Origin: Takakia lepidozioides | Lineage: Eukaryota > Plantae > Bryophyta | Direction: 5' to 3' | DNA: 64,000 nucleotides | NCBI GenBank assembly: GCA_030704615.1 | Contig: CM060734.1 | Location: forward strand, 1,302,001-1,366,000 | Shown: in pieces, positions 1 to 64,000 of the stretch | How the letters are laid out: every line of letters begins with the position of its first letter | How positions within the stretch are numbered: position 1 is the first letter of the stretch | The notes under the pieces: model-generated | Seen by the model: the letters and a program-made list of their open reading frames with translations, nothing else | Databases searched by the model: none | What the model was told of the DNA's origin: nothing | Translations under genes and position numbers: made by a program

Positions 1-641
1 AGCAAACTTCAGTGGCGAAGTCTTGCCTAGGGGGTTGTAGCTGGCTAGTGTGGATGGTGCAGGCAGTATATCGCTCCTAGAGCGATCCTCATATGAGGGA
101 TTGACCCGACAAAGTGTCCATTGAGTGTGTATATGTTAGTTACGGAGCGGCTGGGACAGATGACGGGGTGTGTTTGGTCAATGTCTTTGTCAAGGTTACA
201 TTCCGAAATTGTTATACGAATTTTTGGGGCGATAAGTGGGGTGTGGATGTATCGGGCGTCCCTAGATTGGGTTTGGGAGACATGGTGTTTGTGGGGGTGT
301 GTTAGGTATTTGGTGTTAGTTGATTTGTGAAAGTTGGTGAGGAGTTTGCGGTTGTGGGCAAGGTCACAGTCTTCATGGTTCCCGAAGAGGTCTTCTTCTA
401 TTTGCCATGTGTTGTCTTCAATAGGGAAGTCAGCCCATTTACATAGATAGTATGTATCGACACATGTGGCGCCAAAGGCGTCTAGAGAGGTTTGGGTTTT
501 AATGCCATGGATAGCCTCTATAACGAAGGCCTCTGGGTGGTTTGGTTTTGTTGGGTGGGGGTTGAGCGCTTGAGCGGTAGGAGTTGGGGAGATGGGGGGG
601 TAGGTTGGTGTTGACTAGGTGTTGAGAGTGGAGAGGGAAAG

Positions 642-681
<40 letters not shown>

Positions 682-1120
682 TCATGGGTGTTATGGGAGG
701 CTATGAGTCGTTGGAGTATTGAGGTAGTTGGTGCTGTTCTGAATTCCGGGAGGAGGTCTTGTTGGTTGTGAGGGAAGAGTGAGCATAGTAAGTCGCATGT
801 ACAAGAGGCCGTTGGGTGGCAGAATAGGGAGCGGAGGTGTAACAGATATTTGCATGTTTTGATGGTGGTCCGGGAATGTTTCAGGGTAAACTGGCTGGGG
901 GTTAAGAGCCTCACACCCGTGGCAGTGGTAAGTTGGGTGAGGCTAGAGATATTACGTGCTTTGAAGTATGCCAGAATGGGTTTTTTTTGCCATGGATGAG
1001 AGTTTTCAAATTGTGCAAGGAATGGGCTGTGAAGCCATGCACGTTCAAGTGGTGAAATGGTGTTGGGGTAGCCTGGTAAGTCGGTTCACAAAGAACCCAC
1101 TCTGACATTATTTCTGCTTG
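1..1120 (-). mobile_element. Non-LTR retrotransposon ORF segment, inverted relative to the next piece, with a chromodomain-like motif
   Basis: The minus-strand frame is open across ~600-50. At 527-387 it reads FVIEAIHGIKTQTSLDAFGATCVDTYYLCKWADFPIEDNTWQIEEDL. Composition matches the adjacent LINE piece. The left end lies outside the window. Confidence 0.55.
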
Positions 1121-2260
1121 TCCATAATAGTCCCCACACCCTCCTACCCCCGGACTTCTCCACACGCCTTAAACATCTTCTATCTGATACTCATGGCATG
1201 TTACTCACCACCTATACACTCCCATCGGGACAATGTTTCCCCACCAAATCACCGTATAAGCAAAAAATTAACACAATATGGGACAAGATCCCACCCCGCA
1301 CCCTCACCCCCCCCAATGTAACCCCTCATGATGCCCCGCCGGTCTACCTGGGGCCTACCTCCCCCAAATACCCCCCACTCCACTCACACGATACAGATGG
1401 CTCCCAGTCTGGCTCCCTTGCCGGATATGGCGTTTATTATGCCGCCACCAACAAAAGGACGGCCCATCGGCTCCCTCGACCCGCCACCATTCTCCGGGCC
1501 GAGCTTATGGCCATTTTTGAAGCCCTATCACAATTAGCCCTATTCCTGCCACCGTACTACATTTTTGCGGATAGCCTCAATTCACTTTTTATCCTTCGTA
1601 ATCACTTGGCCTGCCCCTTCTCCTACCACCACCACACCGATTGTAACCTTATCTCTGCTATTATCAAACTAGCAATTGCCATCGATAAACCCATCCACTT
1701 TCTCAAAGTACGATCACATACTGGTATTATTGGCAACGAGGAGGCAGACCTCCTCGCCCAGCTGGGGGCCTCTAAACCCCCAGTTGAACCATCGACCTAC
1801 CCCATCCACGTCGCTCATGCACACCCTTTTTGGATGGTCTACCCAGTACCTGACCCTCCATCACCCCCGTCCAATCCGAAACCTCCTTAAAACCCTCACT
1901 AAAGAAGCCAACAAACAAGTCTCAGCCTCTCTCAGCCATACCAAACTACATATCCAAAAATGGACCATTTCCAATGTCCTGCACCATAAACTATCAAACC
2001 ACTTCTGGAACTCCAAAGCCGCCTCTGACGCACAAATAAGGCAAACACTAAAATTTAGCTAGGCCCAGTATATGGGCGATCAACGCAAGCACACCTTCAG
2101 GCCAACCCTATTCCCATCCCCGCACTGCCCACTCTGCTCCCACCTCCATGCTAAACGTGATACATGGCCTCATCTTCTTAGCGAATGCCCACACCCTGTC
2201 TCCACGGGCTATATATTGCTCGTCATAACCACGCCGTATGGCACATCCTCAAACTCCTCC
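1121..2260 (+). mobile_element. Non-LTR retrotransposon 3' region: RNase H, CCHC zinc knuckle and RHN motif (degenerate, truncated)
   Basis: ORF 1198-1890 has RNase H motifs TDGS, RAELMAI, FADSLNS and KVRSHTGIIGNEEADLLA. Downstream are CPLC..DTWPHLLSEC and, after a frameshift, LYIARHNHAVWHILKLL (2199-2259). Confidence 0.85.
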
Positions 2261-3479
2261 TACGACGTAATGAAACTAGGAGTTACTATAGGTGACTGCA
2301 TCTTTGAGGGGCTATCTTTGAGATTCCCTACCGCCGAAGATCTCCCTCTCATGTTGTTTGGCAGGCCGGGACAGGTTGACTCCCCCCTGTGACAGTGTCT
2401 CTGCACCCTCTTCTTGCTCTTTCGCAGGGGACAGGTTTTTGGCCTTCTTTTTCTTCTTCATGTGAGCCGGCCCCTTTGGTTATGCAGTGGGAAGTTGTTT
2501 GGCCGGATTCCCACCCAAGCCGTCATGCTTTCGTTGCCCTGAACCTCCCATGCCGACTGTTGCAGCCTGCGCACCACCTCCCAAATCTGGACGTATTCCT
2601 TTTGTGCATAAGAGTAGTCCAAGGCCTCGCGTCCCCCCACGAAAAGAACGAGAAGAGGTTCATGTGTTTCCCTCGGCCCCCCTTTGGAGACCCAAAAACT
2701 GAATCCCAGAGGAGGTTAGCTATTTCATGAGCATAAGCGGCATGAGCGGAGATCGGTTTTCATGAGCAGAAGTTCAAATTTTGGAATTAAATATATTATA
2801 TATATATATAATGGAATGTGTCAGAAAAATAATGATATAATATTCATTGTGTGAAACTGAAATTGAAGTTCTGGGAGCCGTGCTCATGAAATTTTCTCTT
2901 GCGCTCATGGAAAATGCGAGCGAGATCTGTAAAAATGGCGCCGAATTTCGCGGTAATAGGTTCCGCAACCTTGGAGAATGGCGACGCATTTCGCGGGAAT
3001 AGGTGCCTCCCCCGAAAAATGGTGCCGAATTTTGCGGCTATAGGTCCTTGGCATTCAAGTACGTTGGCCTAAAAATTGGAAATGGTGCCTACGACTGCAC
3101 AGATATTGGGCACTTTTTGGCCACATAACTGGAAATTCGGGGCCATTTTTTCAGACATGGTTCCTAGACATGCTGGGACTTGCCAGTTTCTGGCCCAAAT
3201 TTGGGAAATGCAGCACCATATTTTTGTTTCGACATTGAACTGCTAGTGGACCTCAATCGCCGGACTTTGTAAGCTATAGTCCATAAGTGTCATTCCAGAA
3301 GACCATAATGTGTTTGAAGGAGACATTACTTTAATATTAATGCAGGTCTCATTCTAGGAGTTTTGTCGTGGATTTCATTAGACTGCAAAACAAAGTCTAC
3401 TGCATAAAAATGCAATTGAAAAATATCATGCCATCCCAAGAGCATTGGCAATCCGAGTCTCATTCAACTTGTTGGGAGG

Positions 3480-4530
3480 GTGTCATCTCTTCACTCTTCC
3501 GAATCGCATTGTGGGATATGCAGAATTGTCCAATACGTCTCTACTGGACCTCGCATGCAATGGCTGGGTCTGAGGAATTGGAAATGGGTGGGCCGGGACG
3601 TCTGTGCATTGCACCATTCGAAATCCTGCTGCAGAAAGAGCATCCGCATCATTCTGAGAGAAGGTTGCAACCCGGTGCAACAGGCCAGATGCCGGGAGGC
3701 TCCGGCGTTCCCTGAATGCCGTACTTGGGCTTGCCAAATACACAAGTCATTATGTCATGCCTACAGAACCAAAATGTCTGCGTCACCGCTGCTGAAAATC
3801 TTGCAGTCATAAATCTGCCGCTGAAACAAGGTGCAGGTACAGCACCATGTGGGTTCCTCTGAATCATCTCACCGTAACGTGCTCTCGTATCCACCCGGAT
3901 GGCGCAACACTTCCCTCAAAATGTAGGCATTGTCCTTGTAAATATTCTCCATTGTGACTCCAACACTCTTGTATCGACAATGGGTATGTTGTACTGCGTG
4001 ACGACAGATGGCTCGGAATGTTCCTCGAGCATGTGTCCTGTGCTAAAAGGAGATGGCGATCTTGAACGTGCAGGGCTTGCGGTGCTGGACGAGACGTCCT
4101 GAGGCAACATTACGGGACCACGAGGGAGCGTGCGAATATTCTTGTCAGCTCGCCAAGAATCCTCTCTCGCTAGGTGGCTCGTCAATTCGTCGTCTCACTG
4201 GACGGGTGTGAACATCTCCTTCCAGGTGCTCGCCTCTTCAAAGCAATGGCGTGTCTCGAAGGCCCTCTCGCAAGGCTCCTGCCCACTTCCGAGGATTCTT
4301 GGATCTGGAGGCAGTCTGCATCAGCATTTTCTGCCTGTCCGGCCCCAAGCCCCACTGTTTCCCTTTTAAGAACTCATTGTATCTGGATTGCTGCATAATT
4401 GACCTCACAATGTTCTCCATTGTGGCAATGAGGATGTCCACCAGATGCGCCGCAGAGGAGGCACGCCATGAAGAATGCACTGATTTGGCCATGTTTGTTG
4501 TCGGCATGTCGGTGTCGATATTTCCTGCAG
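3480..4530 (-). mobile_element. Degenerate DNA-transposon ORF (probably SWIM-containing transposase family)
   Basis: Frameshifted peptides MPTTNMAKSVHSSW..IATMENIVRSIMQQ and VPAPCFSGRF..FWFCRHDIMTC look like transposase remnants. Family assignment is tentative. Confidence 0.4.
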
Positions 4531-5693
4531 ATGCACACTCTCAGGTTAAAAACAAGTTACAAATCATGACTACCATAATATTGTAGGGACGTGAAATCGT
4601 TCAACTCACCTCTCGCATTTAGTCGCCGAACTGGAGGAAACGATAATGCCACCATGCAAGCCAAGAAGAAGAAGAAGACTCCGACCGAAGCCGGTGTAAG
4701 TAAGAGCCACTTTGCCTTGCGGCTACTTCCCCTTTTCAGGGGTGGGCCCTATGTAAAGATCAAGGCCCAGGGGACACCCTAGGACAGATGGGGAGAGTGG
4801 TATCAGTGGTGCGGGGGGTACCATTTGGTATCCATGGGCCCCATGGGTACCAGTGGTACCCAGAGGCACATCGGGCATCTAGGAAGCGGGAGGGGATACT
4901 GGATTCGAGTTGTCATTTGTTGGTGATGATAGCAATGAGGGATCTGAGCGCGGTGAGGTGTATGGCTTTGAAGCATTTATGAATAGAGGTGGTAGGGATT
5001 TGAAAATTGTTTTGAAGGGCAGAGATGCTGGCATTATGGATGCCTCCTCTAGTGCCAGCAGTTATGACAGTAAGTGGGCCGCACCCCCGTCTGCAAATGG
5101 CAAGGATTAATGGTGCACATTTTTGGCATTTTTCTAGGGTGGAGGAGTTAGGGAAGCGGTTGCGGCAGTACGTGAATTCTATAAAATGTATGTTGATGTC
5201 TGATGATGGTACAGGGGGGGGGGGGGGGGGGGGGGTTAATGGGGAGGCCTTGGACTAGGAGAAAGTCCGGGCATAGTCTAACGGGGCATGTGCGTGATGA
5301 GTTAGGTTGACATATACAGGGGATTTTCCAAGTAGGTACTGTATGGTCTAAGGACCGACCTTGGTTCGTGCCGGCGTTGATGAGTAATGACAGAAGGCCA
5401 AGGAGAAGGCCAGAGAACAGCCGGATAGTACAGAGACACTTGAGAGAGCCAAGCAGAAGACAAAAGAAATGGGACCTACCGCCTGTTTTGGATTCTGACG
5501 ACCTTATTCACTGTTGTTTTCTTTTTCTGTAGGTACATTGTAGAATAAAACTATAATCAACCCTAAAGAAAAGGATCAATCAGTCTAGAGTTCGTTCGTT
5601 GGGGAAAGCACTAATACGACTAATACATAATGATGCCCTGCTACTCTATTTCTCTTCATTCTCCCCTCTGAAGACGTTCTACCATTACTTACC

Positions 5694-5984
5694 TCAATCT
5701 ATAGCAACTAAGATCCTACCAGTTTCAATGATACTTCCTCCACTCTCTATCAACTCTGTCCCATTGTATGAGATCAAATACCATTGTTCATCTACTACTC
5801 TTCTCCAGTAATCTCTCTGATACAAGGTCAACAGCTTTCGATACCATCCTTTATTTACCAACCATAAATTGATTATCTCTTTGTCACTACATTGCAATCT
5901 TTTAAAAATATCTAGTGACAGACTATTAGGCAGTCCAGTAATTAGTTTTACAGGATATGCTATCCGTTCTTTTCCACAAATCAC
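5694..5984 (-). pseudogene. Short ORF with an F-box-like motif (copy 2)
   Basis: LITGLPNSLSLDIFKRLQCSDKEIINLWLVNKGWYRKL fits the LxxLPxxLxxxIxxRL..VxKxW F-box pattern. Confidence 0.5.
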
Positions 5985-6123
5985 TATCGATCACTCTTTA
6001 CCACCAATTCTGTTTCTCCAGTTGCTCCAGGGATTTTCCCTCACCAAAATTATGATTCCATTCTCTCATAAGTTCAGGATAGCCTTCAAATGGTCGATAC
6101 CACTTCTGCAACCAACTATGCTT

Positions 6124-6306
6124 CTAATAACAACTCATGTATAAGATGGATATCTCTCTATACCATCCTTTATTGACTAATTGCAATAAGAATACTTCTT
6201 TATCGCTACAACAAAGCTTCTGAAAGATTATTATGGATAAATGATCTGGTAATCCAGTGATCAACTCTGATACTTCTTTTATTCCCTCATCATTGCTTTC
6301 TGCCAT
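6124..6306 (-). pseudogene. Short ORF with an F-box-like motif (copy 1)
   Basis: LITGLPDHLSIIIFQKLCCSDKEVFLLQLVNKGWYREI, paralogous to 5694-5984. Confidence 0.5.
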
Positions 6307-7699
6307 GCAAATGATTTTACTTCACTGTTGTGCTCCTACCATTAATCCAATTGAAGACTCCATATCTTTGTTTCCTTAATCTGCTCCTTCTTGAGCTTTG
6401 GATATCCAACTATCGATATTTCTCTTGGTAGACCAAAAACTAATTCTCACACTAAATTCTTATCTTTTTCATTTGTGCGCATTCTCACCATCTCATATAA
6501 TTATGGTTCTTCAGCTCTTACACACAGAATCACATTCTCATTCCATCACTATTCTTCACCCATACACAAAGTGAATTGCACTTCCTTTTTCTCCTTTTTC
6601 TCTTCTATTCATAAATCACAACATTGCAAGAACGCAGTACTAAATCTACCATTGCAGAATAACTCTATAGTCTATCTTCTGCTCACTCTACTCTCCCTAC
6701 TCCGGTCACAGCTCTCTGGCTCAACTGACCCTGTCTACTTCTCATAAACGCAATATATAGCAGAGCGCTCCAACGACTGTAATAACCGCTCAAACTCCTT
6801 CATCCATCCTTTACAATTATTCAACCATTTCTTCTATCATTCAGTCCAGGATAGACTATCGGCTGCATACAAGATATCGAAGAACGCTACTCTATCGCAG
6901 CAATATCGAAGGTATCGCAGAATATATCGATGAAAAAGATATTAAAAAGTTCTAAAAATTGTCACTAAGTCATAAATTCCTATTATTCTACATACATGAA
7001 GCTCGACCTTTTGGACAAAGGTGCGCTTGCCAGAGATCCTCCATTCTTCTTGGCATGGCGAAGTCCTGGCCCCGACTCCATGTACACCGCGGATATGGTG
7101 AAGTCCAGTGGTATCTAGAGCATTTGCGCGACTGCCCTTGGTATCTGGACCTTCCGGCCGGCATGCTCAGCCCTTCAGAGTGTCAATTGAAGGTGGATGT
7201 AGAGGCCCGCCGAAATCGAGCTCCACTGGCTCCCCTGTGTCCTCAGGAGGCCAAGTCGCGTAAAGAGGCCTTGCTTGCATAGGCTGGCATGCAGTCCAAG
7301 CTGGAGGAGAAGGCAAAGGGGGTGAAGAAAAGGACCAGGGAACAGGGGAAGGAGCCAATCACCCCAAAGAAGTAGAAAATCAAGGAGGTTCGGGAGGTGG
7401 CACAGGAAGGGGTAGCTCGTGACTCGGACAACGACTTTGCCCAAGGCCTTGGTCCTAGTCCTGCCAGGGATGCCTCGGCGTGAGCCTGGTCACGTGAGCG
7501 CGTGAGCGCAACTGCGCTCACGCCACGTCACCTTGCGCCAATGCCACATCACGGGGCTCACTCCACGTCATCACACTTGAAGACCGCGTCACCACGCGCC
7601 CAGGAAGAAGTGGAGTGTATTCCCGCGGATTGGCACCCTTTACCGTGGAAACAAGTCGGACGACATAATAAAAGGCAGTGGTCATTCCCACCTGAAAGC

Positions 7700-8022
7700 A
7701 ACAGATGGATGAATGTACAGTTGGATGAAAACATATGGATGAGTGTGAAAAATGAATGTAGATGGATGAATGAGGGATGGATAAGAGTCAAATGGATGAA
7801 TGTATAATGGATGTTGAGCAATGGAAAACATTCATGACAGGAAGATGCATGACTAAAACTTTAGACGAATACACAACGTATATGACATGAGTGTGGTAGG
7901 TTTGTGGGGTGGATTAAAGAGTACAGAGGATGAATGTACAATGGATGTTGAACAAAGGAAAACATTCATGAATGGAGCACGCATGAATACACTGTAGATG
8001 AAAGCACAATGGATATGACAAG
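7700..8022. repeat. Degenerate (T)GGATGAA-rich repeat; target of the first CACTA insertion
   Basis: Repeated ATGGATGA(A) motifs. The joined empty site (GATATGACAAG|AGTGAGGGAGGTTTGTG) resembles the neighbouring unit at 7880-7906. Confidence 0.7.
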
Positions 8023-8499
8023 CACTAGAAGCATTCGTGTCTTTTCCGAATCGACTGGGTGTCCGCCAACCACTCCGGGAACCACTTGGCAGTAAGCGGG
8101 ACTACTAGAGAGTCGAAACGGACAATGTGGGCCCACGGGGGCATTTCAGACGGCGGGCAGAAGTGGGGTCAACGACTCCGGAGTCGTAGCAAAAATCCGG
8201 GCTATTTAATTAATTACGGAAATACGTAAAATTTGAAAAAACGGAAATTCCAAGTGGTTCTAATTACTGCACATGCGACTAGAAATTTTCATTCATAATT
8301 TGATTAATGGAATAAAGATATTTATTCATTAAAGTGAATATGTAGTGACTCAACGACTCCATGAACCACTGCGCATTGATTGCACCCGTGATTCGGGGCC
8401 ACATTTGCTTACGTGTGTTTCACAAGAACAGGTAAAGAAAATGTGGCCTTGGGGGAATAGATATTTTAATATGTACTGCCTCCACCTGGAAGTGACATG

Positions 8500-11400
8500 G
8501 AAGGTCCATGGTCCAGCTTGTAGGGTTTGTCGTTCTGAACACCGCCCTAGTGGACATGTATGCTGAATGCGGGAGCATTGAAGATGCGAAGGTAGTGTTC
8601 GATTGTGGCTCAATGAGATGTGGTGTCGTGGAGTGCGATGATCGCATTGGCAACAAGGCAAGGATGTATGCATGATTTGTGCAGAGGCAGTGATAGCTGA
8701 AGGAGCAGGATATAGTGTGGGTCCATATTCATCCAAGAGGGTCGGATTTCAAGCTCCAGATTACCTATGGATCCCTGTGGAAGGATAGCTACAAGAAACC
8801 TCCATGGGTACATGGTCAGCTGGAAGCGGCAGCTGTAGCGGCACAGTTGATAAAATCAGGCACCTCAACCATGACCACAGCTTCTGGAAGAGGATCAAGA
8901 GAGGGAGTCCACAATGCCTCTTCTGGCACTTATGGCATGTGAAGATGCTTTATGAGGCAGGCAGACTGAAAGAGGCTCTACAGATTTTAAACAGAGGCAT
9001 TTCAGCAGATGTAGATACGTATGTGTGTCTCTTGCATAAGTGCATCAAGATGAAAGGCCTAGAAGTTGGAAAGCAGGTGCACACTCACATTGTCCAAAGT
9101 GGATTCACGCCGAACGTTTTTCTACTCAATAACCTTGTCAACATGTATGTTAAGGGGAGCATCATGGATGATCACCAAGTGTTCAACACAGAATGCCTCA
9201 ACGATCTTTAATCACGTGGAATATAATGTTGGCAGGATTACCAAGCATGGGCATGGTACGAATGCTTTGGAGACCTGTGAGCAAATGCGCGAAGGGGTGA
9301 ACCCCAACCACATCGTGTTTGTATGTGTTTGCAATGCATGTGCAAGCCTGGAAAAGGGGAACGAGGTCCATGGTGACATCGGTCAAAGCTGGAATTGCAC
9401 CGGATGTCATTCTGAACACTGCCCTGACCTGGACATGTATGCCAAATGTGGATGCATTGAGGATGCAAAGGGAGTTTTCGACACTATGGCTAAACGAGAT
9501 GTGGTGTTGTGGAGTGCGATGCTTGCAGGGTATGCACAACAGGGACGTGGGATGGAGGCTTTGGAGACCTATGATCCAATGATGGGGGAGGGGGTGAAGC
9601 CCGGCCACTTTGTGTGCATTTGCAATGCTTGTGCAAGCCTGGCAGCCCTGGACAAGGGCAAAGAGGTGCATGGGGATATCATCAAAGCTGGAATTGTACC
9701 AAATGTCACTCTGAACACTGCCCTGGCAGCTCTGGAAAAGGGGAAAGAGGTCCATGGCGACATCTTCAGAGCTGGAATTGTACCAAATGTCAGTCTGAAC
9801 CATACCCTGGTGGACATGTATGCGAAATGTGGTGCATCGAGCCTGGACGAGGGCAAAGAGGTGCATGGGGTATCATCAAAGTGGAATTGTACCAAATGTC
9901 ATTATGAACACTGCCCTGGCAGCTCTGGAAAAGGGGAAAGAGGTCCATGGCGACATCTTTAGAGCTGGAATTGTACCAAATGTCATTCTAAACCATACCT
10001 TGGTGGACATGTTTGCAAAATGTGGGTGCAAAGGGATCTAGGATCTAGGATGCAAAGGGAGTGTTCGACACTATGGCTGAACGAGATGTGGTGTCGTGGA
10101 GTGCGATGCTTGCAAGGTATGCACGACAGGGACGTGGGATGGAGGCTTTGGAGACCTATGAGCAAAGGATGGGGGAAGCACATCATGTTTGTGTGCATTT
10201 GCAATGCTCATGCAAGCCTGGCAGCCCTGGAGACGGGCAAGAGGTGCATGGGGATATCATCAAAGCTGGAATTGTGCCAAATGTCAATCTGAACACTGCC
10301 CTAGCAGCTTTGGAAAAGGGGAAAGAGGTCCATGGCGACATCTTCAGAGTTGGAATTGTACCAGATGACATTCTGAACAATACCCTAGTGAACATGTTTG
10401 CAAAATGTGGGTGCATCTAGGATGCAAAGGGAGTGTTCGACACTATGGCTGAACGACATGTGGTGTCGTGGAGTGCGATATGATGTGCTTGCAGGGTATG
10501 CACAGCGGGGATGTGGAATGGAGGCTTTGGAGACCTATGAGCACATCATGTTTGTGTGCATTTGCAATGCTTGTGCAAGCCTAGCAGCGGGCCTGGAGTA
10601 GGCAAAGAGGTGCATGGGGATATCATCAAAGCTAGAATTGTACCAAATGTCAATCTGAACACTGCCCTGGCAGCTTTGGAAAAGGGGAAAGAGGTCCACA
10701 TGGCAACATCTTCAGAGCTGGAATTGTACCAAAGTGAATGCCTGTCAGATTACCAGATGCAAAGAGGTGCATGGTTGCATCGCCAAAGGCAGCAGCTGCA
10801 GCGGCACAGTTGATAAAGTCAGGCACCTCAACCATGACCACAACTTCTGGAAGAGGATCAAGAGAGGGAGTCCACAATGCCTCTTCTGGCACTTATGGGC
10901 GTGTGAAGATGCTTTGTGAGGCAGGCAGACTGAAAGAGGCTCTACTGACTTTAAACCAAGGAGGCATTTCAGCAGATTCAGATACGTATGTCTGTCTCTT
11001 GCATAAGTGCATCAAGATGAAAGGCCAAGTGAAGCTAGAAAGCAGGTGCACACTCATATTATCCAAAGTGCATGCCAAATATTTTTCTAGTCAACACCCT
11101 TGTCAACATGTATGTTATGTGCGGGAGCATCATGGATGCTCACCAAGTGTTCAACAGAATGCCTCAACGATCTTTCATCACGTGGAACACGATGCTTGCA
11201 GGGTGTGCACAGCAGGGGCGTGGTATGGAGGCCTTGGAGAATGTGGTGAGGGCACCTTCTTCTTCGACCTATTTCAGCCTGTTTTTCCCTCTCATCAGAC
11301 TCGGCCCTGAATTTTCATATTGAATTGTCAAGGACAATGTGGTGAGGGCACCTTCTTCTTCGACCTATTTCAGCTTGTTTTGCCCTCTCATCAGACTCGG

Positions 11401-12570
11401 CCCTGAGATGCATATTGAATTCTGTAAGTTAGCTCGTTAGGAGGATCTGTGGTGGTTTGAAATGACTATGACAAGTAACTGCCGATGTGGCAGCAGGAAA
11501 GTATCCAAAACAGATAACAGAGATGAGGAGAAGGTGTGGAATGAATACTTTGTTGACCCCAGTGAATGGTGGAACAACCGAGGCAAAAAGTTGAATGCCT
11601 ATTAGATGACAGAGAGTAGCAGACGCAATTCAGCATAGGAACTAGTGTGATTGGGTGTTTCCTAGGTTGTCATTGTCAGCTACTAGCAGCAAGGGCAAAG
11701 ATGAATGCATGATTTGTGCAGAGGCATGGATAGCTGAAGGAGAAGGGATAGAGTGTGGGTCCAGATTCATCCAAGAGGGCCGGACTTCAAGCTCCACATT
11801 ACCTGTGATTCCATGTGGATCAATAGCTACAAGAAAAAATGGGTAGATGGTCAACTAAAGGCAATAGCTGCAGCGGCACAGTTGATAAAATCAGGCACGT
11901 CCTCAACCATGACCGCAGCTTCTGAAAGATGATCAAGAGAGGGAGTCCACAATGCCTTTTCCGCGGGGCATGTGAAGATGCTTTGTGAGGCAGGCAGACT
12001 GACAAAGGCTCTAGGTCTGGAAGCTAGAATCAGGTGCACACTCACATTATCCAAAGTGGATTCATGCCAAATGTTTTTTCTACTCGACACCCTTGTCAAC
12101 ATGTATGTTAAGTGCGGGAGCATCATGGATGCTCGCCAAGATTTCTACAGATGCCTCAGCGATCTTTGATCATGTGGAATATAATGTTGGCAGGATTTAC
12201 CAAACATGGGTGTGGTAGGAATGCTTTGGCGACCTATGAGCAAATGTTGCGCAAAGGGGTGAAGCCCAACCACATCACGCTTCCGCATATTTGCAATGCG
12301 TGTGCAAGCCTAGGACCTCTGGAAAAGGGGAAAGAGGTCCATGGTGACATCGTCAAAGCTGGAATTATACCAGATGTCATCCTGAATACTCCCCTGGTGG
12401 ACATCTATGCCAAATGTGGGTGCATTAAGGATGCGAAGGGAGTTTTCAACACTATGGCTGAACCAAATGTGGTGTCATGGAACGCGATGCTTGCAGGGTA
12501 TGCACAGCAGGGACATGGTATGGAGGCTTTGGAGACCTATGATCAAATGATGGGGGAAGGGGGGGGGCAC
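8500..12570 (+). pseudogene. Fragmented, rearranged PLS-class pentatricopeptide repeat (PPR) sequences
   Basis: Recurrent motifs [86 protein letters not shown].LN, with many frameshifts and stops. Confidence 0.93.
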
Positions 12571-14570
12571 CTTCTTCAATAGCACAACGGCTACAAGTGG
12601 GTAGATGGTCAACTGAAAACAGCAATGGCAGCAGCACAATTGATAGAACAAGGCCACTGCTAATGAAGGTACCTTCTTCAACATATTTCACCTTGTTTTC
12701 CCCTGCTATCAGAGTCGTCCCTAAATTTTCATGTTGAATTCTACAAGTTAGCTCGTTGGTGGATCTATGGTGGTGTTGGAGTGATTTTGACATGTTACTG
12801 CCAATGTGGTCGACAGGAAAGTATCGAAAAACAGATAATAGAGATGTAGAGAAGCTCTGGAATGAATACGGTTCCGACCCCAGCCAATGGTGGAACAATC
12901 CAGGCAAAAAGGTGAATGCCTGTTGGAAGTAGACGCAAGTCAGCATAGGAACTAGTGTGATAAGTAGGGTTGGGGTGTTTGCTGGAACAATTCTAGAGTG
13001 TTATTGTCAGCTGCTAGCATCAAGGCAAAGATGTATGCATGATTTGTGCAGAGGCATGGATAGCTGAAGGAGCAGGGAGCAGTGTGGGTCCAGATTCATC
13101 CAAGAGGGCCGGATTTCAAGCTCTAGATTGCCTACAATTCCCCGTGGAAGCAGCGCACACCTCGCACACACAAGAGGTCCTCTTGGGTGCATGGTCAGTG
13201 AAATCCTCCATGGGTCATGACACAAGGTCGAGGACAATGTGGTGAGGGCACCTTCTTCTTCGACCTATTTCAGCCTATTTTTCCCTCTCATCAGACCCAG
13301 CCCTGAATTTACATATTGAATGCTGTAAGTTAGCTCGTTGGGTGGTGTGGGGTGGTTTGGAGTGACTTTGACAAGTTATTGCTGATGTGGCAGCAGAAAA
13401 GTACCCAAAAATAGATAACAAGATAAAGAGAAGCTTTGGGATGAACACTTTCCGATCCCAGTCAGTGGGGGACAATGGAGACAAAAAGGTGAGTGCTTGT
13501 TTGACTACAGAGAGAAGCAGTTGCAATTCAGAATTGGAACTACTATTAAGTCCTAGGTTGGGGTGTTTTCTGGAAGAACTTCATGCCGTCACTGTCAGCT
13601 GCTAGCAGCAAGGCTGAGGGATGTATTCATGATCTGTACACGGGCAGGGATAGCTGAGGGACCAGGGATAGAGGTCCAGATTCATGTTCAGGCTCAAGCT
13701 GAGGGATCAATAGCTAAAAGAAATCAGCTGGGGTAGATGGTCAATTGTTGCAAGTGGAAACGGTAGTGGCAGCACAATTGATAGAATGAGGTGCTGCTAA
13801 TGAAGGCACCTTCCTCAACACATTTCAGCCTGTTTTTCCAAATAGGGTTGGGGTGTAAGAACAAATCTAGGCTGTCATCATCAGCTGCTAGCAGCAAGAC
13901 AATGATATATGCATGATTTGTGCAGAGGCATAGATAGTTGAAGGAGCAGGGATAGAGTGTGGGTGCAGATTCACCCAAGAGGGCAGGCATCTTATTCAAC
14001 ACATTTCACCTTGTTTTTCCCTCTAATCAGAATCGGCCCTAAATTTCCATGTTGAATTCTGCAAGTTAGCTGGTTGAATGAATATAGTTTGGAGTGACTT
14101 TGACATGATACTGCCAATGTGACAACAGGAAAATATCAAAAAACAAGTAACAGAGATGAGGAGAAGTTGTGGAATGAATACTATTCTGCCCTAGTCAATG
14201 ATGGGACAACCAAGGCAAAAAGGTGAATGCCTGTTACATTTCATAGATTCAGCATAGGAACTAGTGTGAGAAGCTGAGTTGGATGTTTCCTAGAATAAAT
14301 CTAGGCTGTCATTGTCAGCTACTAGCAGCGAGGCAAGGATGAATGCATGATTTGTGCAGAGGCATATGTAGTTGAAGGCGTTGTTATATTCAATTATTGA
14401 AACCCTTCAAATAAACGACACGCCGTTCATTTTGGGCGACACACATCAGACTTCAAAAAGTACATTGCAGATGAACAGCAAAGAGAGTGTGGGTCCAGAT
14501 TTCAAGCACAAGATTACCTATGATTCCCTATGGATCAATAGCTACAAGAAACCTGCATGGGTAGATGATC
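11340..14570 (+). pseudogene. Repeated copies of an intron-split OSB-type PDF motif
   Basis: Exon A reads EKLWNEY.xDPSQWW(D/N)NRGKK followed by GT (ends ~11590, 12911, 13488, 14223). Exon B reads IHPRGPDFKHKITYDSLWINSYKKPAWVDGQL after CAG (11765, 13093, ~14490; also 8727). Confidence 0.8.
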
Positions 14571-15899
14571 TATTCCGTGGGATTCAATCTGTCACTGAGC
14601 CTTGCATTATGAGGATCACAATTGCTTGGCAGCTTACCTGCATGAGGCCTTGACCCTTAGGCAATCCCCAGAGCAGTAGTAGCTTTGGGCTGCTTTTTTA
14701 CTTTGGTTTTTTCATTTTGTATCATAAGCTCTTTGAGCTTTCCGCAGATGTAATGAAGTACCATTTGTTTCATTTCATTTTATTTTCATTTTGTTTTGTT
14801 TCATGGCATGTCTTTCATTGTTTTCGCATTTCTAATGACATGATTAGTTCTCTTGTATGGCATTACATGCGTATGTACTAGTCGGCTCATTACAAACACC
14901 AAAACTTCAAAGCATGAACCACTATGAGTGATTGTTCAAGTAATTTCGAGCACTTCATTTAAAGTAGTAAAGTAGTGGTTGCACTGACTTCCGCAGTCGC
15001 AATTGCCACTGGGCATGTAGCACTGCAAGTTATGTGGTCAACTACCACGTGGCGCCTCGGGCCCGTGGCCACGTGGCAGCAGTGCTGCTCGCCGTGGCGC
15101 CGCCATGTCGACGTCCACATCGTCGTCCACGTCCGCGTCCACGTCTGCGTCCATGTGTCACCATGCTCCGGCGAGTCAGTCCACTCATCCGGAGGGAAAA
15201 GTCAAAGTCAGCCCAAAAGGTCAGACGCACGGGCGCCCGCCTGGTTACACCACGTGGTTCTTCAGCATTAATCGCAATAATCGCTGAGCAGTTGTTCGCG
15301 CGTCTATGTCCTTTACCACTCCAATCATTGGATGTCCGACCCAACTTCCACGTCTGTTGTAACTAGTCGTTTGTAACTTCCAGTCGATCCCGGTTTTTTT
15401 ATTTTTACGACTCAAAATGAGTCGTTACCCCAGTGGTAAATGACACGAATGCTTCTAGTGAAGAGTGAGGGAGGTTTGTGAGATGGATTCATACATATTG
15501 CAATTTAAATGGTAGTTGATTCTTTAATTATTTTTCTTTTCAAAGGAACAACTACGGTGGAGGAAGGGGATTCAACGTTTTCCAAAGAGGATGAAACAGA
15601 ATATTAAAAGAACGTAGTTCAGTCTGAGTCAGAGTCAGTACAATGTATCCCCGCTTCCTCTGCATCTAAGTCTAAGTATTTAAGAACTCCGGATCTACGC
15701 TGGCTACACCTACGGCTGGGCAGTAAAAATTCAGGGGATAGGGACTCGGCCTCGTGAAGTGCCATTGCTTCGGCATAATCAGGAAGCAGAAAATTGGAAA
15801 GGGGGCTGTCGAAAACAGACTCGCCACAAATGACTGTATCTCCTGAAGATCCACCGCTGCCTTTCCTGAAAGACAGCCTGAAAAAATTATTACTGTAAC

Positions 15900-16383
15900 T
15901 TTGATGTTATTGAGAAATTGAGTATGACTCCCAAAGTGGGTTTAGCACTTACTCACATGAAAAGTCGTTGTCGACCTGCTTATCTTCGGGATCGTCATCA
16001 TTTCGAATTTGAATCCGATCAGTCTGTGTGCCTGAAGTGGAGCCAGACAAAAGGGGGAGGAGCACTGTGTTGGAAGCACCACGGAAGTACCCGATCCAGG
16101 ATATGGTCGAGTATTCACAATCATCACTTCCACATCTGCTGTTCATGACAGGACCTACGACATTACGGTTTCCAATTTCCCCAATTGCATATGTTCTGAT
16201 TTTGTGAATATGCTATCAACCAGTTTGGGCAAGAGAGGTAAATTCATACCCTTGAAACATTTGTATTTCATATTTTTGAAGAGGATGGTTTGCGATCCCA
16301 AACGTGACAACTTCATTCACCAGGCCACTATGAGTTTCAACGAGGTCGATACTCTATTGCAGCGGGATACAACACATGGGTAG
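15900..16383 (+). mobile_element. SWIM zinc-finger C-terminus of a DNA-transposon ORF (degenerate)
   Basis: TYDITVSNFPNCICSDFVNMLSTSLGKRGKFIPLKHLYFIF..FIHQATMSFNEV follows the CxC..(C)xH SWIM pattern with the third Cys replaced. Confidence 0.65.
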
Positions 16384-17859
16384 CATCAACTATGCAATGT
16401 GGTATGTGGACGACCATGATTTGAAATGTGTAATTCACATCAATTCGTCGGCGGTGCAATGATATGGCCTCCAACTATACTGAGTGAGCTCTGAGTGGCA
16501 ACTTTTAAAAGCACATTTTGTCATTGCACCGTTCGAAGTCTACATGTCTTGCTGTCGCTATGCACTACAATCATCTTTTGAAGATGATCCTAACTCTCAT
16601 TGTTATTTGAGGAGGGAGGAAGGTCTTCCCATGGCATCCTCTATGGCGCACACTTTGTGAGGATATTTTCTCGTCCTCGTAATTGTAAAAGTGAAACAAA
16701 CATTTGTAATTGCACAATGTTGGATGCTACAATTGTAGGCCTCATGGTAGTCTTGATTCTCTTTAGGCAAGATTCCCTGCATTAATTCCACGGTCATAGG
16801 ACCATCCTCGGTTATAGGCGGCGCATGTTAATGCTGACGTGGTAGATGACGGACAGTGCCACGTCATCATTTGCCGCCACATCAGCATGCTGACATGACG
16901 CTCACGCCATGTCAGCTGGCGTGAGCATACGCTCACGCCACGTCACTCTTGCGTGAGCGTACGCTCGCGCGCTCACGCCATTGCGTCGTTGTAGTCCTGC
17001 TGCTACCAAGTCACCAGTTGTTCGTGTTCCAAAAGCCATCCGGAGTGGTGGCTTGGCCAAGAAGGCTCTGTTTGAGGGCAAGCCTACACGCCAATATTCG
17101 ATGGTGACGTTTCTAGATAGGCCCAAGTTGGGAGCCGGAACACTCATTCAATGTGTCAACGACAGCTTCCTTGACGCCCTGACTGCCAGGGCGAAGAAGA
17201 TGACACATAGTAAGTCTCTAGAGGAGCTGAAAGGGAAAGCAAAGAGAAAGGTTGCTACTGAAGAGCCTAAAGACACCCCTGGTTTCGAAACCATGATGGA
17301 ATTCTTCACGGCTTGTAGCACGGATGTGACGAGCACTCGAGGGGGAGTTCAGGTGGAGAGAGCCTGCGATATGATTCTCCTGGATATTCCTGTGGGGAGT
17401 TGTTGGATGGCCTTGAGGGTGGAATCAGTTCAGTGAGGACTACTGGAAAGTTGGATTTGGGCTGGCGAGGATGTTCCTCGATGATGCTGGGTGTATGGTT
17501 GTCCTAGCCACAAGAAGGAAGAGTACAGAGACAGCTCTCGCAAGGTGGACTCCGAAGAGTACCACCCCTGGACCCTCCTCAAAAAATGGTTATGCATCAA
17601 TACGCAGGGGTTGCGAACGGAGGGCAAGAGTGTAAGTTATCATTGTGTTGCGTCAACTTCATGTTGTGGTGACTCGTACGTAGTTTGTGCTTTGGAATTG
17701 ATCCCTCATTTTCTTTCATGTGTAGACTTTGGTGTTTGATTCATGTTGTTTCATGAAGTCTGGCTCCACATCGCCGTGACGGTCATATTGTCAATGCCGC
17801 TGTGGACCCTCTTACATACGATGTCATGTACAACCATGTGGCCAAGGATAGTATGCCCC

Positions 17860-18200
17860 ATGACTTTTAAAACAAAAATAGAGCGACCGCCATTATTGGC
17901 GGTCGCTTTTGTTTTTTGTTTTTTTTTAAATAGAGCAACGGCCATTACTGGCGGTCGCTTGTATATTTTTAATTTATGAAAATGCTGCGATCGCCAGTAA
18001 TGGCGGTCGCTTTTATTTTTCATTTTTTTAAATAGAGCGACCGCCATTACTGGTGGTCGCTTGTATATTTTTAATTTCTGAAAATGCTGCGACTGCCAGT
18101 AATGGCGGTCGCTTTTATTGTTTAATTTTTTAAATAAAGCGACCGCCATTACTAGCGGTCACTTTTTTGTTGTTTTTTATAATTGTAGCGACCGCTTCTA
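17860..18200. repeat. Array of palindromic AGCGACCGCC-N(4-8)-GGCGGTCGCT units between A/T tracts
   Basis: About six units are directly visible. The layout resembles transposon subterminal repeats. Confidence 0.8.
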
Positions 18201-19924
18201 GAAGGTGTGTCTGGACCGAGGAATGAGGGGGGGGGGGGAGGGCAGATAAGCCAAGGGAGGCTCATCCTCCCCTCACTTCCTCTCCACACAACTTATGTGT
18301 GCGTGACATGTAACTATTCCACGACACGTGGACAAGGAGGCCATTGGCTGGGGGGGATATTTTTGCCGCGATTTCTGTGAAGTCGTTGCAAAATGCTTCT
18401 ATAGCCCCTCCTCTGGCTTCCGGGAACATTTCATTCTACAAAATTAACTTTTAATAATTATTATGACACTTATTCTGTTTAACTTTCCGTTACTTATTAG
18501 TAAACGTTGTTTAGGGTTGCTCCGATTGTTACAAAATGGCAGAGGGCCAGGACGATGAGCGTCATGGAAGAGATGACCCCTATGAACATGGACCGCCCCC
18601 TAAGAAAATCAAATGGTCAAGGCATGACTTGAATTGGGAAGTATATGATGACCCTAGCATACTAGCATAAGAGGGACGTGAGGATTTTCCGGAAGAGTTC
18701 AGGTGGCCGAGCACAAGATGCAAAAAATTCGTGAAATGGTATCATATCAATCGATTGTGGCCTAGACCTAGGCATGTGGTGCAAACCAGAAACAATTGCG
18801 CGGGACTCCAGGTCTTGCATGAACTTGCATTTCCAGCATAGGGCAACTGGGGTGCATTGCACGTTGCGGGGTGAACCACTCTTAAAGGGCTAAATCCCAT
18901 ACACCTTGACAACCATTTTGTACGTGGAGGTGATACTGTTGCGTCCAGTGAATTAGCAAACTGCTAGTAGGAGGAACGCAACGATGCAATACCATTTCGT
19001 CGACATCCCAGACACGTTTGGAACACCCCCAGCTACGATACTGGACGTGCGCGAGGCACCGGTGCAACAAGTATCTGGAACGTTAGAGGATGAACTGGTG
19101 AAAACAAAACAGCGAGTCCGAACCCTACAAGACCTTGTGGAATGGCAAAGACTGCACATAGTCGAGTTGGAGGGTACATTGCAAAACACACCTCGAAACA
19201 ATGAATGCACTGTCCACAATGACGTTCGAACGAACGACGTGGACATGTGCGCGGAGTTTACAATGCTAGATCGCAGTATTGACCGCATCATTGCCGGAAT
19301 TACGGACGTCCTTGACCCTCGCCACGTCGTGAGATTCTGCAAGAAATTCAACTTTCGCCGCAAAGTAAGCGGATTCTGGTCAGAATTAATCACATGTCAT
19401 TGGGCCCCTCATTGACCACGAGATCACGGTCCCAGGCTCTCCGTATTGACAGTGCAAATCAAGCCACAACCACATCCCTTGTCCCCGGACAGTAACGACG
19501 AGGATTCGATTGAGTAGTAACGTAGTACATAGACAATGTGGATTTTTGTTGTACCTTGAATTTCTGTAACACACTGATAGCACTCCGCCAATTTTGTATA
19601 TGCACCAATTTTGTTAATACACATGTGCGGCACCTGCAAATTTCAATTGCATGAGCACCGTAACGCGTTTTCTTCCGGTTTTGCACTCATGTGATGGGGA
19701 AGAAGTGGTTCACCCTCAAATTTACAATGGTGTAATATTTGGTCATGACGTGTATGTGGGTATCTGCAATGAACTCCGAAAGATGGGCAACAAGGAAAAT
19801 GGATGTTAACCAATAAGTTATAACGAGTTACGAATGCTCGTCTTCCTGACAAATTTTGCTTAGTCTCGTATTTTATAATCATGTCGAGAATTCAATCTAC
19901 GTATGAAGAACATACCCACAAAGT

Positions 19925-21052
19925 TAACGAAATTTTGATTGATCTCATATTACTCTGGGACCTGTCAGATGGTACATTGGACATACTGGCCAAGTCTCGA
20001 AGCGAACGAAAATCATTTGGATGGGCAATCATCCGTTGGCCCATTGGACGAATTTCGTTTCATCTCATATTACTCTGGGACCTCTTAGATGGTACATTGA
20101 CCACACTGGCAAAGTCTGAAAGCGAACCAAATCGTTCGGATGGGCAACCATCCGTTCAGCAATCGAATGAATTTTGATTGATCTCATATTAGTCCGGGAC
20201 CTGTGAGAGGGTGTACCAAACGTACTGACAAAGTTTGAAAGCAAAATTGTTACGTAGCAGAAACCCCCAATCAAAGACAGTGTAAACCTATTTATTTGTT
20301 TGAAATTTATTTAAACTCAATTTAATTGCAAATTGGTGGAAGGGCGAGGGCGTGGTTGGGGAGGCAAATGTTTGTTGCTTCGCTTGTTTCTCCGCACATG
20401 TGTTGCACACATATTCAAGCACATGCGGGCAAAAGATGGGCCTCAACCTCATCCGTTCAATGGGTGTATTGGCCGTTCACCCATGACAAGATTTCTTTTT
20501 CGCAATGAACAAAATAGGATATTGGCCCATTGAACGAATTTCGATTGATCTTATATTACTCTGGGTCTTGTCAGATGGTACATTGGACATACTCGCCAAG
20601 TCTCGAAACGAACGAAATCATTTGGATATGCAACCATCCATTGGCCCATTGGACGAATTTCGTTTCATCTCATATTACTCTGACCTCTTAGATGGTACAT
20701 TGAGCACACTGGCAAAGTCTGAAAGCGAACCAAAATTGTTCGGATGGGCAACCATCCGTTCAGCCATTGAATGAATTTCGATTGATCTTATATTAGTTCA
20801 AGATCTGTGAGAGGGTGTACCAAACGTACTGGCAAAGTTTGAAAACAAACAAAAATGATTTGGATGGGCAACCATCCGTTCAACCGTTGGATGAATTCCG
20901 TTTGATGTGCTATTACTCTGGGACCTGTTGGACGGCATTTCGGATGTACATGATTTTTTTTTTCATTCCGTTTCTTAGCCATATGTCTAATGACGGCATA
21001 TGCAACGTGCGTGCCAAATTTCATAGCGAACAAAAATCATTAAGACCCAAAA
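19925..21052. repeat. ~119-bp tandem repeat array with higher-order blocks (left part)
   Basis: Unit GAATTTCGTTTCATCTCATATTACTCTGGGACCTGT..GATGGGCAACCATCCGTTGGCCCATTG repeated. Confidence 0.85.
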
Positions 21053-21777
21053 TGTCACGGCCCTTTGCCTTGAGGGCAGGGGGTCGGGTCGCAGAGGGGC
21101 TGCCCCTGTGGTGGGGGCGGTGGCAGCAATAGGTACGGGGGGCTGAAGCAACCTCAAGTGCCCAAAGCACTCGAGGAGGCGGAGGCACTCACTAGGTGAA
21201 GCCCCGCACACCGGGTTGCGGTGGGGGTGGCTCCACAAGGGGTGGTGGTAGCTTAGTGGGACTTAGTGGGGGTGGCATAGGACTCACCATGGGGGCGGAG
21301 ACCTTGTGGTGGGAGTCGTGGGGAGTCTTGGGACTCATCACGGTCCAAGGGGACCGTGGTGGGTGGGTCAAGACTCACCGCGACTCATCACCGGGAATCG
21401 AGGGTTTTCGTGGTGGTTCGCCATAAAATGGTGGTGTTGTTTGTGAAACCCCCGCGGACAGTCACAGAAGTATATATAGGGAGTAGTAACCCCGAGAACG
21501 GTGCAAGCCCGTTGGTGTCCAAAAACTAGTGAGTAAGCGTGCGAGCCGGAAAGCGACCAAGGTGTGGGGAGCTATTCCGGTCTGCCATCGACCAAAGGGA
21601 ATTTCCACTAGGCCCAAATTGGGAGAGGGTCTAGTGGAGGAGTAAAGGGGGACTGTTATGCCCCGGTGAGCAGCCGAAGCTCCGAGTTGGCCCGGTGGCT
21701 AGTTTGGGAGTTAGGTACGCGCATCAAGCGAGTAACTATGACTTGAAGGGGAGCTTACCGAAGTGAGGTGTGCGACA
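21053..21777 (+). repeat. 5' LTR (725 bp)
   Basis: TGTCACGG..TGCGACA. About 18 substitutions versus the 3' LTR by eye. Confidence 0.95.
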
Positions 21778-21832
21778 CTTGGTATCAAAGCTTAGAGTTC
21801 AGTACACGATCATCCTTGGAATCGGCCTCATC

Positions 21833-24800
21833 ATGGGGTCGGGCAAGCGAAAGCGAAAGCGGAACGGCCCGAAAGATGATGATCCTGGTGAGCCCGATGG
21901 GGGCGACGTGTCACCGAAGCGGCCATTTGAGGAAGCGATGCATGCCTTTGGAAGCGAGGCCGCTCAAGGACGGGAGGAATCTGAGGAGTCGGAGCCCGAT
22001 GAATCCCTGAGAGCTCCGACAGACCAACAGATGCCTCCCATGCCAACAGCCTTTTGGGAAGGGTTGTTGGCGCAGTTTGGTGGGACGTTGAAAGACGTGT
22101 TGAAGGCGGCTAATGCCACTTCCACTAAGGCAAAGTTTAAGGTGAAGCCTAAGGAACCCGACACCTTCGAGGGCGTCCAAAATCGGAAGGCACTCAACAC
22201 CTGGCTCTTGGAGCTAGAGCAGTACTTCCGGGCGGCCAAGTTGGATGACGAGGATCGGGTGGAAGTGGCTCCCACCTATTTGAGGGGCTATGCTCAACAA
22301 TGGTGGCAGAAACGCCTTCACGACCGAGGTCCAAACCCGGAGACCTTGAACTGGAGTGGGTTCAAGAAACTCATGAAGAGACAGTTTGTGCCCCTCAACG
22401 CGTCCTGGCTCGCCCGAGACAAGATGAGGAATTTGAAGCAAACGGATGATATTCGGGGATATGTTCAGGCTTTCAATGTGCTGTTGCTCGAAGTCGCGGA
22501 CATGGCAGAACCAGAAATGGTCTTCAACTTTGTGGTGGGACTAGCCCCATGGGCCAGACGGAAGTTGGAGGAGAAGCCACCTAAGACTTTGAACGAGGCA
22601 ATTGAAAGGGCTGAATGTTTCTCGGATGTTCCTAGGGGCGAAAGACAAGGCCGTACGGAGCTGAACCACAAGAAGGTCCGGCGGGAAGGTGACTCCTTCC
22701 GACCGGAAAAGAAGTGGGATAGGCCACGCGGCGACAATGGCGCATGGAAATCGAAGGGAGGGCCCTCACACGTCAAGACAACATCCGGTGCCCCGAAAAG
22801 AAAATCAGGTGCGGCGGCTTATGGCGGACAGAAGGCGACCTTCGATGGAGAGTGCTTTAATTGCGGGGAGCTCGGGCACATGGCCAAGAAGTGTACGAAT
22901 CCCCGACAATTGAACATGACTCGGGCAACCACGGAGTTATCCGAAGCCTCCATCAGCCGCTTGGTGGAGATGGTGGTCGCCAAGACTTGCAAGGTAGGCA
23001 ACTATTCTTGTGAGTTGTATCAGGAAACTGACGCCTTGCGTAAAGGGAGTCAGTTAATGTTTGTGACTGGGATAATTTCCGGAACTAACGTATCGTTGTT
23101 AGTGGACACAGGAGCGTCGCACTCCTTCATGACATCGACAACGGCATGGAAGCTGGGACTCCCGACAAGTGATGTGGGGGCCTCGATTGAGGTGCGTTCT
23201 GCTAAAGGAGAACCACAATTGGCGACGAGGTTGGCGTTCGATGTTCCTCTTCAGTTCGGGAGTTGGGAGGGACGTGAGAACTTCACCATTTGCGAGATCG
23301 ATGGAGTGGATCTCATTTTGGGGATGACCTTTTTGAGCAGATCCGGAGCGGTCATAGATGGCCGCAAAAGAGTAGTCACGTTACCGTGTGGGAATGGTGG
23401 CGAAGTTTTACGAGTGTCGGAAACGCCCAACCCCGTGGGAGGGCGAATAAACCTTCTGTCAGCAAGGGAGTGGGCCGTGGTGGAGCCACACGAGCCCCAG
23501 TTTTTGCTTTACGTAAGACAAGTGAAGGAAAAAGGCGATGGGGAGCCGAGCCCAGATTGGATCAAGGGGATTTTGGAGAAATATCAGGATGTGATGCCGG
23601 AGGATTTACCAAGCGGCTTGCCACCGCGAAGAGGAGTTGACCACAAAATTGAGGTGATACCGCGATCGGAGCCGCCTGCCAAGGCACCCTACCGGTTGAG
23701 CCACAGAGAGTTGGTCGAGTTGAAGACTCAGCTCAAGGATCTAATGTCAAAGGGGTACATCCGGCCGAGTAAGTCACCTTACGGAGCCCCGATGCTATTC
23801 GCAGACAAGAAGGATGGGACGCTGCGGATGTGTGTTGATTACAGGGCTCTGAATAAGGTGACTATAAAAAACCGATACCCTTTGCCAAGGATCGATGATC
23901 TCTTCGATCGGTTGGCAGGAGCGAAGTATTTCAGCCGGATCGATTTGCGCTCCGGATATCATCAAATTCGAGTGGCGGAAGGAGATGAGGAAAAGACCGC
24001 GTGCAGGACAAGGTATGGTTCCTATGAGTTCTTGGTGATGCCCTTTGGGCTCACCAACGCACCCGCAACCTTTAGCACGCTAATGAACAGCCTTTTCCAA
24101 GAGTGGTTGGATGACTTTGTGATCGTGTACATCGACGACATCTTGGTGTACTCGAAAACAAAGGAAGAGCACTTGGAGCACCTAAAAAGGGTGTTCCAGA
24201 AATTACGGGAAGGGAAGCTATATGCCAAAGCTTCAAAGTGCGAATTTGGGGTCACAAAAGTGGAGTTCTTGGGGCATATGATTACACAGGATGAGATCAA
24301 AATGGATGACAGAAATATGAGAGCAATCTTGGACTGGGAGCCTCCGACTTCAATCCCAGGAGTGCGATCCTTCTTAGGACTCGCCTCCTATTACCGAAAG
24401 TATGTGAGAAATTTCGCCAAGATTGCGGGGCCACTGTCAGACCTCCTGTGTAAATCCAAAGTCTGGGTATGGAACACCTTTTGTGGCCAAGCTTTTGCCG
24501 AGTTGAAGCAGCGGATGGCGGAAGCTCCAGTCCTGAAAATCCCGGAGTTCGACCGCCCATTTGAGATTCATACGGATGCGTCGGACTTCGCGATTGGAGG
24601 TGTACTCATGCAGGAGGGACATCCAGTGGCTTACGAAAGTAAGAAACTGAATGAAGTGGAGCGGCGGTGGCCAACGCATGAGAAAGAAATGAAGGCGGTG
24701 GTGCATTGCCTTGAGCTTTGGCGCCACTATATTGGCTCCAACCCGGTGAAGATGTTCACGGACAATGTCACGGTGAAGTATTTTGCCACGTAGCCTAAGT

Positions 24801-25625
24801 TGTCCCCAAAACAAATTAGGTGGCAAGACACTTTGGCACTCTTCGCCGTGGATATCCAGTACAAACCGGGACGGGACAATGTGCTAGCTGATGCTTTAAG
24901 TAGAAAGCAACAGCTCATGATGATGTACAGGGGCGAGACGGCGCTCCAAAGGAAGATTCGGAAGGCTTACCGGAAGGATGAGATGACGAAGTCCGTGACG
25001 CGGGACTTGAGGATGGGGGTTAAATCGCAGTTCCACTTGCAAAATGGAGTGCTCTGGTATAAGCAAAAACGTCTCTATGTGCCGATGGGAGGGATCAGAG
25101 ATAGTCTCTTGAGAGAATGCCATGATGGCCCGCTTGTGGGCCACGGCAGAGCCAAGCGCACCGCGGCACTCCTGAAGAAAGAGTATTTATGGCCCAAACT
25201 GTGGGAGGAGGCCGAGGAGTATGTCAAGACATGCACCACATGCCAACAAAACCGGAGCAAGTACAAAAAGCAAGCGGGGCTGTTACAACCCTTGCCGATT
25301 CCAGAGGGGTCTTGGGAAAGTGTCTCGATGGACTTCATGACTGCTATGCCGCTGTCAAAAAGATTCGACGCAATCATGGTGGTGGTGGATAGGTTCAGTA
25401 AAATGGGTCATTTCATCCCCACCAAGGAGACGACAACGGCGCAGGAGACGGGGCGACTTTACTTCGCCCACGTCTTCAAGCATCATGGACTCCCGAAGGA
25501 TATTGTCTCGGACCGTGATCCAAAGTTTACTAGTAAATTTTGGAGGGTACTTTGGAAGAAAATGGGGACGAGGCTCAAAATGAGCACTGCCTTTCGACCT
25601 ACGACGGACGGCCAAACGGAAAGGC
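21833..25625 (+). pseudogene. gag-pol polyprotein with a nonsense codon and a truncated integrase
   Basis: [14 protein letters not shown] knuckle, [10 protein letters not shown] protease, [17 protein letters not shown] RNase H, H..H..CTTC and DDE integrase. TAG at 24791-24793. Integrase homology ends after TDGQTER. Confidence 0.93.
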
Positions 25626-26096
25626 GTCGTAGTGCGGCTTCGGCGTGTACCCGTACCTCAGGCCAGCATTCCAAAGCGGACCCAATTGTAGTGATTGAGG
25701 CGCACGGTTGGTTCGAGGTTATCTTCCTAGTCAAAAAAGGGTTCAAGGCGAACCCTTGCTCAAGGTGATGCCAAAAGCGACATCACGAGCGGTCGCTAGC
25801 AAATGTTGTTGCAGTAAGGCGATTCGATCCTCGGGGAGGATCGATCCTTGGCCCTGAAGTGGGTCAAGAAGAGTGCACTGGGAGGAGCTTGAGAAGCTCC
25901 ACCCTTGGCCGGGACTTGGAGGAAGTCGGCCGAACTAGCTAGTGGAGAGAAGAATCAAGTGGTGGTTTGGTCCTTAGCCATGGGACGCCATGGTGTGGAA
26001 ACAAACTCGTTGATGTGGGACGCCACAACTTGGATGTTCGTTTCTACAAAATAGACAAGTCAATGAGGACATCGACTCCCTGTTGGTAGGGGTGTG

Positions 26097-26820
26097 TGTC
26101 GCGACCCTTTGCCTTGAGGGCAGGGGGTCGGGTCGCAGAGGGGCTGCCCCTGTGGTGGGGGCGGTGGCAGCAATAGGTACGGGGGGCTGAAGCAACCTCG
26201 AGTGCCCAAAGCACTCGAGGAGGCGGAGGCACTCACTAGGTGGAGCCCCGCACACCAGGTTGCGGTGGGGGTGGCTCCACAAGGGGTGGTGGTAGCTTAG
26301 TGGGACTTAGTGGGGGTGGCATAGGACTCACCATGGGGGCGGAGACCTTGTGGTAGGAGTCGTGGGAGTCTTGGGACTCATTACGGTCCAAAGGGACCGT
26401 GGTGGGTGGGCCAAGACTCACTGCGACTCATCACCGGGAATCGAGGGTTTTCGTGGTGGTTCGCCATAAAAAGGTGGTGTTGTTTGTGAAACCCCCGCGG
26501 ACAGTCACAGAAGTATATATAGGGAGTAGTAACCCCGAGAACGGTGCAAGCCCGTTGGTGTCCAAAAACTAGTGAGTAAACGTGCGAGCCGGAAAGCGAC
26601 CAAGGTGTGGGGAGCTATTCCGGACTGTCATCGACCAAAGGGAATTTCCACTAGGCCCAAATTGGGAGAGGGTCTAGTGGAGGAGTAAAGGGGGACTGTT
26701 ATGCCCCGGTGAGCAGCCGAAGCTCCGAGTTGGCCCGGTGGCCAGTTTGGGAGTTAGGTGCGCGCATCAAGCGAGTAACTATGACTTGAAGGGGAGCTTA
26801 CCGAAGTGAGGTGCGCGACA
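26097..26820 (+). repeat. 3' LTR (724 bp)
   Basis: TGTCGCGA..CGCGACA followed by the TSD CAAAA. Confidence 0.95.
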
Positions 26821-29682
26821 CAAAACCACAGTTTCTTCCCTAATTTGCACTCCAAACTTGATTTGTCTTCTATTTCATACACTATTCATAGAGAGTTCTG
26901 CAATAGTGAGTGAAGAGAACACTTTTAAAAAAATTATTTTTGTTTGGTCCAATTTTTTGCAGGGATGTAGCGGTAGGAGGGTTGAAGCCAGAGAACAAGA
27001 TTGAGCCAAAAATAAAAAATTGTTACGTAGCAGAAAACCCCAATCAAAGACAGTGTAAACCTATTTATTTTCTTGAAATTTATTTAAACTCAATTTAATT
27101 GCAAATCGGTGGAAGGGCGAGGGCGTGGTTGGGGAGGCAAATGTTTGTTTCTTCTATTGGTTCTCCGCACATGTGTTACACACATATTCAAGCACACGCG
27201 GGCAAAAGATGGGCCTCAATCTCATCCGTCCAATGGGTGCATTACCCGTTCACCCATGACAGAATTTCTTTATCGCAATGAACAAAATTGAATGACACGT
27301 GAACGCCTCATTGGCCCATTGAACGAATTTCGATTGATCTCACATTACTTTGGGACCTGTCAGATGGTACATTGGACATACTGGCCAAATCTCGAAACGA
27401 ACGAAAATCATTTGGATGGGCAACCCTCCGTTGGCCCATTGGACGAATTTCGTTTCATCTCATATTACTCTGGGACTTCTTAGATGGTACATTGAATACA
27501 CTGGCAAAGTCTGAAAGCGAACCAAAAGCATTTGGATAGGCAACCATTTGTTCAGCCATTGAATGAATTTCGTTTCATCTCATATTAGTCCGGGACCTGA
27601 TACATGGTATGTTGAACATAGTAGCAAAGTTTGAAAGCAAACAAAAATCATTTGGATGGTCAACCATTCGACCGCCATTCTTTTTCGCAATGAGCAAAAC
27701 TTCATGATAGGAGAACGCGCCGTTGGCCCATTGAACGAATTTTGTTTCATCTTATATTACTCAAGGACCTGTGAGACGGTATACTGAAGACGCTGCGAAA
27801 GTTTCGAAGCGAACGAAAATCATTTGGATGGGCATCCATCCGTTGGCCCATCAAACAAATTTCGTTTCATTTCATATTACTTTGGGACCCGTCATATGAT
27901 ATGTTGAACATACTGGCAAAGTTTGAAAGCAAACAAAACTCATCTGGATGGGCAACCGTCCGTTGAGCCATTGAACAAATTTCGATTGATGTCATACTCG
28001 TACAGGACCTGTGAGACGGCGTACCGAACATACTGACAAAGTTTGAAATGAAACAAAAATCATTCAGATGGCCAACCATCCGTTGTCCAATCGAATGAAT
28101 TTCGTTTCATCTCGTATGACTCCTGGACCTGTTGGGCTGCGTTTTGTCTGCTCATGATTTGTTTTTGGCTCTATTCTTGAACCACTGGCTTGACGAGAAC
28201 ATATGCAATGTGCATGCAAACTTTGGGAGTAATCAAAAGTCAGTTGGATACTAAACCACGATTTCGCGCCTCATTTGCATTCCCAAAGTGGATTTGTCGT
28301 CAACTTCATGCACTCAAACAAAAATGAAAAAAATAAAATGAAAATGTTGTCTTCGCTCACTATTGCATAACTCTTTATCTCCATGATAGGTGAATGCGCC
28401 GTTGGCCCATTGAACGAATTTCGTTTCATCTCATATTACTCAAGGATATGCGAGACGGTATACTGAAGACGTTGCGGAAGTTTCAAAGTGAACAAAAATC
28501 ATTTGGATGGGAATCCATCCGCTGGCCCATCGAACGAATTTCGTTTCATCTCATATTACACTGGGATCCATGTTATGGTATGTTGAACATCCTGGCAAAG
28601 TTTAAAAGAAAACTCAACTCTTCTGGATGGGCAACTGTCCGTTGGGCCATTGAACAAATTTCGATTGATGTCGTACTCATCTGGGACGTGCGAGACGGGG
28701 TACCAAACATATTGGCAAAGTTTGAAAGCAAACAAAAATCATTTGTATAGGCAACCATCCGTTGCCCCATCGAATGGATTTCCTTTCATCTCGTATGACT
28801 ACGGGACCTGTTTGACTGCGTTTCATTTGCTCATGATTTTTGTTTTGCTCCATTCTTGAACCACTGACGTAGGGAAACCATGTGCAATGTGCGTGCAAAA
28901 TTTGGGAGTGATCAAAAGTCATTTGGACCCAAAACCACGATTTTCGCAACCCATTTGCACTCCAAAGTGGATTTGTCTTCAACTTCTATCACTCTTCATA
29001 AAGAGTTTTAGAATAGTGAGTGAAGTGAGAATTTTTTTTTTTCCATTTTTCTTTGGTCCACATTTTTGCAAGGATGCACAAGTGTGAGGGTTGAATACAC
29101 AGAACAAAATTGACCCAGAAACAATATCATTGCGTGGCAGAAACCCGCAATCACAGACATTCTAAGTCTAATTACTGAATTAAAATTCAAGAAAATCGAG
29201 TTAATTCAAAATTATTCGAAGGGGGACTACGTCGTTGGGGGGGCAAATGGTTTGTTTTTCTCTTGAATCTTTGCGCATGTGTTGCATACATATTCAAGCA
29301 TATGCGGGCTAAAGTTGAGCGTGAACCACATCCGTTCATCGATACAATTGGCGTTCACGCATGAGAGGATTTTTTTTTCGCAGTGAGCAAAACTGGGTGA
29401 CATGTTAATGCGCCGTTGGCCCATTGAACAAAATTCGTTTCATCTCATATTACTCAGGGACGTATAAGACGGTATTCTGAAGACGCTACAGAAGTTTCAA
29501 AGCGAACAAAAATCATTTGGATGGGCATCCATCCGTTGGCCCATCAAACGAATTTCGTTTCATCTCATATTACACTGGGACCCGTCTTATGGTATGTGGA
29601 ACATACTGGTCTGAAGTTTGAAAGCAAACAAAACTCATCTAGATGGGCAACTGTCCGTTGGGCCATTGAATGAATTTCGATT
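26821..29682. repeat. ~119-bp tandem repeat array with higher-order blocks (right part)
   Basis: Same unit as 19925-21052. The block at 20245-20520 recurs at ~27018-27290 and, diverged, at ~29130-29400. Confidence 0.85.
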
Positions 29683-31379
29683 TGTCGCGGCCCTTTGCCT
29701 TGAGGGCGGGGGGTAGAGGGGCTGCCCCTGTGGTGGGGGTAGTGGCAATGTTAGAGGCTCATCATGGTCCATTGGGCCGTGGTACCAGGTGGGCCAAGAC
29801 TCACCGTGACTCATCACAGGGAATCGAGGGTCTTGGTGGTGGTTCACCTTAAAAGGACTTGGTTATTTGCGAAACCTCCATCGACACATACAGAAGTATA
29901 TATAGGGAGTAGTAACCCCGAGAACAGTGTAAGCCCGTTGAGTGACCAAAAGCTAGTGAGTAAGCAAGCGAGCCGGAAAGCAACCAAGGTGTAGGGAGCT
30001 ATTCCGGACTGCCATCAACCAAAGGGAATTTCCATTGGGCCCGATAGTTCGAGGGTCCTGTGTGGGAGCAATGGGGACCGTTATGCCCTGGTGAGAAGCC
30101 GAAGCTCCGAGTTGGCCCGGCGGCCAGGTTGGGAATTAGACATGCGCATCAAAGCGAGTAACTATGACTTGAAGGGAAATTTACCAAAGTGAGGTGCGCA
30201 ACATTTGATATCAGAGCTAGAGTTCAGTATGCGATCGCCCTTGGGATTGACCTCACCATGGGACCGAGCAAAACCAAGCGAAAGCGCAACGGCCCGAAAG
30301 CCGATGATCCTAGTGAGCCCGGTGGGGCCTACGCGATGCTGGAGCGGCAAACGAAAGAGGCTATTTATGCTTCTAAAAGCGAGGCTGCTCAAGAGCAAGA
30401 GAAATTTGGGGAGTCGGAGCCTGAGGACTCTCCAAGAGACCCGTCAGTCCAACAGATGCCGCTACTGCCACCAACTTTCTGGGAATGCCTTCTGGCGCAG
30501 TTTGGCGGGACGTTGAAAGACGTGATGAGGGCGGCTAATGCCACTTCAACTAAGGCGAAGTTTAAGGTGAAGCCTAAGGAACCCGACACCTTCGAGGGCG
30601 TCCGAAATCGGAGGGCACTCAACACCTGGCTCTTAGAGCTGGAGCAGTACTTCCGGGCGGCCAAACTGAGTGACGAGGATCGGGTGGAAGTGGCTTCCAC
30701 CTATTTGAGGGGCTATGCTCAACAATGGTGGTAGAAGCGTCTTAATAACCAAGGGCCAAACCCTGAGCCCTTGAGTTGGGGTGAGTTCAAAGAACTCATG
30801 AAAAAACAGTTTGTACCTCTCAATGCGTCCTGGCTTGCCAAAATGAGGAATTTGAAGCAAACAAATGATATTCGAGGATATGATCAGGCTTTTAATGTAT
30901 TGTTGCTTGAAGCCGCAGACATGGCGGAACCAGAAATGGTCTTCAACTTTGTGGCGGGACTGGCCCCATGGGCTAGGCGGAAGTTGGAGGAGATGCCACC
31001 AAAGACTTTGAACGAGACCATTGAAAGGGCTGAATGCTTCTCAGATGTCCTTAGGGGCGAAAGACAGGGCCATACGGAGCTGAACCAGAAGAAGGTCCGA
31101 CGGGAATGTGATCGATTCCGGTCGGAAAAGAAGTGGGATAAGCCATACGGCGACAATGACAATTGGAGATCGAAAGGAGGGCCTTCGCACGCCAGGGCGG
31201 CACCCGGTGCTCCAAAAGAAAAAATAGGTGCGACGACACATGACCGGCAGAAGACGACATTTGATGGGGTGTGCTTTAATTGCGGGGAGACTAGGCACAT
31301 GACCAAAAAGTGCCCGAAACCCCGACAGTTGAACATGACAACGGCGACCACAGAGCTTTCCGAAGACTCCATCAACCGC
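29683..31379 (+). mobile_element. Truncated related Gypsy element: 5' LTR, PBS and gag only
   Basis: LTR 29683-30203 is shorter, with internal deletions. PBS TGATATCAGAGC. gag is paralogous to 21833-22960 with TAG at 30732-30734 and breaks off after the zinc knuckle. Confidence 0.92.
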
Positions 31380-31394
31380 GGTCGCCTTACTTTT

Positions 31395-31800
31395 TAGAAA
31401 AACTTAACAAAGCGACCACCATAGTGGCGGTCGCTTCATTTTTTAAAAAAACGAAAAAGAGAGACAGCCATAGGGCGGTCGCTTCATTTTAAAAAACAAA
31501 TATAAATTAAAAAAAATTGAAAAAACAACGTAAACGAGCGACGGCCGAATTGGCGGTTGCTTCACTTCCTTAAGAAACGAAGAAGAGCGACCACCATATG
31601 GCGGTCGCTCCAGTTTTTATTATTATTATTATTATTATTATTTAATTATAATAAATTTATTTAATAAATAATAAATTAAAATTTATTTAAAAAAAAAAAC
31701 TTAAAGAAGCGATCGCCGTAATGGCGGTCGCTTCAGTTTTTTAAAAATCGAAAAAGAGCTACTGCCATAAGGCGGTCGCTTCATTTTTTTTCTTTAAGAG
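31395..31800. repeat. Second array of GCGACC(A/G)CC..GGCGGTCGCT palindromic units
   Basis: Same core as 17860-18200 with A-rich spacers and a (TTA)n tract. Confidence 0.8.
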
Positions 31801-31807
31801 CAAAAAA

Positions 31808-32255
31808 TTATTTCGAAACACGGATGAATTTTGGCACCGAAATAGGGATGAATGTACGTGGGAGCAAAAAATTATTTCGACCCACGGATGAATTTCGGCG
31901 CCGAAATAGGGATGAATGTACCCGCGAGCAAAACGTTATTTTGACCCACTGATGAATTTCGGTGCCGAAATATGGATGAATATACCCGCGAGCAAAAACG
32001 TTATCTCGACCCACGGATGAATTTCGGCGCTGAAATAGGGAAGAACGTACCCGTGAGCAAAAAGTTATTTCGACCTACGGATGAATTTCGGCGCCGTAAT
32101 AGGGATGAACGTACCCGTAATCAAAATGAATTTAAACCCACGGATGAATTTTGGCGCCGAAATAGGGATGAACATACCCGTGAACATAAAGGTATTTCGA
32201 CCCACGGATAAATTTCGGCGCCGAAATTCGGATGAACATACCCGTGAGCAAAAAT
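31808..32255. repeat. Seven tandem ~64-bp units with palindromic core ATTTCGGCGCCGAAAT
   Basis: Units start at ~31808, 31872, 31936, 32001, 32065, 32130 and 32193. Confidence 0.9.
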
Positions 32256-35200
32256 TAGGGCTGAATCTCACCAAATAGATGTATTCGACCATGGTGTCCA
32301 AGATAAGCCGGCGTACTAGGTGCGGTCTGCTTTCACCTCTGACTTCCTTAACAACTCCGGATTGATGGTTGTTTTAAAGTCCTTTAGAGGTGCAAGTCCC
32401 GTTTCTTGCACTCTATACAACACAACATATGTGTCATGTGCGTTTTTACGCTTCTCTGTCACCCTGTCACAGAACACACACATTCCAATAATGGCAACGC
32501 AATCGGCCCGTATGCAGAAGAAATGATGACATTGAACCCAATTGGATGGGTCTGATATTAAAAGTGGCTGCTACGCAGACAGAAGGTCTATCATGAACAA
32601 GTCATAGTAAAGGCGACGTTAATCCTCCGTCTGAGGATTCTTTGGAAAGTTTTTGATGACAATCTCATTGGCCAATTCTCGTACCTATATTTCATTATGA
32701 GGACCTTTGAGGATTCTGGGCCAGGTCTATAAGTCATCCAATTCCAAATGAAACCAGGATATATTACAATTACGGCGCCATTATGTGCTACCGAACTTAG
32801 ATTTCTTAGCCTAAATCTGCAAGTACAAAGACACGTTCAATATTCACTGACTGCCATACGCAATTTCGGCGCCGCAATAGCGATTGCAGCGGCACATAAA
32901 TGAGTACTTCATGTCTTTACAACCATTACAAAAATGTAAATTCGTAGAAAAAACGTCATTTCCATGTATAAAACTTGTCATCAAATAGCAATGTCACTTA
33001 TTATCCCTATAACAGTGTCATTGTTCATCCATCATCTGGGTCAGTTCATTCATATTGCGATGTCGTAATTCATCAGTAGAGGGGCCGACCGGTGTCAGGC
33101 TGGGACCGTTTATTCTTATTGCGACACCGCAATTCATCCAAAAAGACACCGCATATCATCCAAAACGCTCTTTATCGTCTTCAAGATAGACCCGTTCATC
33201 TAAATTAGGATGAACGTACCCGTAATAAAAAAGGAGTCGGCCCATCCACAGAACGTGATAACCCGACACTGTTGAAATACAGCGCCGTAGTTGAATGGGC
33301 CCATCTGTAGAACGGAATAGCCCGGCACAGATGAATTAATACGCCATATTATGGATGAACATGCCAATCCCCATAGCGGGATAACCCGACACTGATGAGT
33401 TGCGGCACCGTAATAGGGATAAACAGGTCAATCTCGAGGAACGGAAAGCATTCCTGGCCTGGATGAGTTCCACTGTTGGATGTGAGATCCCCAATAAGAC
33501 CCAGGCCCTCGTCCGGGATGCCATCATCCTTGCAGGCAGCGGTCGCGGACCAAGTACAGATCCAAAGTTGTCAAGTCTATAGCGATCCCTGACCCAAGCC
33601 TTTAAGATTGTCAGAGATAGCAAAGCACTACTCAAAAGCCATCAAACCAGAGATGTGGAAAAACTACATCATATTACCACCGCTTGTGTGGACCCGGCCG
33701 AGAAGGTATGCAAATGTCTGCTACTATTTTACTGTCTCATTAAAATCCTCTGTCAGCTATCAAAATTGCTCTCTAATATATGTTACAAGATGAGTGCGGA
33801 AGCCTTGAAAGTGTGGACGGAAAGAAGTGCTGCACCCACCTTGCAGAAGAGGTGGACTTGCATCAACAACATGGACCCTCTAACCTGCGATGGCCAGAAG
33901 GTAAGCTCTAGAGTTGTCTAGTGTAAATTGCGGCGCCCTTATTCTAATTGTGGGGAATCTTATGTCAAAATAACGACCTTGTTTTTGTGCAGCCTCTTCT
34001 ATTTGACACATTCATCAAGAAGAATTCAGTTTTGAATTTTGGGGAGACGGTTGTATGGTTGACTCCACAGTGGACCCTATAGAGTATGACATTCTCTTCA
34101 ACCATGTCTCACCACGCAATATTCCATGGGACATGGGGGCGGAGGGCTTGGAGGCATGGGAGGACAAGAAGTCCTACTTTCATTCAAATGCTGATGGAAA
34201 CATGTTCAAGCATAGAAGGCAGGGTGTTGGACATTGCAGCCAACACAAGTAGGAGATTCTTGTAATTGCGGTGTAGTTATTAGAGTCCATTGTCCTCTAT
34301 AGATATTCATGGATTTACTATGGCTACTCACGATTGCCATTGACATATTTGTTCCTGATCACTAGACTCATGGATAGGTGCTTCAATGTAGTCTAGTCAG
34401 CATGTCTTCGCATTTGAAGGAAAAACAGCCTTCAACAACTCCCATGTAGCGGGCTTGCAGCAGTTGCCAGCAGAGGAGGAGCATGAGGACGATGAGGACT
34501 GGCAAGAAATGACCTTCTGGCAAATAATGACATTTGTATTTCAGTCTTTGTTTCATCAACCATCTCCTCATTGGACGAGTCTGCAAGGCTGTAACATGGT
34601 AGTATGTAAATATTGCCATATGTCAACAAACGTTTAGGATTTATAATGGTCAAACATGGATGTCACTATAATTGAACCCAACACACTTACAATGGTGCAA
34701 CTCACTCAAATACATGGGGGAAGCGGCTTCTCCTGTACTTGAGCCTCCTCAACTTCGGTCTCCTCCTCCCCTTCTTATTTCTTCTCCCATTGTGTGCAAA
34801 CACGGCTGCTAGAGATCCATTAGGAGGACGGAGAGACCTAATCGGGTAGAGCAATTACCGGCTGCAAGAAATGAGAGAATACAATTGAGGGAGGCCCAAT
34901 TGTCAAGGCCAAAATACTCAAGTTTATCGCTCTGTCCGCGTCTGAAAGTGACGGCGATGAGGAGGACACTTTGCAAGCTTAGGTGGAGAGTGAATGGCAA
35001 TTTCCTAACCTCTCTTCAGTCAATGTGGGATTTATTTAGTCTTAAAAAAAAGCCAATTCAACTGTATTATGTGATGGGACCTCTTATCTTCGACAGAAAA
35101 ATGACACAACAATAGGCTAGTATAAGGTGTTGGGAACAACAAAACCTTTACAAATGATATAATAGTGTTGCAATAAGCCAATGTCTCTTTACTTTATAAT

Positions 35201-35493
35201 TTTGGGTGACCACAAACAAAAAAACCTCGCAGCAATAGGCCGGTCTCAGGTCATCACTACCAAGAAATTTTTCGAGAAACACGAAGCTGGTATTACAGCA
35301 CCCTGATTAACCCATCTCTTGTCATTTTCTATTCTTTTTCTAAACCCTAAATGTGAATAACGGCGCCGCAATAGGCCTAGCCGCGTCCCCGGAGTTCAGA
35401 AACAATGCCTATTACCGTGGATATATGCCCTATTACCGTCAATAACTTCTAATTCCGTGGATGCACGCTCATGGGCTCATGAAATAGTAAACC

Positions 35494-36680
35494 TCAGGCC
35501 ACATTAGACACTTTGCCAAGGCGGTGAAAAATGTTGAAGGCAGAAATCGCAGCTATAAATCCAACGACAAGAAAACCAGCCACACCGGTTGCAATTGATA
35601 TCTCCACCTTTTTGCAAAACTTTCCATAAAATATGCAAATTGGTAACCACTCTGCAGTTGGTACACCTTTTATGGCAATATATCCGATTTCAGCAGATGC
35701 CATTCCAGTTGCGAGAAGCAAGTATGCCGTCGGTTTATCCAATACAAATGTCACAACTCGGACACCTTGCGCGAATGATGTAACTTGATTTGTCCCCAAA
35801 CTCAACAACGAGATTATGAGTTGCAAAAGAGTATATCCAGCCATGACAACAATGATCTAAATATGAACTCTGCATTTCCACAATTAAAATTAGTACATCC
35901 TTGAAGATGGACCAACATACAATCTATATAACCAAGCATTAATTCATCATGTCGCAAGAAGATTGTATCATTTGCCCAAGCAATCTGCACCCAAATTAAC
36001 GACCGGGACAAGAACAACCTCCTGTGTTCCTGAAACCACTCATTAAAGTATGACAAAGTTTTGAAGGTTATTACAATCAGAGTAACACTCTGCTGATTGA
36101 TGATACGGCTTTGAAGTGCTTGCTGAACCCTCCTGAATCATGTCTTCTTCTCAAGTCTTTTGAGAACATCGACGTCGACGATTTCTTCCTTTGCAAACTT
36201 AGAGATTTTTTGCTTGGCTTCTTGAAATTTGAGAACGTTTCGAGCTTTTTGAAAGCAAGGAGAATAAGCTTTCCACCTTTTAAAGTTAATGATCCACAGT
36301 TCAGGCCTCTTCTTGATTATATTGACAACTCACAATATCGTCATTTTCGAGTAAATGATAAATAAATATTCTTTATCCAAACAACATACACAAATTTAAT
36401 CCAAACAATTTTACGACTTTCATGCAAAGTGTGAGAGAGAAGACTCACTTGAGTGCCAAGATGCCGGTGTACTTAGATTTTACCTCCACTATTGTCAAAT
36501 TAATGGATGTGGGTCCGGGCACCATTTGAGGTACCAATGCACTCTGCTATGATGTGGCCATGTTGTATGCAACTGTTGCAGTCAATCCAAGAGCAGCCAG
36601 TAGCAATATAAACTGCAACACCTTCACCCATATCACCTCCTTGCTTAAAATGTTTGGGTAGCCATTAGATGAATTGTGCG
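35494..36680 (-). pseudogene. CASP-like (DUF588/MARVEL-type) membrane protein pseudogene, two exons
   Basis: Exon 1 reads LAALGLTATVAYNMATS*QSALV..KSKYTGILALK followed by GTGAGT (stop at 36547-36549). Exon 2 reads AGYTLLQL..FVLDKPTAYLLLATGMASAEIGYIAIKG..WLPICIFYGKFCKKVEIS. A second stop lies near the acceptor. Confidence 0.8.
35960..36365 (+). pseudogene. FCP1/NIF (HAD phosphatase-like) domain C-terminal fragment inside the CASP-like intron
   Basis: PVFLKPLIKV*QSFEGYYNQSNTLLIDDTALKCLLNPPESC matches the KDL..NTLLIDD...LNP pattern. Confidence 0.65.
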
Positions 36681-38355
36681 GCTACTTCTTCCACAAAGGT
36701 TATAGTTACACAAAAAATACTAGTTGGAGATAAAACGTCCAACTAGAAACTTAAGAGCAGACCCACACTCCTTCAGAAAATAGCTCAAGGCTTAAGATGC
36801 ATAGAACACATACAGAATGGTGAGAGACTGGTTGTTGGGGATGAGCTTATATACTACTTACCCCTAAATTACTTTTTTTGCAAACTTTTATTAAATTTGG
36901 CTTGGTGTTAAACATCTTTTTCAGTTGCGCGCCCCGCCTACTAAATTTGGACAAAAAAAGAATTTTAAATTTTGCTCCATTTCAATAATTATAAATAAAG
37001 TTCTCCAGGGCCTTTCCCTGTTCTCCAAGAAAAAAAAGAAAAAAAGAAAAAAAAAGAAAAAGAAAAGAAACCTAGTAGACATTTACTAAAAATTAAGATT
37101 ACCGTATTTATCAAAAAGGTCTTTTTGTTCTAATTACATAATGTTTTTCAGGCGCACTTCTTTTCTTAAGAAACTTAATATCTTGAGTTCTGGCAGCGGC
37201 ACACTCAGTACACCCTGTAATCACTTTCCTAATTATATCAACACAAGACCCATTTTTTGCAGAGCAACGCCGCAAGGAGCTTGTGACGGCACACACCACT
37301 TCTAAATAAGTGTGTCGAGCTTTGTAGAACATTATGTTCCACATATCTTTCCTTGTTTTGAAATTCTCCAACATTAATGGCATCGAGTCCTCACTATGGT
37401 CTTTGCTCATGATCTATGAATACTGAAATTTGTTTCTGGGTCCGGTCCTTGCAAAAGTAGCAGAGGGACTGTTCCTGTATGTGATAGTGGCGAATAGAAG
37501 TATAGAGCGTGAGCTGGTGACATTCCTTATCAACGAGCTCCCTCAATCGGGTTCATCTAGGTGATCAGAGGCGTCGCCTCGGAACCTCTCATGGAAGCCC
37601 CTCCCTTTCAGGACTTTCCAAATTAAAATTAACCATTCAGGCTGCCATTGTCAAAGCTTTTAACGCCAGGGAACAGGAATTGCTGTATTATGCCTGGCAA
37701 CGAACCTTCCCATCATTTACAGCTCCCAATGCTCCAGTTTTCCATTGCAATTGATGTTGTTCAACTGAAACCTTTGCAGGGAGAGTGTTGGGTTTCTGTC
37801 CTGTTTGTCCTCCAGGAATGTCACTGCATTGCATCAATGCAGTGAAACTAGATATCTGCGCAATATGGTTCTTCCTGCTACTGAAGCTCCACATATTTTT
37901 TTACTAACTTGCATCCGCAAACATATAGGCAAAGATCATTGGCTAACCTGGTGCCCATTGGCATACAACAGACACAAGATCCCAAACTCCCCACTCACAA
38001 TAAAGTAAGATAGAACCAGAATTGAGAAACTGCCAGCAATCCATGCACGGTAACAGATAAATTAGCTTTACTGCTTAAGAATAGGAGGATCTCTTCTCCT
38101 TGGACACTGGAAACCGTAATCGCGGAATGTACAAGTTGCTCATCTTGCTCTGACTTTATTGGGATATATCTCCTGCTATCTACTACAAGGTTCCACAGAA
38201 TATGACCCACCTCCACCTACGTTCAGTATTTGAAGTTGATGTGTGCCATGATAAGAGTCTCCGATGAAAATCCCTGCCAGCTGGAATCCCATCCACATCA
38301 CCTTAACACCTACAAAATCCCTTCCAGAAGGTTTGATAAGATTTCATCAAACCTC

Positions 38356-41300
38356 TTATGCATAGGATACATCCACAGCCTGCAACATGTGGTTTGCAAC
38401 ATCTCGGACTCGGTGTCCCTTGCCCCAATACGATGCGAGAGACAACCCCATGATAGCCATCACCACTACAGAGCATGCAGGAGGTACAGCCTGACTCCCA
38501 CCCAAAAACTGGGTGGCCAGAAGCATGGCGAGAGTAGAGCTTTGCATGCCTGTGCACAGGCTAATAGTTTTGGAGACCTTCTCATCTTGCCTGCGAATTA
38601 CAAGGAGAACAGAAAATCAGATTGTGATTGGAAGTTAGCGACAGTGAATCTTGGTTCAAACACTGCATGGAAGGACTTCCCTCAATACTCTCAACAGATC
38701 CATGGGCCCCACACCCAGCTGAGCGTAGATACCAGAATGGAAAAGAAAAATCATCTGCACATGTAAAGAGACAGGGCTAGTAAAACTGACCTCCAGAAGG
38801 GGAGCCTAGAAATCCAGTATCCCAGGACAAAAGCCCCCAAATGAAATGCCAGGACAGGAAACAAAAGCTGCAACCCTTGCACTGATACGATACGATTTCT
38901 GTTTACGGCGAGAGGGCTTCCAATACACAGTGATGTGCACACCATAGCCATAAGGGGCATGAACTGCCGCACTTTGTCAACATATGATTTGGCGTACGAG
39001 TTCAAAGTCAATCCCAACAGCACAGGAAATATCACCACCTGCAGCAACAGAGGGAGATATAATAAGATGCAGTCTACTTGCAAGAGAGAGAGAGGACCTT
39101 TAACCACAGAAAATAAAGGAATCTTTTAGTCCAACGGTGGGTTGCTCACAGCACATCTTACACATGACAACACAGCATAGATGCGTCCATACAGATTCAG
39201 GCATGGGCAGCATTCCACAACTGAAAAGCAAACAGGCATCTGATCCCCCGAGTTGAGGGGTATTCAACAAGATTTGGGTGGGAATATGAAAGAGGGTGGC
39301 CTACTTTTGCCTGAGTCCACTGCAAGGGGGTGCGTACCTGTAGAATGGAGGAGGACATGGCAACCACATCTACTGGCACAACAGAGCCGATGAGGAGTTG
39401 TGTCAAGAGTGGTGTAACAATAACTGAAGATACTGTGGTTAGACTTGTCAAAATGATGCTCAAAGCCACATCTCCCTCACTCAAGAATGCTGCATAACTT
39501 GATAACTGAGCTCCAGCTACACATGATGTGAGGATCAATCCAGCAGCAAATGAGGCCGGAACATGGAAAGCAGATACCACTAGCAGCCCAATAAAGGGCT
39601 TTATCATGTATTGAGCAATATAACCAACCAACACTGGCAAAGGCCTGCCAAAACAGTCACAAGCATTAGACATTTTGCGTGTGTGATATATGCACTATTA
39701 AGTACTACTTGTTCTCAAGAGAGCATATCGTGAACTGCTTTACCATGCTTCATTTGGACTGAAGAAGAAGAAGACATTTGTGAGTTACACCCTGCAATCC
39801 AATCCAAAAACAAAGGACCTCAGGAACTCTTGACAAACATAGAACTTCATAGCTTCGGCGAAACTGATGGAAGAAACATACAGAATATGAGGCCCTGCTG
39901 AGAACTGAGGTTGACATCTACAGATATTAGCTAGACAATCCAGCACCCACCTTTTCAATACAAGAGCAAAGTCGGCAAGAGAGAGCTGCACACCAATGGA
40001 CAACATAATCCCACCAAGCGCTGGAGCATAATAGTCCTTACTAACCCTGCACAACCATCTGCAAGTAAGCTTTTCCACTTATCCTGCAACCATAGCTCTA
40101 AAACGCTTCAAAGGCGCGAAAACCCACAAAGTCACAACTTCACCTCCTAAACTTCACCTCCTAAAACTGTTGTCATTCAGCCCAATTGGCTGAAGATAAA
40201 AACCAGATATAAAGCTCAGGACTCATTCATTAGTCAATCACAGCTAAGCACAGGCGACTGTCTACCTTTGAAGTCATGATCTACAGTACTTTACAAACTT
40301 GATTCCTTGCAGGGTAAGAACACTGCTGTAACTTACCAAGCAAAGGATGCTGGCTGCACAAGAGCTGAAACCGCAGTTGCAGCAACCACATAAGGAAGCA
40401 TCTGTGACAAAGACCTGGTAAGGTCAACTTTCTTCCCTTGCTTGTCCTTCTTATACTTGATTCCAAAAGAAGCCAACGAGACGTTGCCTTCCCTTTTGTA
40501 GATACCAACTCTCCCCTTATGCCGGGCTTTGCAAACAACCATTAATGACTCATCTATAATCTGTTGCCCCTCATAAGATGTTGAAGTCAAGAGCTTCTGA
40601 ACCAAGAGAGGAGAGCTGGTGGATGACTGGGCTGAAGAAGCCAAGGACTTTGATCCATCATCCATGCTCTTGAGGCTGTTGCAATTGTTGTCTAAAGGAG
40701 AGTTTTTCTGTTGACTAGGTCGATTCCTCTGTGAAGCTCGTCCTTTGTCTCCAGAATGAAGAGACAAACAAGGTCTTCTATCTGCCACAGGCGACATAAT
40801 GCAATCCACTCAGAAAATACGACTGACATTCAGATAACTGTTTTCTCAACAAATCTGGATGCTTCCCCACATTTTGCTAGGCACTGCACGTCAGGCTGCA
40901 GTTTATACGACGTATGACTACATCCACTGCAGAGTTTGTCCACCCCTGAAGCTACATCTTTACAACCATGGATATCTTAACCTGTCGAAGGCAGGCACAA
41001 GACCTTTGCACATTGAATACTATCTATTGACACGAGTAAAGTACAATTTTCTGAAGCTAGATGTCTTCAGCAGCATGTTGAAATGCAAGAGCAGTCATGT
41101 AAAGCAGTCAGGTCATTCACTTGCAACACAGCCTGCACACTTGCAATAAAGGGCGAGCTCCCTCTACACCTGGCAACGACAGTCTTTGACACATCCGGGA
41201 TCAAATGGACGAAAGTGATGCAAGCTACTTGGCTGATAAAGTCAGGTACTCACATAGACGATAATCTTTTGGGGAACGCCGATAAGCTTCAGCACATCTC

Positions 41301-41482
41301 ACACATTCATAGGAACTGTCAGCCTTCAACCATCTGTTGGAGACGAATACGCGACTACTGGTTGAAGGTACGTTACTCCAGCTAGCCTCAAACCTAGCAG
41401 CGTGTAGAAGTTGCAACCTCTGGCAAGAGTCCCTGGCACCAACACTCATTGAAAAACCGGTTGCCATACTTGCAACCAGCAT
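38356..41482 (-). CDS. BASS3: Plastid bile acid:sodium symporter family protein, BASS3-like (6 exons)
   Basis: Exons 41482-41254, 40781-40337, 40046-39951, 39644-39338, 39038-38791 and 38590-38356 have GT-AG introns and compatible phases. Motifs YAPALGGIMLSIG, GAQLSSYA and ISLCTGMQSSTLA. The N-terminal exon and its acceptor are less certain. Confidence 0.92.
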
Positions 41483-42674
41483 TGCTCCTCCGTTCTCCCA
41501 ACACGAAGCGACTTCACGGTTTAAGTCTAAAAGGCTCTAATTCATCAACACTTGCACAAAAATCGTGCAAATTCCATTCTACTGCTCCCTGTCTCCGCGA
41601 CGTCTCCTCATCGCACTTTGACACAACATGCTTCCTTTGTCACCTAGTGATACATCACACCACGGCCCCTGCCAGAAGAGGAAATCCACCAGGATACTCA
41701 ATCAAAGTGACCGACAATCTGTAGTCAGTAATAATTGTGTTCTTCCCACAGTGACCGAACAGTAGTCGAATGTTGCCCTTGAAAATAGAGCTCTGTGACA
41801 AGACCGCTTTGATCTCGTATCCAGTCTCAAGCGGACATAGGAGGTGCGAATGGACCACGCACTTACCAACAATGCAAGATGCAGCTAAAGGAACATGCGA
41901 GATTCCAAGGAACTGTACTGCCGTTGAACTGGAATCCAAAGTCTTTGTGCAAGCTCAAACCCTTTATGCAATGAGAGCCACGGTAAAAAGGAGAGAAGAC
42001 ATGGACGAGTGAAAGCTGTTAAGCTTTCAAACATCAATCACAGACTTCGAGAAGATAGAACTGCTTGTACGGGAAATTCGACCAGAAAAGAAAGAAAATG
42101 AGCTAGAAACGGGAGCACAGATTCACAGGTGCGAACCAACCAACTACCACATACTCATGGACGTCAAAAGCATGTTTGCAAGCTTCCAGATGCCGCTTAT
42201 TAGACGAGATGTAGAGCGGACGCACAGCCCCACACGCAGCGAAGCCAGACAGCAAAAGCCAAGAGCGCACATCTCTGTTCGGTGGGCCTTATCTCTGGGG
42301 GTATTATTTATGTAATAATAAGGGAATCACAAATACGGCTCTGAAACAAGAATAAATATAGTTTAAGTTACTTTACCCCTCCTTTTCATCCACGTAAAGC
42401 CCTATGAGATTTTTTCCTATAGCTTTTATGGGGCGGGTTATAGAGCAGAATGGGGGGGTATTAGGGCGTCACATGTGAGCTCCGTCGTGGGCGTGTGAGC
42501 TCCCCCGTGAGCGTGAGCGGGAGCTTACGCGTAAGATCCCTGCAACGCAGGGAAAAACGTGTAAGGCTCATCCACCCCCTCATCCAGCCTTGGATCTACG
42601 GCCTACGCAGGGTTCCGTCGGGCTTTACGCAGGGTGAGGATAATGCCTCACCCTATACGTATTTGTTTTGAAAC

Positions 42675-43163
42675 TATGGAATACTATTTGGGTGGGGACG
42701 GAGACGGCTCACGGAGTCCGTCACCATTGATGGTGACGGACGCCGTTCACCGTCACCGTCCATGGTGACGGACGCCTTGAGCCGTCTCCGTCGGTTTGGC
42801 GAAACTATCCGGAAAAGATATATATTCCACTTTTCAGCTGCCCGGCGACACCAAATTTTCTCAAACTTTTTTTATTAAATCAAATACTGTGTACTATTTG
42901 AGAGGGGACGGAGACGGCTCACGGCGACGGGCAAGATCACCGTCACCGTGGGTTTGGCTAAACTGTCCAGTAATGCCAGGAAAAGAAATATTGTCACTTT
43001 TGTCGTCGCCAAGTGATACAATAACTTCGAAGCTCAAGTATAACCTGCCCGGACTGCCCCAAAAAGAACCGAAAATTACTTCTTGAGCTCTCTGAAGCTC
43101 AAGTGTCTGACGCTCAAGCTCAAGTGCGGTGTTTCATGGACAGAATGCCAAATGTGGGAGCTT
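42675..43163 (+). repeat. Left TIR
   Basis: Reverse complement of ~58654-59135. Internal repeat TACTATTTG.G.GGGGACGGAGACGGCTCACGG occurs twice, plus CCGTCACCAT/ATGGTGACGG hairpins. Confidence 0.93.
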
Positions 43164-43715
43164 GGTATGGTAGGGAGGCTCTGGAGATCTATGAGCAAAT
43201 GATACTGGAAGGGGTAACCAACATGGTCACATTCATCTGTGTCCTGAATGCTTGTGCCAACCTTGTCGACATGTATGCCAAATGCGGGAGCATGGAGGAT
43301 GCACGTCAAGTGTTTGACAGAATGATTCAATAAAATGTGGTGGCATGGAATACCATGATTGCAGGATATGCTCAGCGTGGTTGTGGCAGGGAGGCTCTTC
43401 AGATCTATGAGCAAATGATATGTGAAAGGGTGATGCCAGACAAGGTCACGTTCAATTGTGTTCTCAATGCGTGTGGAAGCCTGGTGCCCTGGAAACAGGT
43501 AAAGAGGTCCATTCTGCCATCATCGAAACTAGAATGTGGTAGCATGAAGAATGCGTCTCAAGTGTTTTGTAATATGGCTGAACGGGATGTGAACTCATGG
43601 AGTGCAATGATCGTAGGTTTGCCCAGCATGACTATGCTAGGGAGGCTGTGCGACTATTTGAGGAGATGCAACAGGAAGGCGAAGCCGAATAGTATCACCT
43701 TTGTATCTATTCTGG
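43140..43715 (+). pseudogene. PLS-class PPR fragments at the inner edge of the left TIR
   Basis: LVDMYAKCGSMEDARQVFDRM and VVAWNTMIAGYAQRGCGREALQIYEQM..PDKVTFNCVLNACGSL. Confidence 0.9.
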
Positions 43716-43719
43716 GTGA

Positions 43720-46078
43720 AGATAACTTCTCACTTGAGCAGAAAAAGCTGACTGTGCTGGCACGCTGGCACTCAGCCTGGTGGCCGACAGCAATGGGTAA
43801 CGTTGCCAGCGTGCAGGCTGACAATAAAGAAGCTACAGCCCCCACAAGTGCATGGTGGCAGCAGGTGCCGAAGGTGCTGGACTATTGCGATGCTCTGCTT
43901 CTTCGCCGTCCTTCTTTGCTCGGGTAACTTTTCCTTTCTCCAGCATAACTGCAGAAAGATTGCATGAATGTTGTGTTTCCAATTTTCCTGAAATGGTCAT
44001 TGGCTTTGCCATTTTACTGATTTAACAAGGTGCTGGGAATGCAGACCATGAATGGTGCTGCATCAATAGTGGGCAAGTATTGTGCAGGGCAAGGGAGGAG
44101 GCAATAATCGAGAGAGAAATGGTTGGGGCATAGGTAAACATGAGCATTGCCATCTTGCCCATGTCAGTCGAGTTTCACTGGAGTCCCACAACAGTGGGCT
44201 TGGTGCAGTCCTCCTTTATCTGGGGTTATCTACTCATCCATGTTGGCTTTGTACCTCTCTCAAACTTATGTAAGGGAAGGCTTATGTAAGGGAAGGGAGG
44301 TCAATGCTCTTCTTGCAGAGGGAGCAATATTGAACAGCACTTAGGATTATCCAGAACTAACTGATCTGAAGTTTAGGAGTTTTTAGCTCGCAATTGTGAA
44401 TATTTGGTGGTAGGGTTTTTGCATTAAGGACTTCCTGAGGAGTCCCTGTTGTTGTATTGATGTGCCAAGTATTTCTGGAGGGTAGCAGATAGTCAAGTTT
44501 CCTTGCTCTTTGTGTTACCACTTCAGATATAAGCTGACCAAAGGATGAAGATGTCCTCATCTTAGAGTGCAACGGTTTGTCCAAACATGAATTTCTTAAT
44601 TTAGACCCTACTGGTAAACCACCCAAACCTGAGCAAGGGCATCTTTAAGTTGTTAGTGAAGTTAAGGGAGAACACTAAGCCACAGACCAAAAGAAAGTTA
44701 TAAACAGAGGGTCATATGCTAGAATGTAAGCTGCTAAGAAGAAAGGGTCGCAAATTGCAGGGGGAATATGGGCGGATAGCATTGGCGGAAAGCAGGTGCT
44801 TGGAGTTGGCGTGATATGGTGGTCCATTGCCACCATGGCTACGCCAATTGCTGCCAAACTTGGGCTGCCTACTCTTCTCCTTCTGCGTGCCTGCATGGGT
44901 GTGGGCGAGGTGAGTTATTATATGATCATGAGTGTTTTTCTTCCCTAAGTACAGTCCCTAAGGTTGGGTTAATGTGGTTCCATTTTCCTACGTTAACCAT
45001 AAGATGTGCATGAACATTGTTGTTTTCTAAACTCAAGTGTGATTGTAGCCAATGGGAGCCAACTGCAGCTCTTCCTTATACGGCTGTGCAATATGGCCTT
45101 TCTCGAGATGTTCACCTTAGTTTGTACGAAGCCTTTGACCTTTTGTTCTTAATATATTCACGATGAGTTCACGCTATGATCTTCATTTCAATTTAAACTA
45201 GTGTGTTTCTCAGAGGATGGGCGTAACATGGGTGCCCGGGAGGGTTGGGGGGGAAATGCAAGGGTGTTGCAATGCCAGCAATGAATAACCTGCTAACACG
45301 CCGGGTGCCAGTTGGGGAGCGGAGCAGATCACTAGCCTTCGTCTATAGTGGGATGTACCTCGGGTCAGTGATAGGACCCGGGTCTCATTCACAAATTCAC
45401 TGGCCATCTGTCTTCTTCTCGTTTGGTTCAGTCGGTGCTCTTTGATTTGCTGCCTGGCAACGATATGTAAGCTTGCATGCCTTATCCATTCTTCCTTGGT
45501 TAGCCCGCTTCTCCTTTCCAGTTGCCCTCTCTAGGTGATTTTTCTTCCATCAAAGCTTTGAATTCTCAATACTGCTCTCACTCTTTCTTCAATTAGTTTT
45601 TGATGTGCTTAATTGGGCACATGAACTAGATATGCTGCACTGCGGACAGGATCTGGGAAAAAGATGGCTGTGGGGATTCTATGGTCTACAACTTGTATCT
45701 CAGTGTTGTGATGATGCATCTGCAAGTCAGTGATCTAACAGCAGAGTTGTTGTTCTCTCTTCTGTGAGTTTAGGATTGCAACAGACAGACCTCTACACAG
45801 GGGAGATGAGGTTTTGGTATGAACGAAAATGAGAGAAGTTTGGAGGCTGAAGGGATATTGATCTGGGGTTGACGGGTAGGCATATAGCTCGCCTGCAGAA
45901 GACCCTGAGATCACAGAAGAGAAAAAGAAACTGATCTTGGGAGATAGTGAGCCCAAGGCACATCCCTTAGGGATTGCTCTTGTCAAAAGCATCTGTCTGG
46001 GCTTTAATCGTCTGCCACTTCTGCCACAATTGGGGAACGTGATTCCGTCTTACTTGGATGCCCACATATTATAATCAG
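43720..46078 (+). pseudogene. PHT4: Captured partial PHT4/ANTR-family plastid anion transporter gene with introns
   Basis: Exons WWQQVPK..CWTIAMLCFFAVLLC, VNMSIAILPMSVEFHWSPTTVGLVQSSFIWGYLL (44132-44240), QIAGGIWAD..RACMGVGE (44750-44909), GVAMPAMNNLL..ERSRSLAFVYSGMYLGSV and WALIVCHFCHNWG..LTWMPTYYNQ. Stops and frameshifts present; no C-terminal half. Confidence 0.88.
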
Positions 46079-48279
46079 GTAATCCTTGCTGCACCTCTGG
46101 TCTCGATGTCTTGTGTCTCTATCTCCATATCTGTCCCTCCTTTCCCTCTCTCCTCATCACCCTCCCCCTCACCATCTTCCGCTCAAACTAGGCACAGGGT
46201 ATTATCAAACTGATATGTCCCTGTTTCCCTCTGTGACTGAAAGAAGGAACCCCAGAATTGAAGTGAAATGGCAGCAGATAGCAGGGAGAATGACATAAGG
46301 ATTACGGCAGAGTACATCATGGCCACCAACATATTTATCACTGTGAGGGGAGTAAGGTGGTAGTCTACAGATACAACAATCTCTACCATTAAAGACTGCA
46401 TCAATTTTTGAACCAATGGACATCTCTGGTAAGAAGAGTACGCAAAATAAAGATTGGCAGACTTTGTACAAGGACATGGTTACTCATGCTTTGTGAGAAA
46501 CTTCTGAGTCAACAACACCCAACAAGTCGACTTTCTGAGTATCCACCTAAAGGGAATGGCACTGATGCATTTGAGCCACATTGAGGGGGAGGGAGAGAAA
46601 ACGAGAGAGCAAGAGGCGGGTGCAAGAAATGCACTGCAGAACCAAACCTACAGGTTCTGCCGCGGTAAGTTCAGAGTTCACCTTATTTGTTTGTGACATA
46701 TTGTTTTTAGCCAATAACAGCCACCCTTAACTGGCTGGACGGATGAAAGCCGGTCGCTGTTTCTTCTTCTTTCCTGCCCTCTTGTTCGCAAAAGCCTGGC
46801 CTTCGTCGTCTTGCCCCTGGGATCTGGGCGTGGAAGAATTGGTGCGATTCACACCATGCAATACACCCCTCCCTGTCAGCACACGTATAATTAAACTCAT
46901 ATGTGCAATGACTTGCCATTGGATAGAACTGCCATGCATATCTCAAAGCCAGTGACATATCATTACAATTGACAAGATTATTGCTAGCACTTTTTTTTTA
47001 TGGTTTTCCAGGTTCACAATGGCTTGTCCCATATACCCAAAGGAATTGCCACACCTTTAACATGTTCTTTTAAGTAGTAAACAACCTTTTGCGCCATGGC
47101 ATGGGTTTTGATTCCCTTTGGCAAATGATGTCATTTGGATGTAATCAAGTAAGCTAATTTGATATGTGGATTATGATAGCGCCGTTGTACAAGCTGGTCT
47201 TGGCTAGGACAATTTGGTTGGAAAAACACTTTCACAATATCTTTTGACTAAGCGGAAGCCCAATGCTGAAGTCCCCGCTCTCACAACCACTTGTAGATGT
47301 TAATGCGGAGAGACGGATAAATATGCTTTAAATAAGATAGGGCCCATCCTTGAAAAGGGGCAGCAGCCGCAAGGGGTTAGTTACGTCGGCCTCGGCCGGA
47401 GTCTTCTCTCTCTCTCTCCTTTAAATAATGAAAAAATAAATGCTGAATGCCAGAACAAATCTGCGTTAAATACAATACAACAAAGCATTTTTCATGAATC
47501 CGTGACATTAAATCAAAACCCAAATGATCTAAAATTTAAACCAATTGCAAATAAAACAAATATGATATCCAAATCTGCCTGTTGTATCAAAACGAGCCCC
47601 ACCATCATTACATTGGGCGAATCAATATGAAATGAAATACATGTTCATCTCTTCATAAAACTTGAATATACCCCATCTATATGGACTTTGTTCTCATAAG
47701 CTGTCACTAGTACTGGTGCGGAGCAACGCAAAGCCCTAGTGATATGATACAAAGATAATGAAACACTACAACAGATGAGCGTTTTTATGACTACGGTTTC
47801 GGCGGAGTCATAAAAACGACACTAGATATACGACTACAGAGCACTGAAATGTATTGTAGTCATAGTTTTATCACTCTGTAGTAATGGATATCAGTACATG
47901 ACTCCGGAAAGATAGGGAGCATTGGTCAAACATTGTTGATCACGATGACAGGGATGGTTTACATGACTAGTGTGATATGTTTCGCTACACGTGGACGACG
48001 TCTCATGGAAACGTATGACTTCATGATTAAGGATGGATTCATAGCTCTGTTTATACGACTACAATGTCACTACATGTGTCATTTTGAAGGCACATACACA
48101 AATGTATTCATCCATTGGATGAGTTCATTCATCAATGATCAAAATGCAAAAGGTTAAAAAAATTCAAAAATGTTGTTTATAGGGTTGCCCATTAGGTAGC
48201 CGTGAACTGAGGGCTGGGACTTTTTGGGCTCCTTTTGGGCTTTTTGGTCTCCAGCCACACCATCTGTTTTCTTAGTATC

Positions 48280-51200
48280 CACGAGCCTAGAGATGTTGTG
48301 TGGAACGCGATGATTGCAGGCTATGCAGGGGCGTGGGATAGAGGCTTTGCAAACCTATTCTTTAGCAAATGATGCAGGAAGGGCGAGGATATGCACAGCG
48401 TCGACGTGGTATAGAGGCTTCGGAGACGTATGAGCAAATAATGCGAGAAGGGGCGAAGCCGGACCGGGTCACGTTCGTTTGTGTTTGCAATGCGTGTGCA
48501 AGTTTGGCAGCTCTAGAAAAAGGTAAAAGGTCCATGGTGACATTGTCAAATTTGGAATTGTATCCCATGTCATTCTGAACGATACCCTCGTGGACATGTA
48601 TGCCAAATGTGGCAGTATTGAGGATGCAAAGGGAGTGTTCGAGACTATGGCTGAACGAAATGTCGTGTCATGGAGTGTGATGGTCACGGGATATGCCCCA
48701 TCATGGATGCAGGATGGAGGCATTGGAGACCTATGAGCAAATGATGCTGGAAGGGGTAAAGCCAGACCCGGTCACGTTCGTTTGTATATGCAATGCGTGT
48801 GCGAGTCTGGCAGCCGTGGAAAATGGCAAAGAGGTTCATGGTGACATCATCAGAGCTGGAATGTACCCGAAGTCATTCTGAACAATACCCTCGGTGGACA
48901 TGTATGCGAAATGTGGGTGCATCATGGATGCGAAGAGAGTTTTCAACAGTATGGCTGAACGAGATGTGGTGTCGTGGAACACGATGCTTGCGGGGTATGC
49001 ACAGCAAGGCCGTGGGAAGGAGGCTTTGGAGACCTATGATCAAATGATGGTGAAGGGGTGAAGCCCGACCACATCACGTTTGATTGCATTTGCAAGCCTG
49101 GCAGCCCTGGAAAAGGACAAAGAGGTCCAATGTGACATTGTCAGAGCTGGAATTGTACCCGATGTCATTTTGAACAGTACTCTCGTGGACATGTATGCAA
49201 AAGGAGTGTTCAACAGTATGGCTGAACGAGATGTGGTGTCGTGGAGTGCGATGATTGCAGGATATGCACAACAAAGGCGCGGGATGGAGGCTTTGGAGAC
49301 CTATGAGCACCTTCTTCAACACATTTCAGCCTGTTTTCCCTGAACTATCAGAGTCGTCCCTAAATTTTCAGTTGAATTCTACAAGTTAGCTCGTTGGTGC
49401 AAAAAGGTGAATGTCTGTTGGAAGCGCAAGTCAGCATATGAACTAGTGTGATAAGTAGGGTTAGGGTGTTTGCTGGAACATATCTAGGCTGTCATTGTCA
49501 GCTGCTAGCAGCAAGGCAAAGATGTGTGCATGATTTGTGCAGAGGCAGAGATAGCTGAAGGAGCAGGGATAGAGAGTGGGTCCTGATTCATCCAAGAGGG
49601 CCAAATTTCAAGCACAAGATTACTTATGATTCCCTGTGGATCAATAGCTATAAAAAACTTGCATGGGTAGATCGTCAACTGGATGCCACAGCAACAGTGG
49701 CACAACTGATAAATTTAGGCACTGGTAATCAAGGCACCTTCTTCAACACATTTCACCCTGTTTTTCCCTCTTATCAGAATCGGCCCTAAATTTCCATGTT
49801 GAATTCTTCAAGTTAGCTGGTTAGTTGGGTGGAAGTATGTGGGAGATGTTAACCCTGATTATGGTTGACGGTTTTAGTGTATTATGATATGATGTTATCC
49901 ATCTCAGAAGTGTATGTTTCTCTTGCACACTTTGTCAGAATCATCTGGTCTGCGCTCTTGGCTCCTGTTAGTACCATGATTTGGTATTCTTCCTGATGTT
50001 TACAAGATTCTTGGGAGTGTCAGCTTGGTCTTAGCAAGCCGTGTTTCAATCTCTGCCCGCTCAGCTGCACCATGGTGGTTCTCACAGACCAATTCGACAT
50101 TACCTGACTACAGACACAAGCAGCACACACAAGAGGTCCTCTTGGGTTCATGGTCAGTCAAATCCTCCATGGGTCATGACACAAGGTCGAGGACAATGTG
50201 GTGAGGGCATCTTCTTCTTCAACCTATTTCAGCCTGTTTTGACCTCTCATCAGACTCGGCCCTGATATGCATATTGAATTCTGTAAGTTAGCTCGTTGGG
50301 TGGATCTGTGGTTGTTTGGGATGACTTTGTCAAGTTTCTGCCGATGTGGCAACATGAAAGTATCCAAAAACAGATAACAGAAATGAGGAGAAGCGTTGGA
50401 ATGAACACTTTTCCAACCCCAGTCAATGGTGGGAAAATGAGACAAAAAGGTGAATGCCCGTTGGACTACAGAGAGAAGCAGATGCAATTCAGAATTGGAA
50501 CTTATATTGTAATAAGTACTTAGGGCTGGGGTGTTACTGGAAGAACTTCACGCCGTCAGTGTCAGCTGCTAATAGCAAGGCTGAGGATGCATTCATGATT
50601 TGTACACAGGCAGGGATAGTTGAAGGACCAGGGATAGAGGTCCAGATTCATCCCAGAGGGCCGGATTTCAAACTCAAGATTACTTCTGATTCCCTGTGGA
50701 TCAATAGGTATAAGAAATCTGCGTGGGTAGATGGTCATGAACTGGAAACAGCAGCAGCAACAGCACAATTGATAGAACAAGGCACTGCTAATGAAGGTAC
50801 CTTCTTCAACACATTTCACCCTGTTTTTCCCTGTTATCAGAGTCGTCCCTAAATTTTCATGTAGAGTTCTGCAAGCTAGCTAATGTTGGCAGGATTTACC
50901 AAGCATGAGTGTGGTAGGAATGTTTTGGAGACCTACGAGCAAATGTTGCGCGAAGGGGTGAAGCCCAACCACATCACGTTTGTTTGTGTTTGCAATGCGT
51001 GTGCAAACCTGGGACCTCTGGAAAAGGGGAAAGAGGTCCATGGTGACATCGTCAAAGCTGGAATTGTATTAGATGTCATTTTGAACACTGCCCTGGTGGC
51101 CATGCAGTATGCCAAATGTGGGTGCATTAAGGATGCGAAGGGAGTTTTCAACACTATGGCTGAACGAGATGTGGTGTCATGGAACGCGATGCTTGCAGGG

Positions 51201-52730
51201 TATGCACAGCAGTGATATGATATGGAGGCTTTGGAGACCTATGCTAAAATGATGGGGGAAGGGGGCACCTTCTTCAATAGCACAACGGCTACAAGTGGGT
51301 AGATGGTCAACTGGAAATAGCAGCGGCAGCAGCACAATTGATAGAACAAGGCACTGCTAATGAAGGTACCTTCTTCAACACATTTCACCCTGTTTTTCCC
51401 TGTTATCAGAGTCGTCCCTAAATTTTCATGTAGAATTATGCAAGCTAGCTAATGTTGGCAGGATTTACCAAACATGGGTGTGGTAGGAATGCTTTGGAGA
51501 CCTATGAGCAAATGTTGCGCGAAGGGGTGAAGCCCAACCACATCACGTTTGTTTGTGTTTGCAATGTGTGTGCAAACCTGGGACCTCTGGAAAAGGGGAA
51601 AGAGGTCCATGGTGACATCGTCAAAGCTGGAATTGTATCAGACGTCATTCTGAACACTGCCCTGGTGGACCAGTATGCCAAATGTGGGTGCATTAAGGAT
51701 GCGAAGGGAGTTTCCAACACTATGGCTGAACGAGATGTGGTGTCATGGAACGCGATGCTTGCAGGGTATGCACAGCAGGGACATGGTAAGGAGGCTTTGG
51801 AGACTTATGAGAAAATGATGGGGGAAGGGGGCACCTTCTTCAATAACACAGCGGCTAAGTGGGTAGATGGTCAACTGGAAACAGCAGCGGCAACAACACA
51901 ATTGATAGAACAAGGCATTGCTAATGAAGGTACCTTCTTCAACATATTTCACCCTATTTTTCCCTGTTATCAGAGTCGTCCCTAAATTTTCATGTTGAAT
52001 TCTGCAAGTTAGCTTGTTGGTGGATCTATGGTGATTTTGGAATGATATTGACATGTTACTGCCAATGTGGTCGACAAGAAAATATCAAAAAACAGATAAT
52101 AGAGATGAGGAGAAGCTCTGGAATGAATACGTTTCCAACCCAGTCAATGGTGGAACAATCCAGGCAGAAAGGTGAATGCCTGTTGGAGGCAGAGGCAAGT
52201 CTGCATAGAAACTAGCGTGATAAGTAGGGTTGGGGTGTTTGCTCGAACAATTCTAGGCTGACATTGTTAGCTCCTAGCAGCAAAGCAATGCATGATTTGT
52301 GCAGAGGCATGGATAGCTGAAGGAGCGGGGATAGACTGTGGGTCCAGATTCATCCAAGAGGGCCGGATTTCAAGCTCCAGATTACCTATGATTCCCTGTG
52401 GAAGGATAGGTACAAGAAACCTGCATGGGTAGATGGTCAACTGGAAGCCGCAGCAGCAGCGACACAATTGATCAAATCAGGCACTGTTAATCAAGACACC
52501 TTCTTCAACACATATCACCCTGTTTTTCCCTCTTATAAGAATTGGCCCTAAATTTTCATGTTGAATTCTGCAAGTTAGCTGGTTGAGTGAACTTTTGATA
52601 GTTTGGAGTGACTTTGACATGATACTGCCAATTTGACAACAGGAAAGTATCCAGAAAATAGGTAACAGAGACGAGGAGAAGCTGTGCAATGAATACTTTT
52701 TTGACCCCAATCAATGGTGGGACAATCGAG
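48280..52730 (+). pseudogene. Shuffled PLS-PPR and PDF-motif fragments
   Basis: PPR tracts at 48280-49305, 50883-51260 and 51452-51830. PDF exon A/B pairs around a ~176-196-bp GT-AG intron (e.g. 52172-52347, 50450-50645). Confidence 0.9.
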
Positions 52731-52732
52731 GT

Positions 52733-52866
52733 TTTGGGCTGATGAGCACGACCCCTGCAGGGATGTCTCTCATCTCATGAAGAATCTTCGGGTGTGTGGT
52801 GACTGCCACACTGCCACCAAGTTCGTTTCGAAGTTGTTGGCCGAATGCAGTTGTAAGGAGTATTGC
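52733..52866 (+). pseudogene. C-terminal remnant of a DYW cytidine-deaminase domain
   Basis: FGLMSTTPAG.. then LMKNLRVCGDCHTATKFVSK..ECSCKEY. The HxE motif and the RDxxRFHHF segment are absent. Confidence 0.85.
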
Positions 52867-53699
52867 ACTCGTTAGTTGTAAATAGAGTCCTTCATTCTAG
52901 GAGAGTATCAGAACTGGAATAGTACTAAAAAACTTATGCCCTTGTGTGGGCTTGCTAAATTTTTGCTCTGCCTTAGACTTTGAGGCATCCGTGGGGATGC
53001 TTGTCCAATTTCGAATTTTGTAATATAATTTACAGGGCTTGTACTCTCCTGTACATGTCAACTTATCCTCCTAGTATGTAGGACAACAGTGGCTTCCATT
53101 CTATTTTCCCAAAAACATAATGAAGAATTTAAATCAATTAATAATCTAAATTTTATAATTTTATTTATTAAATTAAAAACATTATTCAAAAAACCTCTTT
53201 ATGACATGTGTTAGTCATACCTGTGGACATGTAGTCATATAATGTAGTCATGAAGTTATATACTCATGACTACATCACTACATGTGGCATTATATGATAC
53301 GATATTCTTTCCCACATGTAGGTCATATATGTTGTCCACGTGGACACGTGTCACATCCACCGCTATGACTTGCACAACGCAGTCATAAAGGATGGTTGCT
53401 ATGACAAGGTTTTTTTTCACTACAAAGTGATGTAGTCATGAACGCATATAAGACTGAAAATATAGTCATATGTGCAGTCATAAAAACGCTCATCTGTTGT
53501 AGTGAAAACGATACGCTTATCTTACGCTCAAACGATACGTTCAAATGTATACACAAGTGAAACCATACAATCCTTTACATGTACTATAGACAATGGATTT
53601 TGTCTTGTCTTAAGGATGAGCAAACATGTTAAATATATTTGTTTCAGTCATGTTGAGTACCTCTGCTATTTGGAGATTTGGATTAGCCTCCATGTCATT

Positions 53700-54372
53700 C
53701 CCAGACTCATCCATGTCCATTGTTAGGGGAGGGAATCCTGCAAAGTCATCTTCACTGGCATTCGGGGGGCCAACCAATCTACAAAATGCATGTTATGAAG
53801 ATTAGAACTTGTGTATTAAACAATTGAACTATCATAAACAAATGGTGTACTAACTTACCCACATTCTCGCTCATTTGATTGGAACTTGGCCGCAGGCACA
53901 TGGCTCTCAATGTATCTGCCATTTTGTGTGATTTTGCGAACTCGATGGAAATTCCATGCCTCAACAAGCCTGTCAAGGTCCTCTTGCTTAGTTGGCAAGA
54001 AGACAATGTACACTGACATTTTGTGCCAAGGATCTCGGATGTCAAGAATATCCCTATTCGCCATGAGAGTCAGAAGATGCTTGAAGAAGAACATGCAATG
54101 AGTCCATATATAACGCCACCAATGCTCAATTCTCTGCACATAATATTTACAACCTTATGCATTACATTAGTTTATCCATGCTTTTGTGTAGCTACAACAA
54201 CAACAAATCAATGAAAAAAAATTAAATAAAAGAAGTGCTTCATATCTGATTATGGACAGATGCACCTGTGAGAAATGTATTAGGCACTGAAGGTCGAGCT
54301 GCCTCCATATCTTCCCGCACCAACACATGTTCACCTGCAAAATCTGATCGGATTCGGAGGGGATGTCCAAAT
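53700..54372 (-). pseudogene. IS3EU-like DDE transposase fragment with introns
   Basis: FGHP/RIRSDFAGEHVLV..FLTGASVHNQ, intron 54245-54134 (donor mutated to AT), then RIEHWWRYIWTHCMFFFKHLL..LD..VFLPTKQEDLDRLVEAWNFHRVR. The N-terminal part is missing. Confidence 0.8.
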
Positions 54373-55628
54373 CATCGAATTGTAATGACTGTGGGGCTTG
54401 TTTTGATACAACGGCAAGCAGACTTGGATTATGATTGTTGTTTATATGATATCTTTTTTATTTAATTGAATGAGCTAGAGCAGCTAGAGGCGAGCAAATG
54501 AGATAAAAACAAAGGCATCAGGACAAAATGACAAGGAAAAGAAACAACAAATCTTGGTCAATAATACACTACATCCCCCAGAAATTTTCTGTATTTCAGA
54601 ATGGGCACCTTGCTGGGCTTGCTGCACTTTACTGGCAAGAGGGGCCCAGTAACCATCAGAGAGTTCTCAATGAGTTTACTAGGCTCTCACAGGGGTATAT
54701 ATTGTATGTATTGACTAGGACTGTGTCAAGGAGTCAGGCACTCTGGTTGCACAATATAAGCTTTGGGTTTTATGATCAATGACAAAGCACTTTGTACACT
54801 AAAAATATTTTTGTATGTGACATTCTGGTTATATCTTGGGTGCACAAAACAAAAGCTGTTTTTGTCTGATCTGACATCTTGGGTGTCTGTCCTTAATGAG
54901 AACTTGCTAGGGCTTGGAGGGGATCTCAACTTGAAAAGCATAAATCAATCAAAGCTCAGTAAAGCAACCATCATGGGAAGTAAGAGTTACACATATCAAT
55001 TCCAATCTTTAACATGACGAGTGGAAATGGGTTTGGACAGTTATAGCTCTAACTTGCGAGTCCCAAGTTCCACAAGTGACACTGTAGAAATGGTCTGAAA
55101 GGTCACTTTACAAAACTTTTACATTGACATGTGGCATGTGTACTGCACATTCACTACCAATGCCCATGAGTTTAAACCACCATTTAGCTGCTGCTAAAAA
55201 GACCCAAATGGATGAGTCGCAATCCACTGGCGGAAGTGTCACTTGGAAAAGGCTTAGCTTACAAGTGTTTCTAAGACAATGGGGTAAACTACACCTATGC
55301 AAAGTTCGAACCAGTAAAATGCAATGACAATTATTAGGCACTACCAACCCTTCCTGTCTGGGATCTGTCTCCCCTGCACTACTTTGTCAGTGTCATCCTC
55401 AGGTGTAACTATTCACAGCATACAGGTCAGGAAGCAACCACAATGATGTAAGGCTGTCCAAAGCACACAGAATTAGAGGGTAAACACAGGTAGGGGTGAT
55501 GCACACGCCTCAACATCAAATCCCAATCAACCATCCACCCGAAGAGTGGGTCCTCAATCACAGTTTGCACTTAGCCAGACTACTGCTATTCCCCAGTAGC
55601 CAGAATCTACCACCACAAAACTTGTTGC

Positions 55629-56158
55629 CTAATAGTAGGGCCTGTGGCGCATAGGTCGCCTGAACATAGCCGCCTTCCTGACATGGTTTCACCCAATAGG
55701 TATCAGTTTTATGAGATTAATCCGTCAGTCTTCCGAACCTTCATGGCAACTACAGCATTTAACTCAGAGCTCTTTAGTCTAACCCATAAAAGGTAGTTGA
55801 GGTCCTTACAGATGTTCTACAGCACAGTGAGAAGTGCCAAAAAACACAGTTGCAGGCACCCGAAAAACTTTTAGCATGAAAAACTAGACATTTGTAGCCA
55901 ACATAATCATCCTTGCAAGCTGTAGACACTACTATGAAGTTAGCTTGCACCACAAACAACAAAGATTGAACTCTGCTATGAAATATGCACACCACATGAG
56001 TTAGAAAGGAAATTCCTTGTGGATACCCACCCATAACCATAGGGAGTATACCCATAGGGAGCCAGGTAGGGCCTCCTGGGGCGGTACCCATAATAAGGGT
56101 TGAATCGGCGGCCTCGAAATGCCTTCATTCCTGGCACATTAGTCCTCTTTAAGGTCAC
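55629..56158 (-). pseudogene. PABN: Captured last two exons of a nuclear poly(A)-binding protein (PABN/PABPN1-like)
   Basis: VTLKRTNVPGMKAFRGRRFNPYYGYRPRRPYLAPYGYTPYGYG, intron, then KAAMFRRPMRHRPYY*. No RRM exons seen upstream. Confidence 0.85.
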
Positions 56159-57254
56159 ATGCAACCATGTCTCCACAGAGAGACTTGTCAGCTAACCAAC
56201 CCGACTGCTACCCTTCAGAGTTGCTGTCCACTACCCAAAAGGGGTTGCTTAAGGTATCTAATGAAGGTTATAAGTACGGAATGGTCATGCTTGGAGGGAG
56301 GGAGAACGGAATGGATGACAGCAGGAGGGATACCAACAAAAAGTGCAGTGGTGGGAAATGAGCTTACCCCTGTTCTTTGCTGGTTTAATCCAGCACTTGT
56401 GACTATGAATAAATAACCATTGGGCTCCAAGGTTGTCCCAACTGTGCCAGAAAGCAAGGAAACATATAATCCATATTGACATGACAAAATATATGAATGA
56501 ATCCTTGTTCCTGCAGCTCTAGCAATCTGCCGATACTAATACTGCAATTCACCAGTCACTGGTAATTCAATAGCCTTGCCTGTGCACAGGCCAATTACAG
56601 ATTTTGAGAGAGAGCCACCTACTTGGGAAGCGTGGGCTGGGTTCACTACATCCCTAATAATATTCTCCATATTCAGAGTCCCAAACATGTGCCAACAATC
56701 TCTCCCCTTGCCCCTAGAAGCCCCACACCATCCACACAAACCCATCAGCCATCTTTCTTTAAGCTTAGCTTCAACCATCTTTTGTGGCATCAAGACTTCA
56801 GTACAAACACATGAGCAAAGACACCACGACACATGGCATAACATTGCACAATCCCATGAGGTAATAGCATCTGGAAAGCGATTTTACAGATAGAGAAAGT
56901 GGGTTTATGACAAGAGGACTTACTGGTACATCTTGCAAATCTTGCAGACCATTGACTGTTTTGTTTACAGTATTTCTCTTCTCCTACAGGCCCCAATGCA
57001 AATAGTCACACCATGCAGTAGGAGAACCAGTAAACCGAAGAAGAGCTCCAATATGTCAGGCAAAGTCAATTGCATCCACCAGGGGGAAGGGGTAGGTTAA
57101 ATATCAGGCTCCTGCAGGAAATTACTGGAAAATTCCTTACATGGAAGAACCTTTCAGTAGAAATTACAAATGGAGAGAAGTGGGTCGAAGTCATCACTGT
57201 GCTGCACTCCCATCCATGATAGAGGTCTGCTATTATGCTAGGGTACTAAGTACA

Positions 57255-58675
57255 GGGGGCCCAGGCTTCCACATGCATTGAGAACACAATTGAACGTGAC
57301 CTTGTCTGGCATCACCCTTTCCCCCATCATTTGCTCATAGATCTGAAGAGCCTCCCTGCCACAACCACGCTGAGCATATCCTGCAATCACGGTGTTCCAT
57401 GCCACCACAAATTTAAACCATGAAGGAGGGCTTGCACCAGGAGTGTGACTTACCTTTACAAAGAAAGGAAGTAAAGAGAATCTTTGTGACGTCTTCGGCC
57501 TGGATGACAATTCTACTGCCGGAATCTATCCTCCACTTTACTTCTGTGGCTATGTGAAGAAATTTTAGGGGTAGAAAAAAAGAGAAATGAAAAATGACAC
57601 TAACATCCGTGGATAGCTCAAAGAGCTTATGGACAAGAGAAAACATGAAACAAGAAAGAGAGAGGGGCCCTCCACAAGCAGCCCAATCGTTCAAGGGATT
57701 CTAAGAGTCAACACCTCATGCAGATATGCTGCTAAGAAAGAAAGAGAGTGTAGGGGCCTGCAAAGAGAGAAGGGATTGTGTGCATCATATGTTTCAATGA
57801 CTTCGCATTCTCAAGTTGCTTTCCAAACTACGAATGCCTACCTGGAGCTCCGTGACAATAAGACCTAGATGTTGAACATTTCGGTTGGAGTCTGAGAACT
57901 CATGGAGCAAGTGCAAGTTCTCCTGCACGAATTGCTGAGATTCCTGTTGGTGTTCTCCCTCTTTTCGAATAACTGCATCCTCCAACACCTTCACAAATTT
58001 TTTCCTGTCGCGATATGCAACGGATCAGGCCTAAAAGACATCCATACTTCATGTTGCGTGCGTACCACAGGGAAAGAGAATGTCAGTTCCATTCCAAGTA
58101 TCCCATACAGTTGTCAGCAAAGGTGGTCCAACTTGATAAATTGACTCAGCCCTGTCTGATTTTGCACCAGTGTGGACAAGGATGCACATGAAAAGGCACA
58201 GTGTGGGGTACTACCCCTTCCAGTATCATTTGCTCATAGATCTGCAGAGCCTCCCTACCATACCCATTCTGAGCATATCCCGTGATCATGGCGTTCTAAG
58301 AGACCACATCTTGTTGAGTCATATTGTCAAACACTTTGCGCGCTTCCTTAACGCTTCTACATTTAGCATTGACAACAAGGGCTGTCTCGAGAATGATATG
58401 TGACCCAATTCCAGCTTTGATGCTGTCAGCATGTACCTCTGTGCCCTTTCAAGAGCTTGGAGGCTCCCACACGCACGAAGAACGCAGACAAATGTCACCT
58501 TGTTTGGGGTGAAGAACCCTTGGTGTTTCACTTGCTCATAGAGGCCAAAAGCTTCCCTAGGACTCTCATACTTTTGCATATCCTGAGATCATTGCACTCC
58601 ATGAGACCACATTGCGATCAGGCGTTTTGTCAAACATTTGACGTGCATCCTTCAAGCTCCCACATTTGGCATTCT
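57255..58675 (-). pseudogene. PLS-class PPR fragments (57255-57410, 58210-58675) mirroring the left-arm copies, flanking an unidentified coiled-coil exon
   Basis: VVAWNTVIAGYAQRGCGREALQIYEQMMGERVMPDKVTFNCVLNACGSL is nearly identical to 43337-43490. Exon 57842-58015 reads KVLEDAVIRKEGEHQQESQQFVQENLHLL..ELQ followed by GT. Confidence 0.85.
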
Positions 58676-59135
58676 GTAAACACCGCACTTGAGCTTGAGC
58701 GTCAGACATTGCGCTTCAGAGAGCTCAAGAAGTAATTTTCGGTTCTTTTTGGGGCAGTCCGGGCAGGTTATACTTGAGCTTCGAAGTTATTGTGTCACTT
58801 GGCAGGGACAAAAGTGACAATATTTCTTTTCCTGGCATTACTGGACAGTTTAGCCAAACCCACGGTGACGGTGATCTTGCCCGTCGCCGTGAGCCGTCTC
58901 CGTCCCCTCTCAAATAGTACACCGTATTTGATTTAATAAAAAAAGTTTGAGAAAATTTGATGTCGCCGGGCAGCTGAAAAGTGGAATATATATCTTTTCC
59001 GGATAGTTTCGCCAAACCGACGGAGACGGTCAAAGCGTCCGTCACCATGGACGGTGACGGTGAACGGCGTCCGTCACCATTGATTGTGGCGGGCTCCGTG
59101 AGCCGTCTCCGTCCCCGCCCAAATAGTATTCCATA
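58654..59135 (-). repeat. Right TIR
   Basis: Inverted copy of 42675-43163; the spurious ORFs 42796-43086(+) and 58725-59048(-) translate almost identically. Confidence 0.93.
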
Positions 59136-59303
59136 TGAAACACCAATTTTGAAACACCACCGATGCTCTCAGTTTAATTGTTGAATTAAAAGAATAAATA
59201 AAATACAGACAAAAACAATTATCTACCGAGTGGGGAACTCAAAGGTCCAATTTCATTACTACCTAACACTGCAGCAGTAAAATCAGTTAACAAAGTACTA
59301 GAG

Positions 59304-59636
59304 AACGGGCCATGTTTGGCCGATTCTGCCCTGTAAGCGGCCTTTGGGCGAGCCCTATGGCCGCGCACAGGGCAGAGTCGGCCAACGCGGCCTGTTCACT
59401 GGCGTTAAAAGCAGGTGTGGCGGATTCTCGCCGCTATGTGGCGCAATATGATTGAGGTTCGATTATCCCATATCGATTGCCCAGATTCAGAGCCCCGAGA
59501 GGAATTGACATGGGCCTCAGTGGTAGGTCTGCCGTCCTCTCTGCGTCCATCCCTGCCGATTCTGCCCTGGGTGGCCGATTCGGCCTGAGAATTAGGCCGA
59601 AAAAGTGGCAGAATCCGCCACACCTGCTTTTAACGA
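59304..59636. repeat. Two adjacent foldback/MITE-like inverted repeats
   Basis: CGTTAAAAGCAGGTGTGGCGGATTCT (59403-59428) pairs with ~59610-59635. GGCCGATTCTGCCCTGT pairs with ACAGGGCAGAGTCGGCC within 59304-59396. Confidence 0.7.
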
Positions 59637-61479
59637 GTAATAACGCTGCTATTTTCAAACTGGCGCCATTTCACCAGTGGTGAAATTAGGGCTATGAGGT
59701 AGGGGCGCGCCACAATAACCAATGGGTCCGTGCCTGTGCACCCTCCACGAACGGTGTCCACACAGCCACGTCATGTATTTTTTGACCGTAGATGATGCAG
59801 ATAACACATCTGAGCCCTACCCCGGTACAGACACGAGGGTCGCGCAGAGCGTAGGGCTCCTTTCGCCATCCTATATTCTAAATATGCATATTATTAGTGA
59901 AGAATTTTTTTTCTAGTTAATATTTTTAGTTCATGAATGATGAACCTAAGTATTTTGTTAACAAAAGCCAAAACCACACAAAAAACCGTTAGCTAAAGCG
60001 ACATCGTAAGGGAAAATACGTGGGTATGTAAAGTGCGTTGATATAAGCCTACCCCACAAGAAGTTCGCCACGTGCCCCTCACTCATGCGGCTACGTCGGC
60101 CGGCGATGCGTGGGTCCGTGTTGTTCACCGGTTTTTCGAATTTCCTTCTACCCGAGGGCTCTACTGTTGACACAAAAGATAACTGTCTTTTTGTCCAATG
60201 GTTACTAAGGCGAGGTATACGGGGTAGGTATACGGGAGGTGAGGACCGCTGGGTGTTGTGTTAGAGGGTTTGACAGCGCCCCGTTTATCCGGTGGGTAGA
60301 CCATCTGCGTGGCCCAGTCCGAGAGGAGTAGGCTGTTTCCAATGCCGTTCCCCTCACCTGCCCGCATGCTCAACTTTGGTTACGCATTCGGTGCTGTATG
60401 AGCTCACTTACTGATGCGAAGAAAAAGTGAGGGAGATGGAGGTGTGACTTGGATGTTTATGGATGGAAGTAAATCTCCTTAACTACAAAGTAGCCATAAA
60501 ATAAAATGTGGACGCGTTGCTGAAGGAAGGTAAATTATGGTGTCTGGACCCCAAAAGCTACCCTTCCTGTGGAAGGTGGACACCTTTATGACATCCAACA
60601 TGTGGTTTGAATCCACCAACCACTAGTGACGCAGTGGTAGTGTATCCATACACGACTATGTGGCCGCTTGCTAGTGTCGGTGATCAACTTGATAGAGCAC
60701 CCAGTCAAATGCAAAAGGGGGTTAAGCTCTCACCGGGTTTTTGAGGTTTTCCTTTTGTAGAAATATGCTTTTTCAAAAGACACAATGATGTGGTGCAATC
60801 GTACTCATGTTGGCATTTTGAGCATGGGAGAGCATATCCAATATTTGATTCTCATGAGAACTGGGGTGAAGCTTGCATGGGAGTTGGTCCAAAGAGGATG
60901 CCAAAGTGTTGGTTGCCAGTATTTTGAGCCCCCACCCACAAAGGCTGGAGCGGGCGACGTCATTGGTCATGTGGGGAGATTCATTGTGAGCGGCCCTGGA
61001 AGGAGGCGGCCCATGAGGACAGAGGGACAGTGGGCCAAGCAGAAGGTGGATGGATGGTCTCACTTGTATTTCACAGTATATAGTATATACTACAGTATGA
61101 TGGTCGGGTTAACTTATTTTATTTTATATTGGAACACTTTTTAAAAGTGAAAAAGAACTAGGCATTCTTCTAAAAAAAGAAAAAGAAAACTAGGCCTTCT
61201 GTCCTGGTTATTTTTTCCAGGACCTCCTTCTTAATCATATGAGTTACAGGCTTTCTCCCCTTTTATTTATTTTTAAGAAAAAAACTAGCCTAACTCATTC
61301 GGTGATCTGACATGCCTACACCTGATTGTTTCATTTTTTGTTTTGTTTTTTAAATTGGGAAATTTGTGGAAGAATCATGGGTCCTGAAGTTGAAATTTGA
61401 TAACTTATACGGGGAAAAGAATATTGAGAAGTTTTCCTTGATATAATAAGGAAGTTGCAAAAAAATTCAACTGTGAAGA

Positions 61480-62420
61480 AATAAATCTGCCAAAGGAATG
61501 CTCCAATTTTTGCGGGTCTTGTTCTGCTCCAGATTCCTCGCCATATGATCTGCCGTTTTTCATTCTGGAAACCATACGCCGCCCACTTGCTGTCCCATTT
61601 GGATGCAGGGATTGGTTTTGAGTTGAGGCACTTGTAGGCTTTTTTGGTAAAAGTGATGGCTTGCCTTGAAGGTTCCATGCCCATTCATGTGGGTCTAGCT
61701 GCAGCATCATGAGAGGCATGCCCCCAATCCAGATGAAGGTGTTTCCGTGACTCCAGTGGATCAATTCTGAGCCTGGAGGTTTCGTGGGGTTCATGAGTTT
61801 GGTGTCTGATGATCACTGGCAAATCCTGACAGGGGAGAAGCTCCCTCCCTTGATGGAGACTGGGAGAGCTTGCGCGAGGGTCAGAGTGTATGTTTGGGGG
61901 CAGCAAGCCATGGCAAACCAAAGATTTGAGTGCTGCTGCATTCCAAGATGTACATGACCTGACCAGGTCTTCTTGAGCAGGTGATCCAAGTGTCAGGTAG
62001 GGGGGGTAACGGCCCCTGCTGGAGGATATGGAGCCATGATGCAGGAATAGATTGGATTACGTTGATGTAACCTGCATTTCCTCTTGCGGTGCCAACGATA
62101 TGGTTTATATGGTTTTGGTCCCAGGGTGCTATGCCTGACCAAATGTTTCCAATTTTGAAATGTCTAGGTAGTCCCAGGCTGACCAGCGTTTTGCAAATTC
62201 CCGAGCCTCTTGGCTGTGAACATTGGAGTTCAGAAAGAGGTGTTGTCGAATAACTTCTTCATATGAGGAGGGCTCGGATTTGATGAGGTAAGGTCTTAGC
62301 CTACCCCATGCCTTCCAAATTGCATTCCATAGAGGGGAACTAGGCTGCTTGTGTCTGAATCCGTTTACTATCCACCGGGAAGACTGACCATTGGGCATTT
62401 TTTAGGGGGGGGAAATTGCC
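61480..62420 (-). mobile_element. L1-type LINE ORF2 C-terminal fragment (post-RT, start of zf-RVT region)
   Basis: SPLWNAIWKAWGRLRPYL..HLFLNSNV and FTKKAYKCL..IWRGIWSRTRPAKIGAFLWQI. Confidence 0.75.
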
Positions 62421-64000
62421 TGCTCTGAAAATAAACATAAAACAAAAATCACCACTAAAATACTATAATGTATTGCCTAACCCCACCACCTCCGATATCG
62501 TTGATGTCAAGTAGCTTTTATGTGTTCATTTGAATAAATAGCTAGGACCCAAGGGATGGGGACTATAAAACTTGAAAATACAAATCTCCCCCCTTATCAA
62601 TCACCCAATGGATATGACAATTCAAATTCCATATCCATAACATGGGGATTTTGAAAACTTATTACAAGATCAATACCCGGCATTAACCTTTAAAAATAAA
62701 AAAATAAAAACAGCGACACCTATTGAAACAGGTATTCCATTAGAAAACATATATTTGAAATTGGCGTCACTGACGTGGCTTTAGGAAGGGCAAATCCAAG
62801 GGTCAATTAACTTCCGATCAGCCTAAGCACAAAAGAGGAAGGATGTAGGTCATCTTTAGCTCTTATTCTTACCTACCTTGCTTTTATCACTGTTTACATC
62901 TCTGTCTCTCTCTGCATATCACTATCTTATCACTCTGCTTCCATCATCTCAGGCAGCCTTTATAGGAGCAGTGTCTCATTTATCAGCCTTCATGGCCTTT
63001 GTAAGGTTATTTTTTCTTTACCTTTTTTAATAAATTACGAGGGCTTCTTCCCCTCTTACCCAAAAAAAGAAAAGAAAAACAAAAAAACAATACACTTATC
63101 CTGATGGGTATGAAACCCGCCCAACACTTGTACCTTCCAAAGTACCTACTACCCAACGAGTACCTCTTTCAACCCTTATTATTATTATTATTATTGTCTT
63201 TCACTTTTTGTTACAATCTGACCCCGAAATTAAGTTACTACATCCGTCCTCCGAACTTGTTTATAATCCAAAAAATTGAACCAACAACATAGGTGTGCCA
63301 TTTGAAGTCTTGGGCGGAACCTAAAGATGCGATGGCAGTTACTGATTGGTCTCAATTTTTTTGGGGACCTCACATGGATGCCCTTGACACTTCAACCGGA
63401 GGGATTAGGAATTGAACGGCTGAAATTTTTTGTAGAATATTTGGAAGAGAGATTTTGGCCTGCCCAAAGAAAATAGCATAACTTGACCCCCCCCCCTTTG
63501 TCACTACAAAGGAGCCCACTTGAGAACATTTACCCTAAAACTGAAAACTTCTGAGGATATGTGTTCACTGTTATCAGGTAGGGAACAACATTCTTGAGAC
63601 TCTTTAAAAAAAAAAACTGCCAAAGTATTGCCAAAAAAAAACTGCTTTTTTTGGCACCTATTTCTTAGTGGAGAGTTGTTTTTGTCCCCACTCTGCACTT
63701 TATAATCTGCAGACCTGTTGGATTTTGATGAAACTTTTTGTGGGAGGAGGTGGGGTAGGTGGGAAGTAATTCCAACGGTCAGTTTTACAGGGACACAGAG
63801 AATCTCCAGATTATTTTTATTTTTTTGGTGAACAGGGGACAGAGGCCCAAAAAAGTTTTTGTGGGCCAGGGTCAAATTTTTCCACCAAAGGGTGAAAATG
63901 AGTTTAGGCATTAAGGGTTAAAGGGCCTCCGTCCCCTTTCGTTAAAAAAAAAGGAAAAAAAAGAGCAGGCAATTTTTGGTTCGACCACCAAATTGAGTGT

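Follow-up and report, generated by a model that had tools for sequence, protein, structure and literature searches.

Pack-CACTA transposons and gene capture by GingerRoot elements are both known already, as is a grapevine CACTA transposon with part of a PPR gene inside it. Pack-CACTA and the wider Pack-TYPE transposons have been published (Catoni et al. 2019, PMC6379663; Gisby and Catoni 2022, PMC8903248), and Cactavine-5, from grapevine, is a CACTA element with a fragment of a PPR gene (Benjak et al. 2008, PMC2528002). GingerRoot, or IS3EU, elements (Cerbin et al. 2019, PMC6839031; Kojima 2023, 2025, PMC10045372, PMC12730594) are known among plants only from lycophytes and bryophytes (PMC6839031, PMC10045372, PMC12730594), and in Selaginella lepidophylla 29% of GingerRoot elements contain intron-containing gene fragments, often without a transposase (PMC6839031). 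In fungal transposons, TET/JBP passenger genes are passed passively between DNA transposon families (PMC12730594).

Here, we analyzed a window of 64,000 nucleotides from the bryophyte Takakia lepidozioides (contig CM060734.1, positions 1,302,001 to 1,366,000), which probably contains three non-autonomous transposons with transduplicated, scrambled, and dead PPR cargo, one origin accounting for the cargo of two CACTA elements (CACTA-A and CACTA-B) and another for that of a GingerRoot-type element (Table 1).

Table 1 Positions of transposons, termini, and cargo, counted from the first letter of the window
Feature	Position	Strand	Basis or remark
CACTA-A, non-autonomous Pack-CACTA, 7,438 bp	8023-15460	+	Ends and TSD
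CACTA-A TIRs	8023-8041 and 15442-15460		
CACTA-A TSD, AAG	8020-8022 and 15461-15463		
CACTA-A cargo, scrambled and repeated parts of PLS-PPR gene(s) with a PDF motif	8316-14647	+	
Unnatural junction in CACTA-A, PPR P-motif (..MMGEGG) fused to PDF-module tail	12552-12579	+	
Retained GT..AG intron in CACTA-A, 182 bp	12912-13093	+	Within PDF motif
Decayed DNA transposon, probably IS3EU/GingerRoot type, 16,461 bp, ends TATGG..CCATA	42675-59135	.	Structural hallmarks
Its TSD, TGAAAC, 6 bp	42669-42674 and 59136-59141		
Its left TIR	42675-43164	+	95.7% identical to 59135-58653
Its right TIR	58653-59135	-	
PPR fragment, left arm	42998-43855	+	PPR starts within TIR at ~43115
MFS transporter gene fragment, at least 3 exon pieces	44730-46071	+	Captured cargo of the long-TIR element
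CACTA-B, non-autonomous Pack-CACTA, 5,741 bp	47764-53504	+	Ends and TSD; nested in the GingerRoot-type element
CACTA-B TIRs	47764-47792 and 53476-53504		
CACTA-B TSD, AAA	47761-47763 and 53505-53507		
CACTA-B cargo, PDF/PLS-PPR mosaic common to CACTA-A	48247-52866	+	
Retained intron in CACTA-B cargo	52172-52347		
Degenerate DYW C-terminal tail, ..NLRVCGDCH.. then truncated	52753-52866	+	In CACTA-B cargo
Transposase remnant, PF24764 integrase core, two exon-like pieces	53858-54371	-	Pfam profile
PPR fragments, right arm (57100-57525 and 57951-58823)	57100-58823	-	

CACTA-A and CACTA-B both have the 5'-CACTA...TAGTG-3' ends in short TIRs and the 3-bp TSDs of the CACTA (EnSpm) superfamily. The TIR of CACTA-A is perfect over 19 bp (25 of the first 30 bases match), and its 17-mer terminus is present in exactly two copies in the window, inverted to each other; that of CACTA-B spans 29 bp (29 of 30 terminal bases match), and its TSD, lying in an A-rich site, is weaker evidence than that of CACTA-A. 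Both subterminal regions of CACTA-B show typical subterminal repeats, with 9-mers occurring three to five times each, and those of CACTA-A have only short GTCCAC-type runs, without any 9-mer present three or more times. When the terminal 500-900 bp of the two elements were compared, no similarity was found beyond CACTA. PPR-gene-derived DNA makes up ~60% of each, and a Pfam scan of their ORFs of at least 120 aa returned PPR repeats or nothing, with no transposase domain. Both fit the Pack-TYPE definition, host gene fragments lying between intact TIRs without a transposase of their own. Metagenome contigs scanned for the CACTA-B TIR yielded no copy.

The third element has the TA..TA termini (in the TAYGG..CCRTA form), 6-bp TSD, and long TIRs of IS3EU/GingerRoot transposons; its TIRs are 490 bp long at 95.7% identity, and the outermost 33 bp of the left one recur 210 bp further inward. 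Inside it, two pieces matched the PF24764 integrase core (5e-13 and 5e-5), with profile positions 62-103 at 54243-54371 and 102-171 at 53858-54154, separated by an intron-like gap of ~88 bp; positions 1-61, the first third of the core, were not found in the element. Look-alikes of the transposase piece in the protein atlas all carried PF24764, and a word-index search with the 99-aa piece gave no candidate in its length range. The element thus appears to fit IS3EU/GingerRoot, an assignment made from structural hallmarks and a partial integrase-core match. Its transporter fragment retains an intron at 44910-45262, which opens with GTGAGT, closes with AG, and separates the ..MGVGE codons from those of GVAMP. 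Ten other ORFs within the element matched no Pfam family, and a metagenome scan with its subterminal 21-mer gave one chance match (L004), which was unrelated. For the transposase, transporter, and PDF models, exons were searched one by one.

The original prediction had given all three elements intact TIRs and TSDs, had called them Pack-type, and had placed PPR sequence only inside them. The ends were found intact and in place, and the description as DNA transposons carrying gene fragments is supported. A window-wide tblastn search with 285 PPR proteins (E ≤ 0.01) identified 10,299 bp of PPR-like DNA, every base of it within element boundaries, and the repeats in the cargo were confirmed by Pfam. 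That the elements moved with this cargo is suggested by their TIRs and TSDs alone. All CACTA cargo lies on one strand. That of CACTA-A consists of N-terminal PDF modules, LCEAGRLKEAL-type first repeats, P-L-S triplet units, and partial L-motif duplications, with many stops and frameshifts; in CACTA-B, a tandem unit of ~570 bp occupies 50723-52020 in copies that are 94% identical. The P-L-S triplets measure 303 bp. The best protein matches to the PPR sequence were from Diphasiastrum, at less than 50% identity. Exact-product look-ups of a window PPR ORF and of P0001, P0121, and P0127 returned no record. Separately, the gypsy polyprotein had no match above 42% identity.

The cargo also records how it was captured. 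Its PDF modules contain GT..AG introns of 176-182 bp, located in CACTA-A between the ..WWNNxGKK codons and those of IHPRGPDFK, and a Diphasiastrum homologue (L003) is interrupted by an intron at the same position, immediately behind WWDNRLMK. Because introns were kept, in the PDF module of the CACTA cargo as in the transporter fragment of the GingerRoot-type element, the cargo was taken as genomic DNA, in agreement with the DNA-level capture that had been predicted. In Sphagnum, Diphasiastrum, and Adiantum, PLS-PPR proteins with a PDF motif at the N-terminus occur naturally; in view of such proteins, we rejected a chimeric cargo in which the PDF modules would come from part of an OSB ssDNA-binding gene. 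The PPR locus L001 of Diphasiastrum showed PPR-level similarity only to the window (65-73%) and lacked transposon ends.

Every PPR cargo copy in the window is pseudogenic. The longest stop-free stretches run to 299, 178, and 197 codons, and each is itself a patchwork with frameshifted, out-of-order partial units; nowhere in the cargo of the window does one unbroken ORF hold about 10 or more P-L-S motifs in order. The order of motifs is not natural; L-L-L runs occur, for example, and a PDF tail is joined to a P motif. The sole E/DYW-related sequence in the window is the DYW tail, which has an internal deletion and has lost its terminus, and neither an E1/E2 region nor a complete DYW deaminase domain was detected in the window. 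Between CACTA-A and CACTA-B copies, dN/dS was 0.91 and 0.68, estimated from 26-34 substitutions only. No intact PPR gene with flanking TIR relics was seen in the window. Since all the cargo is broken, nothing in the window shows the production of working editing factors.

These observations bear on the idea that Pack-type elements materially amplify and recombine PLS-PPR arrays and that some of the products become new working RNA-editing factors. Duplication and reordering of PPR modules within the elements are real, and parts of PPR genes were copied at the DNA level with their introns. The expansion of PPR genes in Takakia has been ascribed to retroposition, and the loss of introns in only 52% of dispersed PPR duplicates (PMC13386178) leaves room for a DNA route. 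However, the broken copies, the unnatural motif order, the missing E1/E2 region with a DYW domain reduced to a truncated tail, dN/dS near 1, and the lack of an intact PPR gene between TIR relics in the window all argue against functional products, and we regard this reading as improbable. The suggestion that the elements may spread and recombine PPR arrays was borne out for duplication and reordering inside the elements, and working products received no support.

It is slightly less probable still that the main role of transposon-borne PPR pieces is to supply small RNAs that hold down expression across the PPR family. The left and right PPR arms of the GingerRoot-type element mirror each other at 95-98% identity, in blocks split by indels, and form an extended inverted repeat. 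Silenced transposons are a common source of siRNAs, and in flowering plants some small RNAs target PPR genes. The same idea was proposed for the grapevine CACTA with a PPR fragment (PMC2528002). However, the arms lie 14 kb apart, the CACTA cargo is confined to one strand, no Rfam family was matched, and the cargo units are only 62-80% identical to the other PPR sequences compared, which is low for siRNA targeting.

The history of the cargo was traced by comparing units between elements. Those of CACTA-A and CACTA-B correspond one by one at 91-95% identity (for example, A_12185 with B_51453 at 92% and A_12488 with B_51190 at 95%), whereas adjacent units inside one CACTA element are only 55-60% alike. 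A contiguous match of 1.3 kb at 84% spans the PPR-to-PDF junction, and the unnatural fusion of a P-motif to a PDF tail recurs, identical, twice in CACTA-B (51254-51277 and 51820-51843). PPR units in the arms of the GingerRoot-type element are 62-76% identical to CACTA units and 68-73% identical to a Diphasiastrum PPR gene, so the CACTA units are no closer to them than that gene is; the arms contain no PDF modules. The shared, rearranged cargo of CACTA-A and CACTA-B would clearly exemplify how transposon families exchange a passenger.

The unit-for-unit match and the identical unnatural junction leave at most two capture lineages in the window, and this contradicts, for CACTA-A versus CACTA-B, the proposal of three independent PPR captures by unrelated transposons, which would imply that DNA transposons have a specific affinity for PPR genes. 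The three sets of termini do differ, as had been predicted of three separate elements, and the PPR sequence of the GingerRoot-type element is unrelated to the CACTA cargo; their separateness was overstated, as CACTA-B is nested and the cargo of the two CACTA elements has a common origin. The GingerRoot-type element also took a transporter fragment. In hornworts, lycophytes, and Takakia, the PPR editing-factor families run into the thousands. PPR genes are very numerous in such genomes, so capture by chance is not unlikely. We consider three independent captures very unlikely. Extremely improbable is the explanation that the elements merely inserted into an older PPR pseudogene cluster, or that the arrangement is an assembly artefact, which has no specific support and is opposed by PPR sequence that ends 300-900 bp inside every terminus, by flanks free of PPR sequence around all elements, and by perfect TSDs, which indicate that the flanks were contiguous before insertion.

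We thus favor two origins of dead cargo in three non-autonomous transposons. CACTA-A and CACTA-B would belong to different families, presumably moved in trans by different transposases because their ends and subterminal regions are unrelated. The cargo of both would go back to a single copy, rearranged beforehand, of a PLS-class PPR gene from the PDF-motif subfamily, and the copied DNA would then have been scrambled and tandemly amplified inside the elements, giving the 303-bp triplets and ~570-bp units. It may have reached two CACTA families through template switching during gap repair or because one scrambled donor locus was captured more than once. The GingerRoot-type element would have gained a different PPR fragment, now in its extended inverted repeats, together with the intron-containing transporter fragment, and the insertion of CACTA-B into it would be a later, nested event. 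The elements shuffle and spread PPR modules as DNA, and the outcome in the window is dead arrays, not editing factors.

Retroposition is the usual explanation for PPR expansion, and these elements reveal another mechanism, in which PPR modules are copied as DNA with their introns, multiplied, and reordered. As the window holds only dead arrays, the practical point for now is annotation: PPR mosaics carried by transposons can swell the counts of PPR genes and confound analyses of duplication mode. A broader proposal is that two or more superfamilies of DNA transposons (Pack-CACTA and GingerRoot among them) provided this early-branching land plant with a second, DNA-level route of PLS-PPR dispersal and motif-array recombination beside retroposition, and that some present-day editing factors, or a sizeable share of annotated PPR genes, are such cargo or descend from it. 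We think this unlikely, but if intact descendants exist genome-wide, they would represent a new route to RNA-binding specificities.

The two CACTA elements resemble Pack-CACTA in being non-autonomous, in their 3-bp TSDs, in the subterminal repeats of CACTA-B, and in an interior of host gene fragments, introns included, that have been merged and rearranged. Unlike Pack-CACTA, their cargo is almost wholly of the PLS-PPR family and tandemly amplified inside the element, one rearranged cargo is shared by two CACTA families whose ends are unrelated, the host belongs to the non-seed plants, and the elements are known from sequence. With Cactavine-5 they share a transduplicated PPR fragment in a CACTA element, and an antisense or regulatory RNA role has been raised for both. 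However, Cactavine-5 is an autonomous-type family in which two copies carry one PPR fragment in antisense, whereas here large multi-unit PLS arrays account for ~60% of non-autonomous elements.

The long-TIR element has the TA..TA termini, 6-bp TSD, and long TIRs of GingerRoot/IS3EU, in the exact TAYGG..CCRTA form of fungal IS3EU. GingerRoot/IS3EU elements encode an integrase-related transposase, of which the integrase-core pieces here may be a remnant, and the 490-bp TIRs of the long-TIR element compare with 100-150 bp in S. lepidophylla GingerRoot and more than 30 bp in fungal IS3EU. Unlike published GingerRoot elements, it carries a PPR fragment in the extended inverted repeat of both arms, a cargo not mentioned in the GingerRoot paper (PMC6839031), and hosts a nested Pack-CACTA. 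Finally, whereas the TET/JBP passenger is a functional gene thought to aid its transposon and the cargo here is a decaying mosaic of host genes, the two systems are alike in that a homologous passenger resides in families whose ends are unrelated, and the borders of the shared segment bear no signature.

Two elements, CACTA-A and CACTA-B, emerged from a scan of the window for paired CACTA...TAGTG termini that match each other and are bordered by a 3-bp duplication. The 17-mer terminus of CACTA-A has exactly two occurrences in the window, in inverted orientation, and the subterminal regions of CACTA-B contain short repeated motifs, as is typical of CACTA elements. The two show no similarity across their terminal 500-900 bp, in agreement with the original prediction of unrelated terminal inverted repeats (TIRs). 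The whole of CACTA-B is nested within a third, 16.5-kb element, whose ends form the longest inverted repeat of the window and which is flanked on both sides by the same 6-bp target site duplication (TSD). As had been predicted, all three elements have intact ends and TSDs.

Coordinates of the elements, their cargo and other features of the window
Feature	Position	Details
CACTA-A	8023-15460	19 terminal bases matching perfectly; TSD AAG
CACTA-B	47764-53504	29/30 terminal bases match; TSD AAA
Third element	42675-59135	TIRs 42675-43164 vs 59135-58653, 95.7%; TSD TGAAAC
Repeated 33-bp TIR sequence	42682-42714; 42892-42924; 58887-58919; 59096-59128	Terminal copy recurs 210 bp inward; mirrored
Transporter-fragment intron	44910-45262	GTGAGT..AG
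PDF motifs	8709-8879; 10738-11307; 49559-49786
Intact PDF-motif intron, CACTA-A	12912-13093
Intact PDF-motif intron, CACTA-B	52172-52347
P-motif/PDF-tail junction	12552; 51254; 51820	Identical
Truncated DYW tail	52753-52866
Ty3/gypsy retrotransposon	19893-31397 (~19.9-31.4 kb)	ORFs of 1007 aa (gag-PR-RT-RNaseH) and 322 aa (integrase)
120-bp tandem repeat arrays	19893-20949; 27288-29692	In Ty3/gypsy LTR-like regions
Further partial gag copy	29726-31379
MITE-like element	59403-59635	233 bp; perfect 26-bp TIRs
SBF-matching ORF	39197-39673 (-)	Exon-sized; E 2e-22
RNase H ORF	1198-1890 (+)	230 aa; E 5e-12
Tandem repeat	31802-32253	~64 bp period; copies 82-89% alike

ORFs from all three elements match PPR repeats in Pfam. 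Using tblastn with first 120 and later 285 PPR proteins as queries, we found 10,299 bp of PPR-like sequence, 100% of it inside CACTA-A or the third element, as claimed originally, and none in the element flanks. Each terminus is separated from the nearest PPR sequence by 300-900 bp, and the perfect TSDs indicate that the flanks were contiguous prior to insertion. The PPR sequence is therefore cargo of the elements, and insertion into existing PPR sequence is ruled against.

Elsewhere in the window, the Ty3/gypsy retrotransposon (gag, protease, RT, RNase H, and integrase) has no PPR content. The MITE-like element adjoins the third element on the outside and has neither cargo nor a clear TSD. 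The ORF with similarity to sodium/bile-acid symporters (SBF family) probably belongs to a host gene for a BASS-type transporter, and the RNase H ORF to another retroelement.

The cargoes of CACTA-A and CACTA-B consist of P-L-S triplet units and a recurring "PDF"-motif module (..WWNNRGKK.. ..PDFKH..LW..). This motif is known from organellar ssDNA-binding OSB proteins (PMC6963530). A second captured gene was considered as its source and rejected, since natural PPR proteins start with it: in 16 of the 285 a complete PDF motif is followed by the usual first repeat (LC.EGRLKEAL) and the PPR array. The species represented among the 16 include Sphagnum jensenii, Diphasiastrum complanatum, and Adiantum capillus-veneris; the two proteins that match the cargo best, P0121 and P0127, also belong to this set. 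The copy at 10738-11307 retains this natural order in frame. Pieces of PDF-PLS-DYW PPR gene(s) thus account for the whole CACTA cargo. PDF-starting PLS-PPR proteins (P0022, P0012, P0121, P0127, P0030, P0139, P0181, and P0220) come from moss (Sphagnum), lycophyte (Diphasiastrum), and fern (Adiantum), and some natural ones carry two PDF motifs of the OSB type. A literature search combining "PDF motif" and "pentatricopeptide" found no description of this architecture.

In the Diphasiastrum gene for P0012, an intron lies right after the WWDNRLMK codons, inside the PDF motif. At the same codon position the cargo has GTGAAT, followed 176-182 bp on by ..CCAG and the IHPRGPDFK codons, and the five-residue spacing across the intron equals that of the natural protein. 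In the Sphagnum homologue this intron is absent. Retention of this intron bears out, for the PPR cargo, the prediction of DNA-level capture.

Unit by unit, the cargoes of the two CACTA elements are orthologous (A_12185 vs B_51453, 92% identity; A_12488 vs B_51190, 95%), and neighboring units in one element are just 55-60% alike. A collinear 1.3-kb match (12182-13480 vs 51450-52730, 84%) spans PPR into PDF sequence, and in both elements a P-motif (..MMGEGG) is fused to a PDF-module tail at a junction that has no counterpart in natural proteins. Both cargoes thus descend from one rearranged ancestor. There are two obvious routes: template switching in gap repair could have placed the rearranged cargo between two unrelated end pairs, or one scrambled donor could have been captured twice, by A and by B. 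Passive passenger transfer between transposon families is on record for fungi (PMC12730594). Duplication continued within each element after the split: CACTA-A holds three units 91-92% alike plus additional partial L-motif copies, and CACTA-B a tandem unit of ~570 bp with copies 94% alike. Triplet amplification like that of the window's cargo is seen in a Diphasiastrum complanatum locus (CM055101.1; L001 9978-11829): a PPR "gene" annotated there as 349 aa long comprises, together with the following ORFs, at least six tandem P-L-S triplets of 89-94% DNA identity, with no CACTA ends within 10 kb.

The third element contains a PPR fragment in both arms, within an extended, indel-ridden inverted repeat. 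These units show 62-76% identity to the CACTA units, no closer than to a Diphasiastrum PPR gene, and PDF modules are missing from the arms; this is a separate acquisition. With the common origin of the A and B cargoes, the window therefore shows two capture lineages rather than three. The element also holds at least three exonic pieces from an MFS transporter gene, which may resemble those for PHT4/ANTR-type transporters. The repeated 33-bp TIR sequences may be transposase-binding sites.

None of the cargo could encode an editing factor. The longest stop-free stretches (299, 178, and 197 codons) include frameshifted patches, the unit order is not natural, the E1/E2 region is absent from the cargo, and only a truncated DYW tail is present. 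The dN/dS values between A and B copies are 0.91 and 0.68, from few sites. The original observation is confirmed, and the proposed engine for shuffling editing factors is partly supported: DNA-level capture and the duplication and reordering of PPR parts inside elements hold, but the products here are broken.

Pack-CACTA elements are established from earlier work, as is their shuffling of genes (PMC6379663, PMC8903248), and in 2008 a PPR fragment was reported within a grapevine CACTA element, with the same antisense idea (PMC2528002). A 2026 survey attributed early land plant PPR expansion to retroposition, with intron loss in just 52% of Takakia dispersed PPR duplicates (PMC13386178). In the searchable literature we found no report of bryophyte or lycophyte transposons carrying PLS-PPR arrays. 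This window adds one rearranged PPR cargo common to two CACTA families with unrelated ends, the tracing of that cargo to a parental PDF-motif PPR gene whose intron is conserved, and an independent PPR capture within GingerRoot inverted repeats.

The elements themselves belong to known kinds, Pack-CACTA and gene-carrying GingerRoot. The termini of the third element (TA..TA) have exactly the TAYGG..CCRTA form described for fungal IS3EU (PMC10045372, PMC12730594). Two exon-like minus-strand pieces match the PF24764 integrase core (profile positions 62-103 and 102-171), as do their atlas look-alikes; no match to the first third of the core turned up in the element, so this copy is decayed. GingerRoot was described in Selaginella lepidophylla and among plants is confined to lycophytes and bryophytes; 29% of intact S. 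lepidophylla elements hold gene fragments with introns (PMC6839031), so IS3EU-like transposons that capture genes already have precedent in land plants. In its TA..TA ends, 6-bp TSD, and long TIRs the third element fits this published group, and its integrase-core pieces may derive from a transposase of the same kind.

What the first reader, a model, noticed from the sequence alone, without database searches (positions are those of the whole stretch)
42675..59135. Gene-capturing IS3EU-like transposon in a land plant
Seen: TATGG..CCATA ends, a 6-bp TSD, ~490-bp TIRs and a transposase core (P.RIRSD.GE..G.SVHNQRIE.WW..WN.H.VR). The empty site restores a TTTTGAAACACCA tandem. Cargo comes from at least four genes (PPR, PHT4, PABN, a coiled-coil exon), with introns retained. 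Established: the Repbase IS3EU superfamily has TAY..RTA termini and 6-bp TSDs and is known mainly from animals and fungi. Pack-type capture in plants is documented mostly for MULE, CACTA and Helitron elements. Inference: a 'Pack-IS3EU' element, which I have not seen described.
Basis: partly seen in the sequence, partly recalled or inferred. Interest (0 to 1): 0.85.

Follow-up and report, generated by a model that had tools for sequence, protein, structure and literature searches.

The report
Dead GingerRoot transposon carrying gene fragments
This is a real but dead 16.5-kb jumping gene of the GingerRoot/IS3EU kind that carries pieces of host genes, a behaviour already published for this superfamily in a clubmoss in 2019, and most of its PPR "cargo" belongs to a second transposon (CACTA type) that later landed inside it.

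Summary
The TIRs are 490 bp and 95.7% identical (42675-43164 / 58653-59135). The ends are TATGG..CCATA and the 6-bp TSD is TGAAAC. An internal integrase-core remnant matches Pfam rva_4, positions 62-171 of 194.

The novelty claim does not hold. These are the defining features of GingerRoot (Cerbin 2019, PMC6839031), which forms one lineage with Repbase IS3EU (Kojima 2023, PMC10045372). GingerRoot is reported from lycophytes and bryophytes. In Selaginella, 29% of intact copies carry gene fragments with introns and usually lack the DDE region.

Three corrections:
- **Nested CACTA.** 47764-53504 is a 5.7-kb CACTA element with perfect 29-bp TIRs and an AAA TSD. It holds the PPR/DYW tandem block, so that block is not GingerRoot cargo.
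- **Dead transposase.** Only two exons are recognisable. The region with the first catalytic D is absent, there is an upstream stop, and the splice donor is AT instead of GT.
- **Longer arms.** The inverted homology continues patchily into PPR sequence in both arms.

Genuine cargo remains: PPR pieces, three SLC17/PHT4 exons with two GT-AG introns, a PABN last exon, and a coiled-coil-like piece.

Other GingerRoot copies were already noted in this genome by the scan. Verdict: new member of a known kind.

The parts
42669..42674 (.). Left copy of the 6-bp target site duplication, TGAAAC
   Evidence: identical hexamer at 59136-59141
42675..43164 (+). Left terminal inverted repeat, starting TATGG. 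The terminal ~33-nt motif (42682-42714) recurs at 42892-42924. There is a 32-bp palindromic tandem at 42718-42792. The inner ~55 bp is already PPR-like coding sequence.
43100..43924 (+). PPR (PLS-type) gene fragment next to the left TIR. Blocks 43164-43216 and 43336-43489 recur inverted in the right arm at 98% and 95%.
   Evidence: (PPR_2 E 9.7e-18)
44748..46078 (+). SLC17/PHT4-type transporter fragment with three exons (about 44748-44909, 45263-45466, 45880-46078) and two retained GT..AG introns. It is disabled by an in-frame TGA at 45443-45445 and by a second break (in-frame stop or frameshift) in exon 3.
   Evidence: MFS_1 positions 49-108 and 94-163; sialin/VGLUT
47533..47612 (+). Inverted 84-bp copy (75%) of the stretch just upstream of the transposase remnant (54381-54463). 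Meaning unresolved.
47764..53504 (+). Nested non-autonomous CACTA element with perfect 29-bp TIRs (CACTACAACAGATGAGCG...) and an AAA TSD at 47761-47763 / 53505-53507. It carries tandem PPR plus non-PPR units and a DYW piece. Its interior is 84-91% identical to window 8.6-14.5 kb.
   Evidence: its right terminus has read depth about 250x single copy
53859..54371 (-). GingerRoot/IS3EU transposase remnant: exon A 54371-54246 (..RIRSD..SVHNQ) and exon B 54133-53859 (RIEHWW..), separated by a 112-bp intron. The second D and the E are present. The first catalytic D region is absent. A stop lies directly upstream, and the intron donor is AT instead of GT.
55990..56170 (-). Last-exon fragment of a nuclear poly(A)-binding protein (PABN / PAB2)
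   Evidence: 79% identity to 'polyadenylate-binding protein 2'; a second genomic copy at about 95% (contig over 55906-56150)
57797..58024 (-). Open piece with coiled-coil-like features; source gene not identified. A 1207-nt contig from another locus shares 57896-58202 at 98.4% and then runs on unlike for 900 nt beyond 58202, which marks a capture boundary.
   Evidence: (no Pfam hit)
57241..58652 (-). Right-arm PPR fragments (57241-57525 and 58212-58652), mirror images of the left-arm PPR piece and interrupted by the coiled-coil-like insert
58653..59135 (-). Right terminal inverted repeat, ending CCATA
59136..59141 (.). Right copy of the target site duplication, TGAAAC

Best explanation
The 16,461-bp unit is one old, non-autonomous insertion of a GingerRoot (IS3EU/GingerRoot superfamily) cut-and-paste DNA transposon.

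Shown:
- It inserted as a single unit into a TTTTGAAACACCA tandem and duplicated 6 bp.
- It keeps long TIRs with TA..TA ends.
- It keeps two exons of its integrase-type (rva_4) transposase gene. The intron sits at the same place as in related elements.
- Its interior outside those exons holds disabled fragments of unrelated host genes on both strands: PPR, an SLC17/PHT4 transporter with introns, a PABN last exon, and one unidentified piece.
- A 5.7-kb CACTA element with its own PPR/DYW cargo later inserted about 350 bp downstream of the transposase remnant.

Inferred:
- It moved in trans, using transposase from autonomous GingerRoot copies that recognised the terminal ~33-nt motif. That motif occurs twice in each arm.
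- Gene pieces were taken up at the DNA level, probably by template switching during gap repair after excision, with loss of the 5' half of the transposase gene. A HECT partner gene may also have been lost, if this family ever had one.
- The PPR piece present in both arms reflects copying of one arm onto the other.
- It is now immobile.
For: - **Boundaries:** TIRs, TSD and restored empty site.
- **Remnant family:** it matches rva_4 only, at E 5e-13. The Gypsy integrase in the same window is rve plus H2C2 instead.
- **Relatives:** 131 relatives have E of 0.001 or better. They include moss Ceratodon 'integrase core domain' proteins at 40% identity. Full-length relatives are rva_4, one with an IS3-type HTH_21.
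- **Intron position:** the HNQ|RIE junction is conserved in metagenome relatives L005 and L006.
- **Match to GingerRoot itself:** by my own count, 31 of 71 positions match the Sl-GR-005 DDE string printed in PMC6839031.
- **No nested GingerRoot:** no internal TIR pair or TSD surrounds the remnant.
- **Loss of the N-terminal half:**
- **Cargo:**
- **Other genomic copies of cargo:** 92-98% identical, with a break at 58202.
- **Literature definition and gene capture:**
Against: - No second copy of this TIR family could be read. The reads show only this element's two arms plus at most one copy at about 80%. TSD length and mobility therefore rest on one insertion.
- No autonomous element with these TIRs was examined, so the link between the remnant and the TIRs is by position only.
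- The TIRs are 3-5 times longer than the 100-150 bp reported for Selaginella.
- Parent genes were not retrieved.
- No formal tree with Repbase IS3EU or GingerRoot references was built.
Confidence: 0.8

Rival explanations
1. The integrase remnant is not this element's own gene. It would be a nested or captured piece of another GingerRoot, and the 490-bp TIRs would belong to a different superfamily that also makes 6-bp TSDs.
For: The remnant is truncated and sits about 4.8 kb from the nearest TIR. The region upstream of it (54246-55439) is present about 10 times in the genome, while the TIRs are nearly unique. An 84-bp inverted match flanks the remnant.
Against: TA..TA ends plus a 6-bp TSD are the GingerRoot/IS3EU signature. 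No TIR or TSD pair surrounds the remnant. Finding the matching transposase type inside an element with exactly that signature would be a coincidence.
Confidence: 0.08
2. These are two independent solo GingerRoot ends in inverted orientation that happen to flank ordinary host DNA. The genes inside would then be resident pseudogenes rather than cargo.
For: The arms are only 95.7% identical. Selaginella has many unpaired GingerRoot TIRs.
Against: The outer flanks share an exact 6-bp duplication, and removing the unit restores a perfect tandem motif. The interior is a patchwork of partial genes on both strands rather than a normal gene stretch. Another locus shares 57896-58202 at 98.4% and then diverges.
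Confidence: 0.05
3. It is a local inverted segmental duplication or a foldback rearrangement, not a transposon insertion.
For: Inverted homology extends patchily beyond the TIRs into PPR sequence, roughly symmetric about the centre.
Against: The termini are precise, with a TSD and TA..TA ends. Transposase remnants lie inside. Nearly all of the interior is not mirrored.
Confidence: 0.03

Closest known systems
GingerRoot elements carrying gene fragments (Selaginella lepidophylla; Cerbin et al. 2019, PMC6839031)
   Same: 6-bp TSD, TA..TA termini and TIRs. Integrase-related DDE transposase without an HHCC finger. Internal fragments of several host genes with introns retained. Loss of the DDE region in cargo-bearing copies. 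Low activity.
   Different: TIRs are about 490 bp here versus 100-150 bp. The element is 16.5 kb (10.7 kb without the nested CACTA) versus 3.9-12.9 kb. The host is a different plant, called a moss in earlier notes of this scan; I did not verify this independently. The same PPR fragment is present in both arms. This TIR family is nearly single-copy.
Repbase IS3EU superfamily (as summarised by Kojima 2023, PMC10045372)
   Same: TA..TA termini and usually a 6-bp TSD. IS3/IS481-like DDE core. Same lineage as GingerRoot (bootstrap 99%).
   Different: Repbase entries come mainly from animals and fungi. No Repbase sequence was available here for a direct comparison.
Pack-MULE / Pack-CACTA elements
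   Same: Non-autonomous TIR elements whose interior is a mosaic of host-gene fragments acquired as DNA. The nested element at 47764-53504 is itself a Pack-CACTA.
   Different: The outer element has a different transposase superfamily, TSD length (6 versus 9-10 or 3 bp) and termini.

Membership tests
GingerRoot / IS3EU superfamily | 6-bp target site duplication | tested here: met
   TGAAAC at 42669-42674 and 59136-59141. The restored empty site is a perfect tandem.
GingerRoot / IS3EU superfamily | 5'-TA...TA-3' termini | tested here: met
   TATGG...CCATA. Definition from PMC6839031 and PMC10045372.
GingerRoot / IS3EU superfamily | Terminal inverted repeats (100-150 bp in the type species) | tested here: met
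   TIRs are present but longer: 490 bp at 95.7%.
GingerRoot / IS3EU superfamily | Integrase-related DDE transposase of the IS3EU/GingerRoot type, without an HHCC zinc finger | tested here: met
   Met only as a remnant. rva_4 positions 62-171 with the second D and the E. Relatives are rva_4, one with IS3-type HTH_21 and none with H2C2. The first D region is missing, so the copy is not autonomous.
GingerRoot / IS3EU superfamily | Transposase groups with reference GingerRoot/IS3EU proteins in a tree | not tested
   No reference sequences are held under an id. I only made a by-eye count of 31/71 identities against the Sl-GR-005 string quoted.
GingerRoot / IS3EU superfamily | Sibling copies of the same family with 6-bp TSDs | not testable with these tools
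   Only this window of the genome can be read. Contigs show at most one further TIR-like copy at about 80%.
Pack-type (gene-fragment-carrying) transposon | Fragments of non-transposon host genes between the TIRs and outside any nested element | tested here: met
   SLC17/PHT4, PABN and arm-adjacent PPR. All lie outside the nested CACTA at 47764-53504.
Pack-type (gene-fragment-carrying) transposon | Acquired as DNA (introns retained) | tested here: met
   The PHT4 fragment has donors GT at 44910 and 45467 and acceptors AG at 45261-62 and 45878-79. The exon junction reads GVGE|GVAMPAMNN.
Pack-type (gene-fragment-carrying) transposon | Identifiable parental genes elsewhere in the genome | tested here: inconclusive
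   Contigs 92-98% identical cover 55507-57231 and 57896-58202, and one runs on unlike beyond 58202. They could not be read or shown to be intact genes.
CACTA (nested element 47764-53504) | CACTA...TAGTG termini with a 3-bp TSD | tested here: met
   Perfect 29-bp TIRs, with 0 matches expected by chance. AAA flanks both sides, but AAA is low-complexity and so weak on its own.

The most novel reading that the evidence does not exclude
This may be the first documented gene capture by GingerRoot outside Selaginella. The same captured PPR piece sits in both arms, so the inverted repeat once ran for roughly 0.8-1.9 kb. A later 0.8-kb foreign insert sits inside one arm only. This layout could record the capture mechanism, namely arm-to-arm copying or template switching at the subterminal regions. 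If sibling copies show the same pattern, that mechanism becomes testable.
Probability: 0.2. Interest if true: 0.4.

Novelty: new member of a known kind. Interest (0 to 1): 0.25.

Why it matters
It adds one well-bounded example of a GingerRoot/IS3EU element carrying gene fragments in a second land-plant lineage. It also shows two transposon superfamilies, GingerRoot and a nested CACTA, both moving PPR-gene fragments in a PPR-rich genome. For annotation, the PPR, PHT4 and PABN pieces here are transposon-borne pseudogene fragments, not genes. It does not establish a new class of element.

Tried and rejected
- **Close relatives of the transposase exon.** The word-indexed protein search found none. 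The exhaustive HMMER search gave 54% identity at best.
- **Ceratodon and ENA loci (L003, L004).** They share no DNA with the TIRs and show no spanning TIR pair.
- **Missing transposase half or HECT partner.** I searched with tblastn using 131 relatives, regular expressions for the first-D motif, tblastx against L003-L006, and Pfam on 28 open pieces. All found nothing beyond exons A and B.
- **Host lineage.** The window's Gypsy polyprotein gave only generic streptophyte hits.
- **PABN piece.** The PDB and the first Atlas search gave nothing. The last homology search confirmed it.
- **Arms as independent short elements.** Rejected: neither arm has its own inner terminus or TSD.
- **Findings look-up.** By TIR sequence and by terminal words it was blank.
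- I did not align against the Sl-GR-005 string from the paper, because it has no reference id.
Full report
**Observation**

- A self-BLAST of 42675-43170 finds one inverted partner, 59135-58653, over 490 bp at 95.7% identity, and no other copy in the window.
- The unit begins TATGG and ends CCATA. The hexamer TGAAAC lies directly outside both ends, at 42669-42674 and 59136-59141.
- Deleting the unit and one hexamer gives TTTTGAAACACCA-A-TTTTGAAACACCA. The bases beyond the TSD therefore also fit a single clean insertion.
- A contig assembled from reads of the same sample crosses the right junction without change (59051-59324).
- Each arm contains the terminal ~33-nt motif twice (42682-42714 and 42892-42924) and a 32-bp palindromic tandem. 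These are plausible transposase binding sites; this is inference.

**Transposase**

- Two stop-free pieces on the minus strand match Pfam PF24764 (rva_4, integrase core). Piece 54371-54243 covers profile positions 62-103, and piece 54154-53858 covers positions 102-171 of 194.
- Read on the minus strand, exon A ends ..SVHNQ at 54246. Exon B starts RIEHWW at 54133 after an AG acceptor, and ends before a GTAAGT donor near 53858.
- The same HNQ|RIE intron position occurs in metagenome relatives L005 and L006. Exon A is 68% identical to them and exon B 41%.
- The remnant is dead. The intron donor reads AT instead of GT, and a stop lies directly upstream of FGHPL.
- The part with the first catalytic D is absent. 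Three searches all found nothing: tblastn with 131 relatives, motif searches in all six frames of the element, and tblastx with four related loci.
- I searched the exons one by one by reference and did not build a joined protein.

**What the transposase belongs to**

- The exhaustive HMMER search gave 131 relatives, the best at 54% identity.
- Named relatives are 'integrase core domain' proteins of the moss Ceratodon purpureus (40% identity over 96 residues), the green alga Coccomyxa and the mussel Dreissena.
- Full-length relatives carry rva_4. One also has an IS3-type HTH_21, and none has an H2C2 finger. The Gypsy integrase in this same window is H2C2 plus rve instead.
- Kojima 2023 (PMC10045372) states that IS3EU families end TA..TA, usually make 6-bp TSDs, lack the HHCC motif, and form one lineage with GingerRoot (bootstrap 99%).
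- Cerbin 2019 (PMC6839031) defines GingerRoot in Selaginella lepidophylla by a 6-bp TSD, TA..TA ends, 100-150-bp TIRs and an integrase-related DDE. The authors detected it in lycophytes and bryophytes.
- The DDE string printed in that paper aligns by eye with the window's two exons at 31 of 71 positions. This is my own count. I did not run it through a tool, because the string has no reference id.

**Gene capture is already published for this superfamily**

Cerbin 2019 reports the following.
- 22 of 77 intact GingerRoots carry fragments of ten genes, with introns and exons.
- Some elements carry pieces of two genes.
- Only 6 of those 22 keep a DDE motif.

**Nested CACTA**

- Sensitive inverted self-comparison gave an exact 29-bp match, 47764-47792 against 53504-53476.
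- The sequence is CACTACAACAGATGAGCG..., a CACTA terminus. It occurs only at these two places in the window, with 0 matches expected by chance.
- AAA flanks both sides.
- The right terminus has read depth about 250 times single copy, so this is a high-copy family.
- Its interior, 48290-52731, holds the 303-bp-period PPR tandem, repeated PPR-plus-non-PPR units and a DYW piece. It is 84-91% identical to window 8.6-14.5 kb.
- This block is cargo of the CACTA, not of the GingerRoot. Without it the GingerRoot is about 10.7 kb.

**Cargo of the GingerRoot proper**

1. **PPR fragments** lie next to both TIRs in mirror orientation.
   - Blocks 43164-43216 and 43336-43489 recur in the right arm at 98% and 95%.
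   - In the right arm they are separated by 388 bp and 802 bp that the left arm lacks.
   - The inverted repeat therefore once extended well beyond 490 bp and included PPR sequence.
2. **An SLC17/PHT4-type transporter fragment** has three exons.
   - MFS_1 positions 49-108 and 94-163 are covered, and the best solved relatives are sialin and VGLUT.
   - Two GT..AG introns are retained. There is an in-frame TGA and a second break (an in-frame stop or frameshift) in exon 3.
3. **The last exon of a nuclear poly(A)-binding protein** is 79% identical to a protein that JGI names polyadenylate-binding protein 2.
4. **An unidentified open piece** has coiled-coil-like features only.

**Evidence from reads**

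laid contigs of one sample, probably the assembly's own, on 53450-59400. Single-copy depth is about 30.
- TIR bins have depth 55-85. That is this element's two arms plus at most one copy at about 80%.
- Exon B has one further copy at about 90%.
- 55507-57231 has a second copy at 92-95%.
- A 1207-nt contig shares 57896-58202 at 98.4% and then continues for 900 nt unlike the window beyond 58202. That is where the arm PPR resumes, and it is the signature of a capture breakpoint.
- PPR-like stretches reach depths of 14,000-78,000, so the genome holds thousands of similar PPR units.

**Mechanism**

- Shown: one insertion with a 6-bp staggered-cut footprint; non-autonomous; a mosaic of DNA-level gene fragments; a later CACTA insertion.
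- Inferred: mobilisation in trans by autonomous GingerRoot copies. First-stage notes report such copies elsewhere in this genome; I could not read them.
- Inferred: capture by template switching during gap repair, and arm-to-arm copying of the PPR piece.
- Related elements carry a HECT ligase gene upstream of the transposase (L005). This agrees with earlier follow-up notes. No HECT trace is left here.

**Host**

Earlier follow-ups call this genome a moss. My only independent hints are the moss relatives of the transposase and the plant-type Gypsy element. I treat 'moss' as unverified.

**Verdict**

It is a new member of a known kind, with modest peculiarities: long TIRs, PPR sequence in both arms, and a Pack-CACTA nested inside a gene-carrying GingerRoot.

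Noticed in passing
window 47764-53504 and 8600-14500: The nested CACTA's cargo is a tandem of PPR motifs joined to a non-PPR unit (..IHPRGPDFKLKIT..WVDG..). It is 84-91% identical to a block at 8.6-14.5 kb of the same window. The same chimeric PPR unit therefore sits at two places 35 kb apart, at least one of them inside a CACTA element.
   Followed up: partly
window 57231-57429 and 58226-58822: PPR-like stretches attract contigs summing to depth 14,000-78,000, against about 30 for single-copy sequence. The genome holds thousands of PPR units at least 80% identical at the DNA level.
   Followed up: no
window 47533-47612 and 54381-54463: An 84-bp inverted match (75%) brackets the transposase remnant once the CACTA is removed. 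The surrounding 54246-55439 is present about 10 times in the genome. It may be GingerRoot backbone or another repeat.
   Followed up: partly
L005 2226-2456 (and the 31.5-kb JGI contig of P0004): In metagenome relatives of the transposase, a HECT-domain gene (Pfam E 1e-8) lies about 4 kb upstream on the same strand. This matches earlier notes of a HECT partner in GingerRoot elements.
   Followed up: partly
window 21770-25768: A Gypsy-type LTR retrotransposon with a 1007-aa gag-protease-RT-RNase H reading frame followed by an H2C2+rve integrase frame. A second, broken gag copy lies at 30.2-31.4 kb.
   Followed up: partly
window 59221-59400: The right flank of the element is itself a repeat with depth about 4,000 (about 140 copies). 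The GingerRoot sits in repeat-rich DNA.
   Followed up: no
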